Source: Epithemia pelagica
Taxonomy: Eukaryota; Protista; Bacillariophyta
Direction: 5' to 3'
DNA: 64,000 nt
Assembly (NCBI GenBank): GCA_946965045.2
Contig: OX337232.1
Location: forward strand, 2,914,001-2,978,000
Under the pieces are notes generated by a model that saw nothing but the letters and a program-made list of their open reading frames with translations, ran no database searches and was not told the origin of the DNA. Shown in pieces: positions 1 to 64,000 of this stretch. A program made the position numbers and the translations under genes. How positions within the stretch are numbered: position 1 is the stretch's first letter; each line of letters opens with the position of its first letter.

Positions 1-294
1 AACACCAATCTATTCAATGAAATGTACGGTGCCTACAAGGAAGGTCGCGTCAAGAAGGATCCGTGTGAGGGGTGGTACGAAGGCGAACTGTGGTTCTTTG
101 ACAACTATGTGATTCCGTTGGTACGAAAACTTCGGGATTGTCAAGTGTTTGGTGCGTATTGTCAGGAAATGTTGGATTGCGCCTACGAAAATCGCTTGGA
201 ATGGGAAAACAAGGGACGAGCCATTACGGAGGAGATGAAGGAACTATTTGAAGCCTCCACGGGGGTAGGAAAGCCCTCCACGGCTCACCTATAA
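1..294 (+). CDS. 3' end of a diatom receptor-type guanylate/adenylate cyclase with C-terminal HD/PDEase-like domain (gene starts upstream of the window)
   Basis: Frame is open from base 1 (NTNLFNEMYGAYKEG...). DPCEGWYEGELWFFDNYVIPLVRKLRDCQVFG...ENRLEWENKG matches the characteristic C-terminal PDEase-like tail of this diatom family. Stop TAA ends at 294. Confidence 0.75.
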   Translation, partial: NTNLFNEMYGAYKEGRVKKDPCEGWYEGELWFFDNYVIPLVRKLRDCQVFGAYCQEMLDCAYENRLEWENKGRAITEEMKELFEASTGVGKPSTAHL

Positions 295-707
295 AGAGAT
301 TTGAAATGGAAAAGCTAGTAGAGATTCAACGCAACGGTCCACCTTGTGAACTATTTTTGGGGAAGTTAGTGTAAGGGCAATTGGGAAATGGAAATGTAAA
401 AAGTGCAGTTTATAACAAAAACACTCGACAAGCGTGTACTTTATGACACTTGTCTTGGCTTTAGTCTTGTTTGACGCTGCGTTGCCGCACATCCAAGTCG
501 ACTTTTGGTCCCTCTCTGAGATATGGTGCACTCTCCAGGAAACAGTGATGCATCTCCACGATCTTTCGTAACTACGGTAGTACATGTAGTCTCTCAAACC
601 AATGATCTGGACTACGGTAGAATCAAGTGATACATACTAGGAGTACTTGCTACTAGGTAGAGGAATTCTATCCGAGTATTGAGCTTTGTGAAAAAAGGAA
701 CGCCCCA

Positions 708-1006
708 TAGAGGTTGGTCCCGCGAGCTCAAATCGATGCGGGTAGGATACCCGCGCACTCCAGCCTTTGCGGTTCCAAGTACCCGCGTGTTCCGCAGTTC
801 CGCACCACTATGGGATTTTATGTACTCTGCACAAATTTGACGTCCGGGCGGTCACACCTCGAAAGCACCAAATCGGTGCACCCCGTCTTTACTGTGCGTA
901 GGTGCGAATAGCGCGGATCGGACCCGCCAGTCTCTTTCGTTGCGGTTCCAGGGATCAGCACCGCGGATCCCCGATCCGCAGCACCGCGGTGCAGGTCCAA
1001 CCTCTA
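708..1006. mobile_element. hAT-type MITE (299 bp, non-coding)
   Basis: TIRs TAGAGGTTGGtCCcGC (708-723) and GCaGGtCCAACCTCTA (991-1006), 14/16 match. Perfect 8-bp target-site duplication ACGCCCCA at 700-707 and 1007-1014. An 8-bp TSD with a TAG.. terminus is typical of hAT. Confidence 0.85.
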
Positions 1007-1065
1007 ACGCCCCAGCAACGTGCAGGTAGAAAGTCATATCAAGTGATATACTCTTCTCTAGCTAG

Positions 1066-1177
1066 CAAGAAAGGCGACTGATATTAAGCGAATTTTGGGC
1101 GAGTAGCTAACCCATGAGGGACGCGTAGCTTAGAGCTCACTATTTCAGTTTTTCACCTAGACACACGATCGTAATTT
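1066..1177 (+). repeat. 5' LTR of element A
   Basis: Direct repeat of 13349-13460, differing at one C/T (cacCtag vs cacTtag). Confidence 0.95.
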
Positions 1178-1195
1178 GGTTTATCAGACCCACTG
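1178..1195 (+). promoter_or_regulatory. Primer binding site of element A (GGTTTATCAGACCCACTG)
   Basis: Immediately follows the 5' LTR. The 17-mer GTTTATCAGACCCACTG also follows the 5' LTR of element C. The reverse complement reads as an anticodon arm TGGGT-CTGATAA-ACC. Confidence 0.85.
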
Positions 1196-1615
1196 CAATA
1201 ACTAATGAGATGCTATACCCACCATGGCCTGGGAAGGTCGCGAAATATCTAGATCATTCGCTTGGAAGAATGACTGCCCAAGGTTGGACACCTGTACTCC
1301 CGTTCATCTCAATAATATCTCGCCTGCAACGGGGCTCGAGATGGATGAATGTGGTGTGTGGTCCGCGTATGCGCACACACCGGGCAATGGCGGACGCGCC
1401 GAACATCCTGCCGTTGAGGATGCAGCTATACGGACATGTTCATTACTTAAATGACGTGCGCCGTCCTAGCACACCATGCAAGCTCTCCAACTCCGATTCT
1501 ACCGCTCGCTCGCAAGTAGAACTGAGACCATGACGTGAAAATTCCCCAAAGAAGAAAACCTCACTTCGCTGGAAAGTCTGAACGAGTCCGAAAAAGAAAG
1601 AGAATCCTCGCAACC

Positions 1616-3043
1616 ATGGCAGCCGCCAATCCTATGCAACTGCTCAACGTCTACATGGACGTTGTATTGCAGATTACCGATCCAGCAGTTCGTACTGCAA
1701 TCAACGGGCAAGGTCTAACCTCCGTCTATGATTTTGAGGCGCTTAGCGAAGCAGATGTCGCTGAAATTTGTACCAATGCCCGTAAACCGGGTGGCCTCAT
1801 CCCGAACCCAGATCCAGCTGGTGTGCCAGCAATGATTTCTAATCCAGGAGTGCTCATTGGACACCTGGTCGAGAAGAAACTGAAGATGCTTCGTTATTAT
1901 ATCGTGCATATCGGGAAAATAAACCGCACCTTCGCTGCGGTTCCACCAACGATGAATGACCTGAATCTGCTCTATCGATTCAAGGAAGCTGAAGACGAAT
2001 ACGATAATGATGTCGAACTACCTGGGAAACTCACCAGTGTAGACAATATTCGCGTTGTCCTCGAGGATTTGGACAATTACTTCGAGCGCAAACGTGGAGT
2101 GAGTGGCATTCCACTTGCCGCATATGTACGAGCGAATCCTGTTGTGGAACCAGAAGCAACTGATCCGAATGGCTTTGGAACACCAACCATTCTATCTGAG
2201 ATGATTCGTCGAGCATCACATGAAGGCCCAACAGCTACAACGGACATGGTTGCTGTATGGAAGACGATCCGCCATGTTACACATGATGGCCCTGGCTGGG
2301 GTTGGGTGATGTCTTTTGCACGCACTCGCAATGGACGAGCCGCTTATTTAGCTCTCAAATCCCACTATCTCGGCGATGCCTTTCAGTCACGTCTTCGGGC
2401 TAAGGCTGATCAAATCCTTGAGAGCACCTATTATGACGGGTCCAAGCGCAACTACACGTACGAGCGTTACATCGAAACTCTCCAACGAGCATTTACGGAT
2501 CTCGAATCAACAGGAGAGACCGTAAGCGAAGAGCGAAAGGTGAGAATCCTGATGACAGGAACTTCTGACTCTCGCCTTGAGAGTGCCAAGAATCAAATCC
2601 TGGCAACACCATTTCTGCGCTCTACCTTTGAGAATGCGTCAAATTTCCTTGCGGAAGTCCTTGATAGCAAGGTTTCCTATAGCGCAGCAAGTCGGAAACA
2701 AGCAAGAATCTCTGGTGTATCTACTTCCACGCCCAACAAAGGTGGTGGAAAGAATAATAAGAAAAATGAAAACAAGAAAGAGAAAGAAATAACAGACCGC
2801 TATTATAAACCCAACGAATGGGCTAAGCTCAGTGGCGAGGAACGTCAAAGAGTACGTGACGCCAGAGAAAAGCGTGATAAACGAAGAGGAGTTGGGGCTA
2901 TTTCCAGCAAGCCCAACAAGAAGCCTCGTCAAAATGATGGAGACGAAACACCCGACATTTCGGATGAATCGTCTGAGAGCCACGATAACGACACAAAGGG
3001 TGTCGGCGCTATCATGAGCCAACGTAAAAGGAGAAACGTTTGA
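1616..3043 (+). CDS. gag: Gag of CoDi element A
   Basis: ATG at 1616 (MAAANP...). CoDi gag-like segments LDNYFERKRGVSGIPLAAYVR, RNGRAAYLALKSHYLG, YDGSKRNYTYERYI, YYKPNEWAKLS. Ends at TGA 3041-3043, in frame with pol. Confidence 0.85.
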   Translation: MAAANPMQLLNVYMDVVLQITDPAVRTAINGQGLTSVYDFEALSEADVAEICTNARKPGGLIPNPDPAGVPAMISNPGVLIGHLVEKKLKMLRYYIVHIGKINRTFAAVPPTMNDLNLLYRFKEAEDEYDNDVELPGKLTSVDNIRVVLEDLDNYFERKRGVSGIPLAAYVRANPVVEPEATDPNGFGTPTILSEMIRRASHEGPTATTDMVAVWKTIRHVTHDGPGWGWVMSFARTRNGRAAYLALKSHYLGDAFQSRLRAKADQILESTYYDGSKRNYTYERYIETLQRAFTDLESTGETVSEERKVRILMTGTSDSRLESAKNQILATPFLRSTFENASNFLAEVLDSKVSYSAASRKQARISGVSTSTPNKGGGKNNKKNENKKEKEITDRYYKPNEWAKLSGEERQRVRDAREKRDKRRGVGAISSKPNKKPRQNDGDETPDISDESSESHDNDTKGVGAIMSQRKRRNV

Positions 3044-4806
3044 CATAGTGTGATGTCTGCGACAACTTCTCGTGAGATCTCAGTTCCCCTAATCAGGTGT
3101 GAACTCGACAGTCATGCGGATACATGCTGTCTGGGATCTGAATGCTATGTTCTGTATCAGACAGATACGGCTGATGTCAGTGGTTTTGTTGAGAGTCTTG
3201 GCAAGATTAAAGAGGCCGGTGTAATTACTGGTGTATTGGCATATGACGACCAGGAAACAGGCCAAACGTTCCTTCTTTATTTTCATCAAGCTCTACATCT
3301 ACCACAATTAAAAGACAAATGCCTCCTTAACCCGAATCAAATGAGGGAGGCCGGTATTGAAGTCAACGATATTCCGTTGAAATATTTGAAAGCAGGGGAC
3401 CGAACCCAACGATCCCACAGTATCATTGCAAGGGACAACGAACCGGGAGAGTTGCGCATTCCACTCGACCTTGTTGGCGTTCTAAGCCAATTCCGCACGC
3501 GCAAGCCCACGAAAGAAGAGATTGAAACAATAGATCCTTCTTGCCGAATCGACATGACGAATGAAAGACCCGAGTGGCAACCGAATGACTCAACACCTGA
3601 CGTTGATGAAAGGGCACTCCGGGATTCAGTACAAGTGAACGCCTCAGAAGAAAAGCGTGAGCGGACGATCAACCTTGCAATGACAAAGACACTAAGAGTG
3701 AATAATCGCGCCATTCATGTCCATGTATCAGATATTGGACATAGGCGAAAGGGGACAGTACGTCCAGATGAATTGGCACAGCGATGGAGTATTGGACTTC
3801 CTAGCGCTGAGCGGACATTCCAGCAGACGACACAGTTGGGTGTCCGAGAGTTCACAGATCAAGGAGGGAGTCGCCGTTTGAAACACACGGCATACCAACT
3901 GCGGCATCGCCGACTGAGAGCAGATGTGTACACCGATACACTGTTTTCTGAGACGAAATCGCTTGATCAACATACATGCGGGCAGATCTTTGCCACAGAC
4001 TTTGGCTGGGTCCATTTCGTCCCTATGCAAAAGAAAAGCGAAGCTCCGACAACGTTGCCATCTGTCTTCGACAGTTACGGCATTTTAAACCATATAATTC
4101 CTGACAACGCGCCAGAATTAACCTCGCAAGAATTCCGGAAGGTAGCCCACAAATACGGATGCCGCATTAAACCTGTGGAAGCCTGGACTCCAAACCAAAA
4201 CCTGGCTAACGCTCCAGCTGTGTTGTGGGACCATTGTCTCATGCTAATGGCAGAACGACGCTCCCACACGAGTTTTGGAAGCAATGTGAATGGTCCGCCC
4301 ATTCAGCAACTCACTGGCGATACGCCAGATATTTCCCACCTCGTTGAACATCGATGGTTTGATTTTGTTTGGTATAGTAACCCTGGCTTTGAGGGTCGCA
4401 AATTAGGCCGCTGGCTGGGACCAAGTCATACCGTTGGGCAGGCAATGTGTGCCAAAGTCTTAACTGACAAAGGAAAGATAGTTCATTGAACCTCCGTATG
4501 GCCAATCCACCGAGAATCACAAATGGATGACGCACATAAAGCTCAGCAGGCTTTATATATGGAAAACCTGAAAGCTGCCCTTGGGAATCGAATGGCCGGT
4601 ATCCCCATCGCTGATGAAGACAATAATGAGGCTGACACGCCTACCTTTGAGGCCTACGAAGATGACGAACAACCAGATGTTCGGATGCCAGAAGCCGATG
4701 CCTATGCACCCGATGCATACGATAAACTCATTTCAGCTAAAGTTATGCTGCCTCTTGGGGATGATCAACGAAAGGGGACGGTTAGAAGAAGGAAACGAGA
4801 TGCAGA
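3044..4806 (+). pseudogene. pol: pol of element A, 5' part (protease, integrase), disrupted
   Basis: Protease motif ELDSHADTCC; integrase YTDTLFS...DNAPEL; in-frame TGA at 4487-4489; apparent deletion in the integrase core near 4207; cut by element B after ...RKRDA. Confidence 0.85.
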
Positions 4807-5515
4807 TGGCAGAATTCTCACCAACAACTAGGTTGTGGTGGAATCAACAACTCATCGACTGATGCTAGTATTTTATGGCATCCGATGACATTTTCGTAAA
4901 AAGGAGAAAAGAATGACGGTATGCTCGCAGACCTTTTAATTTCGGCCAAGGCATGCTCGCAATGCACGCGTTTTGAGCGACCGATCGGATATTAATTATG
5001 GCCGAACACGTGCGCGCCTATTATTCTCAAGCGCGCGCAATCAATATCCGAGTACGCACCTCCACGACTTAGCCCAACGGCCTAAGTAACCGAAGCACGA
5101 ATCACGATCACGCGAGACCATATCTCTATTCCCACAAATCAAAGAATGCAAATAGCAACGCGCCAAGGAAACTACCTATATCATGACAAAGCAAGAGCTG
5201 TTGGCATTGGTATATGATATACAAGTGCATATACTTCCAATACACAATATCCATGTCTACTCCAACCATACCAGTCCTGTCAGCGCCATGAATATATCAG
5301 TCATGCACCCTGACCAGACCTGCACACACACACACACACCGTAGTCCTAAAGCTCACAATCATTAACATTACCATATCATCACGTCTTCAGTGTCCTGAC
5401 TATCCCTACGATAGAACCCTTGGGTTTCCTTTGTTCTCTGACCCGTGGAGAACCTTGGTATCAGTTGGTAATTGATTGTGGCTCTTCTAGAGCGTGTATT
5501 GATGAATCTCTACTA
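4807..5515 (+). repeat. 5' LTR of element B
   Basis: Direct repeat of 10271-10979; begins TGGCAG, ends CTACTA; contains a short (CA)n tract. Confidence 0.95.
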
Positions 5516-5532
5516 GATTAACAGTCTCACTG
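5516..5532 (+). promoter_or_regulatory. Primer binding site of element B (GATTAACAGTCTCACTG)
   Basis: Directly after the 5' LTR. The reverse complement CAG-TGAGA-CTGTTAA-TC has the form of a tRNA-Asn(GTT) anticodon arm. Confidence 0.75.
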
Positions 5533-5909
5533 CTTATTCACCTGCAGTTGCAATTGAAACCTTACTTACCCATCAACACCCGTTACAGATTGAGCTACCA
5601 CAACAACAAGAGTTAGAGGACAAAGCTACTCAACCCATCAACAGGGCCAGCCTGGCTAAGGCTAGGGTCACCAACCCTCTCCTATTCCAGGACCTCAAGC
5701 TGCACCAGGACTCCGTACAACTACCTTCCCAATACTCATCCAACGAGTGAACCACTTTTGTTGAGGACTACTACGAGTACGACGAAGAAGCCGCCTTCTG
5801 TTACTGAATCTCCGGTTCAACTCGATCACCGCAACGAGTCTGGAAGTGACCAAGAATAAGTAACTTTAAGTAGTTTTCACACCAAACCGGAGACAAAACC
5901 AAGTTCCGC

Positions 5910-6032
5910 ACATCCGGGTTACCTTTTGGACATCACAACACACATCCGGGTACTTTATACGTGGCACACACGTGGCACATCCGGGTTCAGAAGGCCCACC
6001 ACACATCCGGGTTGAGACTTTTACATCCGGGT
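5910..6032 (+). repeat. Five dispersed copies of ACATCCGGGT in the leader of element B
   Basis: Copies start at about 5910, 5942, 5977, 6003 and 6023. Confidence 0.85.
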
Positions 6033-6123
6033 TCTCATCACGAAGCACAAGACATTACTAAAGTTTTCGACTAAGACATTGCAGGACACATATCAACATA
6101 TCTCATCACCAAGTCGAGCAATC

Positions 6124-7329
6124 ATGGAACCGACTACATTGACCACACCAGAGTTCCACCCCAATCAAAGTATATCTGATCAAGAAGTCTTTGATCATAT
6201 TACTCAGGTGTTGTTCAACTTTTCCAAGAAAAGGGTCGATGTACTCACGAAATGGATGCATCATCATGCTTTTGATGATATACTCAGTATCATCGAACAT
6301 ATGGCGGATGACCCAGAGAAGAATATGGATAATATGGTCAAGTACAAGTCAGGAAAACAAATGCATGACCTACATATCAACACAAGCCATCAGATCAAGT
6401 TGCTTGCCTACTGGTACCGACAAAAGAGCACCGATATCCAGAGTATCCCTTCCAAGGCAACCTGGATGAATCTGACCAAGGCAGAATTTGATCTATGGAG
6501 GATAAACACTGACTTTCGCTCTGGAAGCCCTATCACTGACCCAGTATCACCCATGAAGCCTCCATCCCATTCGACGTCACCCAAATCGTTTAGTACTACT
6601 TCTGCTGCATCGCAGTCCCAACTGGACCTAACCGCATTCAAGAAGGGAACCAAGCGTGACGCTATGGCATATGAAACATTCAAGGATGAACGATACTACG
6701 ACACGTTCTGGAGGACTTTCAAGACCACAGCAATAGCCCAAGGTTTATCTAATGTTCTTGACTTCCGATACAAGCCGCCAACGAATGATACGTATGCAAC
6801 AGAACTTTTCCAAGAGCAACAAATCTTCCTATACTCCGTCCTTGTGCGCATCATCCAGACTGATCAAGGAAAAGCTTATGTTCGCGAACATGAACATGAT
6901 GAAGACGCACGAGCAGTGTTACAGAAGCTTCACACATTGCATACGAAGTCAGACTTAGCAAAACGAGAGGTCTTACGATTAACCAATTACATCTCCAACC
7001 TTCGCCTCGATGATACATGGCGTGGATCATCACATCAATTCTTGCTTCATTTCCAAGACAAACTACGTTTACTCGATAACCTTGTTGATCTCTCTGATCG
7101 CATACCTGATCACACCAGGATGACGTTTCTTATGCAAGCTGTCGAGAAGGTACCTGACCTTCACAGAGTTAAAATCTTGGACAACGTTGTCAACACAAAG
7201 TCTGGAGCAAAGTCTTTACGTTATCAATCGTACTTCTCCATTTTGATGGACGCAGCATATGACCATGATCAAGTCACGCAATCTTCTGCAACTGGTCGTC
7301 GCCGTAGTGTCAAGCAACACGAGCAATGA
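6124..7329 (+). CDS. gag: Gag of element B
   Basis: ATG at 6124. Motifs FKKGTKRDAMAYETFKDERYYDTFWR, QQIFLYSVLVRIIQTDQGKAYVREH and WRGSSHQFLLHF are typical of one CoDi gag lineage. Confidence 0.8.
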   Translation: MEPTTLTTPEFHPNQSISDQEVFDHITQVLFNFSKKRVDVLTKWMHHHAFDDILSIIEHMADDPEKNMDNMVKYKSGKQMHDLHINTSHQIKLLAYWYRQKSTDIQSIPSKATWMNLTKAEFDLWRINTDFRSGSPITDPVSPMKPPSHSTSPKSFSTTSAASQSQLDLTAFKKGTKRDAMAYETFKDERYYDTFWRTFKTTAIAQGLSNVLDFRYKPPTNDTYATELFQEQQIFLYSVLVRIIQTDQGKAYVREHEHDEDARAVLQKLHTLHTKSDLAKREVLRLTNYISNLRLDDTWRGSSHQFLLHFQDKLRLLDNLVDLSDRIPDHTRMTFLMQAVEKVPDLHRVKILDNVVNTKSGAKSLRYQSYFSILMDAAYDHDQVTQSSATGRRRSVKQHEQ

Positions 7330-8422
7330 TGTTGAGGGATCCCTTCAGGAAGACGATGCATATCAGATAAACAATACCAACGTCCAAGATGATAACACGG
7401 CATCTCCAAAAGCCAGTCTTCCTCGTGACCTATGGTTTAAACTTCCTGAGGATGCTCGCAAGGTGATTGTTGAGTATAACAAGAACGTGCAAGCTCCTAC
7501 TCCAAGTCCAAGAAACGTACAGCAACACTGCCTTGACATTGATCCTGAACCTGATCCTGACCCTGGTCAAGATGTTTTCGACGACCTGGACAACCTCACA
7601 TATCCGCAGGATGATTCCGATCCAGCCACCCATCTCATCCATCAAGCAATGACGTCAACCGACCTCAATCATCCAGCTTCTGATTTGTCTAATGTTCTAT
7701 CCAATGCCGCATCCAAGACGAGTAAGAAAGTTAGTTTCAAACAGAAAGAGCACAAGCAGAAGATCCACATGGCTCAGTACATGTTCTCTCGAAAGTCAAC
7801 CTATACTGGGAATCAACTCATCGATCGCGGTGCCAATGGTGGTTTAGCCGGAGCTGATATGCGTATCCTTTCCAAGACAGGTCGTAACATCACGACTGTG
7901 GGAATCGACAACCATGAGCTTACTGGTCTCCCTATTGTCACTTGTGCTGCCAAATTTGAAACTAATGACGGGCCAATCGTCGGCATCTTCAACGAATATG
8001 CATACTATGGAAAAGGACAGTCTATACATGCGCCTTGCCAATTAGAACATTATGGACTATCTGTGGATGAACGTTCTGTCACGGTGGATGGGAAGCAACG
8101 CATCACTACTCTTGATGGACGTGCTTTACCTCTCTGTATCAAGGATGGTCTTGCCTATATTCAGTATTTGGGTGTTCCTTCTGATGACGACATGGACAGA
8201 TCTGCTAAAGTTGATGGCAAACAATGCATCACTATACTTGGTGGACGTGCTATCCCTCTTCACAACAAAAATGGATTATCATACATCCACTCCCTTGGTA
8301 TCCCCAGTGATGATGACATGGACACATTACCCCAAATCATCTTCATGTCACCTGACATCTGGGATCCTGGTGTTTTAGATCATTTGCATCCTGCCTCATC
8401 ACCTGACAGTGCTTCTAACTAG
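7259..8422 (+). pseudogene. Gag C-terminus plus aspartic protease of element B (frameshifted relative to gag, ends prematurely)
   Basis: SLPRDLWFKLPED, protease LIDRGANGGLAG, internal 126-nt tandem duplication at 8084-8323, stop at 8422. Confidence 0.75.
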
Positions 8423-8446
8423 CAACAAGTCAACACTGATGGTAGT

Positions 8447-10200
8447 ATGACGCATCACCCATATGACAATGACAATTATGGGGAGTACACTGATCGTGAT
8501 GTCTGTAACCTCACTCACCTTTTGGATTTACCTTACGATCATGGACCTGATACACCTTCCTTCTCCTCACCCCTTATTGGAGACTCTTGTTCCAAACTGT
8601 ACCATCAAGATCACAACATGAGGACTGAGAAGTGTTATCCTACCGTTAAGAAGATGCCTTACGTCATCATAAACGTTTCTGGTCATCTTCCTCTTCAGAT
8701 CCTCAATGGTCGCCCACCCGATTTTTCCCAACCCCTTTTCTTCCTTCTCTGCGACAAGGTCTTCTCCTGTACCGAATCTTATGCACCCTATCTTTGTCCG
8801 GATGCCTCTTCAGGGGAGGAGTCATTTCCAAATAAACCCAATGACAAGCAAGCTGACACCGTTTTCATTTGTAGCAAAGGTGAAGATCCATCCGCACAAA
8901 TGCTTACGATCAAGAACTGCGACAAAATTTTTGGACAAGCGTTTCCTTACAAACCAGCAGAGGGAAATGGGGAGCAACAACAAGCATGTATAATCCAACA
9001 CGTCAATTTAGAACAAGACGCTTTCAAGCAAGAAGCATGTATCAAGAAGTACATTTTCTGCAAACACAATTCCAATATTGAGAAGAAGGTGATCTCATGC
9101 AGTCAACTTGTGGAATACAATGGACAGGACAACCAGGAACAGGCAACTGAAGATGTTGTTTTCCAATTCAGAGATGTTGTCATACATCAAGGACCTTCGA
9201 GCAGTAACAACAACCCTGACTACAAAGGAAGTTGCTGAAATGTACTTGTTGATTGGGAGACTGGGGAGATGATCTTTGAGCCTCCAACACCCACCATAAC
9301 CATTGTCTATGGCAAGAAACATGACCTACTGAATGAACTTGGATGGAAGCATTTCAAGCATTTTGTCAAGATCAGTGAATGCCTCATTCAAGCTGCTAAA
9401 CAGCAGTCAAGAATCAAGCAACTCAGTTTTTTTGTCAAGTACAAGTTTGGTTACCCACACGTTCCACAGACACACAAAGAAGCAATTGTTTTAGACAAGC
9501 AACATGGCAAAAACAAGTGGCAAGACACTACCGATTTTGGACCCTCACAGATTCAATCACTCAAGACATTGAAGGATCATGATCAAGTTCAAGTCCATCT
9601 TGGGAAAATGTTAGATGCACAAGAAGAGTATCACAACAAGATTCAAGTCTATCGTGTGAAACATGATGATAGATGCAAGGCACTTCTCGTCACGTGTGAA
9701 CATTTTACCAAAGAACCAGTTGAGGCAATCTGTCCATGTGCTTTTTCCTTTTGCAACTTTCATACTACCATCTACCTTGGGCCTCTCAATGATATGGATA
9801 TATGGAGAGCATACATTGGAAATGCATGCAACCTGAAAGCTTTAGCTGGGGAGAAGACCTTGATAGTCGCAAGACAAGAACTCAAGGAATTATGTCACAC
9901 CTTGGTTACCTACTACAAGACCTCAAATGGATTCGATTCTTCAGGAGAACGTCAACATGACTGTTTATTTGATGTCTTTCTTGATATGGATTTGTCACCA
10001 AGTAAAGCAATTCCCAATGTTTGGATGAAGAAAGCACCCGGGGAGAAGAGCTCTGAAGGTATCTGCAACAACTTTACACTCAAGAATGATGGATTTATTA
10101 TCAACTGCCTCAGACGTTTTTATACACCAATCCAGAAGATGTTCTCGGCAAACATTGGAAATTCTCCACATGCTAGACGATGTTCAAGACCTTCTTCTTC
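8447..10200 (+). pseudogene. pol: Heavily decayed pol remnants of element B (integrase C-terminus, chromo-like segment, partial RT; no RNase H)
   Basis: Recognisable fragments FQFRDVVIHQGP..YKGS*NVLVDWETGE, YKFGYPHVPQTHKEAIVLDKQHGKNKWQD, VKHDDRCKALLV, AYIGNA. No integrase core, YxDD or RNase H motif seen. Confidence 0.7.
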
Positions 10201-10270
10201 TTCTGGAACGGAAACAATCACAAGAACAACAAAGGAAAATAACAATCCTCACTCGACAAATTGTGGGGAG

Positions 10271-10979
10271 TGGCAGAATTCTCACCAACAACTAGGTTGT
10301 GGTGGAATCAACAACTCATCGACTGATGCTAGTATTTTATGGCATCCGATGACATTTTCGTAAAAAGGAGAAAAGAATGACGGCATGCTCGCAGACCTTT
10401 TAATTTCGGCCAAGGCATGCTCGCAATGCACGCGTTTTGAGCGACCGATCGGATATTAATTATGGCCGAACACGTGCGCGCCTATTATTCTCAAGCGCGC
10501 GCAATCAATATCCGAGTACGCACCTCCACGACTTAGCCCAACGGCCTAAGTAACCGAAGCACGAATCACGATCACGCGAGACCATATCTCTATTCCCACA
10601 AATCAAAGAATGCAAACAGCAACGCGCCAAGGAAACTACCTATATCATGACAAAGCAAGAGCTGTTGGCATTGGTATATGATATACAAGTGCATATACTT
10701 CCAATACACAATATCCATGTCTACTCCAACCATACCAGTCCTGTCAGCGCCATGAATATATCAGTCATGCACCCTGACCAGACCTGCACACCCACACACA
10801 CACCGTAGTCCTAAAGCTCACAATCATTAACATTACCATATCATCACGTCTTCAGTGTCCTGACTATCCCTACGATAGAACCCTTGGGTTTCCTTTGTTC
10901 TCTGACCCGTGGAGAACCTTGGTATCAGTTGGTAATCGATTGTGGCTCTTCTAGAGCGTGTATTGATGAATCTCTACTA
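10271..10979 (+). repeat. 3' LTR of element B
   Basis: Direct repeat of 4807-5515, preceded by a polypurine tract. Confidence 0.95.
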
Positions 10980-13154
10980 GCAGAGGGTCGGGTCGTCGGA
11001 CATGCCTCGACAAATCCCTATCTGGATACGACCCTCTATGAAGTTGAATTCGACGATGGCCATGTACAGTCCTATGCAGCAAATCTTATTGCCGAAAATA
11101 TTTACGAGCAACTCGATGATGAGGGCAATTTGTATCGTATGGTGGAGGAAATCACCGATCACAAAGCAGACAAGACAGCTGTGCCCATATCGGATGGCGA
11201 ATTCGAATTGAACGGACGAAAACACAAGAAGAAGACAACGAGAGGCTGGTTCTTATGTATTAAATGGAAGGATGGCTCTTCAAGTTGGGAGGCCCTGAAG
11301 GATCTCAAAGAATTGTATCCTATCGAAGTCGCTGAGTATGCTGTTGCGAACAAACTAGAAAAAGAACCCGCGTTTGCATGGTGGGTACCGTTCACTCTAC
11401 GAAGGAGAACGAGGCTGATCAAAGCAGCAAAGACTACAAGATACATGCGGCAATTCCAAAAATACGGCATTGAGGTGCCCAAAACAGTGGAACGAGCTCT
11501 CCAGATTGATCGTGAAACTGGTACGGATTATTGGCGTAAAGCCCTGAAACTGGAGATGTCCAAGATTTTCCCAGCCGTCAAAATATTGGATGACGGTGTC
11601 AAAGAACCAGTTGGCTATCAGGTAATCCCTTGTCACATCGTTTTTGATGTCAAGATGGATTTCACCCGAAAGGCCAGATATGTGGCTGGAGGCCATAGAA
11701 CGGAAGAGCCTGAAGCACCAACATACGCAAGTGTCGTCAGCCGTGAGAGCGTCCGAATTGGATTCATGCTGGCCGCTCTCAATGGATTAGAGATTCAAGC
11801 AGCTGATATTGCCGGAGCATATCTTAACGCTCCATGCCTTGAAAAGGTCTGCACAAGATGCGGTTTAGAATTTGGCACCGAATACCAAGGCCGGATTGCG
11901 ATCATCACAAAAGCCCTCTATGGGTTAAAGACCAGTGCCTATGCCTGGCGCGATCTCCTGTCCACTACCCTGCAAGAGGACTTGGGCTATTTCCCATGTC
12001 GAGCAGATCCAGACTGTTATTTACGTCAAGCTACAAAGGGAAATGGAGAGCGCTACTACGAAATGCTGTTCGTCTATACAGACAACATATTGGTCATCTC
12101 GCACAAGCCGATGGAATCTTTGACAATGCTTGACCACCACTACCTACTTAAACCAGATTCGATTGGTATTCCTAAGTATTATCTGGGATCACAAGTACAA
12201 ACGTTCGATATCAATAATGACGTGTCGCAACGATGCTGGGCGTTGAGTTCAGAGAAATATGCAAAGGCAGCCATACGGAACGTCGTCTCATGGCTTGAAA
12301 ATCAAGACCGCAAACTCAAAACCAGAGCACCAAGTGTGTTGCCCAGTGGGTATCGTCCTGAATTGGACACAACACCATATTGTGATCCACATCTAATGAC
12401 CTTCTATCAACAGCAAATGGGTGTGCTTCGCTGGCTCGTCGAATTGGGAAGAATTGACATCGCTGCAGAAGTGTCAATGTTGGCTGGATTTTTGGCAGGG
12501 CCCAGAGAAGGGCATGTGGAGGCAATGCTTCATCTGTTTGCCTATCTTAACCTACACAATCGTTCACGGCTCATCATGGATCCATCATATATTGAGCTTG
12601 GTGATGAACCAACGAGTGACTGGACAGGCTTCTATCCTGGAGCCATTGAAGAAATTCCTCCAGATGCACCCGAACCATTAGGCAAAGCGGTCCAAATGAC
12701 AGTCTTCGTCGATTCAGACCATGCTGGAGATCTCCTGACGCGACGCTCAAGAACAGGTGTGCTCATTTATTTGAATCGAGCCCCCATCTCGTGGTATAGC
12801 AAGAAACAAACGAGCGTTGAGACTTCTACGTTTGGGTCTGAATTTATGGCCCTCAAAGTGGGAGTGGAGATGCTGAAAGGCTTACGATACAAGATGAGGA
12901 TGATGGGTATTCCCTTGGACGGACATGCACATGTGCGAGTAGACAACATGTCTGTGGTCTACAACAGTTCCTTACCGGAATCGACACTACGCAAGAAATC
13001 GAATTCAGTTGCGTATCATTTTGTACGTGAAAACGTGGCAAACGGTACATGCAAGATTGCCTTTGAACCGTCTAAGACAAATTTAGCGGACCTGCTTACG
13101 AAGATTCAAACTGGTCCGGAGCGAACAAGATTGGCACAGATGATTTTATTCTAA
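10980..13154 (+). pseudogene. pol: pol of element A, 3' part (chromo-like segment, RT, RNase H); open frame but RT active site altered
   Basis: RT motifs HIVFDVKMDFTRKARYVAGG, ADIAGAYLNA, KALYGLKTS; YTDN (12075-12086) in place of YxDD; RNase H VDSDHAGD, TFGSEF, VDN, ADLLTK. Confidence 0.9.
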
Positions 13155-13348
13155 GGAAAGCTGTTGGACAATGAGTACGTTTCCCGCCCGACTGAGGGGA
13201 CTGGGTACGTCCTGCACGCCATAAAAGTGGGGCGCTCTAAAGCAGGTGTGAAGAAGATGAATGTTGATGAATTCCAAGTGTTATAGAGTATGAAGATGGC
13301 AAAATGTGACTATATCAAGAGGGTCCGTCATAGCAATTTTGAGGGGAC

Positions 13349-13460
13349 CAAGAAAGGCGACTGATATTAAGCGAATTTTGGGCGAGTAGCTAACCCATGA
13401 GGGACGCGTAGCTTAGAGCTCACTATTTCAGTTTTTCACTTAGACACACGATCGTAATTT
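13349..13460 (+). repeat. 3' LTR of element A
   Basis: Direct repeat of 1066-1177, directly after PPT GAGGGGAC and followed by TSD GCTAG. Confidence 0.95.
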
Positions 13461-13825
13461 GCTAGGAGTTCTATCCACAAACATTTGAATATTGAGCTTT
13501 GTGGAACGGAAACGTCTAACCAGTTCGTCGCTGCTCGAACAAAACGGCCAGATTCTTCCATTACGGTGGTCGATTCAACTAGCCAATGGATAAGGCTTTG
13601 TGGGTTGAGTTTCCAGAATAACAAAACATTTCGATCCACCAGCAACTTCCGGTAATGGACTCAAAACGTACGAAATCTTTCTACTTCTCAGAGTATCGTC
13701 GCGATAAAACACCCGTTTTCATATTGCGTTATCACACACCAATAGCTCTGATATGATCATATTGGATACAGATTCTTTCGATATGAGGCAAGCATCCCGA
13801 GTCACGGATGTCGGGGGACATTGTA

Positions 13826-14093
13826 GATGTCGTTGATGTCGTTTGATGTCGTTTGATGTTTTTATCGCCAAAAGAATCTCTACTCTCCAGCAGTTCGTAT
13901 TATTCAACAGAAAAAAACGACTGACTGACGTTAGGCCCATGGCGAAAGACATTTCAAAAGGCCCATATGAGCACCGCTTGATTTTGACTCAAACCATGTT
14001 TCCGCGCGAGCCCGAAACGACATCAAACGACATCCCTCACGACATCAAACGACATCCCTCACGACATCAAACGACATCCCTCACGACATTCCC
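13826..14093. repeat. Inverted clusters of the GATGTCGTTT/AAACGACATC motif, including three tandem 22-bp units
   Basis: GATGTCGTT(T) three times at 13826-13855; ACGACATCAAACGACATCCCTC three times at 14017-14082 in the opposite orientation. Confidence 0.8.
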
Positions 14094-14143
14094 GTTTGTT
14101 CCATACTAGAGATTGGAAAACCATCCTCTATGGTTTCATAATA

Positions 14144-15674
14144 CGGACTCCGGGGGACAAAAAATTCCCCCACGATATCCCGTGTTTCACGTTGGTGAGA
14201 CTTCCGGCCCTACGAGATTCATGACTCCATTCATTTTCTCGAAGTAAAATGAATTGCCCCTCATCATCCACAAGACGTTCACGCATCTCGCAGTCGTAAC
14301 TCGCACCGATGAACCTTTCACCATGACGAGGCGCTTACCCTTCCTGTGCGAGTAATAAACAACAATCATACAAGTGCAAAATATACAACCCACTTATTAA
14401 TTGTAATCCTATATTATGTAGTCACCACCACTGCTGCTTGTTGTCATTGGTATAGGTGATGGTTTCACTTGGAGTTGGTTGTTGCGTTTGTTGTCGTTGT
14501 CGCGGCACAGGATTGTCTCGTTCGGCCGAAACAAGGCGATGATCGTAGTGTTTGTTGTAAAACCGTAGAACTGAAAGAACCAGAGATAAAGAGAAGTTGA
14601 TCGTTGCTTTTGGTGCCATTGTCATTGTCGTGGCCCCGGATTGTTTTGTTCGGCCGAAACGATGAGTTGATTGTTGCGATGACATGCATGCTACGCGAGG
14701 CCAAAACCAGTTGGTTGTGTAGTTGGTGGTATCTGTTGTCATGTTTGTGGGTGTCGTATCATCATCACCATCCGATGGCTCGGTCGTTGTGGCTGTTGGT
14801 TTTGTCGTCAAGATCCTCCCGCTTTTGATTGTTGCATTGGATCCTGTTGTTGTCGTTGTGGCCAAAACAAGGAGTGGATTGTTGCATTTAGGTTTTGTTG
14901 GAGGTCTAGAGTAGTTGATTGGTGCATTGGTGCCATTGTCTTGTACCATCCAATGGATTGGTCGTGGTGGATGTTGGTTTTGTGGTCGTGGGCTTCACGT
15001 CGTTGGGAAACAAGGGTTAACTTCGCGTCCAACTCGTCGTGGTGCCACAAATCAGTCGCTGTCTTTGTTGTGGCTGAGGTTGTTGCGGTTGTTGCAGTCG
15101 TGATGATGGAGTCGACCCTTCACTTTCACAAGGCGGCGGTTGTTGTTGGGTTCTTGTGGTCTTGCAACATTGAGAGACAGTCTGTTGTTGGTGTTGTCGT
15201 TGTTGCGGCCGACTGTTTTGTTCAGACGAGAATCCTCCAGTTGATTGCCGTGTGTCCTTGCCGCTGCTCTCCCACGACTCATCCATCCATTTAGAAGCTT
15301 CCATTGTTGTCCCTCATTGCAATCTTTGTTTATTACATCATTCTCCGACTCCAATCTTGGTAATCTTGTTGCTTCCTTCCCACCAGGATTTGGAAGACTT
15401 CAAAACCTTGCCTTCGGTCCACCAAAATGGCCAACCCATCGCCGCCCGTTCATTCCGTCACAGTACACTTGATTCTGAGGACTCCGTGGTGGTCGGAGGA
15501 GTGCTAGCACCTTTAGTTGGAGGTGCACACCGGCTTGAGTTTGCCATGTTGGTGTCATGCAGTGTATCATGACCGTGGTTTCCTAAACCACCGGCCCGGA
15601 TAACTATAGACAAAAGAGTACAAGTATGAAAAACACGGCTCACTGTCGGGGAATTTTTCAGCCCCCGGAGTCCG
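14144..15674. mobile_element. Non-autonomous TIR element (about 1.5 kb) flanked by TA, possibly Tc1/mariner-type
   Basis: Perfect 13-bp terminal inverted repeat CGGACTCCGGGGG / CCCCCGGAGTCCG, extending imperfectly for about 45 bp (AAAAATTCCCC..CCGTGTTT). TA on both sides (14142-14143 and 15675-15676). Interior is GTT/AAC-rich with no transposase. Confidence 0.7.
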
Positions 15675-15757
15675 TACGTATTTTGTATTAATTTCGATCC
15701 GTTGTCGAAGAAGTTCTTGGTCTTATCCACTGGGTATTGCTAGCGGATACGGGACTC

Positions 15758-16234
15758 TACGAGTACGACCAAGTTATCCTGGGACAAAGGAGAGACGACC
15801 AGACAGCCACCAACTTAGACATCAAGATTGTCGGTCTTTCACCTAACGCAAGGCGACCCATGGAAGCGAGCGAGTCAACCAGTATAGCCGTTGGAAACGC
15901 GGGGCGTCCCACTCGGAACTTACTATTCTAAACCTTGCTCCGATTCGCAATTGGTATAAGATCTGACTTCTTACACCAAAACCAAGAGTGGGACAATGTC
16001 AAAGCATCATGCTGTCAGTTCAACCAAACCAGCGTCCGACAATCCCGAACCTCAATCACTAATGTCCCTTCCCTGGCGACCAGCCATTTCCGCCACGGAG
16101 GCGTTCCGCGGCTACGTCAGATCACAGAAAAGAGAAAAGAGCCAACTTAGCTCACTCTTCCAATTCACCACGTTCAGACGGCAAAGGCTTGATCACCTTT
16201 GGCGCTGTTCAGGAATTTGTAGAGGAACTTCGGC
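15758..16234 (+). repeat. Repeat A1 of the YR element
   Basis: No difference from 24499-24975 seen by eye; ends 35 nt before the gag ATG. Confidence 0.92.
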
Positions 16235-16269
16235 TTCTTGCTTTTGGCTCTGTTGTTGTTTGTTCTGTC

Positions 16270-18702
16270 ATGTCTTCTTCTTCTCCGTCTCGTCCCTCGC
16301 CGGTCGACGAAGATGCCCTTCTTTCTTCGCTCGTCGCTTCCGCGTCCATTGCGACGCCTAGCTTGGCGGCCGATCGTCCTTCGGCCTCGGCTCCAGGGGG
16401 GGTGGATCGGGGTCAAATCACTTTCGATTCTTCCCTTGACCCCGGTTTTATTGCGGTGAAGACTGATGACAAAGCGGCAACGGCCGCTTCGCGTTCTTCG
16501 CAAGTGGATGCGCCTATGAGCTTTCGTGATCTTGCATCCGATGCTACGAGTAAGTTTTCAATTACTGTTCTTTCGGTCAAAGATGCGAAGGAGAAGCAAC
16601 TTTGCCTCGGAATCAAACGGGGAGGGAACATCTTTTGTATTGACCCCAAGTGCTCGAAAGCCGGGGACCATGGATTGGATGTCCCTCCCCATGATTTGGG
16701 CAATTCCGGCGGTGTCTACATTATGAAGAATACCGCCTCTGCTTTCTGTTCACCCGTGGTACCTCTGGAATCTACGACTCCAGAGGTTTTGGACAGGCTC
16801 AAGCAGGAAAAACACACGATGACTGACTGGATGAAAAAGTTTCAAGTCATGCGTCGTTTGGACCATATCAAGACGGAAGGTATTACTACTTCTAATTTTG
16901 AAGACGAAGAAACCAAGATAGTTAAAGCAACGGCCATCTACACGCCGTATACTATCGGAAAGGGAATGCGAAAAGGCTTGTCCTCTCTCTTAATCGATAA
17001 CTACTCTCCGCATCGAAAGATCCTGGCCGGTGACATTTCGGAAGTTATGAGAAAGGTGCAACAAGACCCAAGCATCATTCCTACCGTCTTGCGTGAGGTT
17101 GAAGATTCGGTTATGGAAGCGGGCGAGCTCATACAGGCTCTTTCAGCGGATCAGTCTTCTGTCAAGAAAGAAACCGTGACCACTGTGGAATCTCTGGGCT
17201 TGCAGCTGGAAAAACTGCAAATGGAAATCGGACCCAGGGAGGAGTTGCAAGAGGAATTCTAGGCCCCTACGCTTTGGGGTATCATTCAAGCGGTAACGGG
17301 CTCTCTCACCGGCAGTGCAGGCAATGGTGCAATGGGCACAACGGAATTTCAAGCAACCATCTCGGATCGAATGACCAAGTTTGAAGAGGATCTGAAAATG
17401 ACGGCTTCGTTCTTGCGCACACTCAAGATGGAGACGGATGCAACATTTCAGACGACCCAGGCCGAGGCAAAAGGAATAATGGATAGCTTTCGATCCCATT
17501 TGGTAAAGGGCTTGCAAGGCCTGATCTCTCGTGTTGGTTCTGTTGAGCAAGACGTCATGCTTTTATCATCAAAACCCTCATCGACTCTTGGAGGCTTGGC
17601 TCCGGGAGGAATTGACTTCGAGGCCAAGTCGAAAGCCCTGGAATCTGAGATGCAATCCTTGCGAGCAATGGTTCAACAATCTCAAGTTGATCTTCAACGC
17701 CTCCGGACCAAGATCGACACCACTGCCATTAAGTTTGGAAACCTTGGACTCTCCTCTATCGACGATTGCAAGGCTTGGGTATCGATGAAATTCGGATCAA
17801 GAGCCTACGGTTTGTTGTTCGACATCTGTCTCGTTTTAGAGTGGTGCGCTTCCCAAGAAAGTGGTGACGTGCTCAGCATGCTCACCACAATGGAAAAGAG
17901 GCACAAGATGCAGATTTCCACAACGAATGATGCTCGTGCCCTCTATGCAATGAAGCTTGAGTTTCCCCAGATCCTCTACAAGGATCTCCCCGGTACGGGA
18001 AAGGACCCCTCTTTTCTAACTGCCATGAAGGATCACGAAGATTGGGATGCACCCGAAACGGGGGTGCGCGACCGCATCATCCACCATTTGGGCAATATGC
18101 ACGGCATGTTCGGGGAGCAAATTTCGGTGACAATGGCCAACGAACCCGAAGCACGCTCACTTGCCATGTCCATGCTGTCCATGTCTGTTGGATGCTGCAG
18201 GGAGCTAATTAACTACTTCGACGAAACGATGAATGAACTTACTACGAAGTCAAAATTCACGAAGAAGAAGGCTTTTAGTCTAGTCACTCAGGTGGTACGT
18301 CGGTTCTTTATTGACTTGTACAAGGTCCGGGCCCAAATCTATTCTTCCTTGTCCACCTCTGACAGCGCAGGGCAATGCGCCTGGATCCTTTATGGGACCT
18401 TGCGCACCCACGATGTCATGGCGGAGTACTCCAAGGCCCGTTTCAAGAACCATCCGTCGGTGTCAAGTGAATACATCCGTTTCCTCTCAACCAATTCTGG
18501 ATTTGAGTCCCTCAAGACCTTGGAGGAAAAGGTGGAACAGATGAAAAGCACGATGCAACAGACGTCCAAGGATTGCCAGTCGGCCAAGCGTGCAGCAGAC
18601 ACGGCTAACAGCACAGTCGATACCCTCAAGAAGGAGTTGTCTGAGATCAAGAAACAGAATCGTCGCGCTCGTGGTGGTACTGGGAACAACAACGAATCCT
18701 GA
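16270..18702 (+). pseudogene. ORF1 (gag-like) of the YR element, with in-frame TAG at 17260-17262
   Basis: ORFs 16189-17262 and 17332-18702 are the same frame (EEF*APTLWG). N-terminal C-x10-C-x4-C-x5-H motif (CLGIKRGGNIFCIDPKCSKAGDH), coiled coils, YGTLRTHDVMAEYSKARFKNHPSVSSEYIRFL. Confidence 0.75.
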
Positions 18703-21700
18703 CCAATAGGAGCATCTAAATTAGTATCTGTGGATGATGTTATCAACGATTCTAATTTTGATGCTCTTAGTGCCTCGTCCTCTGTTACTCTATGGACTGA
18801 CCGACCTTCTACCAAACAACCTCCTGAAGCTTTCCCCACCCCTCCCCGGTCCATTTCATGCACCACCAAGTCCCCTCAACATCTGGTTGACAGAGGTGAA
18901 CGGGGTTTTCGCGAAGACCTTTCGTGTCTTCTTTTGGGTCAAGGCAGTTGCTACTGGGGCTTGTCTTTAAACCCTGGGGATTGGTCGGGAGTTTACATGC
19001 TCGCCTCGGAATACGAATCTTACAGAGCCGACCCTTTTTGGCGCCATGTTGGGGAACATTTCAAGTCCAAACTCTACCTTGTGCCAAGCATCGACTTGGT
19101 GTTGGGTCGCGGCCTCATTTCCGTTGTTCTCATGGAAGGTGACCCAGATTACTTGCAACAGCAACTGGTGTCTGTTCCCAGTGACTGGTCCGTGCTATTG
19201 CTTCTCCCTTCTGGTTGGACGCGACCAGTCCTCCCAGGTGTGCAATGGCTTTCCATCACGCACAAACAATGTGGTGGCATTACAACCGCGCGGGTCAATG
19301 TCGGCCGTCGCCATATCGTCTCGCTGTATTTCAAACTCACGGTGCGGCGTACCATCTCGGCGGTGTTGAATCATTCCATTCGTCCCCAACCCTGTGACAC
19401 CACTGGTCCTCCTTGTAAGCATTACTCGGACACGAGTTTGTTGCATACTCGAATGGTTCATCAGCCCGTTCGAGTCCCTACCACCTTTTACAAGTCTGGT
19501 TGGGGCTATCGACCACTCACTGCTGCCGAATTGGGTACGGCATATGACTTGCCTTTGTGGATTGATCCGTCTTCCCCCGGGTTCGATTGGTGGTACTCTC
19601 ATCTCCTTAACCCCCGATTCGTTCCCATCAAGATTCCATCCACCCTCCTGACGGCGGCCCTTCCTCATCTCAACCCGGTCTTGATCCATAAGACGTGCGA
19701 ACACGCCGGTATCAAGCGCGATCCCACACCTCTGTCCCCTGTCACACCCAAACGGGGACGCTGGAGCCCTCTTTCCCAAGAAACCACGAAAGACGGCCAA
19801 TTGGGTACCACCTTTCCCTCCATCAAGGCTTTCCTCGCGCATTCCACCTGGTTAGATGAGTCTTTGGTTGTTGCCAAAGCCACCAAGGCCGATGACGCCG
19901 TTACTCCCTTTTGGTTATGGGATCAACGTATTCTCGGGGTCTTTCCTTGGCTCTCCGCCCGCGCCCTGAATGGTTTTCGGTTGCTTGGACTTCGCTGGTG
20001 GCGTCGCTGTCTCTTCAAAAGTTTTCTTTTGTATTTGGTCGAGCGGTTTGGCCACAACTGGGGGAGTCTTCGTCACTCTGCTCCTCCCTCAACAGGGGGG
20101 GATTCTTTTTCTCTCCCTCAGGTTTGTCTAGCTGGTTGTTCTGTGCTGTCGCAACTCCTGTCAGCCAGCTGGTGGGAATGGGACAATGGCTCGTCTCTCG
20201 TGTTCTGGCGTTGGAACGGCCCAGACCAACAGCGACATGCTTACTTGGGTCAACCCATTCACGTTATGGATGATCTCCCCCACAACCATAGAGCGCAACG
20301 TGCGCCAGCCGACGATTCCATCCAACGCGTCGCTGAAAAACTGAGTAAAGTCATTTCGCGGGGCTATTTCGATCAAGGCCAACCCATCGAAAGCCTTACC
20401 GACTATTTTGATGTCCCTAAAGGCCCTACCGACATCAGAATGGTATACAATGGAACCAGTTCGGGATTGAATGACGCCCTTTGGGCACCAAACTTTTGGC
20501 TTCCAACCGCTGAGGCATCCCTACGCCTTCTCACGTGCGACTCTTACTGTGGAGATATGGACCTAGGGGAAATGTTTTTGAACTTCCCCATGGACCATAC
20601 TCTTCGACCATACGCGGGCGTCGACCTTAGACCCATCAAGTCCTACTTGCCTGACGGTCTGCTTTCTCCACCTTCTCTATCCAAGATTCGGTGGAATAGG
20701 CTATTCATGGGCATGCTACCCAGTCCGTATCATGCTGTGGAGCAATTCTATCTGGCCGAAGAGGTAGCTCGGGGCTCACCTTTTGAACCGGGCAACCCCT
20801 GTGGGTTCGATTCCATTCGTTTTAACATTCCCGGGTCGGCTGACTACTCACCCACCCTTCCCTGGGTAATGAAGTGGAACTCGAAGTCGCAAAGCATAGC
20901 AGGGGACGCTGTTACCTATATGGACGACATCCGTTTCATCGGGTCAACAGCAGAGAATGCTTGGCAAGTTGCCAGACGTTTGGCATCTCGTCTACAACAC
21001 ATGGGGATTCAAGACGCGCCGCGCAAACGCCGTCCACCATCCAAAACACCCGGCGCATGGGCGGGTTCAATCCAACAAGTGTCAGAAACTGCGGTATCCA
21101 AGACGGTGACTCAAGAGAAGTGGGATAAAGCACGTACCATCGCCCAACGATATACTGATGGCTTCAAGAAGTCACCAACTCCCGCTTTTTCGCACAAACA
21201 AATGCAACGAGATGTCGGTTTTCTCGTCCATGTGGCAATGACCTTCTCCTCCCTCATGCCGTTCTTAAAAGGCTTCTATTTGACCATGAACGCTTGGCGG
21301 GGAGGAAGAAACAAGGATGGATGGAAACTCAGTTCCAAGGAGTGGATTGCTCATCTGCAACCCAAATTGTCGGATGCTGATGTAGACACCCTTTGCGGTT
21401 TCTTGGATGAACCAGACGAGGATGGCACCAAAACCTCAAGCCATGATTCACCGCCCGAGGCTCCAAACAACAAAGACTCTCCACCAAGAACTGTTTATCC
21501 CGTACCGCGCCTTGCATCGGATGTCAAAGCCATTGCTGCAATGTTCGACTCTGAACACCCTCCGGTCATGCAAGTTAGATCCGCATCCATCTTTGTCGCC
21601 ATATACGGTGCAGGAGACGCCTCGGGAGCAGGCTTCGGTTCAGCCATCTTACTACCACAAAAGTCCCTCTCCTACAGAATCGGCGTCTGGCGACAAGACG

Positions 21701-22707
21701 TTATTCACGGGGAATCTTCAAACTGGCGCGAGTTTACTAACTGTGTAGAGGCAATGGAAGAAGAAGCAAGCAAAGGGAACCTCACGAACACCGAGCTCTT
21801 CTTCTTCACCGACAATACTACGGTTGAAAGATCCTTCTACAAAGGTTCTTCCTCCAGTGAGAAGCTCCTGGAACTGATCATCCGACTCCGCCGTCTGGAG
21901 ATGCGCCATTCTTTGCGCCTCCATATCTCCCACGTTTCGGGGAAAAGAATGATAGCTTGGGGAGTCGATGGGCTATCCCGAGGCCAAGTCAATGAGGGAG
22001 TGATGGCCGGAAAACCCATGCTCTCCTTTATACCGCTTCACAAACACCCCCTACAAATGTCTAAACCTCTTTTCCATTGGGTCAAGTCATGGTTAGGCCC
22101 AAAGGCGGAGCTTCTCAACCCGATCGATTGGTTCACCACGGGCCATGACATTCGCGGTTGGACCCTCCCCACTGCCACTCAGAAACTGTCCCTGCCAATA
22201 TTAAGGCCAGGACATTTCATCTGGAGCGCCCCACCTGGGGCAGCAGACGTTGCTATTGAAGAACTGAGGAAAGCAAGGCACAAACGCCAAAAATCAACCC
22301 ATGTCTTCCTGTGTCAACGTCTCTTGACTCCGAGGTGGTATAAACAATTGCACAAAGCGTGCGACCTTGTCATTGAGATTCCCGCAAAAACTTACTTCTG
22401 GCCAAAGGAACATTATGAACCTCTCATCATTGGTTTCGTTTTTCCTTTTATTAGATCCAAACCGTGGCAACTCAGAGGCACACCCAAGATGTTCGCAATG
22501 GAACGGTCTTTGCGAAAACTGTGGGAAGAGGATGAACTGGTTGGACGGGATCTTCTGCGGAAATTTTGTGTACAAGCTTGGAAAATGGGATCCATGTCAC
22601 AACGCATGGTGTCCCGAGTGTTATTCTTCGAACAACGAAACGAAGTTCTACATAGCCTCCCAAGAATCCCTAAAAGAAGACGACGACGAGGACCGAATAA
22701 TCGCTAA
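18703..22707 (+). CDS. ORF2 of the YR element: N-terminal extension, reverse transcriptase and RNase H
   Basis: RT motifs DIRMVYNGT, DMDLGEMFLNFP, GMLPSPY, YMDD (20917-20928); RNase H GDASGAGFG, SSNWREF, FTDN, VDGLSRG. Same frame as ORF1; first ATG only at 18997. Confidence 0.9.
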   Translation, partial: PIGASKLVSVDDVINDSNFDALSASSSVTLWTDRPSTKQPPEAFPTPPRSISCTTKSPQHLVDRGERGFREDLSCLLLGQGSCYWGLSLNPGDWSGVYMLASEYESYRADPFWRHVGEHFKSKLYLVPSIDLVLGRGLISVVLMEGDPDYLQQQLVSVPSDWSVLLLLPSGWTRPVLPGVQWLSITHKQCGGITTARVNVGRRHIVSLYFKLTVRRTISAVLNHSIRPQPCDTTGPPCKHYSDTSLLHTRMVHQPVRVPTTFYKSGWGYRPLTAAELGTAYDLPLWIDPSSPGFDWWYSHLLNPRFVPIKIPSTLLTAALPHLNPVLIHKTCEHAGIKRDPTPLSPVTPKRGRWSPLSQETTKDGQLGTTFPSIKAFLAHSTWLDESLVVAKATKADDAVTPFWLWDQRILGVFPWLSARALNGFRLLGLRWWRRCLFKSFLLYLVERFGHNWGSLRHSAPPSTGGDSFSLPQVCLAGCSVLSQLLSASWWEWDNGSSLVFWRWNGPDQQRHAYLGQPIHVMDDLPHNHRAQRAPADDSIQRVAEKLSKVISRGYFDQGQPIESLTDYFDVPKGPTDIRMVYNGTSSGLNDALWAPNFWLPTAEASLRLLTCDSYCGDMDLGEMFLNFPMDHTLRPYAGVDLRPIKSYLPDGLLSPPSLSKIRWNRLFMGMLPSPYHAVEQFYLAEEVARGSPFEPGNPCGFDSIRFNIPGSADYSPTLPWVMKWNSKSQSIAGDAVTYMDDIRFIGSTAENAWQVARRLASRLQHMGIQDAPRKRRPPSKTPGAWAGSIQQVSETAVSKTVTQEKWDKARTIAQRYTDGFKKSPTPAFSHKQMQRDVGFLVHVAMTFSSLMPFLKGFYLTMNAWRGGRNKDGWKLSSKEWIAHLQPKLSDADVDTLCGFLDEPDEDGTKTSSHDSPPEAPNNKDSPPRTVYPVPRLASDVKAIAAMFDSEHPPVMQVRSASIFVAIYGAGDASGAGFGSAILLPQKSLSYRIGVWRQDVIHGESSNWREFTNCVEAMEEEASKGNLTNTELFFFTDNTTVERSFYKGSSSSEKLLELIIRLRRLEMRHSLRLHISHVSGKRMIAWGVDGLSRGQVNEGVMAGKPMLSFIPLHKHPLQMSKPLFHWVKSWLGPKAELLNPIDWFTTGHDIRGWTLPTATQKLSLPILRPGHFIWSAPPGAADVAIEELRKARHKRQKSTHVFLCQRLLTPRWYKQLHKACDLVIEIPAKTYFWPKEHYEPLIIGFVFPFIRSKPWQLRGTPKMFAMERSLRKLWEEDELVGRDLLRKFCVQAWKMGSMSQRMVSRVLFFEQRNEVLHSLPRIPKRRRRRGPNNR

Positions 22708-24025
22708 GGAGTGGCGAACCAGAACTAAAGACAAAACCAACGATTTCATGGCTGCGCGAAAGGGTGATCACTTAATCACTCCCTTCGAGTGCGACCTTTG
22801 CATCTTCCGAAAGCTCAGAGACTGCAACCCAGATCCTCAATGCGTACAGGACCAATATCTTTGTCATTGCATCAGACGAATGAACCTCGACTCTTTTTGG
22901 AGCCGGGCATCCAGCACCGTCAAGCAAAACCATCTCCATGTACGAAAAATGATAGAGCGATCCTCCAAAGTCGGAATTCCACACGGACCCTTCATCCGTA
23001 CTCATCCTTTTCCCTCCCACGACCATTGTGGGTATCACATAGCCTTTCTCATGCTGGATGCCTCTCTGGATGAGGGACGATATCATAAAGGCCACAAGCA
23101 ATTTGATTCAATCCGAAAAATTCGCTCAGCTTATTCAAACTACGTTCGATCCACACCTTCCACCTTGGCCTTGGGATCCTCCCTTACACTACTTGACAAC
23201 AACGGAAAATCCGCGTCACGGATTGGACAAGATGAAAGCAGTTCCCTGTGGTTTTCTAGATTCGTTGAAGGATGTCGTCGTCGAATGGGGCAAGACTGGA
23301 GGCCTGATCAAGCGCTCACTCCAGAACTTCTTCTAGTGTTACTCGACTTGTTGGAACACAAGATTCTGGGATCCCAAAACAACAATGAAAAGTACTTCAT
23401 GGTCTTGGCCGGCACCTACTTCACCACGTCTTATGTTCTATCCTTACGTGGCCCAGAAGGTCTTTTGCTCGACCTTGAAGGGATATTAAAATTCTCGGAA
23501 TCCCTATCGGACAAAAACGCCATACTGATCTCCTTGTGGGGTCAGTTCAAGGGAGAGCATCTAGAACGAAATCATCTTCTCCCATCCATCAATGTAACCG
23601 CGAGCGGTATCAATATACGCCGTTGGATCAAACGAGCAACCACTCTTTGCCAGAACAATGGACGAATTCGAGGCCCTCTGATGATGCATAAATCCGGAGA
23701 AATCATCACCGCCAGAGAACTTGACGACTTGCTTCACCAACTACTACTCTCGGCCTACAATCTCCACCCCAATCTTTTTCCCTCCACTGCTATTCAAAGC
23801 GAGGTAGACATCCCTTTGAAATACTCCTGTTTTCGATCCTTCCGACGCGGCTCTAACACCCGAGCCAAGGAAATGGGTGTAACTTCACCTGACATCGATG
23901 TTGTCAACCGATGGAGAACTCGGGAAAAAGCTGGCACAAGAAAACCAGGTGGATCCATTGATCAAATGTACACTGACCTTTCCATGTTAGTGGGACCCTT
24001 CCTTCGCTACACTTCAAAAATGTGA
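22367..24025 (+). CDS. ORF3 tyrosine recombinase of the YR element (overlaps the ORF2 3' end)
   Basis: Catalytic-type motifs LSLRGPEG, RSFRRGS, VNRWR, MYTD; Cys-rich N-terminus (CGNF..PCHNAWCPECY, PFECDLC). True start uncertain. Confidence 0.85.
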   Translation: MSLRFPQKLTSGQRNIMNLSSLVSFFLLLDPNRGNSEAHPRCSQWNGLCENCGKRMNWLDGIFCGNFVYKLGKWDPCHNAWCPECYSSNNETKFYIASQESLKEDDDEDRIIAKEWRTRTKDKTNDFMAARKGDHLITPFECDLCIFRKLRDCNPDPQCVQDQYLCHCIRRMNLDSFWSRASSTVKQNHLHVRKMIERSSKVGIPHGPFIRTHPFPSHDHCGYHIAFLMLDASLDEGRYHKGHKQFDSIRKIRSAYSNYVRSTPSTLALGSSLTLLDNNGKSASRIGQDESSSLWFSRFVEGCRRRMGQDWRPDQALTPELLLVLLDLLEHKILGSQNNNEKYFMVLAGTYFTTSYVLSLRGPEGLLLDLEGILKFSESLSDKNAILISLWGQFKGEHLERNHLLPSINVTASGINIRRWIKRATTLCQNNGRIRGPLMMHKSGEIITARELDDLLHQLLLSAYNLHPNLFPSTAIQSEVDIPLKYSCFRSFRRGSNTRAKEMGVTSPDIDVVNRWRTREKAGTRKPGGSIDQMYTDLSMLVGPFLRYTSKM

Positions 24026-24052
24026 CGGAACAAACAAGATTCTCGACAGTGG

Positions 24053-24498
24053 GGGTATTTTGGGGCCAACAGGTTGTCCCGGTGCTGACATGGCAAAGCC
24101 CGGACACCTGCTCCAGGAGCAGAGAGTTCAGTTCAGCGAGAGATGACCGCCTGCATTCCAACGGCGACGATTGCATGGTGCTACCTGATCGTCCCCGGCG
24201 GAACAAATGGAGGAGTCACGGGATTCTCTTGTTTGTTCTAATTCTTTGCTCTACGGATGCGGTCTCCTTCACTTTCTTCGAAAGTGTCGACCCTTGGAGG
24301 TGAAGGGCTTCCCCCTTAACCCCCCACATTACGATACAACTAATCGTTGTCATCGGTTGAATCTAATTCATTAAGTTATATACTTCTGCTCAGTGCTCTA
24401 ACTCTTATCCTGCTGATCCTCACACATCTTCCCTGCATCGTGAGTGAGGAGGAGGAAGGCTAAGCTGTGGGAGTATGAGAAGGTTTCGACGACCGCCC
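24053..24498 (+). repeat. Repeat B1 of the YR element
   Basis: No difference from 25023-25468 seen by eye; abuts A2. Confidence 0.92.
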
Positions 24499-24975
24499 TA
24501 CGAGTACGACCAAGTTATCCTGGGACAAAGGAGAGACGACCAGACAGCCACCAACTTAGACATCAAGATTGTCGGTCTTTCACCTAACGCAAGGCGACCC
24601 ATGGAAGCGAGCGAGTCAACCAGTATAGCCGTTGGAAACGCGGGGCGTCCCACTCGGAACTTACTATTCTAAACCTTGCTCCGATTCGCAATTGGTATAA
24701 GATCTGACTTCTTACACCAAAACCAAGAGTGGGACAATGTCAAAGCATCATGCTGTCAGTTCAACCAAACCAGCGTCCGACAATCCCGAACCTCAATCAC
24801 TAATGTCCCTTCCCTGGCGACCAGCCATTTCCGCCACGGAGGCGTTCCGCGGCTACGTCAGATCACAGAAAAGAGAAAAGAGCCAACTTAGCTCACTCTT
24901 CCAATTCACCACGTTCAGACGGCAAAGGCTTGATCACCTTTGGCGCTGTTCAGGAATTTGTAGAGGAACTTCGGC
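24499..24975 (+). repeat. Repeat A2 of the YR element
   Basis: Copy of 15758-16234. Confidence 0.92.
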
Positions 24976-25022
24976 GCTCCAACTATCACACATAGTTTTT
25001 TCTTTCCCACCCTTCCCGCCCT

Positions 25023-25468
25023 GGGTATTTTGGGGCCAACAGGTTGTCCCGGTGCTGACATGGCAAAGCCCGGACACCTGCTCCAGGAGCAGAGAGTTCA
25101 GTTCAGCGAGAGATGACCGCCTGCATTCCAACGGCGACGATTGCATGGTGCTACCTGATCGTCCCCGGCGGAACAAATGGAGGAGTCACGGGATTCTCTT
25201 GTTTGTTCTAATTCTTTGCTCTACGGATGCGGTCTCCTTCACTTTCTTCGAAAGTGTCGACCCTTGGAGGTGAAGGGCTTCCCCCTTAACCCCCCACATT
25301 ACGATACAACTAATCGTTGTCATCGGTTGAATCTAATTCATTAAGTTATATACTTCTGCTCAGTGCTCTAACTCTTATCCTGCTGATCCTCACACATCTT
25401 CCCTGCATCGTGAGTGAGGAGGAGGAAGGCTAAGCTGTGGGAGTATGAGAAGGTTTCGACGACCGCCC
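25023..25468 (+). repeat. Repeat B2 of the YR element
   Basis: Copy of 24053-24498, separated from A2 by a 47-nt spacer. Confidence 0.92.
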
Positions 25469-26800
25469 AAGGGTACTTAACGGAAGTTGCAGAGGATGTT
25501 GATGCGGAATGCAAAAAGGAGAAGTACCAGACGAGCGAAATGATTCGGAATCGTTCTTGTTGGTGGGATTGCCATTTCCCCTCTTCTTACAACCCACAAT
25601 CCGCTTTTTCCTCAATGCTTTTAGCATGTGTCTAGACACGCCACGCGCTAGAGGTTTCACAGTGAGCCTCCATCTCAATTCTCCAGACGCCACATTGCTG
25701 CTTGAGCATCTTGGACAGTTTTTAGTATGTGTCCTGGACGAGAGAAACCCCTCCTCTTTTCCTAAATACTTAAACGATATCAAGACATAGTCGGACACGC
25801 TGTATTCACAATCCGACTGGCTTTTGTTATCAAAAGGAACCTTCCAGCAGAACCTGCCGCAAGAACAAGACGGTTTGCCATTGTCTTGTTATGGTCTGGG
25901 ATCCGAAAAAGTGGAGGCGGGTCGGATGCAAGGGCTGGGCCATTGTAATAGATGCGAATACCCGTGTACAAACGTGCTACACTGTTATAGTTCAACTCCG
26001 CAACTCTACCCTCTACCGCCGTCCGTGACACTTCGACCTTACTTAAGCCGTACCGCTTCTTTTAACTGCCTCAAGACGCGTCTTGCATGGGAATTTTCAA
26101 AAGTGCTCCCCAAACGCACGCGTCCACGAATCAATCAAGGCACAATCAGTCGTACACTGTGTCGAGGAAGAGTCGAAGCGCCTCCTTTGGCCTTTGGCAC
26201 CATCCAAACGCCTAATAATGGACAACCATAATATATCTGAGCCTCTGTCCATCATCGTCATGTTCTGATTTCTGATGTAGCAGCACATAGAGCTTGTGGC
26301 GCACTCCGATCTTTGGCCAATCTTTAGATATATGGAGGGAGTCCGAGCGCGTGTGGGAGTGTGGTGAGTTGCCCGAACGAACACCACCACGAAATTATGC
26401 GCTTCCAACGTTCCTTTTGTCTCGACTCCCATCCAATCAGCCCACCGACACTTTACGTACCCGTCGTGGCATGGGTTCTGTCTTGTGGTCCCACGAAACG
26501 CGCATGTTCTCACACTCCTTGCTGCTTTGTTACGGAACAAAAGGAAACCAGGGACTTTTTGGACCGTCCAACCGCCTCTTCCAAATAACACAAGATTTTG
26601 ATCGGACGGCAGCAGGAATGGCAGGTGGCAGGGGATTCAAAAAGCTTCTGTCCTCTTCCCCTTCTAGTATCATATTTTACGTTTTGAGGACTTGCAACCA
26701 CACAAAAAATCAAAGGCCTCTCCCATCAAGCTCATTTCCTCCAAACCATTCATTTTTTATTCCTCTCTCTACCAACCAACCACAAGAACAGAATCCTATC

Positions 26801-28321
26801 ATGGCGTCGTCCAGCTCTACCATTCACCATGCCATTGCTTTGAACAACCATGCTGTTTCCTTGTTGCATCTCAAGAATCCTCCGACTGGTGGTGGTCAGC
26901 ACCACAGCCACCACCACCACCAGACAAAGTGCGGCACCCCTCATGCCTTGTCTCGTGCGGCAACGGAATTCAAACAGGCTGTGGTCCTAGTGGAATCCAA
27001 ACTACGCCAAATTTGCAAGGATCGTCATACTTTCAACATTCCCGTACTCCAAGCCTTCCCACAAGTGTCTTCTTCTTCTTCTTCTTCTCACAAGATTCTT
27101 GCAGTGACTCCCCGTTCGGCCAGTGAACCAATCGCTTGGACCAGGAGCCACAACCAATTCGAGGATGATCCCGAACTCTTCCAACGCTTTTTTGTCATTG
27201 AACAACAACAACTGCAACATCCACAGCATGGCAGTGGCAATGGTACCGGAGAACGGGTTCTAGAGGCCATGGACGAAGAGGACCATCATCCAGTCCCAGC
27301 AACACAATGCCGCAACAGTGTTACGAATGCCACGACAGAGTCCACCTCCCAGTTGTCTACCAGTCGACAAGATATTCCTTCTTCTATGGATTGTTCCCCC
27401 AGTCATCCTTATCGTCATCCTCCTCACCACGAGATGGAGGATGCGAATGGAACCTCGACCCGATCCTCCTCCTCCTCCAGCTCTTTTGCTAGGGTTGCTA
27501 CCACGACTACTAGCAGCACTCTCCACCAAGGACTGTGTACCATGGTATGCGGGTCAGATCCTAATGCTCCTATTCAAGAACAAGATTCTTCTTCTTCGTG
27601 TGCCCCTTCTCCTTTTACTGGTACAGCTCCTACATGGAAGGATGATAATGCCTCTCGTACAACAGGCGGTACCAAAACAACAACAAGTTCTTCTTGGAGC
27701 CTTGATTCAACACGGGATTTGGACGAAACCGAAATGAAGAATGCCGCCCTTTGTTTGGGAGTTTCCACCTTTAATTTGGCCTTGTTTCGTCATTTACGGT
27801 ACAAACAACAGCAACGACAACGCATGTGTATTGGCAATCACCACCATCACCACAAGCAAGGCAACCTTCCCCACATTATTGCCACCTTGTACGAATCGGC
27901 CTTTGTGTTGTTGACCCAAGTCGCCGAGGTGCGCATTCAAGATTCGGCGGCCCTCATCTTGTTGGCCATTTGTACCAATCTGTGTGCCTTGTATTATCAA
28001 GACTTGGCCGATTTGGATCAGGTTCGACACTGGAAACAGCAATTGTCTCAAGATCCCTTTGTGTCCAGTCTCCGGTACCATTACATGCACTATCAACAAC
28101 AACGACTAGAACAACAACAACAACAAGCTCTTGTACAAGACGAGAATCAAGGTTTCCGTACCATGATGCTGGACCGTGATGACGAGGACGACTCTGTGGT
28201 TCATTCTCGCAACGACGATAGTACAATACAGAATGACCATGACGATGACGACGACGACATGTTTCGATGCATTCACTTGACGTCTTCCATTCAAGGTTTG
28301 TATGGAGCGCGCGCCGCCTAA
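26801..28321 (+). CDS. Diatom-type TPR-like helical protein with a long low-complexity insert (506 aa)
   Basis: ATG at 26801. AIALNNHAVSLL..AATEFKQAV at the N-terminus and STFNLALFRH..IATLYESAF..ICTNLCALY at the C-terminus form a pattern common in an expanded diatom family. The upstream 169 codons of the listed ORF look non-coding. Confidence 0.65.
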   Translation: MASSSSTIHHAIALNNHAVSLLHLKNPPTGGGQHHSHHHHQTKCGTPHALSRAATEFKQAVVLVESKLRQICKDRHTFNIPVLQAFPQVSSSSSSSHKILAVTPRSASEPIAWTRSHNQFEDDPELFQRFFVIEQQQLQHPQHGSGNGTGERVLEAMDEEDHHPVPATQCRNSVTNATTESTSQLSTSRQDIPSSMDCSPSHPYRHPPHHEMEDANGTSTRSSSSSSSFARVATTTTSSTLHQGLCTMVCGSDPNAPIQEQDSSSSCAPSPFTGTAPTWKDDNASRTTGGTKTTTSSSWSLDSTRDLDETEMKNAALCLGVSTFNLALFRHLRYKQQQRQRMCIGNHHHHHKQGNLPHIIATLYESAFVLLTQVAEVRIQDSAALILLAICTNLCALYYQDLADLDQVRHWKQQLSQDPFVSSLRYHYMHYQQQRLEQQQQQALVQDENQGFRTMMLDRDDEDDSVVHSRNDDSTIQNDHDDDDDDMFRCIHLTSSIQGLYGARAA

Positions 28322-29336
28322 ACGAGCGATGGACCTTCCATCCAGCCCGTTTGTCCTGTACACAAGAAGCATTCTGAAGAATGACAAATAAATGCATCCA
28401 GCCCTTTTGACTTGGAGGACGACCATAACAACAACAACATGATTTTATAGAAAAAGGCGCCGTGAACCCTCCAGGAAGTACTGTATCTTCTTTGCCCCAA
28501 ACCAATCCTGGATTTTACCTACGACTACCGGAACAACCCAAAGGCATACTACATCCGATACGCGTTTAGAGATTCACAAATTAAACCAGAACAAGGCCTG
28601 TATCTACCTACCTAGTTCTCCTAGCACTTGAGCTATATAGTGCTTGCAATCGTGTGGTCCGGGAGGCATAGACCTTACGGCGGGATTAGACTCGAGTCAC
28701 GAAAAACACTAGGGACGGACCAAACCATGGGAATACAACAATTCGAAGGACAACTCCCATCGATGACTCCCGCATAAACAACTCTCTCTTGTTGGGTTGC
28801 GTCTCGTCCAAATGTTTCTAGGAATCTTGTTCTTCACAAACTGAAAGAGCGTGGACGAAACTATAGCCATGGATACCGACGCGGACGACTCCCGCGTTCC
28901 GGCCGGGACTAGGTATACCAATGGACTACCTATACCAAATACCAATAGAGAACTCCCACGGGTTCACAAAAAACGTGCCTTACGGAGAGTCCATCCTACC
29001 TATGTTCTCTGGAGGAGGTTCTTCTAGTCATGCTGTCAATCACCGCGTTGCATCCGTCCTTGTCAAAAAAGCCTATTTTGGTAAAGAAGCAAAGGTTCGA
29101 CTTTTTTCATGACCGAACTCTTTTTTTGGCTAGTCTGATATGGAGTTAGCGATTTCCCTTTCCCATTATTAGAGACACAGGAATGAACAATCTATCCGGA
29201 GCGTTGGTTGGTTGATTCGATTGTATGTTGGTGGTGGCGGTCTATAGTATAGAGCACTTTTAACTTTTAGTTGTACAATTGTGAACGTTCATGACAAGGG
29301 AATTCTTTTAGGAGTAAGGTATTTTTGTATTGCCAA

Positions 29337-32300
29337 TCACGAGTCTTGATCTAGCTTGTTGAGTGTCGACCACTCGGATGCCAGTTGGTCCATCGTGGGT
29401 GAAGTCGTGGCGGGTTTCGAGGAGACGGATGGATACACGGGCAGTTGCGACGACAAGGTTGGACATGTCGACAAGGACGACGATGCTTCCGGATCGCGGT
29501 TCCTGACGGCCCATTCCTGCGCCAGTTGCTGGGAGGCTTGCGCTGGGTTGGCCATGTCCTGTAGTGAGTGAACCTTGGTCGAAGCTACCGTTTCCACAGT
29601 AGAAGAAGACGGCAGCTCCTTGTCCTTATTTCGTGCCATCCAGTCAGCTTGCAAGTGATCCCTTGTGGCCGTTTCGGATGGCGGTTCCAGGTCCGACAAG
29701 AACGAGTTTGAACCGTCAGCTATAGGGTCGCTGTTGGTTGTTGTTCGAGACGAGGAAAAGGCTGGAGTCCAGGATGGTTGAAATAACTCCGCCACGGCAA
29801 CGGGTGCTCTATCTTCTTGTTCCAGACGGATGGTTGGTTGGGTTTCAGGGTTGTTTGGCGAAATTGGTGGAAAAGGAATGTCATTGGTGACTTGCCGTGG
29901 TTCGGGCGATGCCGACGTCCGTTCCTGGTTTCGTTCCGCCCATTGTTGCGCCAATTCTTGAATCGATGGCGATTTGGTCCGAGAGTTGGGCACTGAGTCA
30001 ACGACGGTTTCTCTTGGTTGTGGCGTGCCCGCATCCGTATAGTCCTTGTTCATGGTATCCCATTCTCGAGCCAGATCTTCAATCGATTGGAGTTCTGGTG
30101 GTGGCGGCATGGTGGATGACGGTAATAGGGTTTCCGGCAGTGTTGTTTGGTCCGGGCCAGTAATTTCTTCGTCCTTGTTTCGTAGGGTCCACTCCCTGGC
30201 CAAATCCTCCATACTGGCGACACTGGGTTTTACAGCAGACACGGTGATGGTTTCGTTGACATCACGGTTGCGTTGGGTCCATTCACGAGCCAAATCGTGC
30301 ATCGACTCGGGAGCGACACTGTGCGCCAGTGGTTGTGGTGGAGATGATGGTGACTCGGAGACTGTTGGTCCCATGGAGCTTGTTGTTGTTGGTGGCGGTG
30401 GAGTCGACTCTTGTCGGACGGCTATGGACAACTGCTGTTGTTGCTGCTGGTTTTCTTGCTGTTGTTGCAGCATGGCTGTCGTGGCTTGTTGCGCACGAAG
30501 GGTTTCCAACACGCCCCATCGGGCATGGCCTTGTAACGCCCATTCGGCCACTTTGTAATTCCGCAATTGAAACAAGACATGGGTCGGTGTGGGTGGAGTG
30601 GACAAGCGTTGGGCCCATTGTGTGACAACCTGGTATCGATCCGGTAAGGAGGAGGAGGAGGAGGAGGATTCCTCGGTGGGAGTCGCCGTCCCTGTGGTTC
30701 TGGATGATGATGATGATGACGATAATGATGAGGGAGGAGAAGCGCTATCACCAGAAGAGGCATTGGTGGAGGCTCGCTGCTTCTCTAGGGTCCATTGTTT
30801 GGTGAAATGGGCCAAGAGTGCCACCGATGTTGGATCAATCATGGCGGGTTCCGTGGCCGCGACAGAATTGTTGGAGGGATGGTCCAAAGTAGGTGGATGA
30901 TTTGGGGTGGAGGTGGATTCCATGGTGGGAGTAGGAGTTGGGGAGGAGGAGGATTCCATAGGAGTCGTTACGGCAGGAGAGGCCGTGACACGCCGTGTAT
31001 CGGACCAATCGACGTGGACCGAAGCCAGACTGGTGCGGTCGTTGTTGTGGTTCGTAATATTGTTGTTGTTGTCCATTTGCGGTTTGGGTTGTTCTTGCTC
31101 TTGTTGTGCCCAGATGCGATTGACCATGGCCGCCGCCTTGTCCAGTGAGGACCGTTGTTTGGTTGGGGGAGCGTCGGTGGTTGTCGTGCCATCAGTTTCT
31201 GGATCTTCTTGCGACGAAGACCAAATGGAATCAATCAAGGATGCTGCTTGGTTCAAGGACGATTCCGAAGAAGAGGTCGCACGACGACGACGACGACGAT
31301 TACTATTGTCCGTGACATCTTTGGCATGCATGTAAACCGGTTTTTCATTGGGAGCCACTGGCATGGTGGACATGCGACTGTTTTGGTACAATTGTTGGGC
31401 ATGACGCTTTTGCATCGCTGCCATGAAGGCTCGTTCTTGTTCATGTTGTTGTCGATACTTTCGGAGCAAGGGATGCTGATTGGTAATCTGCTGTTGCTGC
31501 TGGTGGTTGTCGTTGTCGCTGTTTTTGTTGTTGCTGCCATGTTCTCCAGTGGACTGAGAAGGACCCGAACGACCCTCTTGTTGTTGCTGCTGTAGTGTCG
31601 GTGGTGGTGATGATTCCAGGGCCGCGTCCTTGGCCTTGATGTCATTGTTGGCGGTTTTGTCCTTGCTAATGCGCTGGAGTGCTTCTTGGATCAAGGCATC
31701 CTTTCGTTTCGGATTGTCATCATTTGGAAAGGACTTGGAGAATTTGGTGCTTGTTGTGGGTGGTGATGATTGTGGTGGTGAGGAAGAGGAGGTACGGCGA
31801 TTGGTACTGGTGAAAGTGGTGCGATCCGTTTTGGGTTGGGCCGATTGTTCGAGAGCGGTCAATTCTTGTTCCAATTGATCCAATTCTTGTTGAATGCGGG
31901 TCAAACGAGGCAGCGTCGATTTGGCATGGTGATAATACTCTTCCAGACTTGTCGACGACGACGAAGTGGAGGAACTGGTTGCCGTAGTGTCCGGCACTCG
32001 TGGTTGCTGTGATGGTTGTTTTTGTTGTTGTCGCATGACGTGTCGTTTCAAGGTATCCAACATTTGACCAAGTTCGGCCAGTTCGCGATGATTGTTGTGG
32101 TCGTCCGTATGGTCTCCTCCTCGTCTCTTGTGGAGGTGACACTGGGTCGTCGAGCTGCTACAGTAGCGATGAGCACCACCTTTGGACCCTGTGGAGGACG
32201 CTCCAGTGAATGGGCCATGGCTGTGTGTTTTTTGTCGTTGTTGTCGTGCCAAGAAGGAACCACCAGAAATAGGAATGCTCGAGGAAGAGGAACCTCGAAA

Positions 32301-32429
32301 GATGGGTGGTGGCTGTTGGGAAAAGGCTTGACAGTACCAGACATGACAAGACAAGGATAATGCCACTACGAAGACAGCAACGAAGGAAGAAGCAAATGTT
32401 CCCCCTTTCGTTCTCATGCTCAAATTCAT
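29337..32429 (-). CDS. About 1030-aa low-complexity protein with Trp-motif repeats, probable plastid targeting
   Basis: Single ORF, ATG at 32429. Hydrophobic signal FVAVFVVALSLSCHVWYCQA-F followed by an S/R-rich acid-free stretch. One copy of the DRYQVV..W..R...LRN.KVA..A..G..RWG domain and seven LA.EW...N.D-type motifs. Confidence 0.8.
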   Translation of the reverse strand: MNLSMRTKGGTFASSFVAVFVVALSLSCHVWYCQAFSQQPPPIFRGSSSSSIPISGGSFLARQQRQKTHSHGPFTGASSTGSKGGAHRYCSSSTTQCHLHKRRGGDHTDDHNNHRELAELGQMLDTLKRHVMRQQQKQPSQQPRVPDTTATSSSTSSSSTSLEEYYHHAKSTLPRLTRIQQELDQLEQELTALEQSAQPKTDRTTFTSTNRRTSSSSPPQSSPPTTSTKFSKSFPNDDNPKRKDALIQEALQRISKDKTANNDIKAKDAALESSPPPTLQQQQQEGRSGPSQSTGEHGSNNKNSDNDNHQQQQQITNQHPLLRKYRQQHEQERAFMAAMQKRHAQQLYQNSRMSTMPVAPNEKPVYMHAKDVTDNSNRRRRRRATSSSESSLNQAASLIDSIWSSSQEDPETDGTTTTDAPPTKQRSSLDKAAAMVNRIWAQQEQEQPKPQMDNNNNITNHNNDRTSLASVHVDWSDTRRVTASPAVTTPMESSSSPTPTPTMESTSTPNHPPTLDHPSNNSVAATEPAMIDPTSVALLAHFTKQWTLEKQRASTNASSGDSASPPSSLSSSSSSSRTTGTATPTEESSSSSSSLPDRYQVVTQWAQRLSTPPTPTHVLFQLRNYKVAEWALQGHARWGVLETLRAQQATTAMLQQQQENQQQQQQLSIAVRQESTPPPPTTTSSMGPTVSESPSSPPQPLAHSVAPESMHDLAREWTQRNRDVNETITVSAVKPSVASMEDLAREWTLRNKDEEITGPDQTTLPETLLPSSTMPPPPELQSIEDLAREWDTMNKDYTDAGTPQPRETVVDSVPNSRTKSPSIQELAQQWAERNQERTSASPEPRQVTNDIPFPPISPNNPETQPTIRLEQEDRAPVAVAELFQPSWTPAFSSSRTTTNSDPIADGSNSFLSDLEPPSETATRDHLQADWMARNKDKELPSSSTVETVASTKVHSLQDMANPAQASQQLAQEWAVRNRDPEASSSLSTCPTLSSQLPVYPSVSSKPATTSPTMDQLASEWSTLNKLDQDS

Positions 32430-33022
32430 CGTGTTGTTGTGGCTCTCATGGGGGAATGGTTTCCCAAAATTGGAACGAATGAGAGAGATATCCGAGGGTC
32501 GTTCCAACAAACAGGTGTCTCTCTGACAGAGTGTAGTGACACGGTGCGAGAGGAAGAAAACGAAGGTGTGTGAACAGAGCAGAGTTGTGATCTAGAAAAT
32601 GGCGCGGTAGGGGTGGAATGGCGGTGGTTCTCGCGTCATGGTCGACCTTTCTCGTAATTTCATGGTTTCGACAGACACCTCAAAAACTACCAAACGTTTT
32701 GTACCTTTACTTTTAAACAGAAAATAATGAACATCACATACTCATCACGCTAAAGCTTGAACGACGAGCAGATGGTCTTGGCCAGACAAGTGACTGGAAA
32801 GCGACCCATTGCCACCACTTCGATTTTTCCCGCCATCCTCTTTCGCGCAGGGTCGTCCACGGACATGCGCTGTGAAAACCAATTGCCCTTTCCGAGGCCA
32901 TACACGAAGCGCTTGCCGAGAATTCTTGCTACGGCAGTTCGATCATCGGACCACATTTTGTCGTCATCACACATACCGCGAAGAGACCATTCCACATGTA
33001 CATGCTTCTCGCAAAGAATGTA

Positions 33023-33390
33023 TTAATTCTTGCAGTCATCGTAATCCAAGTCGGGCCCTGGCAGCGTCAGGAGTGGTTTCGGGGTGTTGGACAAGAGAGA
33101 GGAGGTTGGACTGCTGAGGTCATCGTTCTTGCTCTTGCTCTTGTCGTCGTCCTTGTCATCGTTGCTATCGTCCACAGGGACACTGCTTTTCCGGCTTGTT
33201 TGACTCCTGCTGCTAATGCTCCTTCTGCTACAGTCATCATAATCCCATTTCGCTTGGGTATATCCCAAGACGGCGGCCGCTTCGCGCTGTTCGGCATCCA
33301 ATTCTCTCCACTCAAAGTCGGAAATATCCGGTTCCAAATCCTTGTTCCACAGTTTCTTGGTATATCCCAAGAGTGTCGCCGCCGATTGGA
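33023..33390 (-). CDS. MATE transporter, exon 2 (two W.EL....Q.AA..LGY....W repeats)
   Basis: GT-AG intron 33531-33391 (141 nt) joins WDELPPS-V-QSAATLLGYTKKLW in frame. Confidence 0.8.
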
Positions 33391-33531
33391 CTGTCCACCA
33401 CAAGAACAGCACAAGAAGCACAAGAAGAACACCACAACAAGAAACACAACAAGAACAACACAAAGCGGGAACAAACAAGTGTGAGAGAGACACTAGGACA
33501 TTTGGTCCTCGTTTTCAACTCCAAAACGTAC

Positions 33532-36427
33532 CAGACGGAGGGAGTTCATCCCAGTCAAAGTCATCATAGTCGATTTGAGCGAGACTGCTCGAGTCAATGT
33601 TGCCAGCACCCTTGTTCACGTCGTTGATCACATTGGAGGACAATTTTTTCCAATTGGAGCGCAACAAAAAGGAAGCATTAATGGCACCGGAAAAGGCATA
33701 ACCAATCACGACGGCACCCGTAATGCTTTCCAGATTAAAGTCCAAGACAAAGGTAAAGACGGCACACAGTGGAATGGTCACAAACCAACTTCCCAAAAAG
33801 CTCATGGTAGTGGCCAAGGCGTATCGTCCTTGGGCGCCCAAAATGGTCCAGCACATGGAACCAAACATGAGAGCCATGTTGCCTATACCAATAAAGGGCA
33901 AGAGTTCCGAAAGCATGCGTTGCAAGGTTTCATCCTTGGTAAAGAAACGAGGCAAAATGTCCTTGAGGGCAATGACAGGAATGGAAAAGATGAGGGAAAT
34001 GAGGACGCCCACATACAGTGCCTTGTTGGCAATGGACCGGGCCCGAAAGGGTTGTCCTGATCCCAACATTTTTCCCACTTGAACTTCTGCGGCATCGGCC
34101 AAGGCCAAGGACACTTCTTCAATCGCCTCCCAAATATATCCCAGCAAGCCCCAGGCAGCCACTTCGGCGGGTCCCATTGCGCCCACAAAAAATGTTAACA
34201 ATTCCCATTCTCCCGTCATGAGAACGTAGCCAAATGACAGGGGCAAGGACGTTTTGAGAAAGACACGGACGGCTTCTCCATTGGACAGGGCAAAGTTTCC
34301 CACCATGCCGGCCCATGCCTGGCGCTGGAGCCATCCACACGACCAGACCATGACGACAAACAACATGGTAGAAAGGACATCTAATGCTAGACCCAAGACG
34401 GCCAAGTCACGGAGACTGGGATTTCCGTATTTGGCATAGAGAAAAAAGGCCGCAAAATGGGTACCCTGCTCCACAATGGAAAAGGCCGCGGTATACACCT
34501 CGTATCCCGTCACTTCCAAAATGTAATCCAGTCCTTCTCCATAGGGTTGGACCAAATAGGTCAAGAAGAGAATTTGGGAGTAACCGACGGCAATGTCGGC
34601 CACTTCTTGGTCAAACCCAAAGAGTCGGACCACGTCATCCATAAGGAACCACCAGATGACAATAAAGGGGAGAAAGAGGCCTTGATAAAAGATGATTGCA
34701 ATTTGAACATATTGTCCAGCCAGATAGTGTTCATTGGCTCCAATGGATTGACTGCAAAGAGTAAAAAGACCCGTAAAGGCACCTTCCATAAACATGGTGG
34801 ATAACGAAAAGACGAGATCCACAATGAAAAGAGCCGAGAGCTCGGCGGTTCCAATCAACCGGCCGATGACAGCAACTTCCATGAGTTCGAATCCATGGAT
34901 AATAAAGGTATGAATTGTAAATGGGAGAGCCAATTTGATCAAACCCTTCATATCTGCATCGCATCGATAGAATTTAAATCTCTTGAGACCACGAACAGTT
35001 TGAAAGTTGAAGGATGACTGTATCCCGACACTACTCATGTTGGATTGGGTGCCTTCGTCTTTTTTGGCAATGTTTTCCTCACTGCTTGTATCGCTCGGAT
35101 CGACATCGGCTACCGCGTCCACAAATTCGGTCGCATTGCCATGAAACAAGGTTTGTACGGCTTGCGCAGCTCCCTGGACGCGACGTTGTTGTCGTTCCTT
35201 GGGATGCCAGGTTTCCGCACTCGACACGTATTCGTCCACGACTTGTTGGAGTGCCGCCAAACCTGCAAAACTAAAGACAGACGCCGCTTTGGAGGAGGCT
35301 TTGGAAGATGCTCTGGAACCAGCCACAGAGGGCTGATCCTGGTCATTGTGGCGTCGGTAATTACTTCTCTCACTCAGTGTATCACTGGGTTGTCGTTTGT
35401 GACCTCGATGTTCCATGAAGGAATCGCTGACTTGTCGTCGATGAGTTTTGTTGATAGCGTCGGGACGAATCGGACTCAGCGTGCTGGGCAAATATCCTTC
35501 ATCAAGAATATTCTCGGGAGACCCTACAATGACCGGCTTGCCATGGCTGAGGTTTTGTGGTAGATAGCCTGCATCCAACAGGTCATCATCGGACCCATCA
35601 CTATCGCTCTTGGATGGACCACGACTGGTATTCTCCACAGTGGCAACAAAGGTTTGGACGTTTCTCCCTTCTGGCGGTTCCAATTGGCGAGGGGCATCTT
35701 CATTCAATGGAAAAATCATGAGTGGAGCACTCACCGAGACCAACGACTTTTGGTCCGTAGGCGAAGAACCCGGTGCATCTACAAGAGAGCATGGCTCTTT
35801 TTCATTCTCTTTTAAGTAATATCCCTTTGGATCGTTGGGTGCTGCTTCCAAGGAACCTGACTCACTGCCCTCGTCCAAGAGAGAAACATTTTCCGAGTGT
35901 TCCGATCCCTGAGGTGCAACGTCATCGCTCATGTCACTAATGAGACTACGAGATGAACGGCCCACACTCCCAAAAAAGCTCGTTGTCGCGGCCATGGAAG
36001 AGTTTACAAAGGTCTGGTCTTGAGCACTCTCATTCATTGCGCGAGGCTGTTCCACGTCCTTGTCCTCCTTCTTTTCTTTTTCTTCCTTTTCAAACGTGTC
36101 TTGTAGTGGATTGGGATACTTTGGCCACGACGTTTGTATGTTCTTGTTCAATTGTCGACGTCGCTTTCGTCTTGCCTTGAGCCTTTCTCCCAGACATACA
36201 CACACTGGGATCAAGGCAATAATGAGAACCGAAACTGCAGTGGTAAGAATCAATGCCCAGGGACTCGGGTCCACCGTTTTCTCTTCGTAATTCAAAAAGC
36301 CATCATCATCGTAGTAACCATCATCGTCGTAATCGTCATTGTAAAAGTAAACCTCGTGGCCTTTCACTTCTCCAGAGGCATTGTATTCATGAGAAGGCGC
36401 CATTCCTTCGCCCATTAGCTCCCTCAT
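33532..36427 (-). CDS. MATE-family efflux transporter, exon 1
   Basis: About 12 hydrophobic segments with MATE signatures (LIKLALPF..EVAVIGRLIGTAELSA, QSIGANE..AG, GAMGPAEVAAWG, GKMLGSGQPFRA, ILGAQGR). N-terminal TM helix plus a long disordered linker. Donor GTACGT at 33531. Confidence 0.9.
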
Positions 36428-37374
36428 GCTTCTTGATGGTTTTTGTGGTCTGGTGTTCGGGATGCAAGATGGACTTTGAATGGCCTTCGAAGTTTGCAGG
36501 GAAAAAATGACTGGACTTGAGTTTCGCCCTACGAAAAATTGGAAAACCGACAGTTACGAGATACTCGTAATCCCCCAACACGACATCCATCGGACAGGAT
36601 TAAATACACGTATACACACGTGCTGGACTACAGTAGAATTTTTATCGGGACCACGCCAAGCACGAGGCTGGAGTCATGGGGGTGACCGATCCTTTTAAAT
36701 AGATTAGAATCAGAACAGGTAATCTTGTATGTATTCATAATCCAGCTTGGTCGAGTGACGCGTGCAGGGCCTCTCACTGCGCGACTGAGTTTCAACAATA
36801 AAGCAATAACGGACTAAAGAAATATTAATTTGAACGTTGGTGGAATTCAACGGAAACAGAGCATGTTCATTTCTTGTTCACCGGCGCGCTTGTCATAATT
36901 TGAAGACAAGAGCAAGCGGCGACAAAAATGCGACATAAGGCTACATACTACATACTCCTAGTCCATTACTCAGTACTCCTACTTGGTTGTGGTGATGGTT
37001 AAAATTGGACTATCATGCAAGAGACATACAAAAGTATACAAAATATGTAGGAGTAGGAGTACAAAAAGTGAGGCCAGGCTCCCCTGTTTCAATCCATACT
37101 GCGGCAAACCGAAGCAACCTCACAGGATATTGGGATTCCGTTAACATGCGATTTCTCAGTTCTCCTCATGATCCTGGTTCATTCTAGCCCATTCTTGTGC
37201 CCACTGTTCCGTTGACCTGCCCTGGTCCTGGGGATCGTTCTCCGGGATGGTGTCTGTGGATTCTTCGAAAGAAACGGATGAAGAACAGGAAATAAGAAAT
37301 AAGGTTCACAGAGGTCATATCACACCAAGCGCCTGCTCGTTTCCTCGTTTGTATACAGTCTTGTGTTTTGTGGT

Positions 37375-40300
37375 TTACGTACCTGAAGCAGATTCTTCTT
37401 CCGACGACGAACCAAGAGCCCCACGAACCGCCGATACCCAGTAATTGGCCCGAAGATTCTCCAAGATACCCCACCGTGACTTTCCTTGTGCTGCATAGGA
37501 CGCGACTTTGTGGTTGCGAAGATGGAAAATGACTTGATTCACAGTTGGAGGAACGGGTTCACGTGCCGCCCACTCGAGGACAGTCTCATAGCTGTCGGGC
37601 AATCGTTCCGGCTCCACGTGATCCGATGGTGGCACACCACCCGTTGCATCTTGGTCGCTTTCTTCTGTATAGCTAGTTTTTGACATAGATTCGTCTAAGC
37701 TCTTCGACTCTGCCTCGGTATCAACAAAACCTTCGTCTTGCTCTTCATTTACTGAGATTGACGACTCCGACGAGGGCATGGATGACTCAGACGAGAATGG
37801 GTCTTTCAGCGGTACAGACATGACATCGAAAGCATCACTTTCTCGGTTCATGTCCACCCATTCACGAGCAAATCGTTCCATGGAAGATGTCGATGTATAC
37901 AAGGAAGTGTCGAGTTCCACCGGGTCCACAAATGTGTCCAACTCGTCGTCTTCATTTTCGTCGACTGGAGGTTCATGTTCCTTTGCTTCATGTTGAGCGT
38001 TGGAATCGATTCGTGAGTACGTTGCTGGTTCCGGTATCTTCCTCTCAGCGTTCAAGTTGATCCACTCTTGAGCCAGTTGGTCCATCCATACCCGTTGACT
38101 TTGTGGGAGAGACGATCCGGTGTTTCCCGGTGGCGGGCTTGGAACTGAAGTAGCGTCTTGGTCAGGTTTTGAGTTTGATTTGGCTTTCGGTGTCGACACA
38201 CCAGACGAGGACGAGAAATTATCAGTAGGTGGGCGATTAGGCATTTCGTTCACTTTTTCAGTCATTTGTTCGCTGTTCATTCCCGTCCATTCTTTCGCCC
38301 ATTGATCCATTGACACTGATGGATACCCTTGTTGCGTCGACTGGACGTCACGCTTTTCGGTGGCCCATGTTTCCATAAAGGGGGGAGTAGCAACGTTCGA
38401 CTCTTTGGTGTTTTTGTTCATTGAAGCCCATTCGCGGGCAAGTTGTTCTCCATATGAAGGAGCTTGTGCCGATGAGACCTCAGGTCCATTAGAGGCGACG
38501 GAGCCGCCAATACGCTGTTTATCCGATAAGTTCGTTTGTGAAGCAAGTCCGCTTGGAAATGATGTGCTTTCCGTGGAAGAGCTGTTCTGTTTCCAAGCTT
38601 CCGGTGCTGTGTCTGTATCCAAAGGGGGTGATGACAGATTGCTTGTCTTCTCGCTTTCTTTAGTCTGACCAGTATCTCCTCGTGCCTGAGGCTGCGCTTG
38701 GTTTTGGGATCCACTCCAAGAAGGAAACGAAAATGTCCATCGAATCGAACCAGTACTTTCATCTTGTTGCGTATTGCTCACGGTATTATCACTGACAACT
38801 GATTGAGGAGGAACGTACTGACCACCGGACATTGAGGAGCTCGGAGTAGGTGGATTTAGATCTACACCGTTGTTGGAAGGATCAGATGACAACCCTTCTA
38901 CGGTCGTCTGAGGGGTGCGACCATCCATCTCCCAGTCGAACGAAGGGGCCTTTGTATTCTCATTCTGATCCTCTGTAGGTTTCGAGCCAAACCATGGGAA
39001 ATTAAATCCTGTTTGCGACTGGGGCTTCCTGTTTTCTTCGTTTGTGGGGCGGTCGGAGGCATCCGACCTCGGCTCGCTCAATGAAGGCACATCCCCAGGG
39101 ATTTCGTTGTGATTGGAAGTGTGCGGGGGCACCGTGGAACTTTCTTTGATTTCGTTGACACCAGGCGGCCCTCTGCTAGTTGATGGTGGAAATAATGTGT
39201 TCTGGGACTGGCTACCGAGCCTTTCGTCATCTTTGTCTTGATTTCTACTTGCCCAGTCTTGGCCGATCTGATTGAACGCCGATGACGATGATGCAGCTCC
39301 AGTTGTAGGCTCCGCGGAAAAACTCCATTTTTCTTTGCCCCCATTCTCTCCAATATCTGCTGCATCCCCTGATTTTAATTCAGATGATGAAACTCGTTGA
39401 ACATAGGCTGATAGGTCTGGAAAACGTGGGGATGGATCTTCAGAATCTTGCGCAGTTTGACCCATCGCAGCAAAGTCACGTGCAAGCTGCTCCGTATTCA
39501 TTTGTGATGCTGACAACCCCTGATTAATTTCCGCATTATGAACAGAAGACGAAGCACCGTTCTCATCAGATAGCGTCATTGGTGAAGCCGCAGGAATCGG
39601 TACCGTCGAACCAGTATCACGGTTGCCAGAAGAACTATCTGGTTTCGTTTCTTGTTGGGTGATGGGAGGGTTGTCCGTGAAGAGTCTGTCTTCGTCTTCC
39701 TTCGATTTCTGTGCCTGCTTCCAGAGTCCGCTCCATGGTGAATATTTGTTTTCTGAAGAACTCTCCGGTTTCGTTTCGTCCGCAGAAGGGGACAAATCTG
39801 TTGCCGCTGAGCGTTTCTCCTCTTTTGGATCTTGTGCCTGCTTCCAGTTTCCACTCCATGGTGAATATTTATTTCCTGAAGAACTCTCCGGTTTCGTTTC
39901 GTCCGTGTTAGGACGTCTATTCGCTAACGAAGTGTCTTTATCCTCTTTTAGATCTTGTGGCTGCATCCAGGAGGGTCTACTCCAGGGTGAAGACTCATGT
40001 CCTGAAGAACTCTCCGGTTTCGTTTCGTCCGTGGAAGGTGACAAATCTGTTGCCGATAGGCGTTTCTCTTCTTTTCGATCTTGTGCCTGTTTCCAGTTTC
40101 CACTCCATGGGGAATATTTGCTATCTGAAGAACTCTCCGGTTTCGTTTCATCCGCGGAAGGGGACAAATCTGTTGCCGATGGGCGTCTCTCCTCTTTTGG
40201 ATCTTGTGCCTGCTTCCAGTTTCCACTCCATGGGGAATATTTGCTATCTGAAGGACTCTCCGGTTTCGTTTCGTCCGTCGTAGGACGGCTATTCGTTATC

Positions 40301-43300
40301 GAAGTGTCTTTATCCTCATTTAGATCTTGTGGTTGCATCCAGGAGGTTCTGCTCCATGGCGAAGACTTGTTTCCTGAAGAACTCTCCGGTTTCGTTTCGT
40401 CCGTGGAAGGCGATTTAGCTGTCTCCGATAGGCCTTTGTCATCTCTTGGATCTTGTAGCTGTTTCCAATTTCCACTCCACGGTGAATATTTGTTTTCTGT
40501 CGAGCTCTCCGGTTTCGTTTCGTCCGTGGAAGGTGACAAATCTGTTGCCGATGGGCGTTTCTCCTCTTTTGGATCTTGTGCCTGCTTCCAGTTTCCACTC
40601 CATGGGGAATATTTGCTATCTGAAGAACTCTGTTTTTTCGTTTCGTCCGCGGAAGGTGACAAATCTGTTGCCGATGGGCGTTTCTCCTCTTTTGGATCTT
40701 GTGCCTGCTTCCAGTTTCCACTCCATGGGGAATAATTGCTATCTGAAGAACTCTCCGGTTTCGTTTCATCCGTCGTAGGACGGCTATTCGTTATCGAAGT
40801 GTCTTTATCCTCTTTTAGATCCTGTGGCTGCATCCAGGAGGTTCTGCTCCATGGTGAAGACTTGTTTCCTGAAGAACTCTCCGGTTTCATTTCGTCCGTG
40901 GACAACGATTTAGCTGTCACCGATAGGCCTTTATCATCTCTTGGATCTTGTAGCTGTTTCCAATTTCCACTCCACGGTGAATATTTGTTTTCTGTCGAGC
41001 TCTCCGGTTTCGTTTCGTCCGTGGAAGGTGACAAATCTGTTGCCGATGGGCGTTTCTCCTCTTTTGGATCTTGTGCCTGCTTCCAGTTTCCACTCCATGG
41101 GGAATATTTGCTATCTGAAGAACTCTGTTTTTTCGTTTCGTCCGCGGAAGGTGACAAATCTGTTGCCGATGAGCGTTTCTCCTCTTTTGGATCTTGTGCC
41201 TGCTTCCAGTTTCCACTCCATGGTGAATAGTTATTTCCTGAAGAACTCTCCGGTTCTGGTTTGTTGGTGGTAGGACGGCTATCCGTCAACGAAATGTCGT
41301 CGTCCTGTTTCATGCCTTGTGCCTGGTCCGCGCTTTTACTCCATGGTGAATAGGACATTAGGCCGGCCCATGACCATGTGGGTTTTCCGTTTTCTTCACC
41401 TTCACTGTTTTTAACTGGATCCACGGACGAGTCCGGATTGGTGGATTGAGGACGCACCGAAGACGCCTCAATCTGTCTCTTTCTATCCTTAGAAACGGCT
41501 TCAGATATTTGCGGCGAAGGAAAGAACGGGGAAGGGTCGTTACCACCATCGATGTCTTTTCCTGCTTGCTCCATACCTTGGGCCATCTGGCCGTGCTCAT
41601 ACGATGAAAGCGTGGACTTGTATCCATCGCTATCATTGGAACTTCGTTGGATTTTCATCTCGTCACTTTGGGATGGTTCAGTTGGTAGAATACTTTGACT
41701 TTGGGACCGAGCCTCTGCAGTTGTTGTCACGGCCGCAACAGAGCCGGGCAAGTTCTTTTCGTCGCTGTTGGTGGAAACAGGTTGAGCCCTCATCTGACTA
41801 GTCACGGAAACACTGTCGAGGTCGATAGTTGACTTTTCCTTTTTCTCTGGTATATGTGGAAGGACAGGTTGGTTCGATAAAGTTTCCCCATCACTGCCCT
41901 TGTTCTGACTCATTGAGCTCAGCTCATCAGGTAGATTTCGCGCCGATGTGGGATCAGACGGAACGGAGACATCATCTGAAGATTTTTTCGACATACCTAC
42001 AACGAACCTCTTTGGCCTTGTGGGAGAGATTTTGTCGTCGCCCCTCGAGGTTTCGGAAGGGGGTGGAATACTTTCAATTCCTGCAGCAATCGATGCTTTG
42101 GAGACTTGTTGTGCAATGTCGTTCTCACTGGGGCCCCATCGAGACTTGCCGGCCGTCGCTGCTTTGGCGACCTTCATACTACGACGATGGTACAGGAATG
42201 GACTTGAGCGACCCTGTTTTGAAGTCTCGTCTTTTGAATTCACATCCATAAAGCTCCATGGAGCAACCGTTGATCCGAACTTCCTCACTTCTGTTTCTCC
42301 TCGGGGAGTTGTGGAGGAACTTGGCATCCTACTACCATGTGTGGAGGAACTTGGCATCCTACTTCCAGTGGAGACAACAGCTCCCTGATGTCCGGAGCTT
42401 TGCTTGATGCTGTTCGCGCCCCTAAGAACTCCTGATGATGATCCTCTTCTCTTTGCGTTCACGTTACTCATAGTTTGAGATGTGGATGTCGATGGGATTT
42501 CATGTCGCTTCTGGCCACGAGCAATAGCATCTAAAGTAATTCTTTTCATTTGTTTGTCTTCAGCGCTTTCAGCAGGGCCGAGTTTTCCGTGCATTAACCG
42601 CAAAGGTGCTCCTCGAGAAATCTCCGTACTTCCTCCGTCTGCCTTCCCGATCTGCAAGCTCGGGTCAATATCGGGGACCGTGTTTTGCCCTGGCTGATAT
42701 CGAATGTTTCCATTCGCCATAGCTTCAGCCATCTTTTGCGCTTTTCCATTCTCGGTTGATCCCCATCGCGATTTTCCGACAGAAGCCGCACGGGCTACTT
42801 TGATGGTCCTTTCAAGGTACCACATGAAAGGTGTGTTGGCGGTTGTCTCTGAGGGATCGGGTATGATTCCCTTGTCATCAACTGATTCTGGTGATACTCC
42901 GAAAGCCTCTGGACTTTGAGAACGAGAGGCCTCTTTTTCTTCCAACTTCTTCCACTGTTCAATAGCAGCAATATCACCCATTTTGCTCTGCGAGTTTCGC
43001 GCAGTCATAAGAGCCATTGCCATTACTTTACGGTTTTCCGAATCTCCCCAACGTGATCTTCCTGCCGCTGCAGCTGATGCAACATTCATGTTTCGTAAAT
43101 CAAATAAGGATAGATCGTTCTCCATTTTCTGAGAAGGACCAGGAGACACTGGGTCCTGTGAAATCATTGATGTACCGATATCTTTCAGTGATGGGAATTC
43201 TCGTCTCTTTATTGTTGTCTTCCCGGAGCCTGTTTCGGATGACACGGGCACTTCATTTTCACCTCGGCGTGTTGCTCTTGCAACGATTTCGTCGTCCTCG

Positions 43301-46300
43301 GGTGTCTTCGATGGACTTCCAGTTGTTGCTACAGCTCTAGTTGCATTTGTTGTTGTTCGCTCATCAGGTGAAACATATCGATTCATTCTTTCCGCTGATT
43401 TGACGGGCTTCGAAATGCTGTCCCCGACTCTTAGGCTTGAACCTTCATCTGTACTTTGTGTGTTCTTGCTAAAAGACTTTGTGGTTCTTCCTTCCGGATT
43501 CATATGGAGTTTTTCACTTTTCGTCGGTGAGTCCTCATAATTCGTTGGCTGTACAGACTGTCGGGGAAAGGGCGGTGACGGATCATCGACATCATCTCCT
43601 GATCGACCAGCAGCTTTAATGTCAGAGGCAACTTGCTCATGATTCCAACTGGACGGTGATGAAGAGCCACTCAAAGGTGCTTTTAGCTCGCTTTGAGGAC
43701 CTTGTATCGACGAGACTTCAAGCGAAGGCGCCCTTTCTGGTTGCATTTTTTCGCTGTACGAGGACAGATTTTCCTCTTTGACTCGGTTTACCGTTGGCCC
43801 GTCGCTCAATGAATTGGCCGGGGTATCAGGCAGATTTGGAGGAACATCTGATGAAGATGCCGGTATTGAGTCATTAGAAACCATTGGGAGCGATCCTTCC
43901 ATTTCTTTCGACGACGTACTCAAATTGGCAAGGTCGGATGTATATTGCTGACTGATTTCGTTACTGGCAAACACTGAACGATCAGTTTGGAAAGAAGGTG
44001 TTTCCGTATTTGATGTTTCATCCATGGGGACATTGTCGTGCTCTCTAGTCTCATGGCTTTCTTTCCATGGCGAATACGATATGCTCGCACCTGGTTGATC
44101 CTTGTTGCGTTGGCTGAATGAAGTCCAATCACGCGTAACTTCTTCCATCGTAGAAAATGCCTGTGCTTCGTCCAATGTGTCCTGAGTTTGTGGAAGTTCG
44201 GTGCGTTGCGTGAAAGAGTTGGTAGATGTTTCCATTGGGCTGCTCTGTTCTCCGAAATGAGCGTTGTCCCTGTCATCACCAGAAAGCGTGATGGTCCTGG
44301 CCGTGGTCATTTGGCCATTCGAGTCAATCATACGGTCACGATCCATTTCTTCATCGTGCCACATGTCTGTTGTCACGTCAATGGCCCGTTGGACTTCTGG
44401 AAGGCCCCATCTCGACTTTCCAAACATTGCAGTTTGGGCTACTTTTTGACACCTTAACAAAAACAGCAATTGATTCATGGATGGAGTTACCTTTTGTCGC
44501 TGCGCCCAATACATTACCACTTGGTAGCGATCTGGAAGAATGGTTTGTTCAGCTGAAGTAGAGTCTGCTGACGACTCTTGCCCCAATGTATCACCGAGCG
44601 TATTCAAGATATATTCAAGTATCGTCCATTGTTGAAGAATCGCCCATTGTTTTGGCAGACTCGACAAATCCACCACACCGCTTTCCTCGGCCGCCGTAGC
44701 AACTCCCCATGCCTTGACGGTTGCCCAGCGTTGAGGGACTCGCATCTTAGTTCGGGGAAACACCTGTGGTGGTGGAGGTGTCGTCATAATTGTAGCAATC
44801 GATCGATCAGAAGTAGGATCTAATGATTGCCGTTCGGTTGCGTATAAGCGCATGGCGGCCCACTGCTTGGGAAGTTTACTTCGTCGAACCCAGTCTTGAA
44901 CTCTTTCCCACTGTCTTGGCCTCTTCACCAGCATTTGTGCACCACTAGCGATTGACGAGCCCGACCATTGCTTTTGCAAGTTCTGCGCTTGGTCGGGTCG
45001 TGGACGAACGAGTTGATCCTGATTGAAAGTTTCCCTGGTTATACCATCCAAGCCGCGTCCAGAGTCCTCTTGTGGCCAAGGCTGTCCTTCGTTCATGTCT
45101 CGCATGCTTGTTTTGGGCATTTCTCTGTTCCAGGTCTGTGGTGGTTGCCATGGTTGTTGTTGAGGGACCGTTTCCGTACGAGGTGGTTCCCAATTTTGTG
45201 GTGGCTGCCAAGGTGGTTGTTGAGAAATTTGTTCTTGAGGCACGCTTCGTTTAGCATCTTCCGTACGTGGCGGTTCCCAGCTCTGTGGCCGTTGCCATGG
45301 CTGTTGTTGTGCAAGTTGTTCTTGTGAAACGTCTTGTTGAGTATTTCCGGTGGCTGTGGTGGGCGTTTCCCTGTTCCAATTCTGTGGCGGTTGCCATGGT
45401 GGTTGTTTCGCCATCTGCTCTGGTGAAGCATTTTCCACTGGTGAAGGTGTACTTGATGATGTCTCGCTGTTCCAGTTTTGTGGTGGCTGCCATGGCTGCT
45501 GTTGGGCAACTTGTTGTTGTTGTGGTTGCGTCTTTTCCGGCGGTAGAGGCATGTTCGGTGGTTCCCGGTTCCAAGCTTGTGGGGGTTGCCATGGTTGTTG
45601 TTGTTGCCCAACTTGATCTTGTGGAACTGTTGGTCGACCATCTTGCAGAGGTGATACTTCATTGGTCCTTTCCTGGTTCCAGTCTTGCGAGGGTTGCCAA
45701 GGGGGATCTTGTGGGCCCTTACCTTGTGTTTCTTCCCGAGACACCACGTTGGTCGTTTCTGGGGTTTGTGGTGCAGGTTGCCATGGTTCCGCTCGACGCG
45801 GTTCTTGCGCCTCACTTGGTTGCAGTGTGTTCATCGAAGGCATGCTGGACGTTTCCGTTGCAATGTCTTGAAGAGGCTGTTTCCAAGGAGAGCTGGATAG
45901 TTCTTGTGATTGTTCCATTCGTTGTGTCGCATCGATTGGTTGTGTGTCCACTCCTGGGTTCCGAGCAGAAGGCTGTCCCATAGGATTGCTGTTGAGGTAC
46001 GGCGTAGCCCGAGTATCGTCTTGTCCCTCAATCCCTGGTATCTTCATGGCTGGTACCTCCATTGCTGCTTCGGTTCGTCTTGTGGATGACGTTGCCACAT
46101 CGTCCGTCCGTAGTGGAATTGGATCATCTTCCGGCATTTCCATTTCAGTCACGGCATTCTTCTCCTCTTGTTGCGGTTTCTCTTTTGTGTCCTTCTTGTT
46201 CCTGTTACTGGGCAAGTTGGATAAGACCGAGTCTTTGATGTTGGTCAACATGGACATGGTCATTTTGGGAAGTTCAAACTTGTTTGAAGGTTTCGAAGAT

Positions 46301-49260
46301 GACGATGCTCCCTTGGGAAGAGACGAAGAGAAAGTCGATGATGACGACATGGACCCTGGCTGCTTTACCTCGGTCGTGGATTCGCCGTTCGCTTGTGCGG
46401 TGGTGGCATTGTTCTTGATCCTGCCACCACTCGCAAAGCCATTGGACAAGAAGGAAAAGGACGGGAACAAGCCCGCTTGTTGTTGTTGTTGCTCTTGCGG
46501 CTTTGGTTCCTCATTGTCATTGGTATCCTCCACACCGGGCCAATGCGTGACATCGTCCCAAAATCCTCCAAAGGCAGGGTTGACATTCGCCTTTTGGGTA
46601 GTGGTACTGCTGCCACTGCGCTTGGGCGTCCAGGAGGAAGCCGTCGCCTCGTCCCTCGACGTGGATGCCTTGCTTGGTGAGTTTGTCGCTTCCGTTGTTG
46701 TTGGAGTTGCTTCAATGGTCGGTTCCAGTGGTTTCATTGGATCTGGCACGGCTGACACAGCCGTGGGATCCACCGCCAAAGAATCGGTTTCTCTTGCTTC
46801 CATGGTTGGTTCGACCGGTGTTGCCATTGGTGCTTCCATGGTTGGTTCGACCGGTGTTGCCATTGGGTCTTGCACTGTCATGGAATCCACAGCCGACGTA
46901 TCGGTTTCGGTTGCTCTTTCGGTTGCTCCCATGGTTGGTTCGACCGGCGTTGCCATTGGGTCTGGCACAGCCATGGAATCCACCGCCAGCGTATCGGTTT
47001 CTCTTGCTTCCATGGTTGGTTCGACTGGCGTTACCAGTGGGCTTGGTACAGCCGAGGAATCCAGCGTCGACGTTTCGGTTTGTGGCATGGTCCATGCTAC
47101 CGGTTCCTCTGGTGGCCTTGGTTCCTGGTCCTGGTCGTCATTGGCAACATGCTGGTCCATTGAAACCGCACCCTCCGTGGGCGACAAAGACGACGACATG
47201 GCTCGTTGCAAATCTTGTCGTGTCGGTGGAGTGTCGGGTGGATGAGGAATCCATTGCTCGTTCGTCGTGTTGACCAATCCTGCGTAGTCCATGACGGGAC
47301 TATCTTGTTGCTCGTCGTCATGGTCATTGGGCCTGTCGTTCACTGGCACAGTGTCCTGTTCGAGCAACCTCGTCGTCTTGGATGCCACAGTGGTCTTGTT
47401 GTTATTGTTGTTGTCGTTGGACGAGAGGGGCGCATATTGCTGTTCCGACGGCCATTGCGGTGCTGCTGTCGTCACCGGATCCTTTGTCGTTGGAACGGCT
47501 GCTTCTGTCGTGGTGGCGTTAGTCTTGGATGGATACCAAAAAGCCGTCGCCGCTGTTTCCAAGGCATTGGCCATGGTCGTCATGAGGGACGGTTGTTCTT
47601 GTTGGGTGGTGGTCGTCGTTGCGGATTCCAATACCACCATGTCTTGTGGTTGTTGTTGTTGTTGTTGTTCGGAACGTGAGGAGGAGGCTTCGAGTTCCCC
47701 ACTACCACCACCACCCCCATTGTCGGAATCGTCACGCATCGGACGTGGTCCTTTCCTGGTTGTGAATGGTTCAGAACCATTGTCGTTGGAATCATCTCGA
47801 GTCATGGAGGACAAGTCGCCTTGGGGCAATTTCCTTTCTTCTTTTCCTTCTAGTGCATTGTCGTCATCATCTTGGTCGTCCTGAAACATGATTTGATTCA
47901 AGGAATCCACCAGGGCATCCAATTCGGTTTGCAATTCACCCAATCGTTCCAAGGGTTCCGGCAGTGGCGGTGGCGGCGGACTGGCATCCTTCCATTCAAT
48001 ATCACTAGTGCGACTGGCCGTACTCTGATCCATGTCATCGGCTGGGAGCAAAAACGAAGCGGACGAGGAGACACCATCATTGTTGTTGTTATTGTTGGTA
48101 TCCGTTTTGAAACGGTCCGACAATAAGGATTGTGAGGCGGCTTCAAAAAAGGACTTTTCCCAATCTTGCGACAATTGTCCCAGTTCTTGCAACTCGTCAT
48201 CCACAGACGCTGGAGGAGGAGGAGTGGATTCCAACTCGGATTCGGGTGGTGTGGATGTGGTCGCCGAGGTGCTTGTGGTGGTACTCGCACTAGTAGAACC
48301 ACGGCTGCTTCGTGTATCACTAACGTCTTGTGCTGTTGTGGTTGTTGATGTTGTTGTTGCTTTGGTGGAAGTGGACGAGGAACCAGAGTCTTGAGAAACG
48401 GTGGTTCCGGTCAAGGCACCAAATTGTTGTTGCAAGGCATCCATGTGACGGGCCATGTCGTACAATTGTTCACCCCGTCGTCTCCACCACTCGACCGTGG
48501 CAGTCCCCGTCGTAATGGCCGCCGGTGGTTGTTCCAATTGAAAGACCATGGATTGGACTTGGGTTTGAATGCCCCGAATGCGACTGGCCAAGACGACTGT
48601 GGATTTTGTGGGGTTCTGGTTGTTCGTGTCGGAAGAAGTGACATGGGCCATTTGCGTTTGCAACCATTGTCCCTGTTTCAACAATTCTTGTTGAAATCGA
48701 TTCAAGGAGGCCGCCGCTGCCGCTCGTGTGGCCGGATTGTCGGGGAGAGGTTTTGTGGTTGTCGTTGTCGATGATGATGACGACTTGGAGGAGGAGGATG
48801 CCTTTGTAGATTTGGCCCGTTGCGACAAAGGTGGTGGTGTAACGACCGGAGAGGAATAGGGAGAGGGTTGGGGCGTATCGTAATGCCATGCCTTGTTCCA
48901 GGCCGACGGAATGGGACGCACCTCCAAATCGTCGTCGTCATCATCATCGACAATGGTTGGTTGATTGGAATCCTCATGGGCCCATCGTGTCACACTACGG
49001 TCGAATCTGGTTCCTCGTCTTCTTTTGTTTCGTTGGCGTTGTTGGACCAAGGTGGACGCCACCGTCCTTCGAGTCCATGCTGCTGGTTCGGCCCATTCCA
49101 GTGACGACGATTGATCTGAGCTTTTTCGTCGTGTTATTCTCACAGTGGTGGAGGAAGAGGAAAAGGCCGTGGCCCCTTGTCGGGAGTTGGGTGCCCACCC
49201 CCCAACAACAAGTGTCACGCAAAGAAGCGTCGTGGTCGTGGTGGTTCCCCACACCCGCAT
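37375..49260 (-). CDS. Giant 3961-aa intronless low-complexity protein with several Trp-motif repeat arrays, probable plastid targeting; paralog of 29337-32429
   Basis: 11.9-kb open frame. N-terminus LLCVTLVVGGWAPNSRQGATA-F plus S/T/R-rich stretch. Two full and three half copies of the ..KVA..A..GKSRWG domain; LA.EW...N motifs; tandem arrays. Confidence 0.85.
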   Translation of the reverse strand: MRVWGTTTTTTLLCVTLVVGGWAPNSRQGATAFSSSSTTVRITRRKSSDQSSSLEWAEPAAWTRRTVASTLVQQRQRNKRRRGTRFDRSVTRWAHEDSNQPTIVDDDDDDDLEVRPIPSAWNKAWHYDTPQPSPYSSPVVTPPPLSQRAKSTKASSSSKSSSSSTTTTTKPLPDNPATRAAAAASLNRFQQELLKQGQWLQTQMAHVTSSDTNNQNPTKSTVVLASRIRGIQTQVQSMVFQLEQPPAAITTGTATVEWWRRRGEQLYDMARHMDALQQQFGALTGTTVSQDSGSSSTSTKATTTSTTTTAQDVSDTRSSRGSTSASTTTSTSATTSTPPESELESTPPPPASVDDELQELGQLSQDWEKSFFEAASQSLLSDRFKTDTNNNNNNDGVSSSASFLLPADDMDQSTASRTSDIEWKDASPPPPPLPEPLERLGELQTELDALVDSLNQIMFQDDQDDDDNALEGKEERKLPQGDLSSMTRDDSNDNGSEPFTTRKGPRPMRDDSDNGGGGGSGELEASSSRSEQQQQQQPQDMVVLESATTTTTQQEQPSLMTTMANALETAATAFWYPSKTNATTTEAAVPTTKDPVTTAAPQWPSEQQYAPLSSNDNNNNNKTTVASKTTRLLEQDTVPVNDRPNDHDDEQQDSPVMDYAGLVNTTNEQWIPHPPDTPPTRQDLQRAMSSSLSPTEGAVSMDQHVANDDQDQEPRPPEEPVAWTMPQTETSTLDSSAVPSPLVTPVEPTMEARETDTLAVDSMAVPDPMATPVEPTMGATERATETDTSAVDSMTVQDPMATPVEPTMEAPMATPVEPTMEARETDSLAVDPTAVSAVPDPMKPLEPTIEATPTTTEATNSPSKASTSRDEATASSWTPKRSGSSTTTQKANVNPAFGGFWDDVTHWPGVEDTNDNEEPKPQEQQQQQAGLFPSFSFLSNGFASGGRIKNNATTAQANGESTTEVKQPGSMSSSSTFSSSLPKGASSSSKPSNKFELPKMTMSMLTNIKDSVLSNLPSNRNKKDTKEKPQQEEKNAVTEMEMPEDDPIPLRTDDVATSSTRRTEAAMEVPAMKIPGIEGQDDTRATPYLNSNPMGQPSARNPGVDTQPIDATQRMEQSQELSSSPWKQPLQDIATETSSMPSMNTLQPSEAQEPRRAEPWQPAPQTPETTNVVSREETQGKGPQDPPWQPSQDWNQERTNEVSPLQDGRPTVPQDQVGQQQQPWQPPQAWNREPPNMPLPPEKTQPQQQQVAQQQPWQPPQNWNSETSSSTPSPVENASPEQMAKQPPWQPPQNWNRETPTTATGNTQQDVSQEQLAQQQPWQRPQSWEPPRTEDAKRSVPQEQISQQPPWQPPQNWEPPRTETVPQQQPWQPPQTWNREMPKTSMRDMNEGQPWPQEDSGRGLDGITRETFNQDQLVRPRPDQAQNLQKQWSGSSIASGAQMLVKRPRQWERVQDWVRRSKLPKQWAAMRLYATERQSLDPTSDRSIATIMTTPPPPQVFPRTKMRVPQRWATVKAWGVATAAEESGVVDLSSLPKQWAILQQWTILEYILNTLGDTLGQESSADSTSAEQTILPDRYQVVMYWAQRQKVTPSMNQLLFLLRCQKVAQTAMFGKSRWGLPEVQRAIDVTTDMWHDEEMDRDRMIDSNGQMTTARTITLSGDDRDNAHFGEQSSPMETSTNSFTQRTELPQTQDTLDEAQAFSTMEEVTRDWTSFSQRNKDQPGASISYSPWKESHETREHDNVPMDETSNTETPSFQTDRSVFASNEISQQYTSDLANLSTSSKEMEGSLPMVSNDSIPASSSDVPPNLPDTPANSLSDGPTVNRVKEENLSSYSEKMQPERAPSLEVSSIQGPQSELKAPLSGSSSPSSWNHEQVASDIKAAGRSGDDVDDPSPPFPRQSVQPTNYEDSPTKSEKLHMNPEGRTTKSFSKNTQSTDEGSSLRVGDSISKPVKSAERMNRYVSPDERTTTNATRAVATTGSPSKTPEDDEIVARATRRGENEVPVSSETGSGKTTIKRREFPSLKDIGTSMISQDPVSPGPSQKMENDLSLFDLRNMNVASAAAAGRSRWGDSENRKVMAMALMTARNSQSKMGDIAAIEQWKKLEEKEASRSQSPEAFGVSPESVDDKGIIPDPSETTANTPFMWYLERTIKVARAASVGKSRWGSTENGKAQKMAEAMANGNIRYQPGQNTVPDIDPSLQIGKADGGSTEISRGAPLRLMHGKLGPAESAEDKQMKRITLDAIARGQKRHEIPSTSTSQTMSNVNAKRRGSSSGVLRGANSIKQSSGHQGAVVSTGSRMPSSSTHGSRMPSSSTTPRGETEVRKFGSTVAPWSFMDVNSKDETSKQGRSSPFLYHRRSMKVAKAATAGKSRWGPSENDIAQQVSKASIAAGIESIPPPSETSRGDDKISPTRPKRFVVGMSKKSSDDVSVPSDPTSARNLPDELSSMSQNKGSDGETLSNQPVLPHIPEKKEKSTIDLDSVSVTSQMRAQPVSTNSDEKNLPGSVAAVTTTAEARSQSQSILPTEPSQSDEMKIQRSSNDSDGYKSTLSSYEHGQMAQGMEQAGKDIDGGNDPSPFFPSPQISEAVSKDRKRQIEASSVRPQSTNPDSSVDPVKNSEGEENGKPTWSWAGLMSYSPWSKSADQAQGMKQDDDISLTDSRPTTNKPEPESSSGNNYSPWSGNWKQAQDPKEEKRSSATDLSPSADETKKQSSSDSKYSPWSGNWKQAQDPKEEKRPSATDLSPSTDETKPESSTENKYSPWSGNWKQLQDPRDDKGLSVTAKSLSTDEMKPESSSGNKSSPWSRTSWMQPQDLKEDKDTSITNSRPTTDETKPESSSDSNYSPWSGNWKQAQDPKEEKRPSATDLSPSADETKKQSSSDSKYSPWSGNWKQAQDPKEEKRPSATDLSPSTDETKPESSTENKYSPWSGNWKQLQDPRDDKGLSETAKSPSTDETKPESSSGNKSSPWSRTSWMQPQDLNEDKDTSITNSRPTTDETKPESPSDSKYSPWSGNWKQAQDPKEERRPSATDLSPSADETKPESSSDSKYSPWSGNWKQAQDRKEEKRLSATDLSPSTDETKPESSSGHESSPWSRPSWMQPQDLKEDKDTSLANRRPNTDETKPESSSGNKYSPWSGNWKQAQDPKEEKRSAATDLSPSADETKPESSSENKYSPWSGLWKQAQKSKEDEDRLFTDNPPITQQETKPDSSSGNRDTGSTVPIPAASPMTLSDENGASSSVHNAEINQGLSASQMNTEQLARDFAAMGQTAQDSEDPSPRFPDLSAYVQRVSSSELKSGDAADIGENGGKEKWSFSAEPTTGAASSSSAFNQIGQDWASRNQDKDDERLGSQSQNTLFPPSTSRGPPGVNEIKESSTVPPHTSNHNEIPGDVPSLSEPRSDASDRPTNEENRKPQSQTGFNFPWFGSKPTEDQNENTKAPSFDWEMDGRTPQTTVEGLSSDPSNNGVDLNPPTPSSSMSGGQYVPPQSVVSDNTVSNTQQDESTGSIRWTFSFPSWSGSQNQAQPQARGDTGQTKESEKTSNLSSPPLDTDTAPEAWKQNSSSTESTSFPSGLASQTNLSDKQRIGGSVASNGPEVSSAQAPSYGEQLAREWASMNKNTKESNVATPPFMETWATEKRDVQSTQQGYPSVSMDQWAKEWTGMNSEQMTEKVNEMPNRPPTDNFSSSSGVSTPKAKSNSKPDQDATSVPSPPPGNTGSSLPQSQRVWMDQLAQEWINLNAERKIPEPATYSRIDSNAQHEAKEHEPPVDENEDDELDTFVDPVELDTSLYTSTSSMERFAREWVDMNRESDAFDVMSVPLKDPFSSESSMPSSESSISVNEEQDEGFVDTEAESKSLDESMSKTSYTEESDQDATGGVPPSDHVEPERLPDSYETVLEWAAREPVPPTVNQVIFHLRNHKVASYAAQGKSRWGILENLRANYWVSAVRGALGSSSEEESASGT
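39640..41360 (-). repeat. Coding tandem repeat, 13 units of 123/126 bp (41/42 aa, KYSPWSGNWKQAQDP...) with 495-bp higher-order period
   Basis: SPW anchor recurs at about 41219, 41096, 40973, 40850, 40724, 40601, 40478, 40355, 40229, 40106, 39983, 39857 and 39734; a degenerate 14th unit lies at 41342. Confidence 0.9.
45080..45770 (-). repeat. Coding repeat of about nine (Q/P)PWQPPQ.W(N/E) motifs
   Basis: EPWQPAPQ, PPWQPSQDWN, QPWQPPQAWN, QPWQPPQNWN, PPWQPPQNWN, QPWQRPQSWE, PPWQPPQNWE, QPWQPPQTWN, QPWPQ. Confidence 0.85.
46740..47050 (-). repeat. Coding repeat of about five (DP)MATPVEPTMEA units
   Basis: Repeated CATGGTTGGTTCGACCGG on the + strand. Confidence 0.8.
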
Positions 49261-50397
49261 GGTTCCAAAATGATGAGAAACGTTCTAGAAAAGAGTAGAA
49301 TAGGAGGAGAGATTCTCCACACCAACACACACACCGAGCAGCAGCAATCCGAGGTTGGTCACCCACTGGCGCGCTCCACCACACCAATCAATACTGCGGG
49401 GTCCTTTATACGTAGTAGAGAGGATGAGAATGAGAATAGAGTCTCTGTTGTTGTTGTTGTTTTCAAAAACACATCAATGACGGATGATGATACCAAAAAA
49501 CGAGAAACGAGAAAAGGATATTGATTGGATGCGGTTTTGGATTTGATGGCACGACAAACAGCTGCTGTTGGATGTGATGGTAAGTGTCGTGTCTGTGTTG
49601 CCCCGCAAGATGCAGCTCTTGCTGTCCGAGTTCTCTTCAACGATGACGGACTGTGGGGCATTGTTTGCCCCACCACAGCGTGACCCAAAACGGAGAGGTG
49701 GTGGGGCACGTGACAAACGCGATGTCTCAAGTCGCGTTTCGATCGCGCACAAAAATATCCTGCTATCCCTTTTCTCTGGCGCCTCTAGCTCTAACCCATT
49801 GAGCGCCTATGATAATTTCGAGAATGCTCCTAGAACAGGGATTTCCATTCCTGCAACTAAGGAACAAAACCAACGACTCCATCCAATATCATCCATGATG
49901 ATGGAGTCCCACCGATTCCTCGACTCGGATGGGGGTCCACGATAATGTGGTATATAGTCATTAGTGGTACTAGAGTCGTGGACCTGCACAAACCGTTGCG
50001 AGTGTGAACCAACGGTCTCCACCCCCTGACGCTGCGGCATACAAGGATGCAGGATGATACTTATATGACTCGTCGTCGTCGTGTGGTTGGAAACCCTCAC
50101 CATCATCATCATCATGACCCAAACAACCGGGAAGAAAAGACGACACGAAGGAATAGTGCAATGATGATTTACGTTGCGACTCTCCTGGTCCGTATTCTAT
50201 TCTATGCCGGCAATACAAGGATACAGAGCACTCCTACCAAGCTGTAGGCAACCCATCCAACGCAGACAACGAAACAACTCCGACAGAGCGAGCATGGCCA
50301 TTGTCGTCAGAGACAATACCCTCATGGGTGACTCATGGTAAGGTGCCTGTATCGAGATCCGTCCCGACAACTTCTTTTGTTCCGGTGTGCCGTATTC

Positions 50398-53176
50398 TCA
50401 AGGATCCACTTCAGTTGGAGACAGGACAGAGACCGTCGGTTCCAACATTTCGCGGAACCATACTCGAACACTTTCGTCTTTTGGGATAGGAAAGTCGGTA
50501 GACTTTGGCGGGCATGGAAACGCAACGGCCAGTACGCGCTGACGAATTTGAACAAATGCCGAATCCTTCTTCTTCTTCTTGGTCATTGTCAGCGTTTCCT
50601 CAATCATGGTACAAAATTCCTGCATCCCCGTGTAAGAGTACCCACTTGGCCCATGCTGTGGCGTGAAACAATGGTTCTTGTCCTCGCGCAGGTCAATCCC
50701 CAACGAATTCCACCACTTCTGGACGCGACTCGGCCCGGGCGATTCTTTTTCATTTCGGCATTGAATAAAATCCACGACTGCCCCCTCTTCATCCGCATAT
50801 AACACAATGACACCAAGCCCTTGGACACTTGGAGTTTTTTGCGAGAATACGACACAGAACTTTTCGGAAGAAGGAAGCACAAGCTTCTCTTGCTCTTTTT
50901 GTGCTCGCAACGTCTCTTTCCATTCTTGCATGTATTCCTCATCCGTGCTGTCATCCTGTGCATCGGACGCGAATGGCCACATACACTGCAGAAAATGACG
51001 CTCCGTGGAGTACCCCTGAATCTCTGCCAGCCGCAAGCAGTGCAAGGCTGTAAGCTCTTCCAACGAGTCTTCAAAGCCTGGTCGTGGTTCACAGGTCAAG
51101 CCAAAACAAGAAAGATACTTTAATGCTGAAGAGGTTTCGTGTCGTTTGGTGGCAAGGCCAAGCTCAAATATCTCTTGTACTGGCGTCCCGTTGGCGGAAA
51201 TCCAATTGTCCACATCGATAATCATTTTATCCCGGTTGGATTGAACAGCGGCAGCAAAAGAATCGTTCTCTTCTGGCTCGAGCGCAGATTTCAAGTGGAA
51301 CAAAAAGGCCCGTTCGAGAAGTCTGGATTGATCGCGAGAATCGAGACATCCGAGGACACCGGTACTGACATAAAAGCGAGGACAGTAGTCCATAAGGGCC
51401 CTAAATGAGGCAACCTCCACGAGTCTTGCGCGGCGCCGTTCATCCCTGTCATGGTCATTGAATTCCAATGCATCCATCATGAGAAATTCGTCCAATAGAA
51501 CTGTATAAACCCCCCGGAAAAGCATCCTTGCGTTGGTCCTGAATATTCTGGAATACATTCCTTTCATAATAGCATGCTGTACTACCTCGTCAATCCCTTC
51601 TGTTGCATTCAACAACTCTTTCATCTTGGGGCGCATCATGGTCACGACTTTGGCTTTCCTGGGGTCTGTACCAATTCTCCCGTCACTGCGGAGCAAGTCC
51701 AGACCAGTCCCTGTGAGAACCAGCAGCGCGTCCTTCCCAGCCAGCTCGGAGCGATAGTTTCTTGTGATTTCCCCAACACATGCCACCAAGCCAGACGCCA
51801 AGTCAAGGTCCGTTGCTTCGTCCAGGATCAAGGCCAATTTCTGCGGTCTTCGTTCCAATGGCAGATGACCCATCAACCATCGCTCTTTGAGTCCTTCACT
51901 AACACTCCTGTGATAAAGGCCGCTTCGAATCGTTTCCTTCAAGAGTTTGTCGAGGACCTTTGTTGCCCACTCATTGCGCTCCTTCCACAGTTTTGCTTCT
52001 TCGTCGGTGAAGAGAGCCCAAAAGGCTGCGTCCTCATACTGTGCTTGACAGAGGTCATGGCCAACCAGCCCGAGCAACTCACACAACTTGGGTGTCTTTG
52101 TCAGTTCCTTCGGTTTTGTTCTCAACAATTCCGACGTCATTGTCATATACAGTGGCGCAAAACCACTCGTTTTGGTCTGCAAACAAGAGTAGACATTTTT
52201 CCGCTGCCACTCTCGCCCGCGACAACCACTGCAAACGCTTCTTCGTTGTGCGTTTCGGTGGCATTTGAAAATAGTGGTTTGCATGAGCCGGCTCCACACG
52301 AATATATTCAAGCTTGGGCTGACACAGAGTACTCCATCTTGCAAAGCCAGACAATGGCAGAAGATGCTCTTCCAAGGCCTTTTCGAGTGGTGGGCGAAAA
52401 AAGTCATCAACGAAAGCCTTCCGAAAGCCATCCTTTTTTTCGAAGAATTCTGCTGCCATATCGGCCTTCGGGAAGGATATGCCTACAAAGTCCGCATCAT
52501 TTGTCTCCTGGGCTTCCTCATGGAGCCATGAGTTGATCTCGTTTTTCATTTGATCTCGGACAGAATAACGCGAAGAAAACGTTTTTTGATTCCTGTTACG
52601 TAAATGCACAAAGATAACGATCTCAGAATCATCCCGTTCCCATTCCTGGGGGATTTTGTCGACAAGGTACTCAAGAAATTCCCTTGTCGTCAGATCTTGC
52701 GTTTGGTGAGGCTGTGTCGCAGGTTCAAAACAAGGCTGATCCGAAACTGGAACGGGCGCAGCATTTTTCTTCGAAAGACTATCCAGGACTGTGGCTGCTT
52801 GCTCACAAGTTGTGATCTCACCATCAATGACTGGATGGACAAACTCGTTCCGAAAACAGTCGTCCATGGTATTTCCCAACACGCGTAGTTCTTCCCGTAA
52901 GTCTGGTTCGTAGGTCTTGATGAAATCAGTCCAGGAAGCTTCTTTCATGATTCTTAAACGACGCTTTTCGATTGCTGGTGAAGAAGAGGACGAAAACGAC
53001 CGGCTCCGTTTCCTTTCCGGCCTTTCTGAAAGCGCTGACATTCCTCGTGATCGGAAAGAATTCCTTTTATGGAAACGGACGAGAGTGTTGGTTGCTGTGA
53101 TCCCACTCGTGGCCAAACCACTCGTGGCCAAAGCCTGAAAACTCCACATCAGACTGCGTACGATTCCCGGCAACAT
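50398..53176 (-). pseudogene. P-loop NTPase with C-terminal degenerate PD-(D/E)xK-like domain (Crinkler/RHS-like architecture), two frameshifts around Walker A
   Basis: ORF 52079-53176 and ORF 50398-52431 are bridged by a third frame reading EAFAVVVAGESGSGK (about 52195-52250). Walker B LALILDEA (about 51815-51837), LVLTGTG, C-terminal QGLGVIVL..VDFIQCRN. Confidence 0.65.
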
Positions 53177-53230
53177 TCACCTCAACAACAATGATGGAAA
53201 TGGATGAAGATGGGTATGGATGGGGGTGAC

Positions 53231-53411
53231 TCACTTATTCGCGTCGTGGCAAAAAGCAAGTTCCTTATTCAACAAAAGACTAAGCTTAAGGTGCTACATT
53301 CCCTTTCCAGTACGGAGGTAATCGGTAATGACCGTTGGGCCTCATTTTTCCCCCATGACTCCCTATTACCCGTGAATCGTTGATTCCCGCTCTATCAGTC
53401 AGAATGAAACA
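53231..53411 (-). repeat. 3' LTR of element C
   Basis: Direct repeat of 59556-59736. Confidence 0.95.
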
Positions 53412-53472
53412 GTCCCCGCAAGTATCATACATGGTACGTGAATGAACTTGAAACAACAATCAAGCAAGATGC

Positions 53473-56400
53473 TTACAGGTTGTGGGCATTGGAGGAAGCG
53501 ATTACGGGTGGTCCTGAGTGTCCGAAGGCGGATGAGTACGTAAACTGGGATACCAAGGCATTGCGCCGGTCCTGTGGAAGAATTTTCGTAAAAAGGTCAG
53601 CAATGTTGGATTCGGTATCTTCTTTCCCAACGCGAAGTATACGGGCGGCAGCGGCTTCGCGGACTGCGTGGTAGTTAATGGCGTTGTGTCGCTTGGAGAG
53701 GATAGACGAGGGAATACTGGTGTTCTTGACGACTCCACGATTATCGCACATGACATCGGCGGGCTCTGGCACAGGAACACCGAACATTCGTAATTTATAG
53801 CGGAGGGCGACAATCATTTCCTTCGCAATCCGCATGGCAACGAACTTGCTCCCAAAGCTAGATGTCTTGACGGTGTTCTGCCTCTTGGAGAACCACAAGA
53901 TGGGTGCATTTTGGACGAAAATCAAGACTCCACTGTGGGAGCGCCGAGTCACCAGGTTGCCCGCATGGTCGGCATCAACGAAGCAAGTGATCTTGACTGG
54001 CCTCCCGAGTGGTTCAGGCATGGTAGCGGGTAGTTCTTCTGCGACGTCGCCATAGAATTCCCGCCATTCATCAACCGGTACTTGTGCAAAACAGGTCTCA
54101 TCAATTCGCACGTCCTTTGGGTCGAAGACAATCTTGAGTTTCAGGTGCCTCTTGAGGAATGCAAAAATGTGGTACACGGCTTTGAGATGCCCGACCCTTG
54201 GATTGGCCAAATACTGGGACATGATAGATACCTCGAGGTAAATATCAACACGTCCAAGTTCAACGGCCCACCGTAAAATACCAATCAGCTGTTGAAACCT
54301 GGTAGTGCCCTCTGGCCCCAGTTCGGGACTCGTGTCTAGCTCAGGCTTATATGAGGATATGACCGGCACCTTCGCTGTGGTTTTAAGGTGCTTGCCGTCC
54401 CCGTCTTTCTCCAACATATCCTCGACAATTCGCACAGCATTGGTAATATATTTCTCACTTGTCATCCCCCAAGCCCAGCTACCATCCGGTAGGCTATGTT
54501 TGTAGATCTGTGCCCCAAGGTACACACTGGGCTCGCCTGTGCTGCCTGCCTTAATCTTGTAATGACTGTCTATTTTGTCAAGAACAGGCTGTGGTTTCTC
54601 ACTGACCAATAGGATATCGTCAACGTAGACCAATATTAGCTCGTAGTATTGCTCGCCCGACTCGCGCTTGGCCTTCCTTCTCAACACGCAAGGGTCTGCT
54701 CTCGTGTCTGCAAAGCCCATGTCGTACAGAGTATTCATCAAGGTCGCTCTCCAGCTCGCGCCCGATGACTTCAGCCCGTACAATGCTCTGGTCATAACAC
54801 ACACTTTCACTTTGTCCTCCGTACCTACCTCAGAGCCACCTAGGAACCACACTTTCTCACGGCACGGCGCGTTTAGGTAGGCGTTACCAATATCGCACGC
54901 CAGGATGTTCAACCCATTCAACGCTGCAATCAAAAATGCCACTCGTATTGAGTCCCTGCTGACCACACTTGAGTAGATTAGACTAGCCGGTGCGTCCGTC
55001 ATGTGGCCACCCGCGACCAGCCGTGCTTTTCTTGTTAGGTCCATCTTGATGTCGAACACCATGTGACACTTAATTTCGGTGTAACCGACCAATTGTCGCC
55101 CGGCACGCACTTCCCCCAAATCGAGATCTTCTCGTGATTCCCAGGATACATTAACTACTTTTAGTTCTTTCTCGATTGCCCTAGCCCAATAGTCGGTTCC
55201 CGTCTCCTTGTCGATCGCGAGTGCTTCATCAACCGAGTGCGGCAATCGAATTCCGAACTTTTCCGTCGTCTTCCAGTATTTCTTCTTTACCTTGTTAATC
55301 ACCCTACGCATATGATTAAATGTCTGCGGAACCCACCAGTGGAACGCCGGCTCGTTCTCTATTCCTTGGGCCACCGCGTATTCCGCTAGATCGATTGGAT
55401 ATCCGTCCTTGACATCTTTCAAGGGCATCCATACTTGCGAACCATCCATGAGTTCGACTGCGATCTGCCAACCCTTTGTCGTCCTCTTTGGGTGCTTGTT
55501 TCCATTCTGCCCCAGAATGAATCCTTCGTCTCGTGGGACCGCGTCCCCGTCTTTCCTGTGCCCCACGATTTCCTTGACTAGCAAGAATTCCTTGCCCTCG
55601 TCATCGATCTTGGCAAACAGGTTCTCTGCGACGACGTTCGCAGTATACTCGTGGATTATCCCGCCAGGAAACTTGACTTCGTAAGTACGCGTATCGAACA
55701 GAGGATTCTTATTTCTTCTACCGATGGGCTTTCCATCTAACCCTTTCTGCCTTTTCACCACGGTTCCGATTATCTCTTCCCCACCAAAATCCATCTTTAT
55801 TTGGGCTCCGACATATTCATCATACGCGTTTCCCATCACATCGGCTTCTGGCTTCGCCTCTTGAACCATCTTGCTATACTCTTCATCGGACGGGACGAGT
55901 CCCCGTCTTCTCCATTCCTCTTCCTCGACCTCCACGTCCTCGAGGTACCCTGGTTTTCCGTCGCTGTCGTCGGTGAAGTTTGCATCATTCAGCCTTTCCA
56001 CAACAATCAACTGGAATTCTTTCATCTTTTGGCGGATCTCCTCTCGCTCCTGATCGGCCTTGGTTATGTGTTGAACGGTGGTCCTTGCTACGACCTTCCC
56101 GGATTTGGTCAAAATCCAGTAGCAGAGATCGCTTCCGACTCGGTGGGCGACACCCAGCCAGTACCCTAGGTGTGCTTGCTCCTCTGTGGCGTCCGACTTC
56201 TGGTTGGTATGGTACCATACCATGTCGAAAAACTCGAAATCAATCCACTCGGATATGTCTGGGGTCTCCCCAGTGAGTCGTTCAATGCCGGAACGGCCGT
56301 CGTGTCCCCGGGCGACTCGACTGAGGAGACCAGCCTCATACACCAGGCCATAATCCCAAAGTCTGGTCGGAATCTTTCGGTCCTGCATGCGTTGCCGCCA

Positions 56401-56511
56401 CCGTTGTTTCAACAATCCGATTTCCCTTTCGGCCTTGTGATTCTGCTTACCAGTCCCTTTTTCTGCCCAATGCATGCCGATGCGGTGGTAGCGGGATAGC
56501 TTGTGAAACAA
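53473..56511 (-). pseudogene. pol: pol of element C (integrase C-half, chromo-like segment, RT, RNase H)
   Basis: QNHKAEREI, RLWDY, HMVFDIKMDLTRKARLVAGG, YVDD intact; RNase H VDADHAG, SFGSKF (E to K), CDN, ADLFTK. Frameshifted from the upstream part at a G-run near 56520. Confidence 0.9.
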
Positions 56512-57050
56512 GGTGTTTCCCCCTGCTGCTCTCCGGCTAAGTCAGCTGTGAGCTTGTCCGGAACGCCAACTTGATCTATAAAGTCGGCAAGAGCTTGCCC
56601 AGCGTGTGCTTTAGATGTCATAGGATAAACAGCGGTAAAACCACCGTCGGTGAAAACTTGGGCACATTTGTTTCCTGACAGCGATAGGGTCTTACTGAAA
56701 AGGGTGTCCGTGTATAGTTGGGTGCTCAAACGATTTCGGTGCAATGCTAGATTGTCTACCCGGTATCGACGCGTAATGGGTGCAACAGCAGTCCGGATCC
56801 CCTGCTGGGTGGTCACACGGAGGGTGTTCCGGGCGGCACCAAGTCCAATTTTCCATTTGCGACTCAGCGATTCCGCAGATATGCCCAAGTGCCTGGACGT
56901 CTCCAATTGCGAGACCGACGCTAGCTCGCGTCCGATCCCGGTTGGTTCAAGGATTGAGGACACGTGTCCAATATCCGCAACTGCCACACCGTACGCTTCT
57001 TCGTCGGACTCGCACCGGGTTGTGACAGATCTACGTGCTTTGGGTCCCAC
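56409..57050 (-). pseudogene. pol: Integrase N-half of element C (between two -1 frameshifts)
   Basis: LSRKWKIGLGAARNTLRVTTQQGIR, LYTDTLFS, GVPDKLTADLAGEQ. Confidence 0.85.
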
Positions 57051-59522
57051 GTTTCTTGCCTAGTTAAGACAACATGAGGTAGCTGCTCTATTTCCCGATG
57101 ACTAGGTGCTCGGGACTCGAAATAGATTGTAGTGCCTTGATTCGAGAATGGAATAAAGATACCATCGGCCCAAATGCCGAAGCCTTCCTCCCCCTGGCGT
57201 GTCGGGTCGTCACGGACCACGTGTCCCGCGTGACGGATCTGATTTTGATTCAACAAAGTTTTCCCCAACTTGGATCCGAACCACAACATTTGGTGCCCCA
57301 CAACAATCGTCTCGACGCCAGTCTTCTCTTCTCGGATCAATGTTGCACAAGTTGCAACGGGCACGTACTGTGTGCCTACTTGGTTTCCGGCAAAGTCGTT
57401 GACGGAGCATTCCACCCCTGTTGTCTCCATCAGCGTCCAGTTGGCCCCAGCACAACACGTGTCCGCCATGGTGTCCATTTCGTTTCGCCCCTTCATCATG
57501 CCATCCGACTCTGCATTCAACAACCAACCCTGTTCTACCTTTCCAACGAATCTGCGTGGTCCACAGGTGACGATAGACACTCCTCGTCCCTCGTCGGCAC
57601 CGGCATATGCCCCAGCTCCGTAGCGGCGCCCGTTGGTGCTACCTCGGTCGCCCGTTCCTTCCGCGGCCCGTTCCCCCTCGCCACCATGGCCTCCGTCCTG
57701 TCGATTCTCGTCAGTTTCGACCGCGCCGACATCCCGGCCGCCACGTCCCCCGCCATTGCCTCGACCACCGTTGCCTTGTCCGCCGCGCCCACGGCCGCCT
57801 CTACCACCACGGCCTGGTGCGCCGTTCGTCGGAGGCAGTTGTCCTCTAAGGCGCGCACGTTCATCAAACACGTAGCGTTGTCCTGTCACGCCCAAGGTTG
57901 CCATCTCATGGGTAGTGAAGCGCCGATTAACATCGGTGACGTCCACACCGTACAAAGTATACACCCCGTTGGAATGGCTGAGGCCCTGAATGTGACGCGG
58001 GCATCTGTTGGCCTCAGAAACGAAGCGGTGTCGATTCTGGCGTGTCCCCCCAAGAACCGCCTGCGGGAACAACTCAGCCACTTCGGTCGAAATGTAGGAG
58101 ATGGCAGCTTGCAGGTCAGAGCGGTGATTACTGCGGACGTGACCTTTGATCACTGCAAACTCGGGGGTACTGATCTTGATGTTGTCAAGCAAGATCTTGA
58201 CTTGATTGGACGCTGTGCGACGATTGTCAGTGGACTCGAGGGTACGAAAGGCACGCAACAACTTGGCGGAATACACATCAAAACTAAAGATGCGTTCATT
58301 ATTATAGAAGATGTTTTCTAAAACAGCCTCAGCCTTGATGATACATTTTTCTTTCTGGCCGCCCCCGTCGTAGTGAGCAACAAGGGCAAGCCAAGCTCCA
58401 CGGCTGTCTTGGGATCCTTGGAAAGGTTGGATCCATGTAGCTTGTTGGTCCTTGACGAGATCGCTCAAAAGGTGATATACTTGACGGTTGTCTTCTCGAT
58501 AGAAAGCTCCTCGAAGAGGGTAGCTATACATCTCTTGCTCACGGGCAGTCGTAAAGACGTGCCCCGGTGCAACATCGGGACGAATGACATAATCAATCGC
58601 TACCTTCTGTTTTCCCATGACGTTCGATAGATACGTCGGGAACTCCAAACTCCACTCTTCCCAGTTTTCCTCTTTGAGAACGTCGGGCTTGATGTCCGGC
58701 GACGTATCATTGTTGTCAGCTATCTCCATAGCATCCAGGGCAGTGGATAGCGCCAAGACGTCAAATTCTCCCGCGAGGATGACATGACCCTGACGTCGAG
58801 CCCGTCCGGCCCAAAAACAGAGGCCTTGAATGTTCAAGACGACGCCAGTCGGAATGCTGACCGGGGGATTCCGTTTCTCCAAGCGCGAAGCAAGTTGGGA
58901 AACGTCATCGGGCCCCATCCTTCCGAACACAAGCATCGTATTAAGCCTCTCCGTCACTTCAAGTGCGTAAATTTCTTGAGGACTTGCTCCACACACTGTT
59001 AACTGTTAGGGCCATGCCTACGGCGGATAGAGGTGCAGCCCCACCGGGCAATCCACCTCCTCCGCCACCTCCTGGCGCTCCTGGTGCTCTTCCCGGCGCT
59101 CCTGGTGCTCCTCCGTGACCACCACCGCCGGCACCACCGGCACCACCAGCGCCTCCTCCGGCACCACCACCGGCACCTCCACCAGCGCCTCCTCCGGCGC
59201 CTCCTCCAGTACTACCATGAGTACCGCCTGCGGTGCCCCCAGCACCTCCGACAGCGCTACCACCAGCGCCCATGTATGCGGTGCCCCTAGCACCTCCGAC
59301 AGCCCCGCCGTGGGACCCATGTCCAGCGTGTCCGCTGGTTCCTGCACTTCCGCTGGCGCCATCGCCAGGGTTTCCAGGACCGCTCATACGAGCATCCGTC
59401 CCATTGGTTGAAGAACCGTTGGGCACGGCGTTCTTCGGGATTCCTCCGTCCTTCGGATTCCCCTTCGCGGTGTTCACACCGTTCTTCGTCGTAGAGCGCG
59501 TCGTCGTCGTCATCTTTCTCAC
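56921..59522 (-). pseudogene. gag: Gag-protease of element C, split by a 7-bp duplication at 58995-59008
   Basis: Gly/Ala-rich N-terminus (ORF 58959-59522) joins ORF 56921-58996 as MALTVCGASPQE once one ACTGTTA copy is removed. RGG-rich C-terminus; protease EMDTMADTCCAG. Confidence 0.85.
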
Positions 59523-59538
59523 CTTATCCGTCTTCCGT

Positions 59539-59555
59539 CAGTGGGTCTGATAAAC
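59539..59555 (-). promoter_or_regulatory. Primer binding site of element C (GTTTATCAGACCCACTG)
   Basis: Directly after the 5' LTR on the minus strand; identical 17-mer to the PBS of element A. Confidence 0.85.
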
Positions 59556-59736
59556 TCACTTATTCGCGTCGTGGCAAAAAGCAAGTTCCTTATTCAACAA
59601 AAGACTAAGCTTAAGGTGCTACATTCCCTTTCCAGTACGGAGGTAATCGGTAATGACCGTTGGGCCTCATTTTTCTCCCATGACTCCCTATTACCCGTGA
59701 ATCGTTGATTCCCGCTCTATCAGTCAGAATGAAACA
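59556..59736 (-). repeat. 5' LTR of element C
   Basis: Direct repeat of 53231-53411; begins TGTTTC and ends AAGTGA on the minus strand. Confidence 0.95.
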
Positions 59737-59957
59737 TGACATCGTCATCGTCGTGGACTGACTGGCTTCAAAAGCGATCGACGAACCCCAAACCGCGACC
59801 GGAATGCCATTTCAGTCGCTCTTAATGAGAACGACTTTGGGGCCATGGCATTTTTGGCCGCACCGCTTGTTTCTTGTTGCCCCGTCCGTGTATCGTTGAT
59901 CCAACAAAAGTCGCGGTCGAATCCTCTCGAGCCACGCAATCGATAGTAGAAAGTATT

Positions 59958-60531
59958 ATGAGCGATCCGGTCGTTTGGAAGCATATTGGATTGCACGGCG
60001 ATGCGGTGGGCACCTTTGTGTGCGAAGAGCATCGGATTGTTTGGAAATCAGCCATTACCGGTGGATCCAATGACGATATCGCCATGGCCATGACACGAAG
60101 TCTACCCGCCAAGGCATTGAAACGTGCCTATTGGACCATCGTGGGGCAATCGGGCCATGTTCGAATTCAAACCACCGGAGAAAATCTCAAACATGAATAT
60201 CGGTTTGATGGCTTTCCTCTCAAAGATATGCAAGTACTGGAACGAGCCTTGCAAGAACGCTACAGCATTTCCTTGACACCCCTCAATTTATCGGCTTCGG
60301 GAGCGCAATATGGATTGACCAATGTATCTCGAAAAAATCTTGTCTTTCGTCATTGTGTCTTGGACGAAATGAATGAAGAGGGACAAGAATTTGAACCACG
60401 CGCCGAAGATGAAATGATGTCCCTCGATTTGGCTGAAGTGAGTCAATGTGTCTTGCCCGGTAACAATCGGAATGAAATTGAAGTCCAATTTCCCGAATCC
60501 GATGCCGTCGAAGCCGGAACCGATCAATTGG
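59958..60531 (+). CDS. SSRP1: FACT complex subunit SSRP1, exon 1
   Basis: ATG at 59958; YRFDGFP, MSLDLAEVSQC...NRNEIEVQF; donor GTACGT at 60532. Confidence 0.85.
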
Positions 60532-60676
60532 GTACGTTCTGGTCTGTCGTTTTGGTTGTTGTGTGGTAAAATGGTGCCTGTGGACGAAGGATGTCTCGAT
60601 TCTCATGAATGGATCCGGATTTCATTCTTGCATATTGCGGCTCTTCATTCTTTTTGTCTTTTTGTTACTGTTGCAG

Positions 60677-62645
60677 TTTCCATTCGCATGTACATTCCTC
60701 CTGATCCGGACACGGATACGGCCGACAAGACAGCGTCTACCGCGGCCGAAATTTTGCAACAAGAAATCATGGCCACGGCCAACATTCGCAAAACGACCGG
60801 TGATGTGCTGGTGAGTTTCTCACAAGACAAGGGTACCTTCTTGACTCCCCGTGGTCGTTATGCCATTGAATTGTATGATGTCTCGTTACGGATGCGGGGA
60901 CAAAAGTACGATTACAAAATCAAATACGACGATATCAATCGCTTGTTTTTATTGCCCAAACCCGATGAAGTACACATGGCCTTTGTGATTGCCCTCGACA
61001 AACCCATTCGGCAAGGTCAACAGCGATATCATTGTCTGGTATTACAAGTGAGCAAGGAACAAGATGAAGTGACGGTCAACTTGGATGAAGACACCTTGCA
61101 AAAGGAATACGACGGTGAATTACAGCCCGTCATGAGGGGCGCCTTGTCCAATCTCATTGCCAAAACCTTCAAGATTATCGCTCAGAAAAAAGTCTTTATT
61201 CCGGGAAAATTTGCCAATGCCAATCAACAAGCCTGCGTCAAGTGTGCTGTACGGGCCAATGAAGGCTTTTTGTATCCATTGGAGAAACAATTTGTCTTTA
61301 TTCACAAACCGGCCATTTTGGTTCGTTTCAATGAAGTCGAGTCGGTCGAATTCCAACGCTACGCCGGTGGTCAAGGTTCGACGCGCAACTTTGATTTGTG
61401 TGTCAACCTCAAAAACAGTGTCACCGGCGGCGGTGGTACCGCCGGGCAAGTCAAGGAGTACATTTTCTCTGGTATTGATCGGAGTGACTATGCCGGCTTG
61501 TACAACTTTTTGTCCAGTAAAAAGATTGCCATTAAGAATTTGGAGGGAGGCCTCAATGACAATCCCACAGCCAAGGCGCCCGTGTACAATGAAGATGAAA
61601 TCTACGGTGGGCCGGATGATGGCATGGAGGAAGAATCCGATGACGAGGACTTTGATGAGGCTGCCGCGGCGGAAGAAGAAGCAGAACAAAAGGGGTCGGA
61701 TGATAGCGAAGAGGATATGGATGATGACGAACTCGGATCGGAAATTGATGATGACCTGGATTCTGATTTGGAGGATATCCGCAAAAAGGAGGGCAAGTCG
61801 TCCAAGAAGTCCTCCAAGAAATCCAAGAAGGACGACGACGAGGATGACGATGAGGACGAAGAAGAAAGTTCGCCCAAGAAACGCAAAAAGGGCAAGAAAG
61901 ATCCCAATGCTCCTAAAAAGGCGCAAACTGCCTATATTTTGTACGCCACCAAGATGCGCGCCTCCGTGAAAGCGGAGAATCCGGACCTTGGGTTTGGTGA
62001 TCTTACCAAACTAGTATCCGAAAACTTCAAAAAGCTGAGTCCGGAAGAACGCAAAAAATGGGACGATCGCGCCGAAAAAGATAAACAACGGTACAAGACG
62101 GAAATGGCTTCGTACGAACCACCAGATGACGGTTCTGATGAAGAGGACGAGGCCCCCAAGAAAAAGGCAAAGAAAGATCCCAATGCACCCAAACGCGGCA
62201 AGTCGTCGTATTTCTTTTACATGGATGCAATGCGCGACAAGGTCAAACAGGACAACCCTGAAGCCAGCTTTTCGGAAATTGGCAAACTCCTTGGTGCAGG
62301 ATGGAAGAAACTCTCCAGCGATGAAAAGGCAAAGTATGAGAAAATGGCAGAAAAGGACAAGCAACGCTACCAAAAGGAAATGGCAGGATATACGAAACCA
62401 GCTTCAGCAAGCCCCAAGAAAAAGGGAGTCCAAAAGAAGCAAAAAGATCCCAATGCTCCCAAACGAGCACAAAACGCTTTTCTGTTCTTCTCACAGGAAA
62501 TGCGTCCCAAACTTAAACAAGAAGATCCCAAAATGGCCACAACAGAAGTCGGCAAGAAATTAGGTCAGTTATTCAAGGAACTGTCACCGTCGGCCAAGGA
62601 AAAATACGAACGCAAGGCCGCGAAAGACAAGGAACGCTACAAGAG
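60677..62645 (+). CDS. SSRP1: SSRP1, exon 2 (middle PH domains, acidic region, three HMG boxes)
   Basis: Intron 60532-60676 joins DQL-V-SIRMY. FLTPRGRYAIELY, DYKIKYDDINRLFLLPKPD, LDKPIRQGQQRY, GFLYPLEKQFVFIHKP are SSRP1 hallmarks. Donor GTAAGT at 62646. Confidence 0.95.
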
Positions 62646-62732
62646 GTAAGTGCTGGGTAGATGGATGCGGTTTTGTGCGTGTGGGAAGGAATGCAATCTT
62701 TACTAAAACCTTGATACTCCCTCTTTCTTCAG

Positions 62733-62946
62733 AGAGTTGGCGGCGTACAACAAATCCAAGTCCAAAGACGATGACGACGACGACGATGATGATGATGATG
62801 ACGACGAAGAGGAGGAAGCGACACCACGGAAAACAAAGGGTAAAGCTTCAAAGGCGAAGCAGGAAGAAGACAGCGATGAAAGTGAAAGTTCCTCTGAGGA
62901 TGATGACGGTGATAGTGATAGTGATGATGACGACGACGATGACTGA
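62733..62946 (+). CDS. SSRP1: SSRP1, exon 3 (end of HMG box 3 and acidic tail)
   Basis: Intron 62646-62732 joins RYK-R-ELAAY in frame; stop TGA ends at 62946. Confidence 0.85.
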
Positions 62947-63224
62947 GCATATCCCCCGACGCTTCCTTGAATGAGTGTACTGTTGACATTCAGAGGTTGT
63001 TTCATGTATCCAAACAACGGCTTTCACCGAAATCTCCTTGAAAGGAACAACTTATTCAACCACGGTCATTTGGGCGATCACCACTTGAGGCCGTATGCTA
63101 ACATAGATGTAAATCATAGGGACAAAATATACTTGCTCAAAGCATTGAGTGATGTGGCTTAATTAGCGGATCTAGTAGAGTGCATCTAATGAACTTGGGG
63201 AATCAAAGCGAGGAATTGTTGGAT

Positions 63225-63956
63225 CTATTCCTGTTTTCGATATTTGCTGTCGCGCGAGAGAGCGGCCAGAACAGACAGATATTCGTTTTCGGCCAGGTCT
63301 ACCTTGACCATGGACCGATGTCCTTGTTGAATGGCTTTTGCATCTTCCTCAATAGCTTTGAGGTCACTGGAAAGCTCCTCGCTTAAACGACGCTTGCTAC
63401 GTGTCTGAATCAAATCCAGCGCCTTGTCTGGTTTGTCCTGTCGATACACATACATGGCGGCCAAGGAAACGGTTGCCGAATCGTAGTCCGGATCTTGTTC
63501 CAAGGCTTGTTTCCAGAGCGATTCAGCCTGTTCCTCCGCACGCTGTTTTTCACGTTGCAGAGCATATGATTTTCGTCTGGATGCTTGTTGAGATTTTTGT
63601 TTCGATGGCTTTCTGGTTGTTATATGGGATGCTTGCGTTGAGGCATTCTTGACATCTCGCTTGGACTCATGCTTGTGCTGTGGTTTGCTGTCAGGTTCTT
63701 CGGGTATGACTGGAAGGTTCCTTCGACTAGTGTGTTGGAGAGCCTGTAATCCTTGCTTGTGCAACTCAACAGCCGAATACGGGCACAACCAGCGATAGAT
63801 CTTGTGACCAATATAGGCCAAAAGCGCAGCCATGATGAGAAAAATAAAAATGGGAACAACAACGTCCCGAAAGAACCATTGTAATGTGACTTTCCATGCG
63901 CCCGATTCCACATATTCGCGAAGGGAATTGGAAATATCTTTCAAGGCCAGAATCAT
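63225..63956 (-). CDS. Small protein with an N-terminal TM helix and TPR-like repeats
   Basis: VVVPIFIFLIMAALLAYIG TM segment; AESLWKQALEQDPDYDSATVSLAAMY..DKALDLI TPR-like motif. The start may lie further upstream or outside the window. Confidence 0.65.
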   Translation of the reverse strand: MILALKDISNSLREYVESGAWKVTLQWFFRDVVVPIFIFLIMAALLAYIGHKIYRWLCPYSAVELHKQGLQALQHTSRRNLPVIPEEPDSKPQHKHESKRDVKNASTQASHITTRKPSKQKSQQASRRKSYALQREKQRAEEQAESLWKQALEQDPDYDSATVSLAAMYVYRQDKPDKALDLIQTRSKRRLSEELSSDLKAIEEDAKAIQQGHRSMVKVDLAENEYLSVLAALSRDSKYRKQE

Positions 63957-64000
63957 ACCGGATCCTCGTGGTAAGGGTCGTTTGGAACACAAGGGTTGGG

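Follow-up and report, generated by a model that had tools for sequence, protein, structure and literature searches.

Gene content of the locus

Two long open reading frames were present on the minus strand of the analysed window (64,000 nt), as the initial annotation had reported, at positions 29337-32429 (gene A) and 37375-49260 (gene B, 3961 codons as first read). The features of both genes are as in Table 1. The 1030-aa product of gene A was also present as P0001 in the protein collection, and its orthologues were P0142 (Epithemia clementina) and P0112. Both reading frames had been described as intronless, which held for gene A only; gene B was found to contain a 120-nt intron, and its apparent stop codon (37375-37377) lies inside this intron. 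A metatranscriptome contig (X1 record 1) joined position 37262 exactly to 37383, skipping the 120 nt, with CT..AC ends on the plus strand. The spliced product of gene B was 3994 aa (438 kDa), which replaces the 3961 aa given at first, and its C-terminal EW...N motif (37159-37215, 20.4 bits in the motif profile) was supplied by exon 2. The unspliced form was found in RNA runs X2-X4, and RNA-library contigs also covered positions 37882-38119, 38436-38655 and 40394-40565 of exon 1. One spliced contig and three other RNA-library contigs thus lay on gene B. The RNA contigs were 95-99% identical to it and therefore came from a close relative in the metatranscriptome. Long plus-strand reading frames within gene B (39623-40735 and 45944-47245) were rejected as genes and are presumably produced incidentally by the coding-strand repeats.

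Table 1. Features of genes A and B in the window. Amino acid (aa) positions refer to the protein of the gene named.
Feature	Position	Strand	Basis
Gene A, single-exon CDS, 1030 aa, stop codon 29337-29339	29337..32429	minus	ORF and translation from first ATG
A, putative bipartite presequence, CQA-F then S/T/R-rich	32130..32429	minus	hydropathy and composition, by eye
A, helical, coiled-coil-like island, aa 161-200	31830..31949	minus	conserved against P0142 and P0112
A, degenerate KQW motif and long-form KSRWG domain, aa 540-660	30450..30812	minus	blastp against B, alignments, AlphaFold2
A, seven LA.EW...N helices, aa 707-726, 737-756, 780-799, 820-839, 920-939, 964-983, 1010-1029 (the last at the C-terminus)	29343..30311	minus	profile matches, AlphaFold2, orthologue conservation
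Gene B, exon 1, codons 1-3959 and first base of codon 3960	37383..49260	minus	ORF; donor cag/GTACGT
Gene B, intron, 120 nt, GT..AG	37263..37382	minus	sequence and spliced metatranscriptome contig
Gene B, exon 2, 35 residues, stop codon 37156-37158	37156..37262	minus	frame check and spliced translation
B, putative presequence with ATA-F after a short hydrophobic core, then S/T/R-rich	48976..49260	minus	hydropathy and composition, by eye
B, seven PWQPPQ.W repeats, aa 1180-1385	45106..45723	minus	regex
B, four LP[KR]QWA-type motifs, aa 1448-1550	44611..44928	minus	pattern listing
B, long-form KSRWG domain 1, aa 1574-1640	44341..44541	minus	116.5 bits
B, three short-form KSRWG repeats, aa 2040-2085, 2135-2180, 2345-2390	42091..43143	minus	RWG-anchored inspection
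B, 14 tandem 41-aa units, core YSPWSGNWKQ	39616..41385	minus	TRF and protein listing
B, five LA.EW...N helices in exon 1, aa 3325-3344, 3600-3619, 3647-3666, 3722-3741, 3790-3809	37834..39288	minus	profile 17-24 bits; six-frame scan
B, long-form KSRWG domain 2, aa 3886-3951	37408..37605	minus	best blastp match to A; 105.5 bits

Composition and repeat modules

Both proteins were rich in S (14-15%), T (9-10%), P (approximately 9%) and Q (7-9%), in agreement with the composition first described. A had a computed pI of 6.11 and spliced B one of 4.73, and the flanks of the LA.EW...N motif were acidic. Comparison of A with its orthologues showed that conservation was limited to islands, chiefly the LA.EW...N motifs and the domain shared with B. 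The island at aa 161-200 was among the few conserved windows against P0142 and P0112, with an identity of 0.42-0.50 over a background of about 0.15. No Pfam match above the gathering cut-off was found for A, B or eight relatives. A role as membrane tether was rejected for both proteins, as hydropathy showed no hydrophobic segment past the signal peptide.

The shared domain, given as about 50 aa in the initial annotation, was recovered here as a module of approximately 60 aa, referred to as the KSRWG domain. Residues 595-653 of A and 3887-3945 of B were 52.5% identical (blastp, E 6e-17), and three weaker alignments to other parts of B were obtained. By RWG-anchored inspection, A has one copy and B has five; of these six, three are of the long form and three of the short. 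The domain was predicted as a three-helix module, and the AlphaFold2 model of the A copy had a pLDDT of 88.5. A Foldseek search of this model against the PDB gave no meaningful fold match (best E-value 4). A and B are real, conserved genes and paralogues of each other.

Relatives of the KSRWG domain formed at least 196 clusters and have no Pfam entry. The [ED]W...N motif was present in only 15 of the best 150 domain-search matches, A and B included. Only A- and B-like proteins showed the long form, which has the LP.(R)Y..V..WA extension. Other diatom proteins with the repeat, listed as 'hypothetical protein' in Cylindrotheca, Pseudo-nitzschia, Nitzschia, Odontella, Chaetoceros and others, resemble A and B in the repeat F/Y..RN.KVA.AA.AGKSRWG..E and in a presequence with a signal peptide followed by F. 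They are smaller than A and B (200-650 aa), contain 2-9 repeats of the short form and have another conserved region at the N-terminus. Word-index protein searches with A and with the motif-rich part of P0125 returned the query alone or with one relative; low-complexity words took up all of the 8000 candidates allowed, so that these results are uninformative on distribution. A full-text literature search turned up the KSRWG signature in unrelated papers only, and in the pyrenoid literature searched the family was described nowhere beyond one sentence in Oh et al. The initial suggestion of an undescribed family is only partly right, as Oh et al. 2023 had already mentioned variants of the helix treated below in other Phaeodactylum proteins.

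Further modules were found in B. The Epithemia orthologue of B had only three PWQ matches, located elsewhere in the protein and not belonging to the PWQPPQ.W repeat. In P0002, P0004 and P0007, the corresponding position holds 3 copies of the LP[KR]QWA motif. The tandem array was detected by TRF with a period of 123 nt and 12.5 copies. Its copy number is that of the assembly, and the contigs built from short reads in X2 and X4 are interrupted at the array. In Epithemia clementina the core recurs in 11-12 copies, with the sequence FSPWGGNWKQ or FSPWGQSWMQ.

The LA.EW...N motif and its match in PYCO1

The repeated LA.EW...N motif was recovered in both proteins. The simple pattern [ED]W...N occurred 6 times in A and 6 times in B, against shuffle means of 0.08 and 0.69, respectively. 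A profile built from 64 family instances, into which no PYCO1 sequence entered, gave seven matches in A (15.8-26.8 bits) and six in spliced B (17-24 bits); in 1.6 M shuffled residues nothing scored as high as 10 bits. With L[AS]..W as the sole anchor, the residue at W+4 was N in 65 of 79 instances and the residue at W-1 was E in 59 of 79. AlphaFold2 of A695-1030 predicted seven helices (pLDDT ~70-86) lying exactly on the motifs, with pLDDT below 50 between them. The sticker-spacer architecture proposed at first is supported computationally by this prediction and by the confinement of orthologue conservation to the motifs and the domain.

The same profile scored the two C-terminal helices of PYCO1, the Rubisco linker of Phaeodactylum tricornutum (Phatr3_J49957), at 27.1 and 21.8 bits, and the KWSPRGGS sticker of that protein at -1. 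These helices contain the large-subunit stickers NLAAEWGSMNQ and NLASEWASMNT, and AAEWGSMNQ was seen as a helix in the cleft of the Rubisco large subunit by cryo-EM (PMC10288592); the motifs were predicted to be helical by Oh et al. 2023 as well. In this structure, W580 occupies a pocket of F102, F104, L361, F366 and F482 and also bonds D92, and N584 bonds Y89 (PMC10288592). The likeness of the family motif to PYCO1 spans 9-11 residues (L, A, E, W, small, small, M, N, polar/acidic), the two contact residues among them, and the structural contact residues are the conserved ones of the family since N at W+4 and E at W-1 predominate. In addition, the C-terminal end is a motif copy in A, spliced B, most relatives and PYCO1. 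Neither the C-terminal part of A nor the motif profile recovered a PYCO1 chain from the PDB sequences, and the comparison therefore uses the short PYCO1 peptides given in the publication and its supplementary material. Judged by these residues, the LA.EW..MN element of A and B is the same motif as the large-subunit-binding helix of PYCO1. The initial statement that the motifs do not exactly match known Rubisco-binding motifs is thereby overturned, as this helix is the second, large-subunit-binding sticker of PYCO1. We take the binding pocket to be conserved in the rbcL of this species.

The PYCO1 helix is a weak binder, as a fragment with both copies gave no Rubisco shift on native PAGE, and by itself it does not drive condensation (PMC10288592). 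Oh et al. noted that variants of the helix occur in other Phaeodactylum proteins, of which no list was given, and suggested that the weaker large-subunit helix may be a shared pyrenoid sticker (PMC10288592).

N-terminal presequences

The signal and transit peptides of A and B were judged by eye and with a crude rule. In A, a hydrophobic core precedes CQA-F, and the next 40 residues contained 11 S+T, 4 K+R and 0 D+E. The stretch after ATA-F in B contained 16 S+T, 6 K+R and 3 D+E, while its hydrophobic core was short and weaker than that of A (the 11-residue Kyte-Doolittle mean peaked at 2.2, and no 19-residue window reached 1.4). By our own crude rule, a signal peptide with F, W or Y at +1 was present in 54 of the 107 relatives with a hydrophobic N-terminus, and these came from many diatoms. 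The pattern was also seen by inspection in the neighbouring iota-carbonic anhydrase (iota-CA). Plastid addressing of A and B is supported at the level of predicted features by the signal peptide and the aromatic residue at +1, which recur in relatives, and both proteins would be imported into the stroma.

A signal peptide could also direct A and B through the ER to the silica deposition vesicle, as frustule-associated proteins of cingulin or silaffin type. The S/T/P-rich low complexity and the Trp-rich repeats would fit such a secretory or cell-wall location, and cingulins include Trp-rich types. The features expected of silaffin- or cingulin-type proteins were looked for and rejected, with neither KxxK nor RXL in excess: KxxK lay within the shuffled range (A 1, mean 1.1; B 19, mean 9.9, maximum 22) and RXL was below expectation in both proteins. 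The aromatic residue after the predicted cleavage site and the acid-poor S/T/R stretch in A, B and many relatives, the specific match of the motif to a stromal Rubisco-binding helix, and the fusion of the family's modules to plastid-addressed iota-CA also argue against the cell wall, and we consider this location highly improbable.

Association with iota-carbonic anhydrase

The family to which A and B belong is linked to iota-CA by genome position and by architecture. A third paralogue, P0071, with 16 motif copies lies on the same contig approximately 2 kb upstream of the iota-CA genes, and the product of one of these genes has several LP[KR]QWAALR motifs in addition to two KSRWG repeats. The gene order B-MatE-A was consistent with Epithemia clementina. 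A further relative, P0125, had 6 motifs at a spacing of 56-75 aa, and the family with the helix in 6-16 copies was conserved in at least Epithemia, Entomoneis and this genome.

The iota-CA LCIP63 was discussed for carbon transport across chloroplast membranes and not as a pyrenoid-matrix protein (Nam et al. preprint), so modules shared with iota-CA need not mean a matrix location. A and B could be plastid-targeted proteins whose motif binds a partner other than Rubisco, in the pyrenoid shell, in carbon-transport complexes of the thylakoid or envelope, or in an iota-CA assembly, and the likeness to PYCO1 would then be that of a generic Trp-anchored amphipathic helix. The KSRWG and LP[KR]QWA modules common to iota-CA, that treatment of LCIP63, the weak binding of the PYCO1 helix to Rubisco and the presence of KSRWG-repeat proteins in centric diatoms without PYCO1 are in line with such a partner. 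However, 9-11 residues agree with PYCO1, both contact residues among them, at 22-27 bits, and the common C-terminal placement argues for a common function. We regard a partner other than Rubisco as fairly unlikely.

Comparison with known Rubisco linkers and organisers

A and B, which are probably plastid-addressed as PYCO1 is, resemble it in being mostly disordered and in carrying the LA.EW.(S/A)MN helix with one copy at the extreme C-terminus. PYCO1 has 2 copies of the helix and A and B have 6-7. The KWSPR/Q small-subunit sticker of PYCO1 was not found in either protein: KWSP, the only motif compared in the initial annotation, had 0 matches, and W[ST]P occurred once in each, which did not exceed the shuffle expectation. 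The self-association motif of PYCO1 was also not found (GTGYNP 0, G.GY.P 0), nor was its 80-aa repeat, and the tandem repeats found, those of B, are 41-aa units unrelated to the approximately 80-aa repeats of PYCO1. PYCO1 is basic (pI ~10) whereas A and B are acidic. The KSRWG domain, LP[KR]QWA and the SPWSGNWKQ array occur only in A and B in this comparison, and their length is 2-7 times that of PYCO1. Whole-protein homology to PYCO1 (Phatr3_J49957 or J40791) was rejected, given no overall sequence homology, no KWSP or GTGYNP, and the acidic charge.

Among green-lineage systems, the EPYC1-type motif [DN]W[RK]xx[LIVA] was rejected with 0 matches in A and B. CsLinker of Chlorella sorokiniana is a disordered protein whose repeated helices dock on the large subunit of Rubisco, as is proposed here for A and B, but it is basic, small and regularly spaced, with no sequence relation (Barrett et al. 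2024, PMC11570498). In Chlamydomonas, SAGA1, SAGA2, RBMP1, RBMP2 and others reuse the short helical Rubisco-binding motif of the linker EPYC1, in several copies each, in large pyrenoid organisers, a logic similar to that proposed for A and B. The likeness is an analogy only, as the Chlamydomonas motif is unrelated to the A/B helix and binds the green-type small subunit and not the form ID large subunit.

PYCO1 is confined to Phaeodactylum, and no other protein carries its main sticker (PMC10288592; Nam et al.). Outside that genus its role as primary Rubisco linker could be filled by A, B or mid-size relatives (P0125 and P0013), to which the multivalency of the family, with the 6 motifs of P0125 and the 16 copies in P0071, and the 14 regularly spaced 41-aa Trp units of B would lend themselves. 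Against this stand the irregular motif spacing in A and B, the size of B, far above any known linker, and the failure of the PYCO1 helix by itself to drive condensation. The net charge of A and B is acidic and EPYC1 and PYCO1 are basic linkers, so a main-linker role is less likely than that of a tether, organiser or client; overall we judge it quite improbable. Since A and B are acidic and have neither the small-subunit nor the self-association sticker of PYCO1, we read them, by analogy with the Chlamydomonas Rubisco-binding-motif proteins, as probable organisers or clients and not as the primary phase-separating linker.

Proposed function and significance

On balance, and with moderate confidence, we favour A and B as soluble, largely disordered proteins imported into the plastid, with a multivalent scaffolding or tethering role in the pyrenoid and the CO2-concentrating machinery. 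Each LA.EW..MN element would fold as a short amphipathic helix whose Trp enters the pocket and whose Asn, four residues on, forms a hydrogen bond. Single contacts would be weak, so that the 6-7 copies per chain on flexible spacers would bind Rubisco by avidity. The KSRWG domain, LP[KR]QWA and the 14 SPWSGNWKQ units of B probably recruit more partners or self-associate; the first two of these modules are carried by the neighbouring iota-CA as well. The observation behind the initial annotation was confirmed and its interpretation partly supported, and the link of A and B to the pyrenoid, where they would be located, is stronger than was then supposed.

A broader reading, which we put forward tentatively, is that LA.EW..MN could be a general Rubisco-binding, pyrenoid-addressing motif of raphid pennates, equivalent to the Chlamydomonas motif, which, with the likewise undescribed modules KSRWG and LP[KR]QWA, wires giant scaffolds, mid-size linker-like proteins and iota-CA into one pyrenoid and carbon-concentrating network. 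If this is true, the KSRWG repeat would be a candidate sticker, for Rubisco or for the shell, in those centric diatoms that have the repeat but no PYCO1 and where such a sticker is missing.

Diatoms account for about one fifth of global CO2 fixation, and to our knowledge PYCO1 is the sole structural Rubisco-binding protein known from them. The family described here offers concrete proteins and three profile-searchable motifs for testing the shared-sticker idea of Oh et al. Finally, the motifs of A and B provide a route to mine diatom proteomes for pyrenoid components and to study pyrenoid organisation in species without PYCO1.

The LA.EW...N motif and the PYCO1 helix

The repeated helical motif LA.EW...N of the paralogous proteins A and B occurred, as [ED]W...N, in six copies in each protein (shuffle means of 0.08 for A and 0.69 for B). 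It also recurred in thirteen proteins with the KSRWG domain, the module of about 60 aa common to A and B, with a consensus of S-[MI]-[DE]-[QD]-L-A-[RKQ]-E-W-[ATSG]-[AS]-[MR]-N-[KQR]-[DE] and very often with a copy at the extreme C-terminus. A structure of Rubisco with a fragment of PYCO1, the Rubisco linker of Phaeodactylum tricornutum, showed a KWSPRGGS sticker on the small subunit and, near the PYCO1 C-terminus, the helix AAEWGSMNQ held in a hydrophobic large-subunit cleft, with W580 in a pocket of F102, F104, L361, F366 and F482 and also bonded to D92, and N584 hydrogen-bonded to Y89 (Oh et al. 2023, PMC10288592). Upstream of this helix PYCO1 has another, similar motif, ASEWASMNT; the motif flanks in the supplement are NLASEWASMNTEK and NLAAEWGSMNQGD, with the latter placed six residues before the protein end (PMC10288592).

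A motif profile built from 64 instances of the A/B family, with PYCO1 sequences excluded, gave scores of 27.1 and 21.8 bits for the two PYCO1 helix peptides and of -1 for the KWSP sticker. Copies in A scored 15.8-26.8 bits and those in spliced B 17-24 bits, while 1.6 million shuffled residues produced no match of 10 bits or more. Since the 64 instances had been chosen by a pattern requiring W and N, the residues were recounted with L[AS]..W alone as anchor, which showed N at W+4 in 65/79, E at W-1 in 59/79 and M at W+3 in 37/79. Judged by sequence, the conserved motif residues are the two that make specific contacts in the PYCO1-Rubisco structure, and LA.EW...N is the PYCO1 large-subunit helix motif. 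The initial annotation had stated that there was no exact match to known Rubisco-binding motifs; this was incorrect, and the match was missed because the comparison was made with KWSP only.

Gene model of B and genomic arrangement

A six-frame motif scan showed a further motif copy in the same frame just past the apparent stop of B (37375-37377). This stop lies three bases past a consensus donor, cag|GTACGT, and an AG at 37263 closes a pyrimidine-rich tract as the acceptor; joining 37383 to 37262 preserves the reading frame. The spliced protein is 3994 aa (438 kDa) and ends in the motif copy. A contig of the metatranscriptome RNA library X1 joined 37383 and 37262 exactly, leaving out 120 bases whose minus-strand ends are GT..AG, so the earlier model of an intronless B of 3961 aa had to be replaced. 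Three additional X1 contigs mapped to exon 1. The X1 contigs were 95-99% identical to the window and therefore derive from a close relative; even so, the spliced joint gives direct evidence for transcription and processing of B in nature. The unspliced form was present in three other short-read runs (X2-X4), which were genomic-DNA-like. Scattered single-base differences between these runs and the window suggest strain or allele variation.

Features of the window and of the fetched loci L001 and L002
Feature	Location	Strand	Remarks
Gene B	window 49260 down to 37156	minus	
MatE-type transporter gene	window 33515-36427	minus	between A and B; Pfam MatE, 8.5e-38
Gene A	window 32429-29337	minus	
Copia-type reverse transcriptase (RVT_2) ORF	window 10884-13154	plus	
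Copia-type reverse transcriptase (RVT_2) ORF	window 53473-56511	minus	
SSRP1/FACT-like gene	window 60448-62649	plus	SSRP1 PH and Rtt106-like middle domains, three HMG boxes
Antisense ORF within gene B	window 39623-40735	plus	370 aa
Antisense ORF within gene B	window 45944-47245	plus	433 aa
Third paralogue, P0071	L001 10001-15649		1882 aa; same 1.49-Mb contig as the window
Iota-carbonic-anhydrase-type gene	L001 17634-19862		CaMKII_AD/SnoaL_3
Iota-carbonic-anhydrase-type gene	L001 22098-25649		CaMKII_AD/SnoaL_3
Epithemia clementina MatE gene	L002 3290-6946		directly upstream of the A orthologue

The best MatE match of the transporter begins only at residue 729 of 970; no transporter match covers the long N-terminal part before it. 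The A/B gene pair is flanked by retroelement-rich stretches. The SSRP1/FACT-like gene looks like an ordinary housekeeping gene, and the plus-strand ORFs within B are probably by-products of coding-strand repeats and skewed composition.

Presequences and domain architecture of A and B

Both proteins were rich in S/T/P/Q; a Pfam scan showed no family above the cut-off in either, and no hydrophobic segment was found beyond the N-terminal one. As first annotated, the N-termini have a hydrophobic core (short and weak in B), a small-x-small|F site (CQA|F in A, ATA|F in B) and an S/T/R-rich, acid-poor stretch. Plastid import in diatoms follows the ASAFAP rule. By a crude pattern rule, 54/107 relatives with a hydrophobic N-terminus had a signal|F/W/Y presequence, and these recurring presequences are consistent with the diatom plastid-import signal.

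The proposed paralogy was borne out by blastp (A595-653 against B3887-3945, 52.5% identity, E 6e-17), with three weaker alignments to other parts of B, one of which (A522-658 against B1521-1638) also covered a KQW element that immediately precedes the KSRWG domain. RWG-anchored inspection showed six KSRWG copies in A and B together, three long (LP.(R)Y..V..WA ... F.LRN.KVA..A..GKSRWG..EN.RA) and three short, consisting of the second half only. AlphaFold2, with an alignment of 15 long-form copies, predicted a three-helix module (mean pLDDT 88.5), for which a Foldseek search of solved structures found no relative.

AlphaFold2 modelling of A695-1030 with three orthologous sequences showed seven isolated helices (710-727, 737-753, 783-798, 823-838, 919-935, 962-976 and 1013-1029), every one on a motif, with 10-residue block mean pLDDT of 72-86 inside and below 50 between them, a predicted sticker-and-spacer layout. 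Alignment of A with its orthologues P0142 (E. clementina) and P0112 showed above-background identity only at a helical island (aa 161-200), the KSRWG domain, most motifs and, weakly, the presequence. B also carries four LP[KR]QWA motifs upstream of its first KSRWG domain (three copies occupy the equivalent site in relatives from Entomoneis and Epithemia and in P0007), seven PWQPPQ.W repeats and fourteen 41-aa units with the core YSPWSGNWKQ. The Epithemia orthologue retains this core, not the spacer, in 11-12 copies. Short-read assemblies of X2-X4 fragment in the array (window 39838-41200), with uncovered bins in X2 and X4, and the copy number of fourteen is that of the window sequence alone.

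Relatives and linkage to iota-carbonic anhydrases

A KSRWG profile from the six A/B copies, searched against 1.84 billion representative proteins, matched 196 proteins at E ≤1e-3 and 156 at E ≤1e-10, mostly of 200-650 aa with 2-9 short-form repeats. Named relatives listed by a word search with one of these proteins belonged to both centric and pennate diatoms (Cylindrotheca, Pseudo-nitzschia, Nitzschia, Odontella, Chaetoceros and Dactyliosolen) and were all annotated as hypothetical, and 0/8 relatives scanned had a Pfam family above the cut-off. Named relatives of the large A/B type were from the raphid pennates E. clementina, Entomoneis paludosa and Amphora coffeiformis, and a mid-size KSRWG protein was from Nitzschia. 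In E. clementina, the locus tags of the A and B orthologues (004078 and 004080) fit the order B-MatE-A, with the B orthologue outside the fetched locus.

The third paralogue, P0071, has 16 LAR[EA]WGAMN-type motif copies, five with Ala in place of Glu before Trp, alternating with degenerate (ETRWG) KSRWG-type repeats. Because its called N-terminus runs about 110 residues ahead of the hydrophobic stretch, its start is possibly mis-called. P0071 is located about 2 kb upstream of CaMKII_AD-domain genes; this domain is typical of iota-carbonic anhydrases. In the product of the first gene, the enzyme domain is preceded by a signal|F presequence, two KSRWG repeats, several LP[KR]QWAALR motifs and three tandem units whose core is RRVLTGGNTALPPSTTP. 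The mid-size metagenome proteins P0125 (546 aa) and P0013 (628 aa) have KSRWG repeats at the N-terminus and, after them, EW...N helices (six in P0125, 56-75 aa apart with proline-rich spacers; three in P0013), and both end in NDW.RLAQEWM.TN.DKD. Their geometry looks more linker-like than that of A or B.

Proposed role of the A/B family

A and B were ruled out as PYCO1 homologues: whereas PYCO1 is basic and carries KWSP and GTGYNP, A and B are acidic, have neither motif and differ in their repeats. A and B are best interpreted as putative plastid-imported, multivalent scaffolds or tethers, whose many weak PYCO1-type helices would bind the Rubisco large subunit and whose other modules would serve additional partners. 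Weak binding by the PYCO1 helix alone (PMC10288592) is a weakness of this interpretation. A role as primary linker is less likely than one as organiser or client because of the charge, size and irregular spacing of A and B. By analogy, they would resemble the Chlamydomonas proteins that reuse the motif of the linker EPYC1. The modules common to A/B and iota-carbonic anhydrase may point to a location other than the matrix.

The open-access literature covered, including recent reviews and preprints, did not describe the A/B family, the KSRWG repeat or LP[KR]QWA. Within that literature, the KSRWG repeat and LP[KR]QWA are two undescribed companion modules, and A and B present a known binding motif within a new, much larger multi-module architecture.
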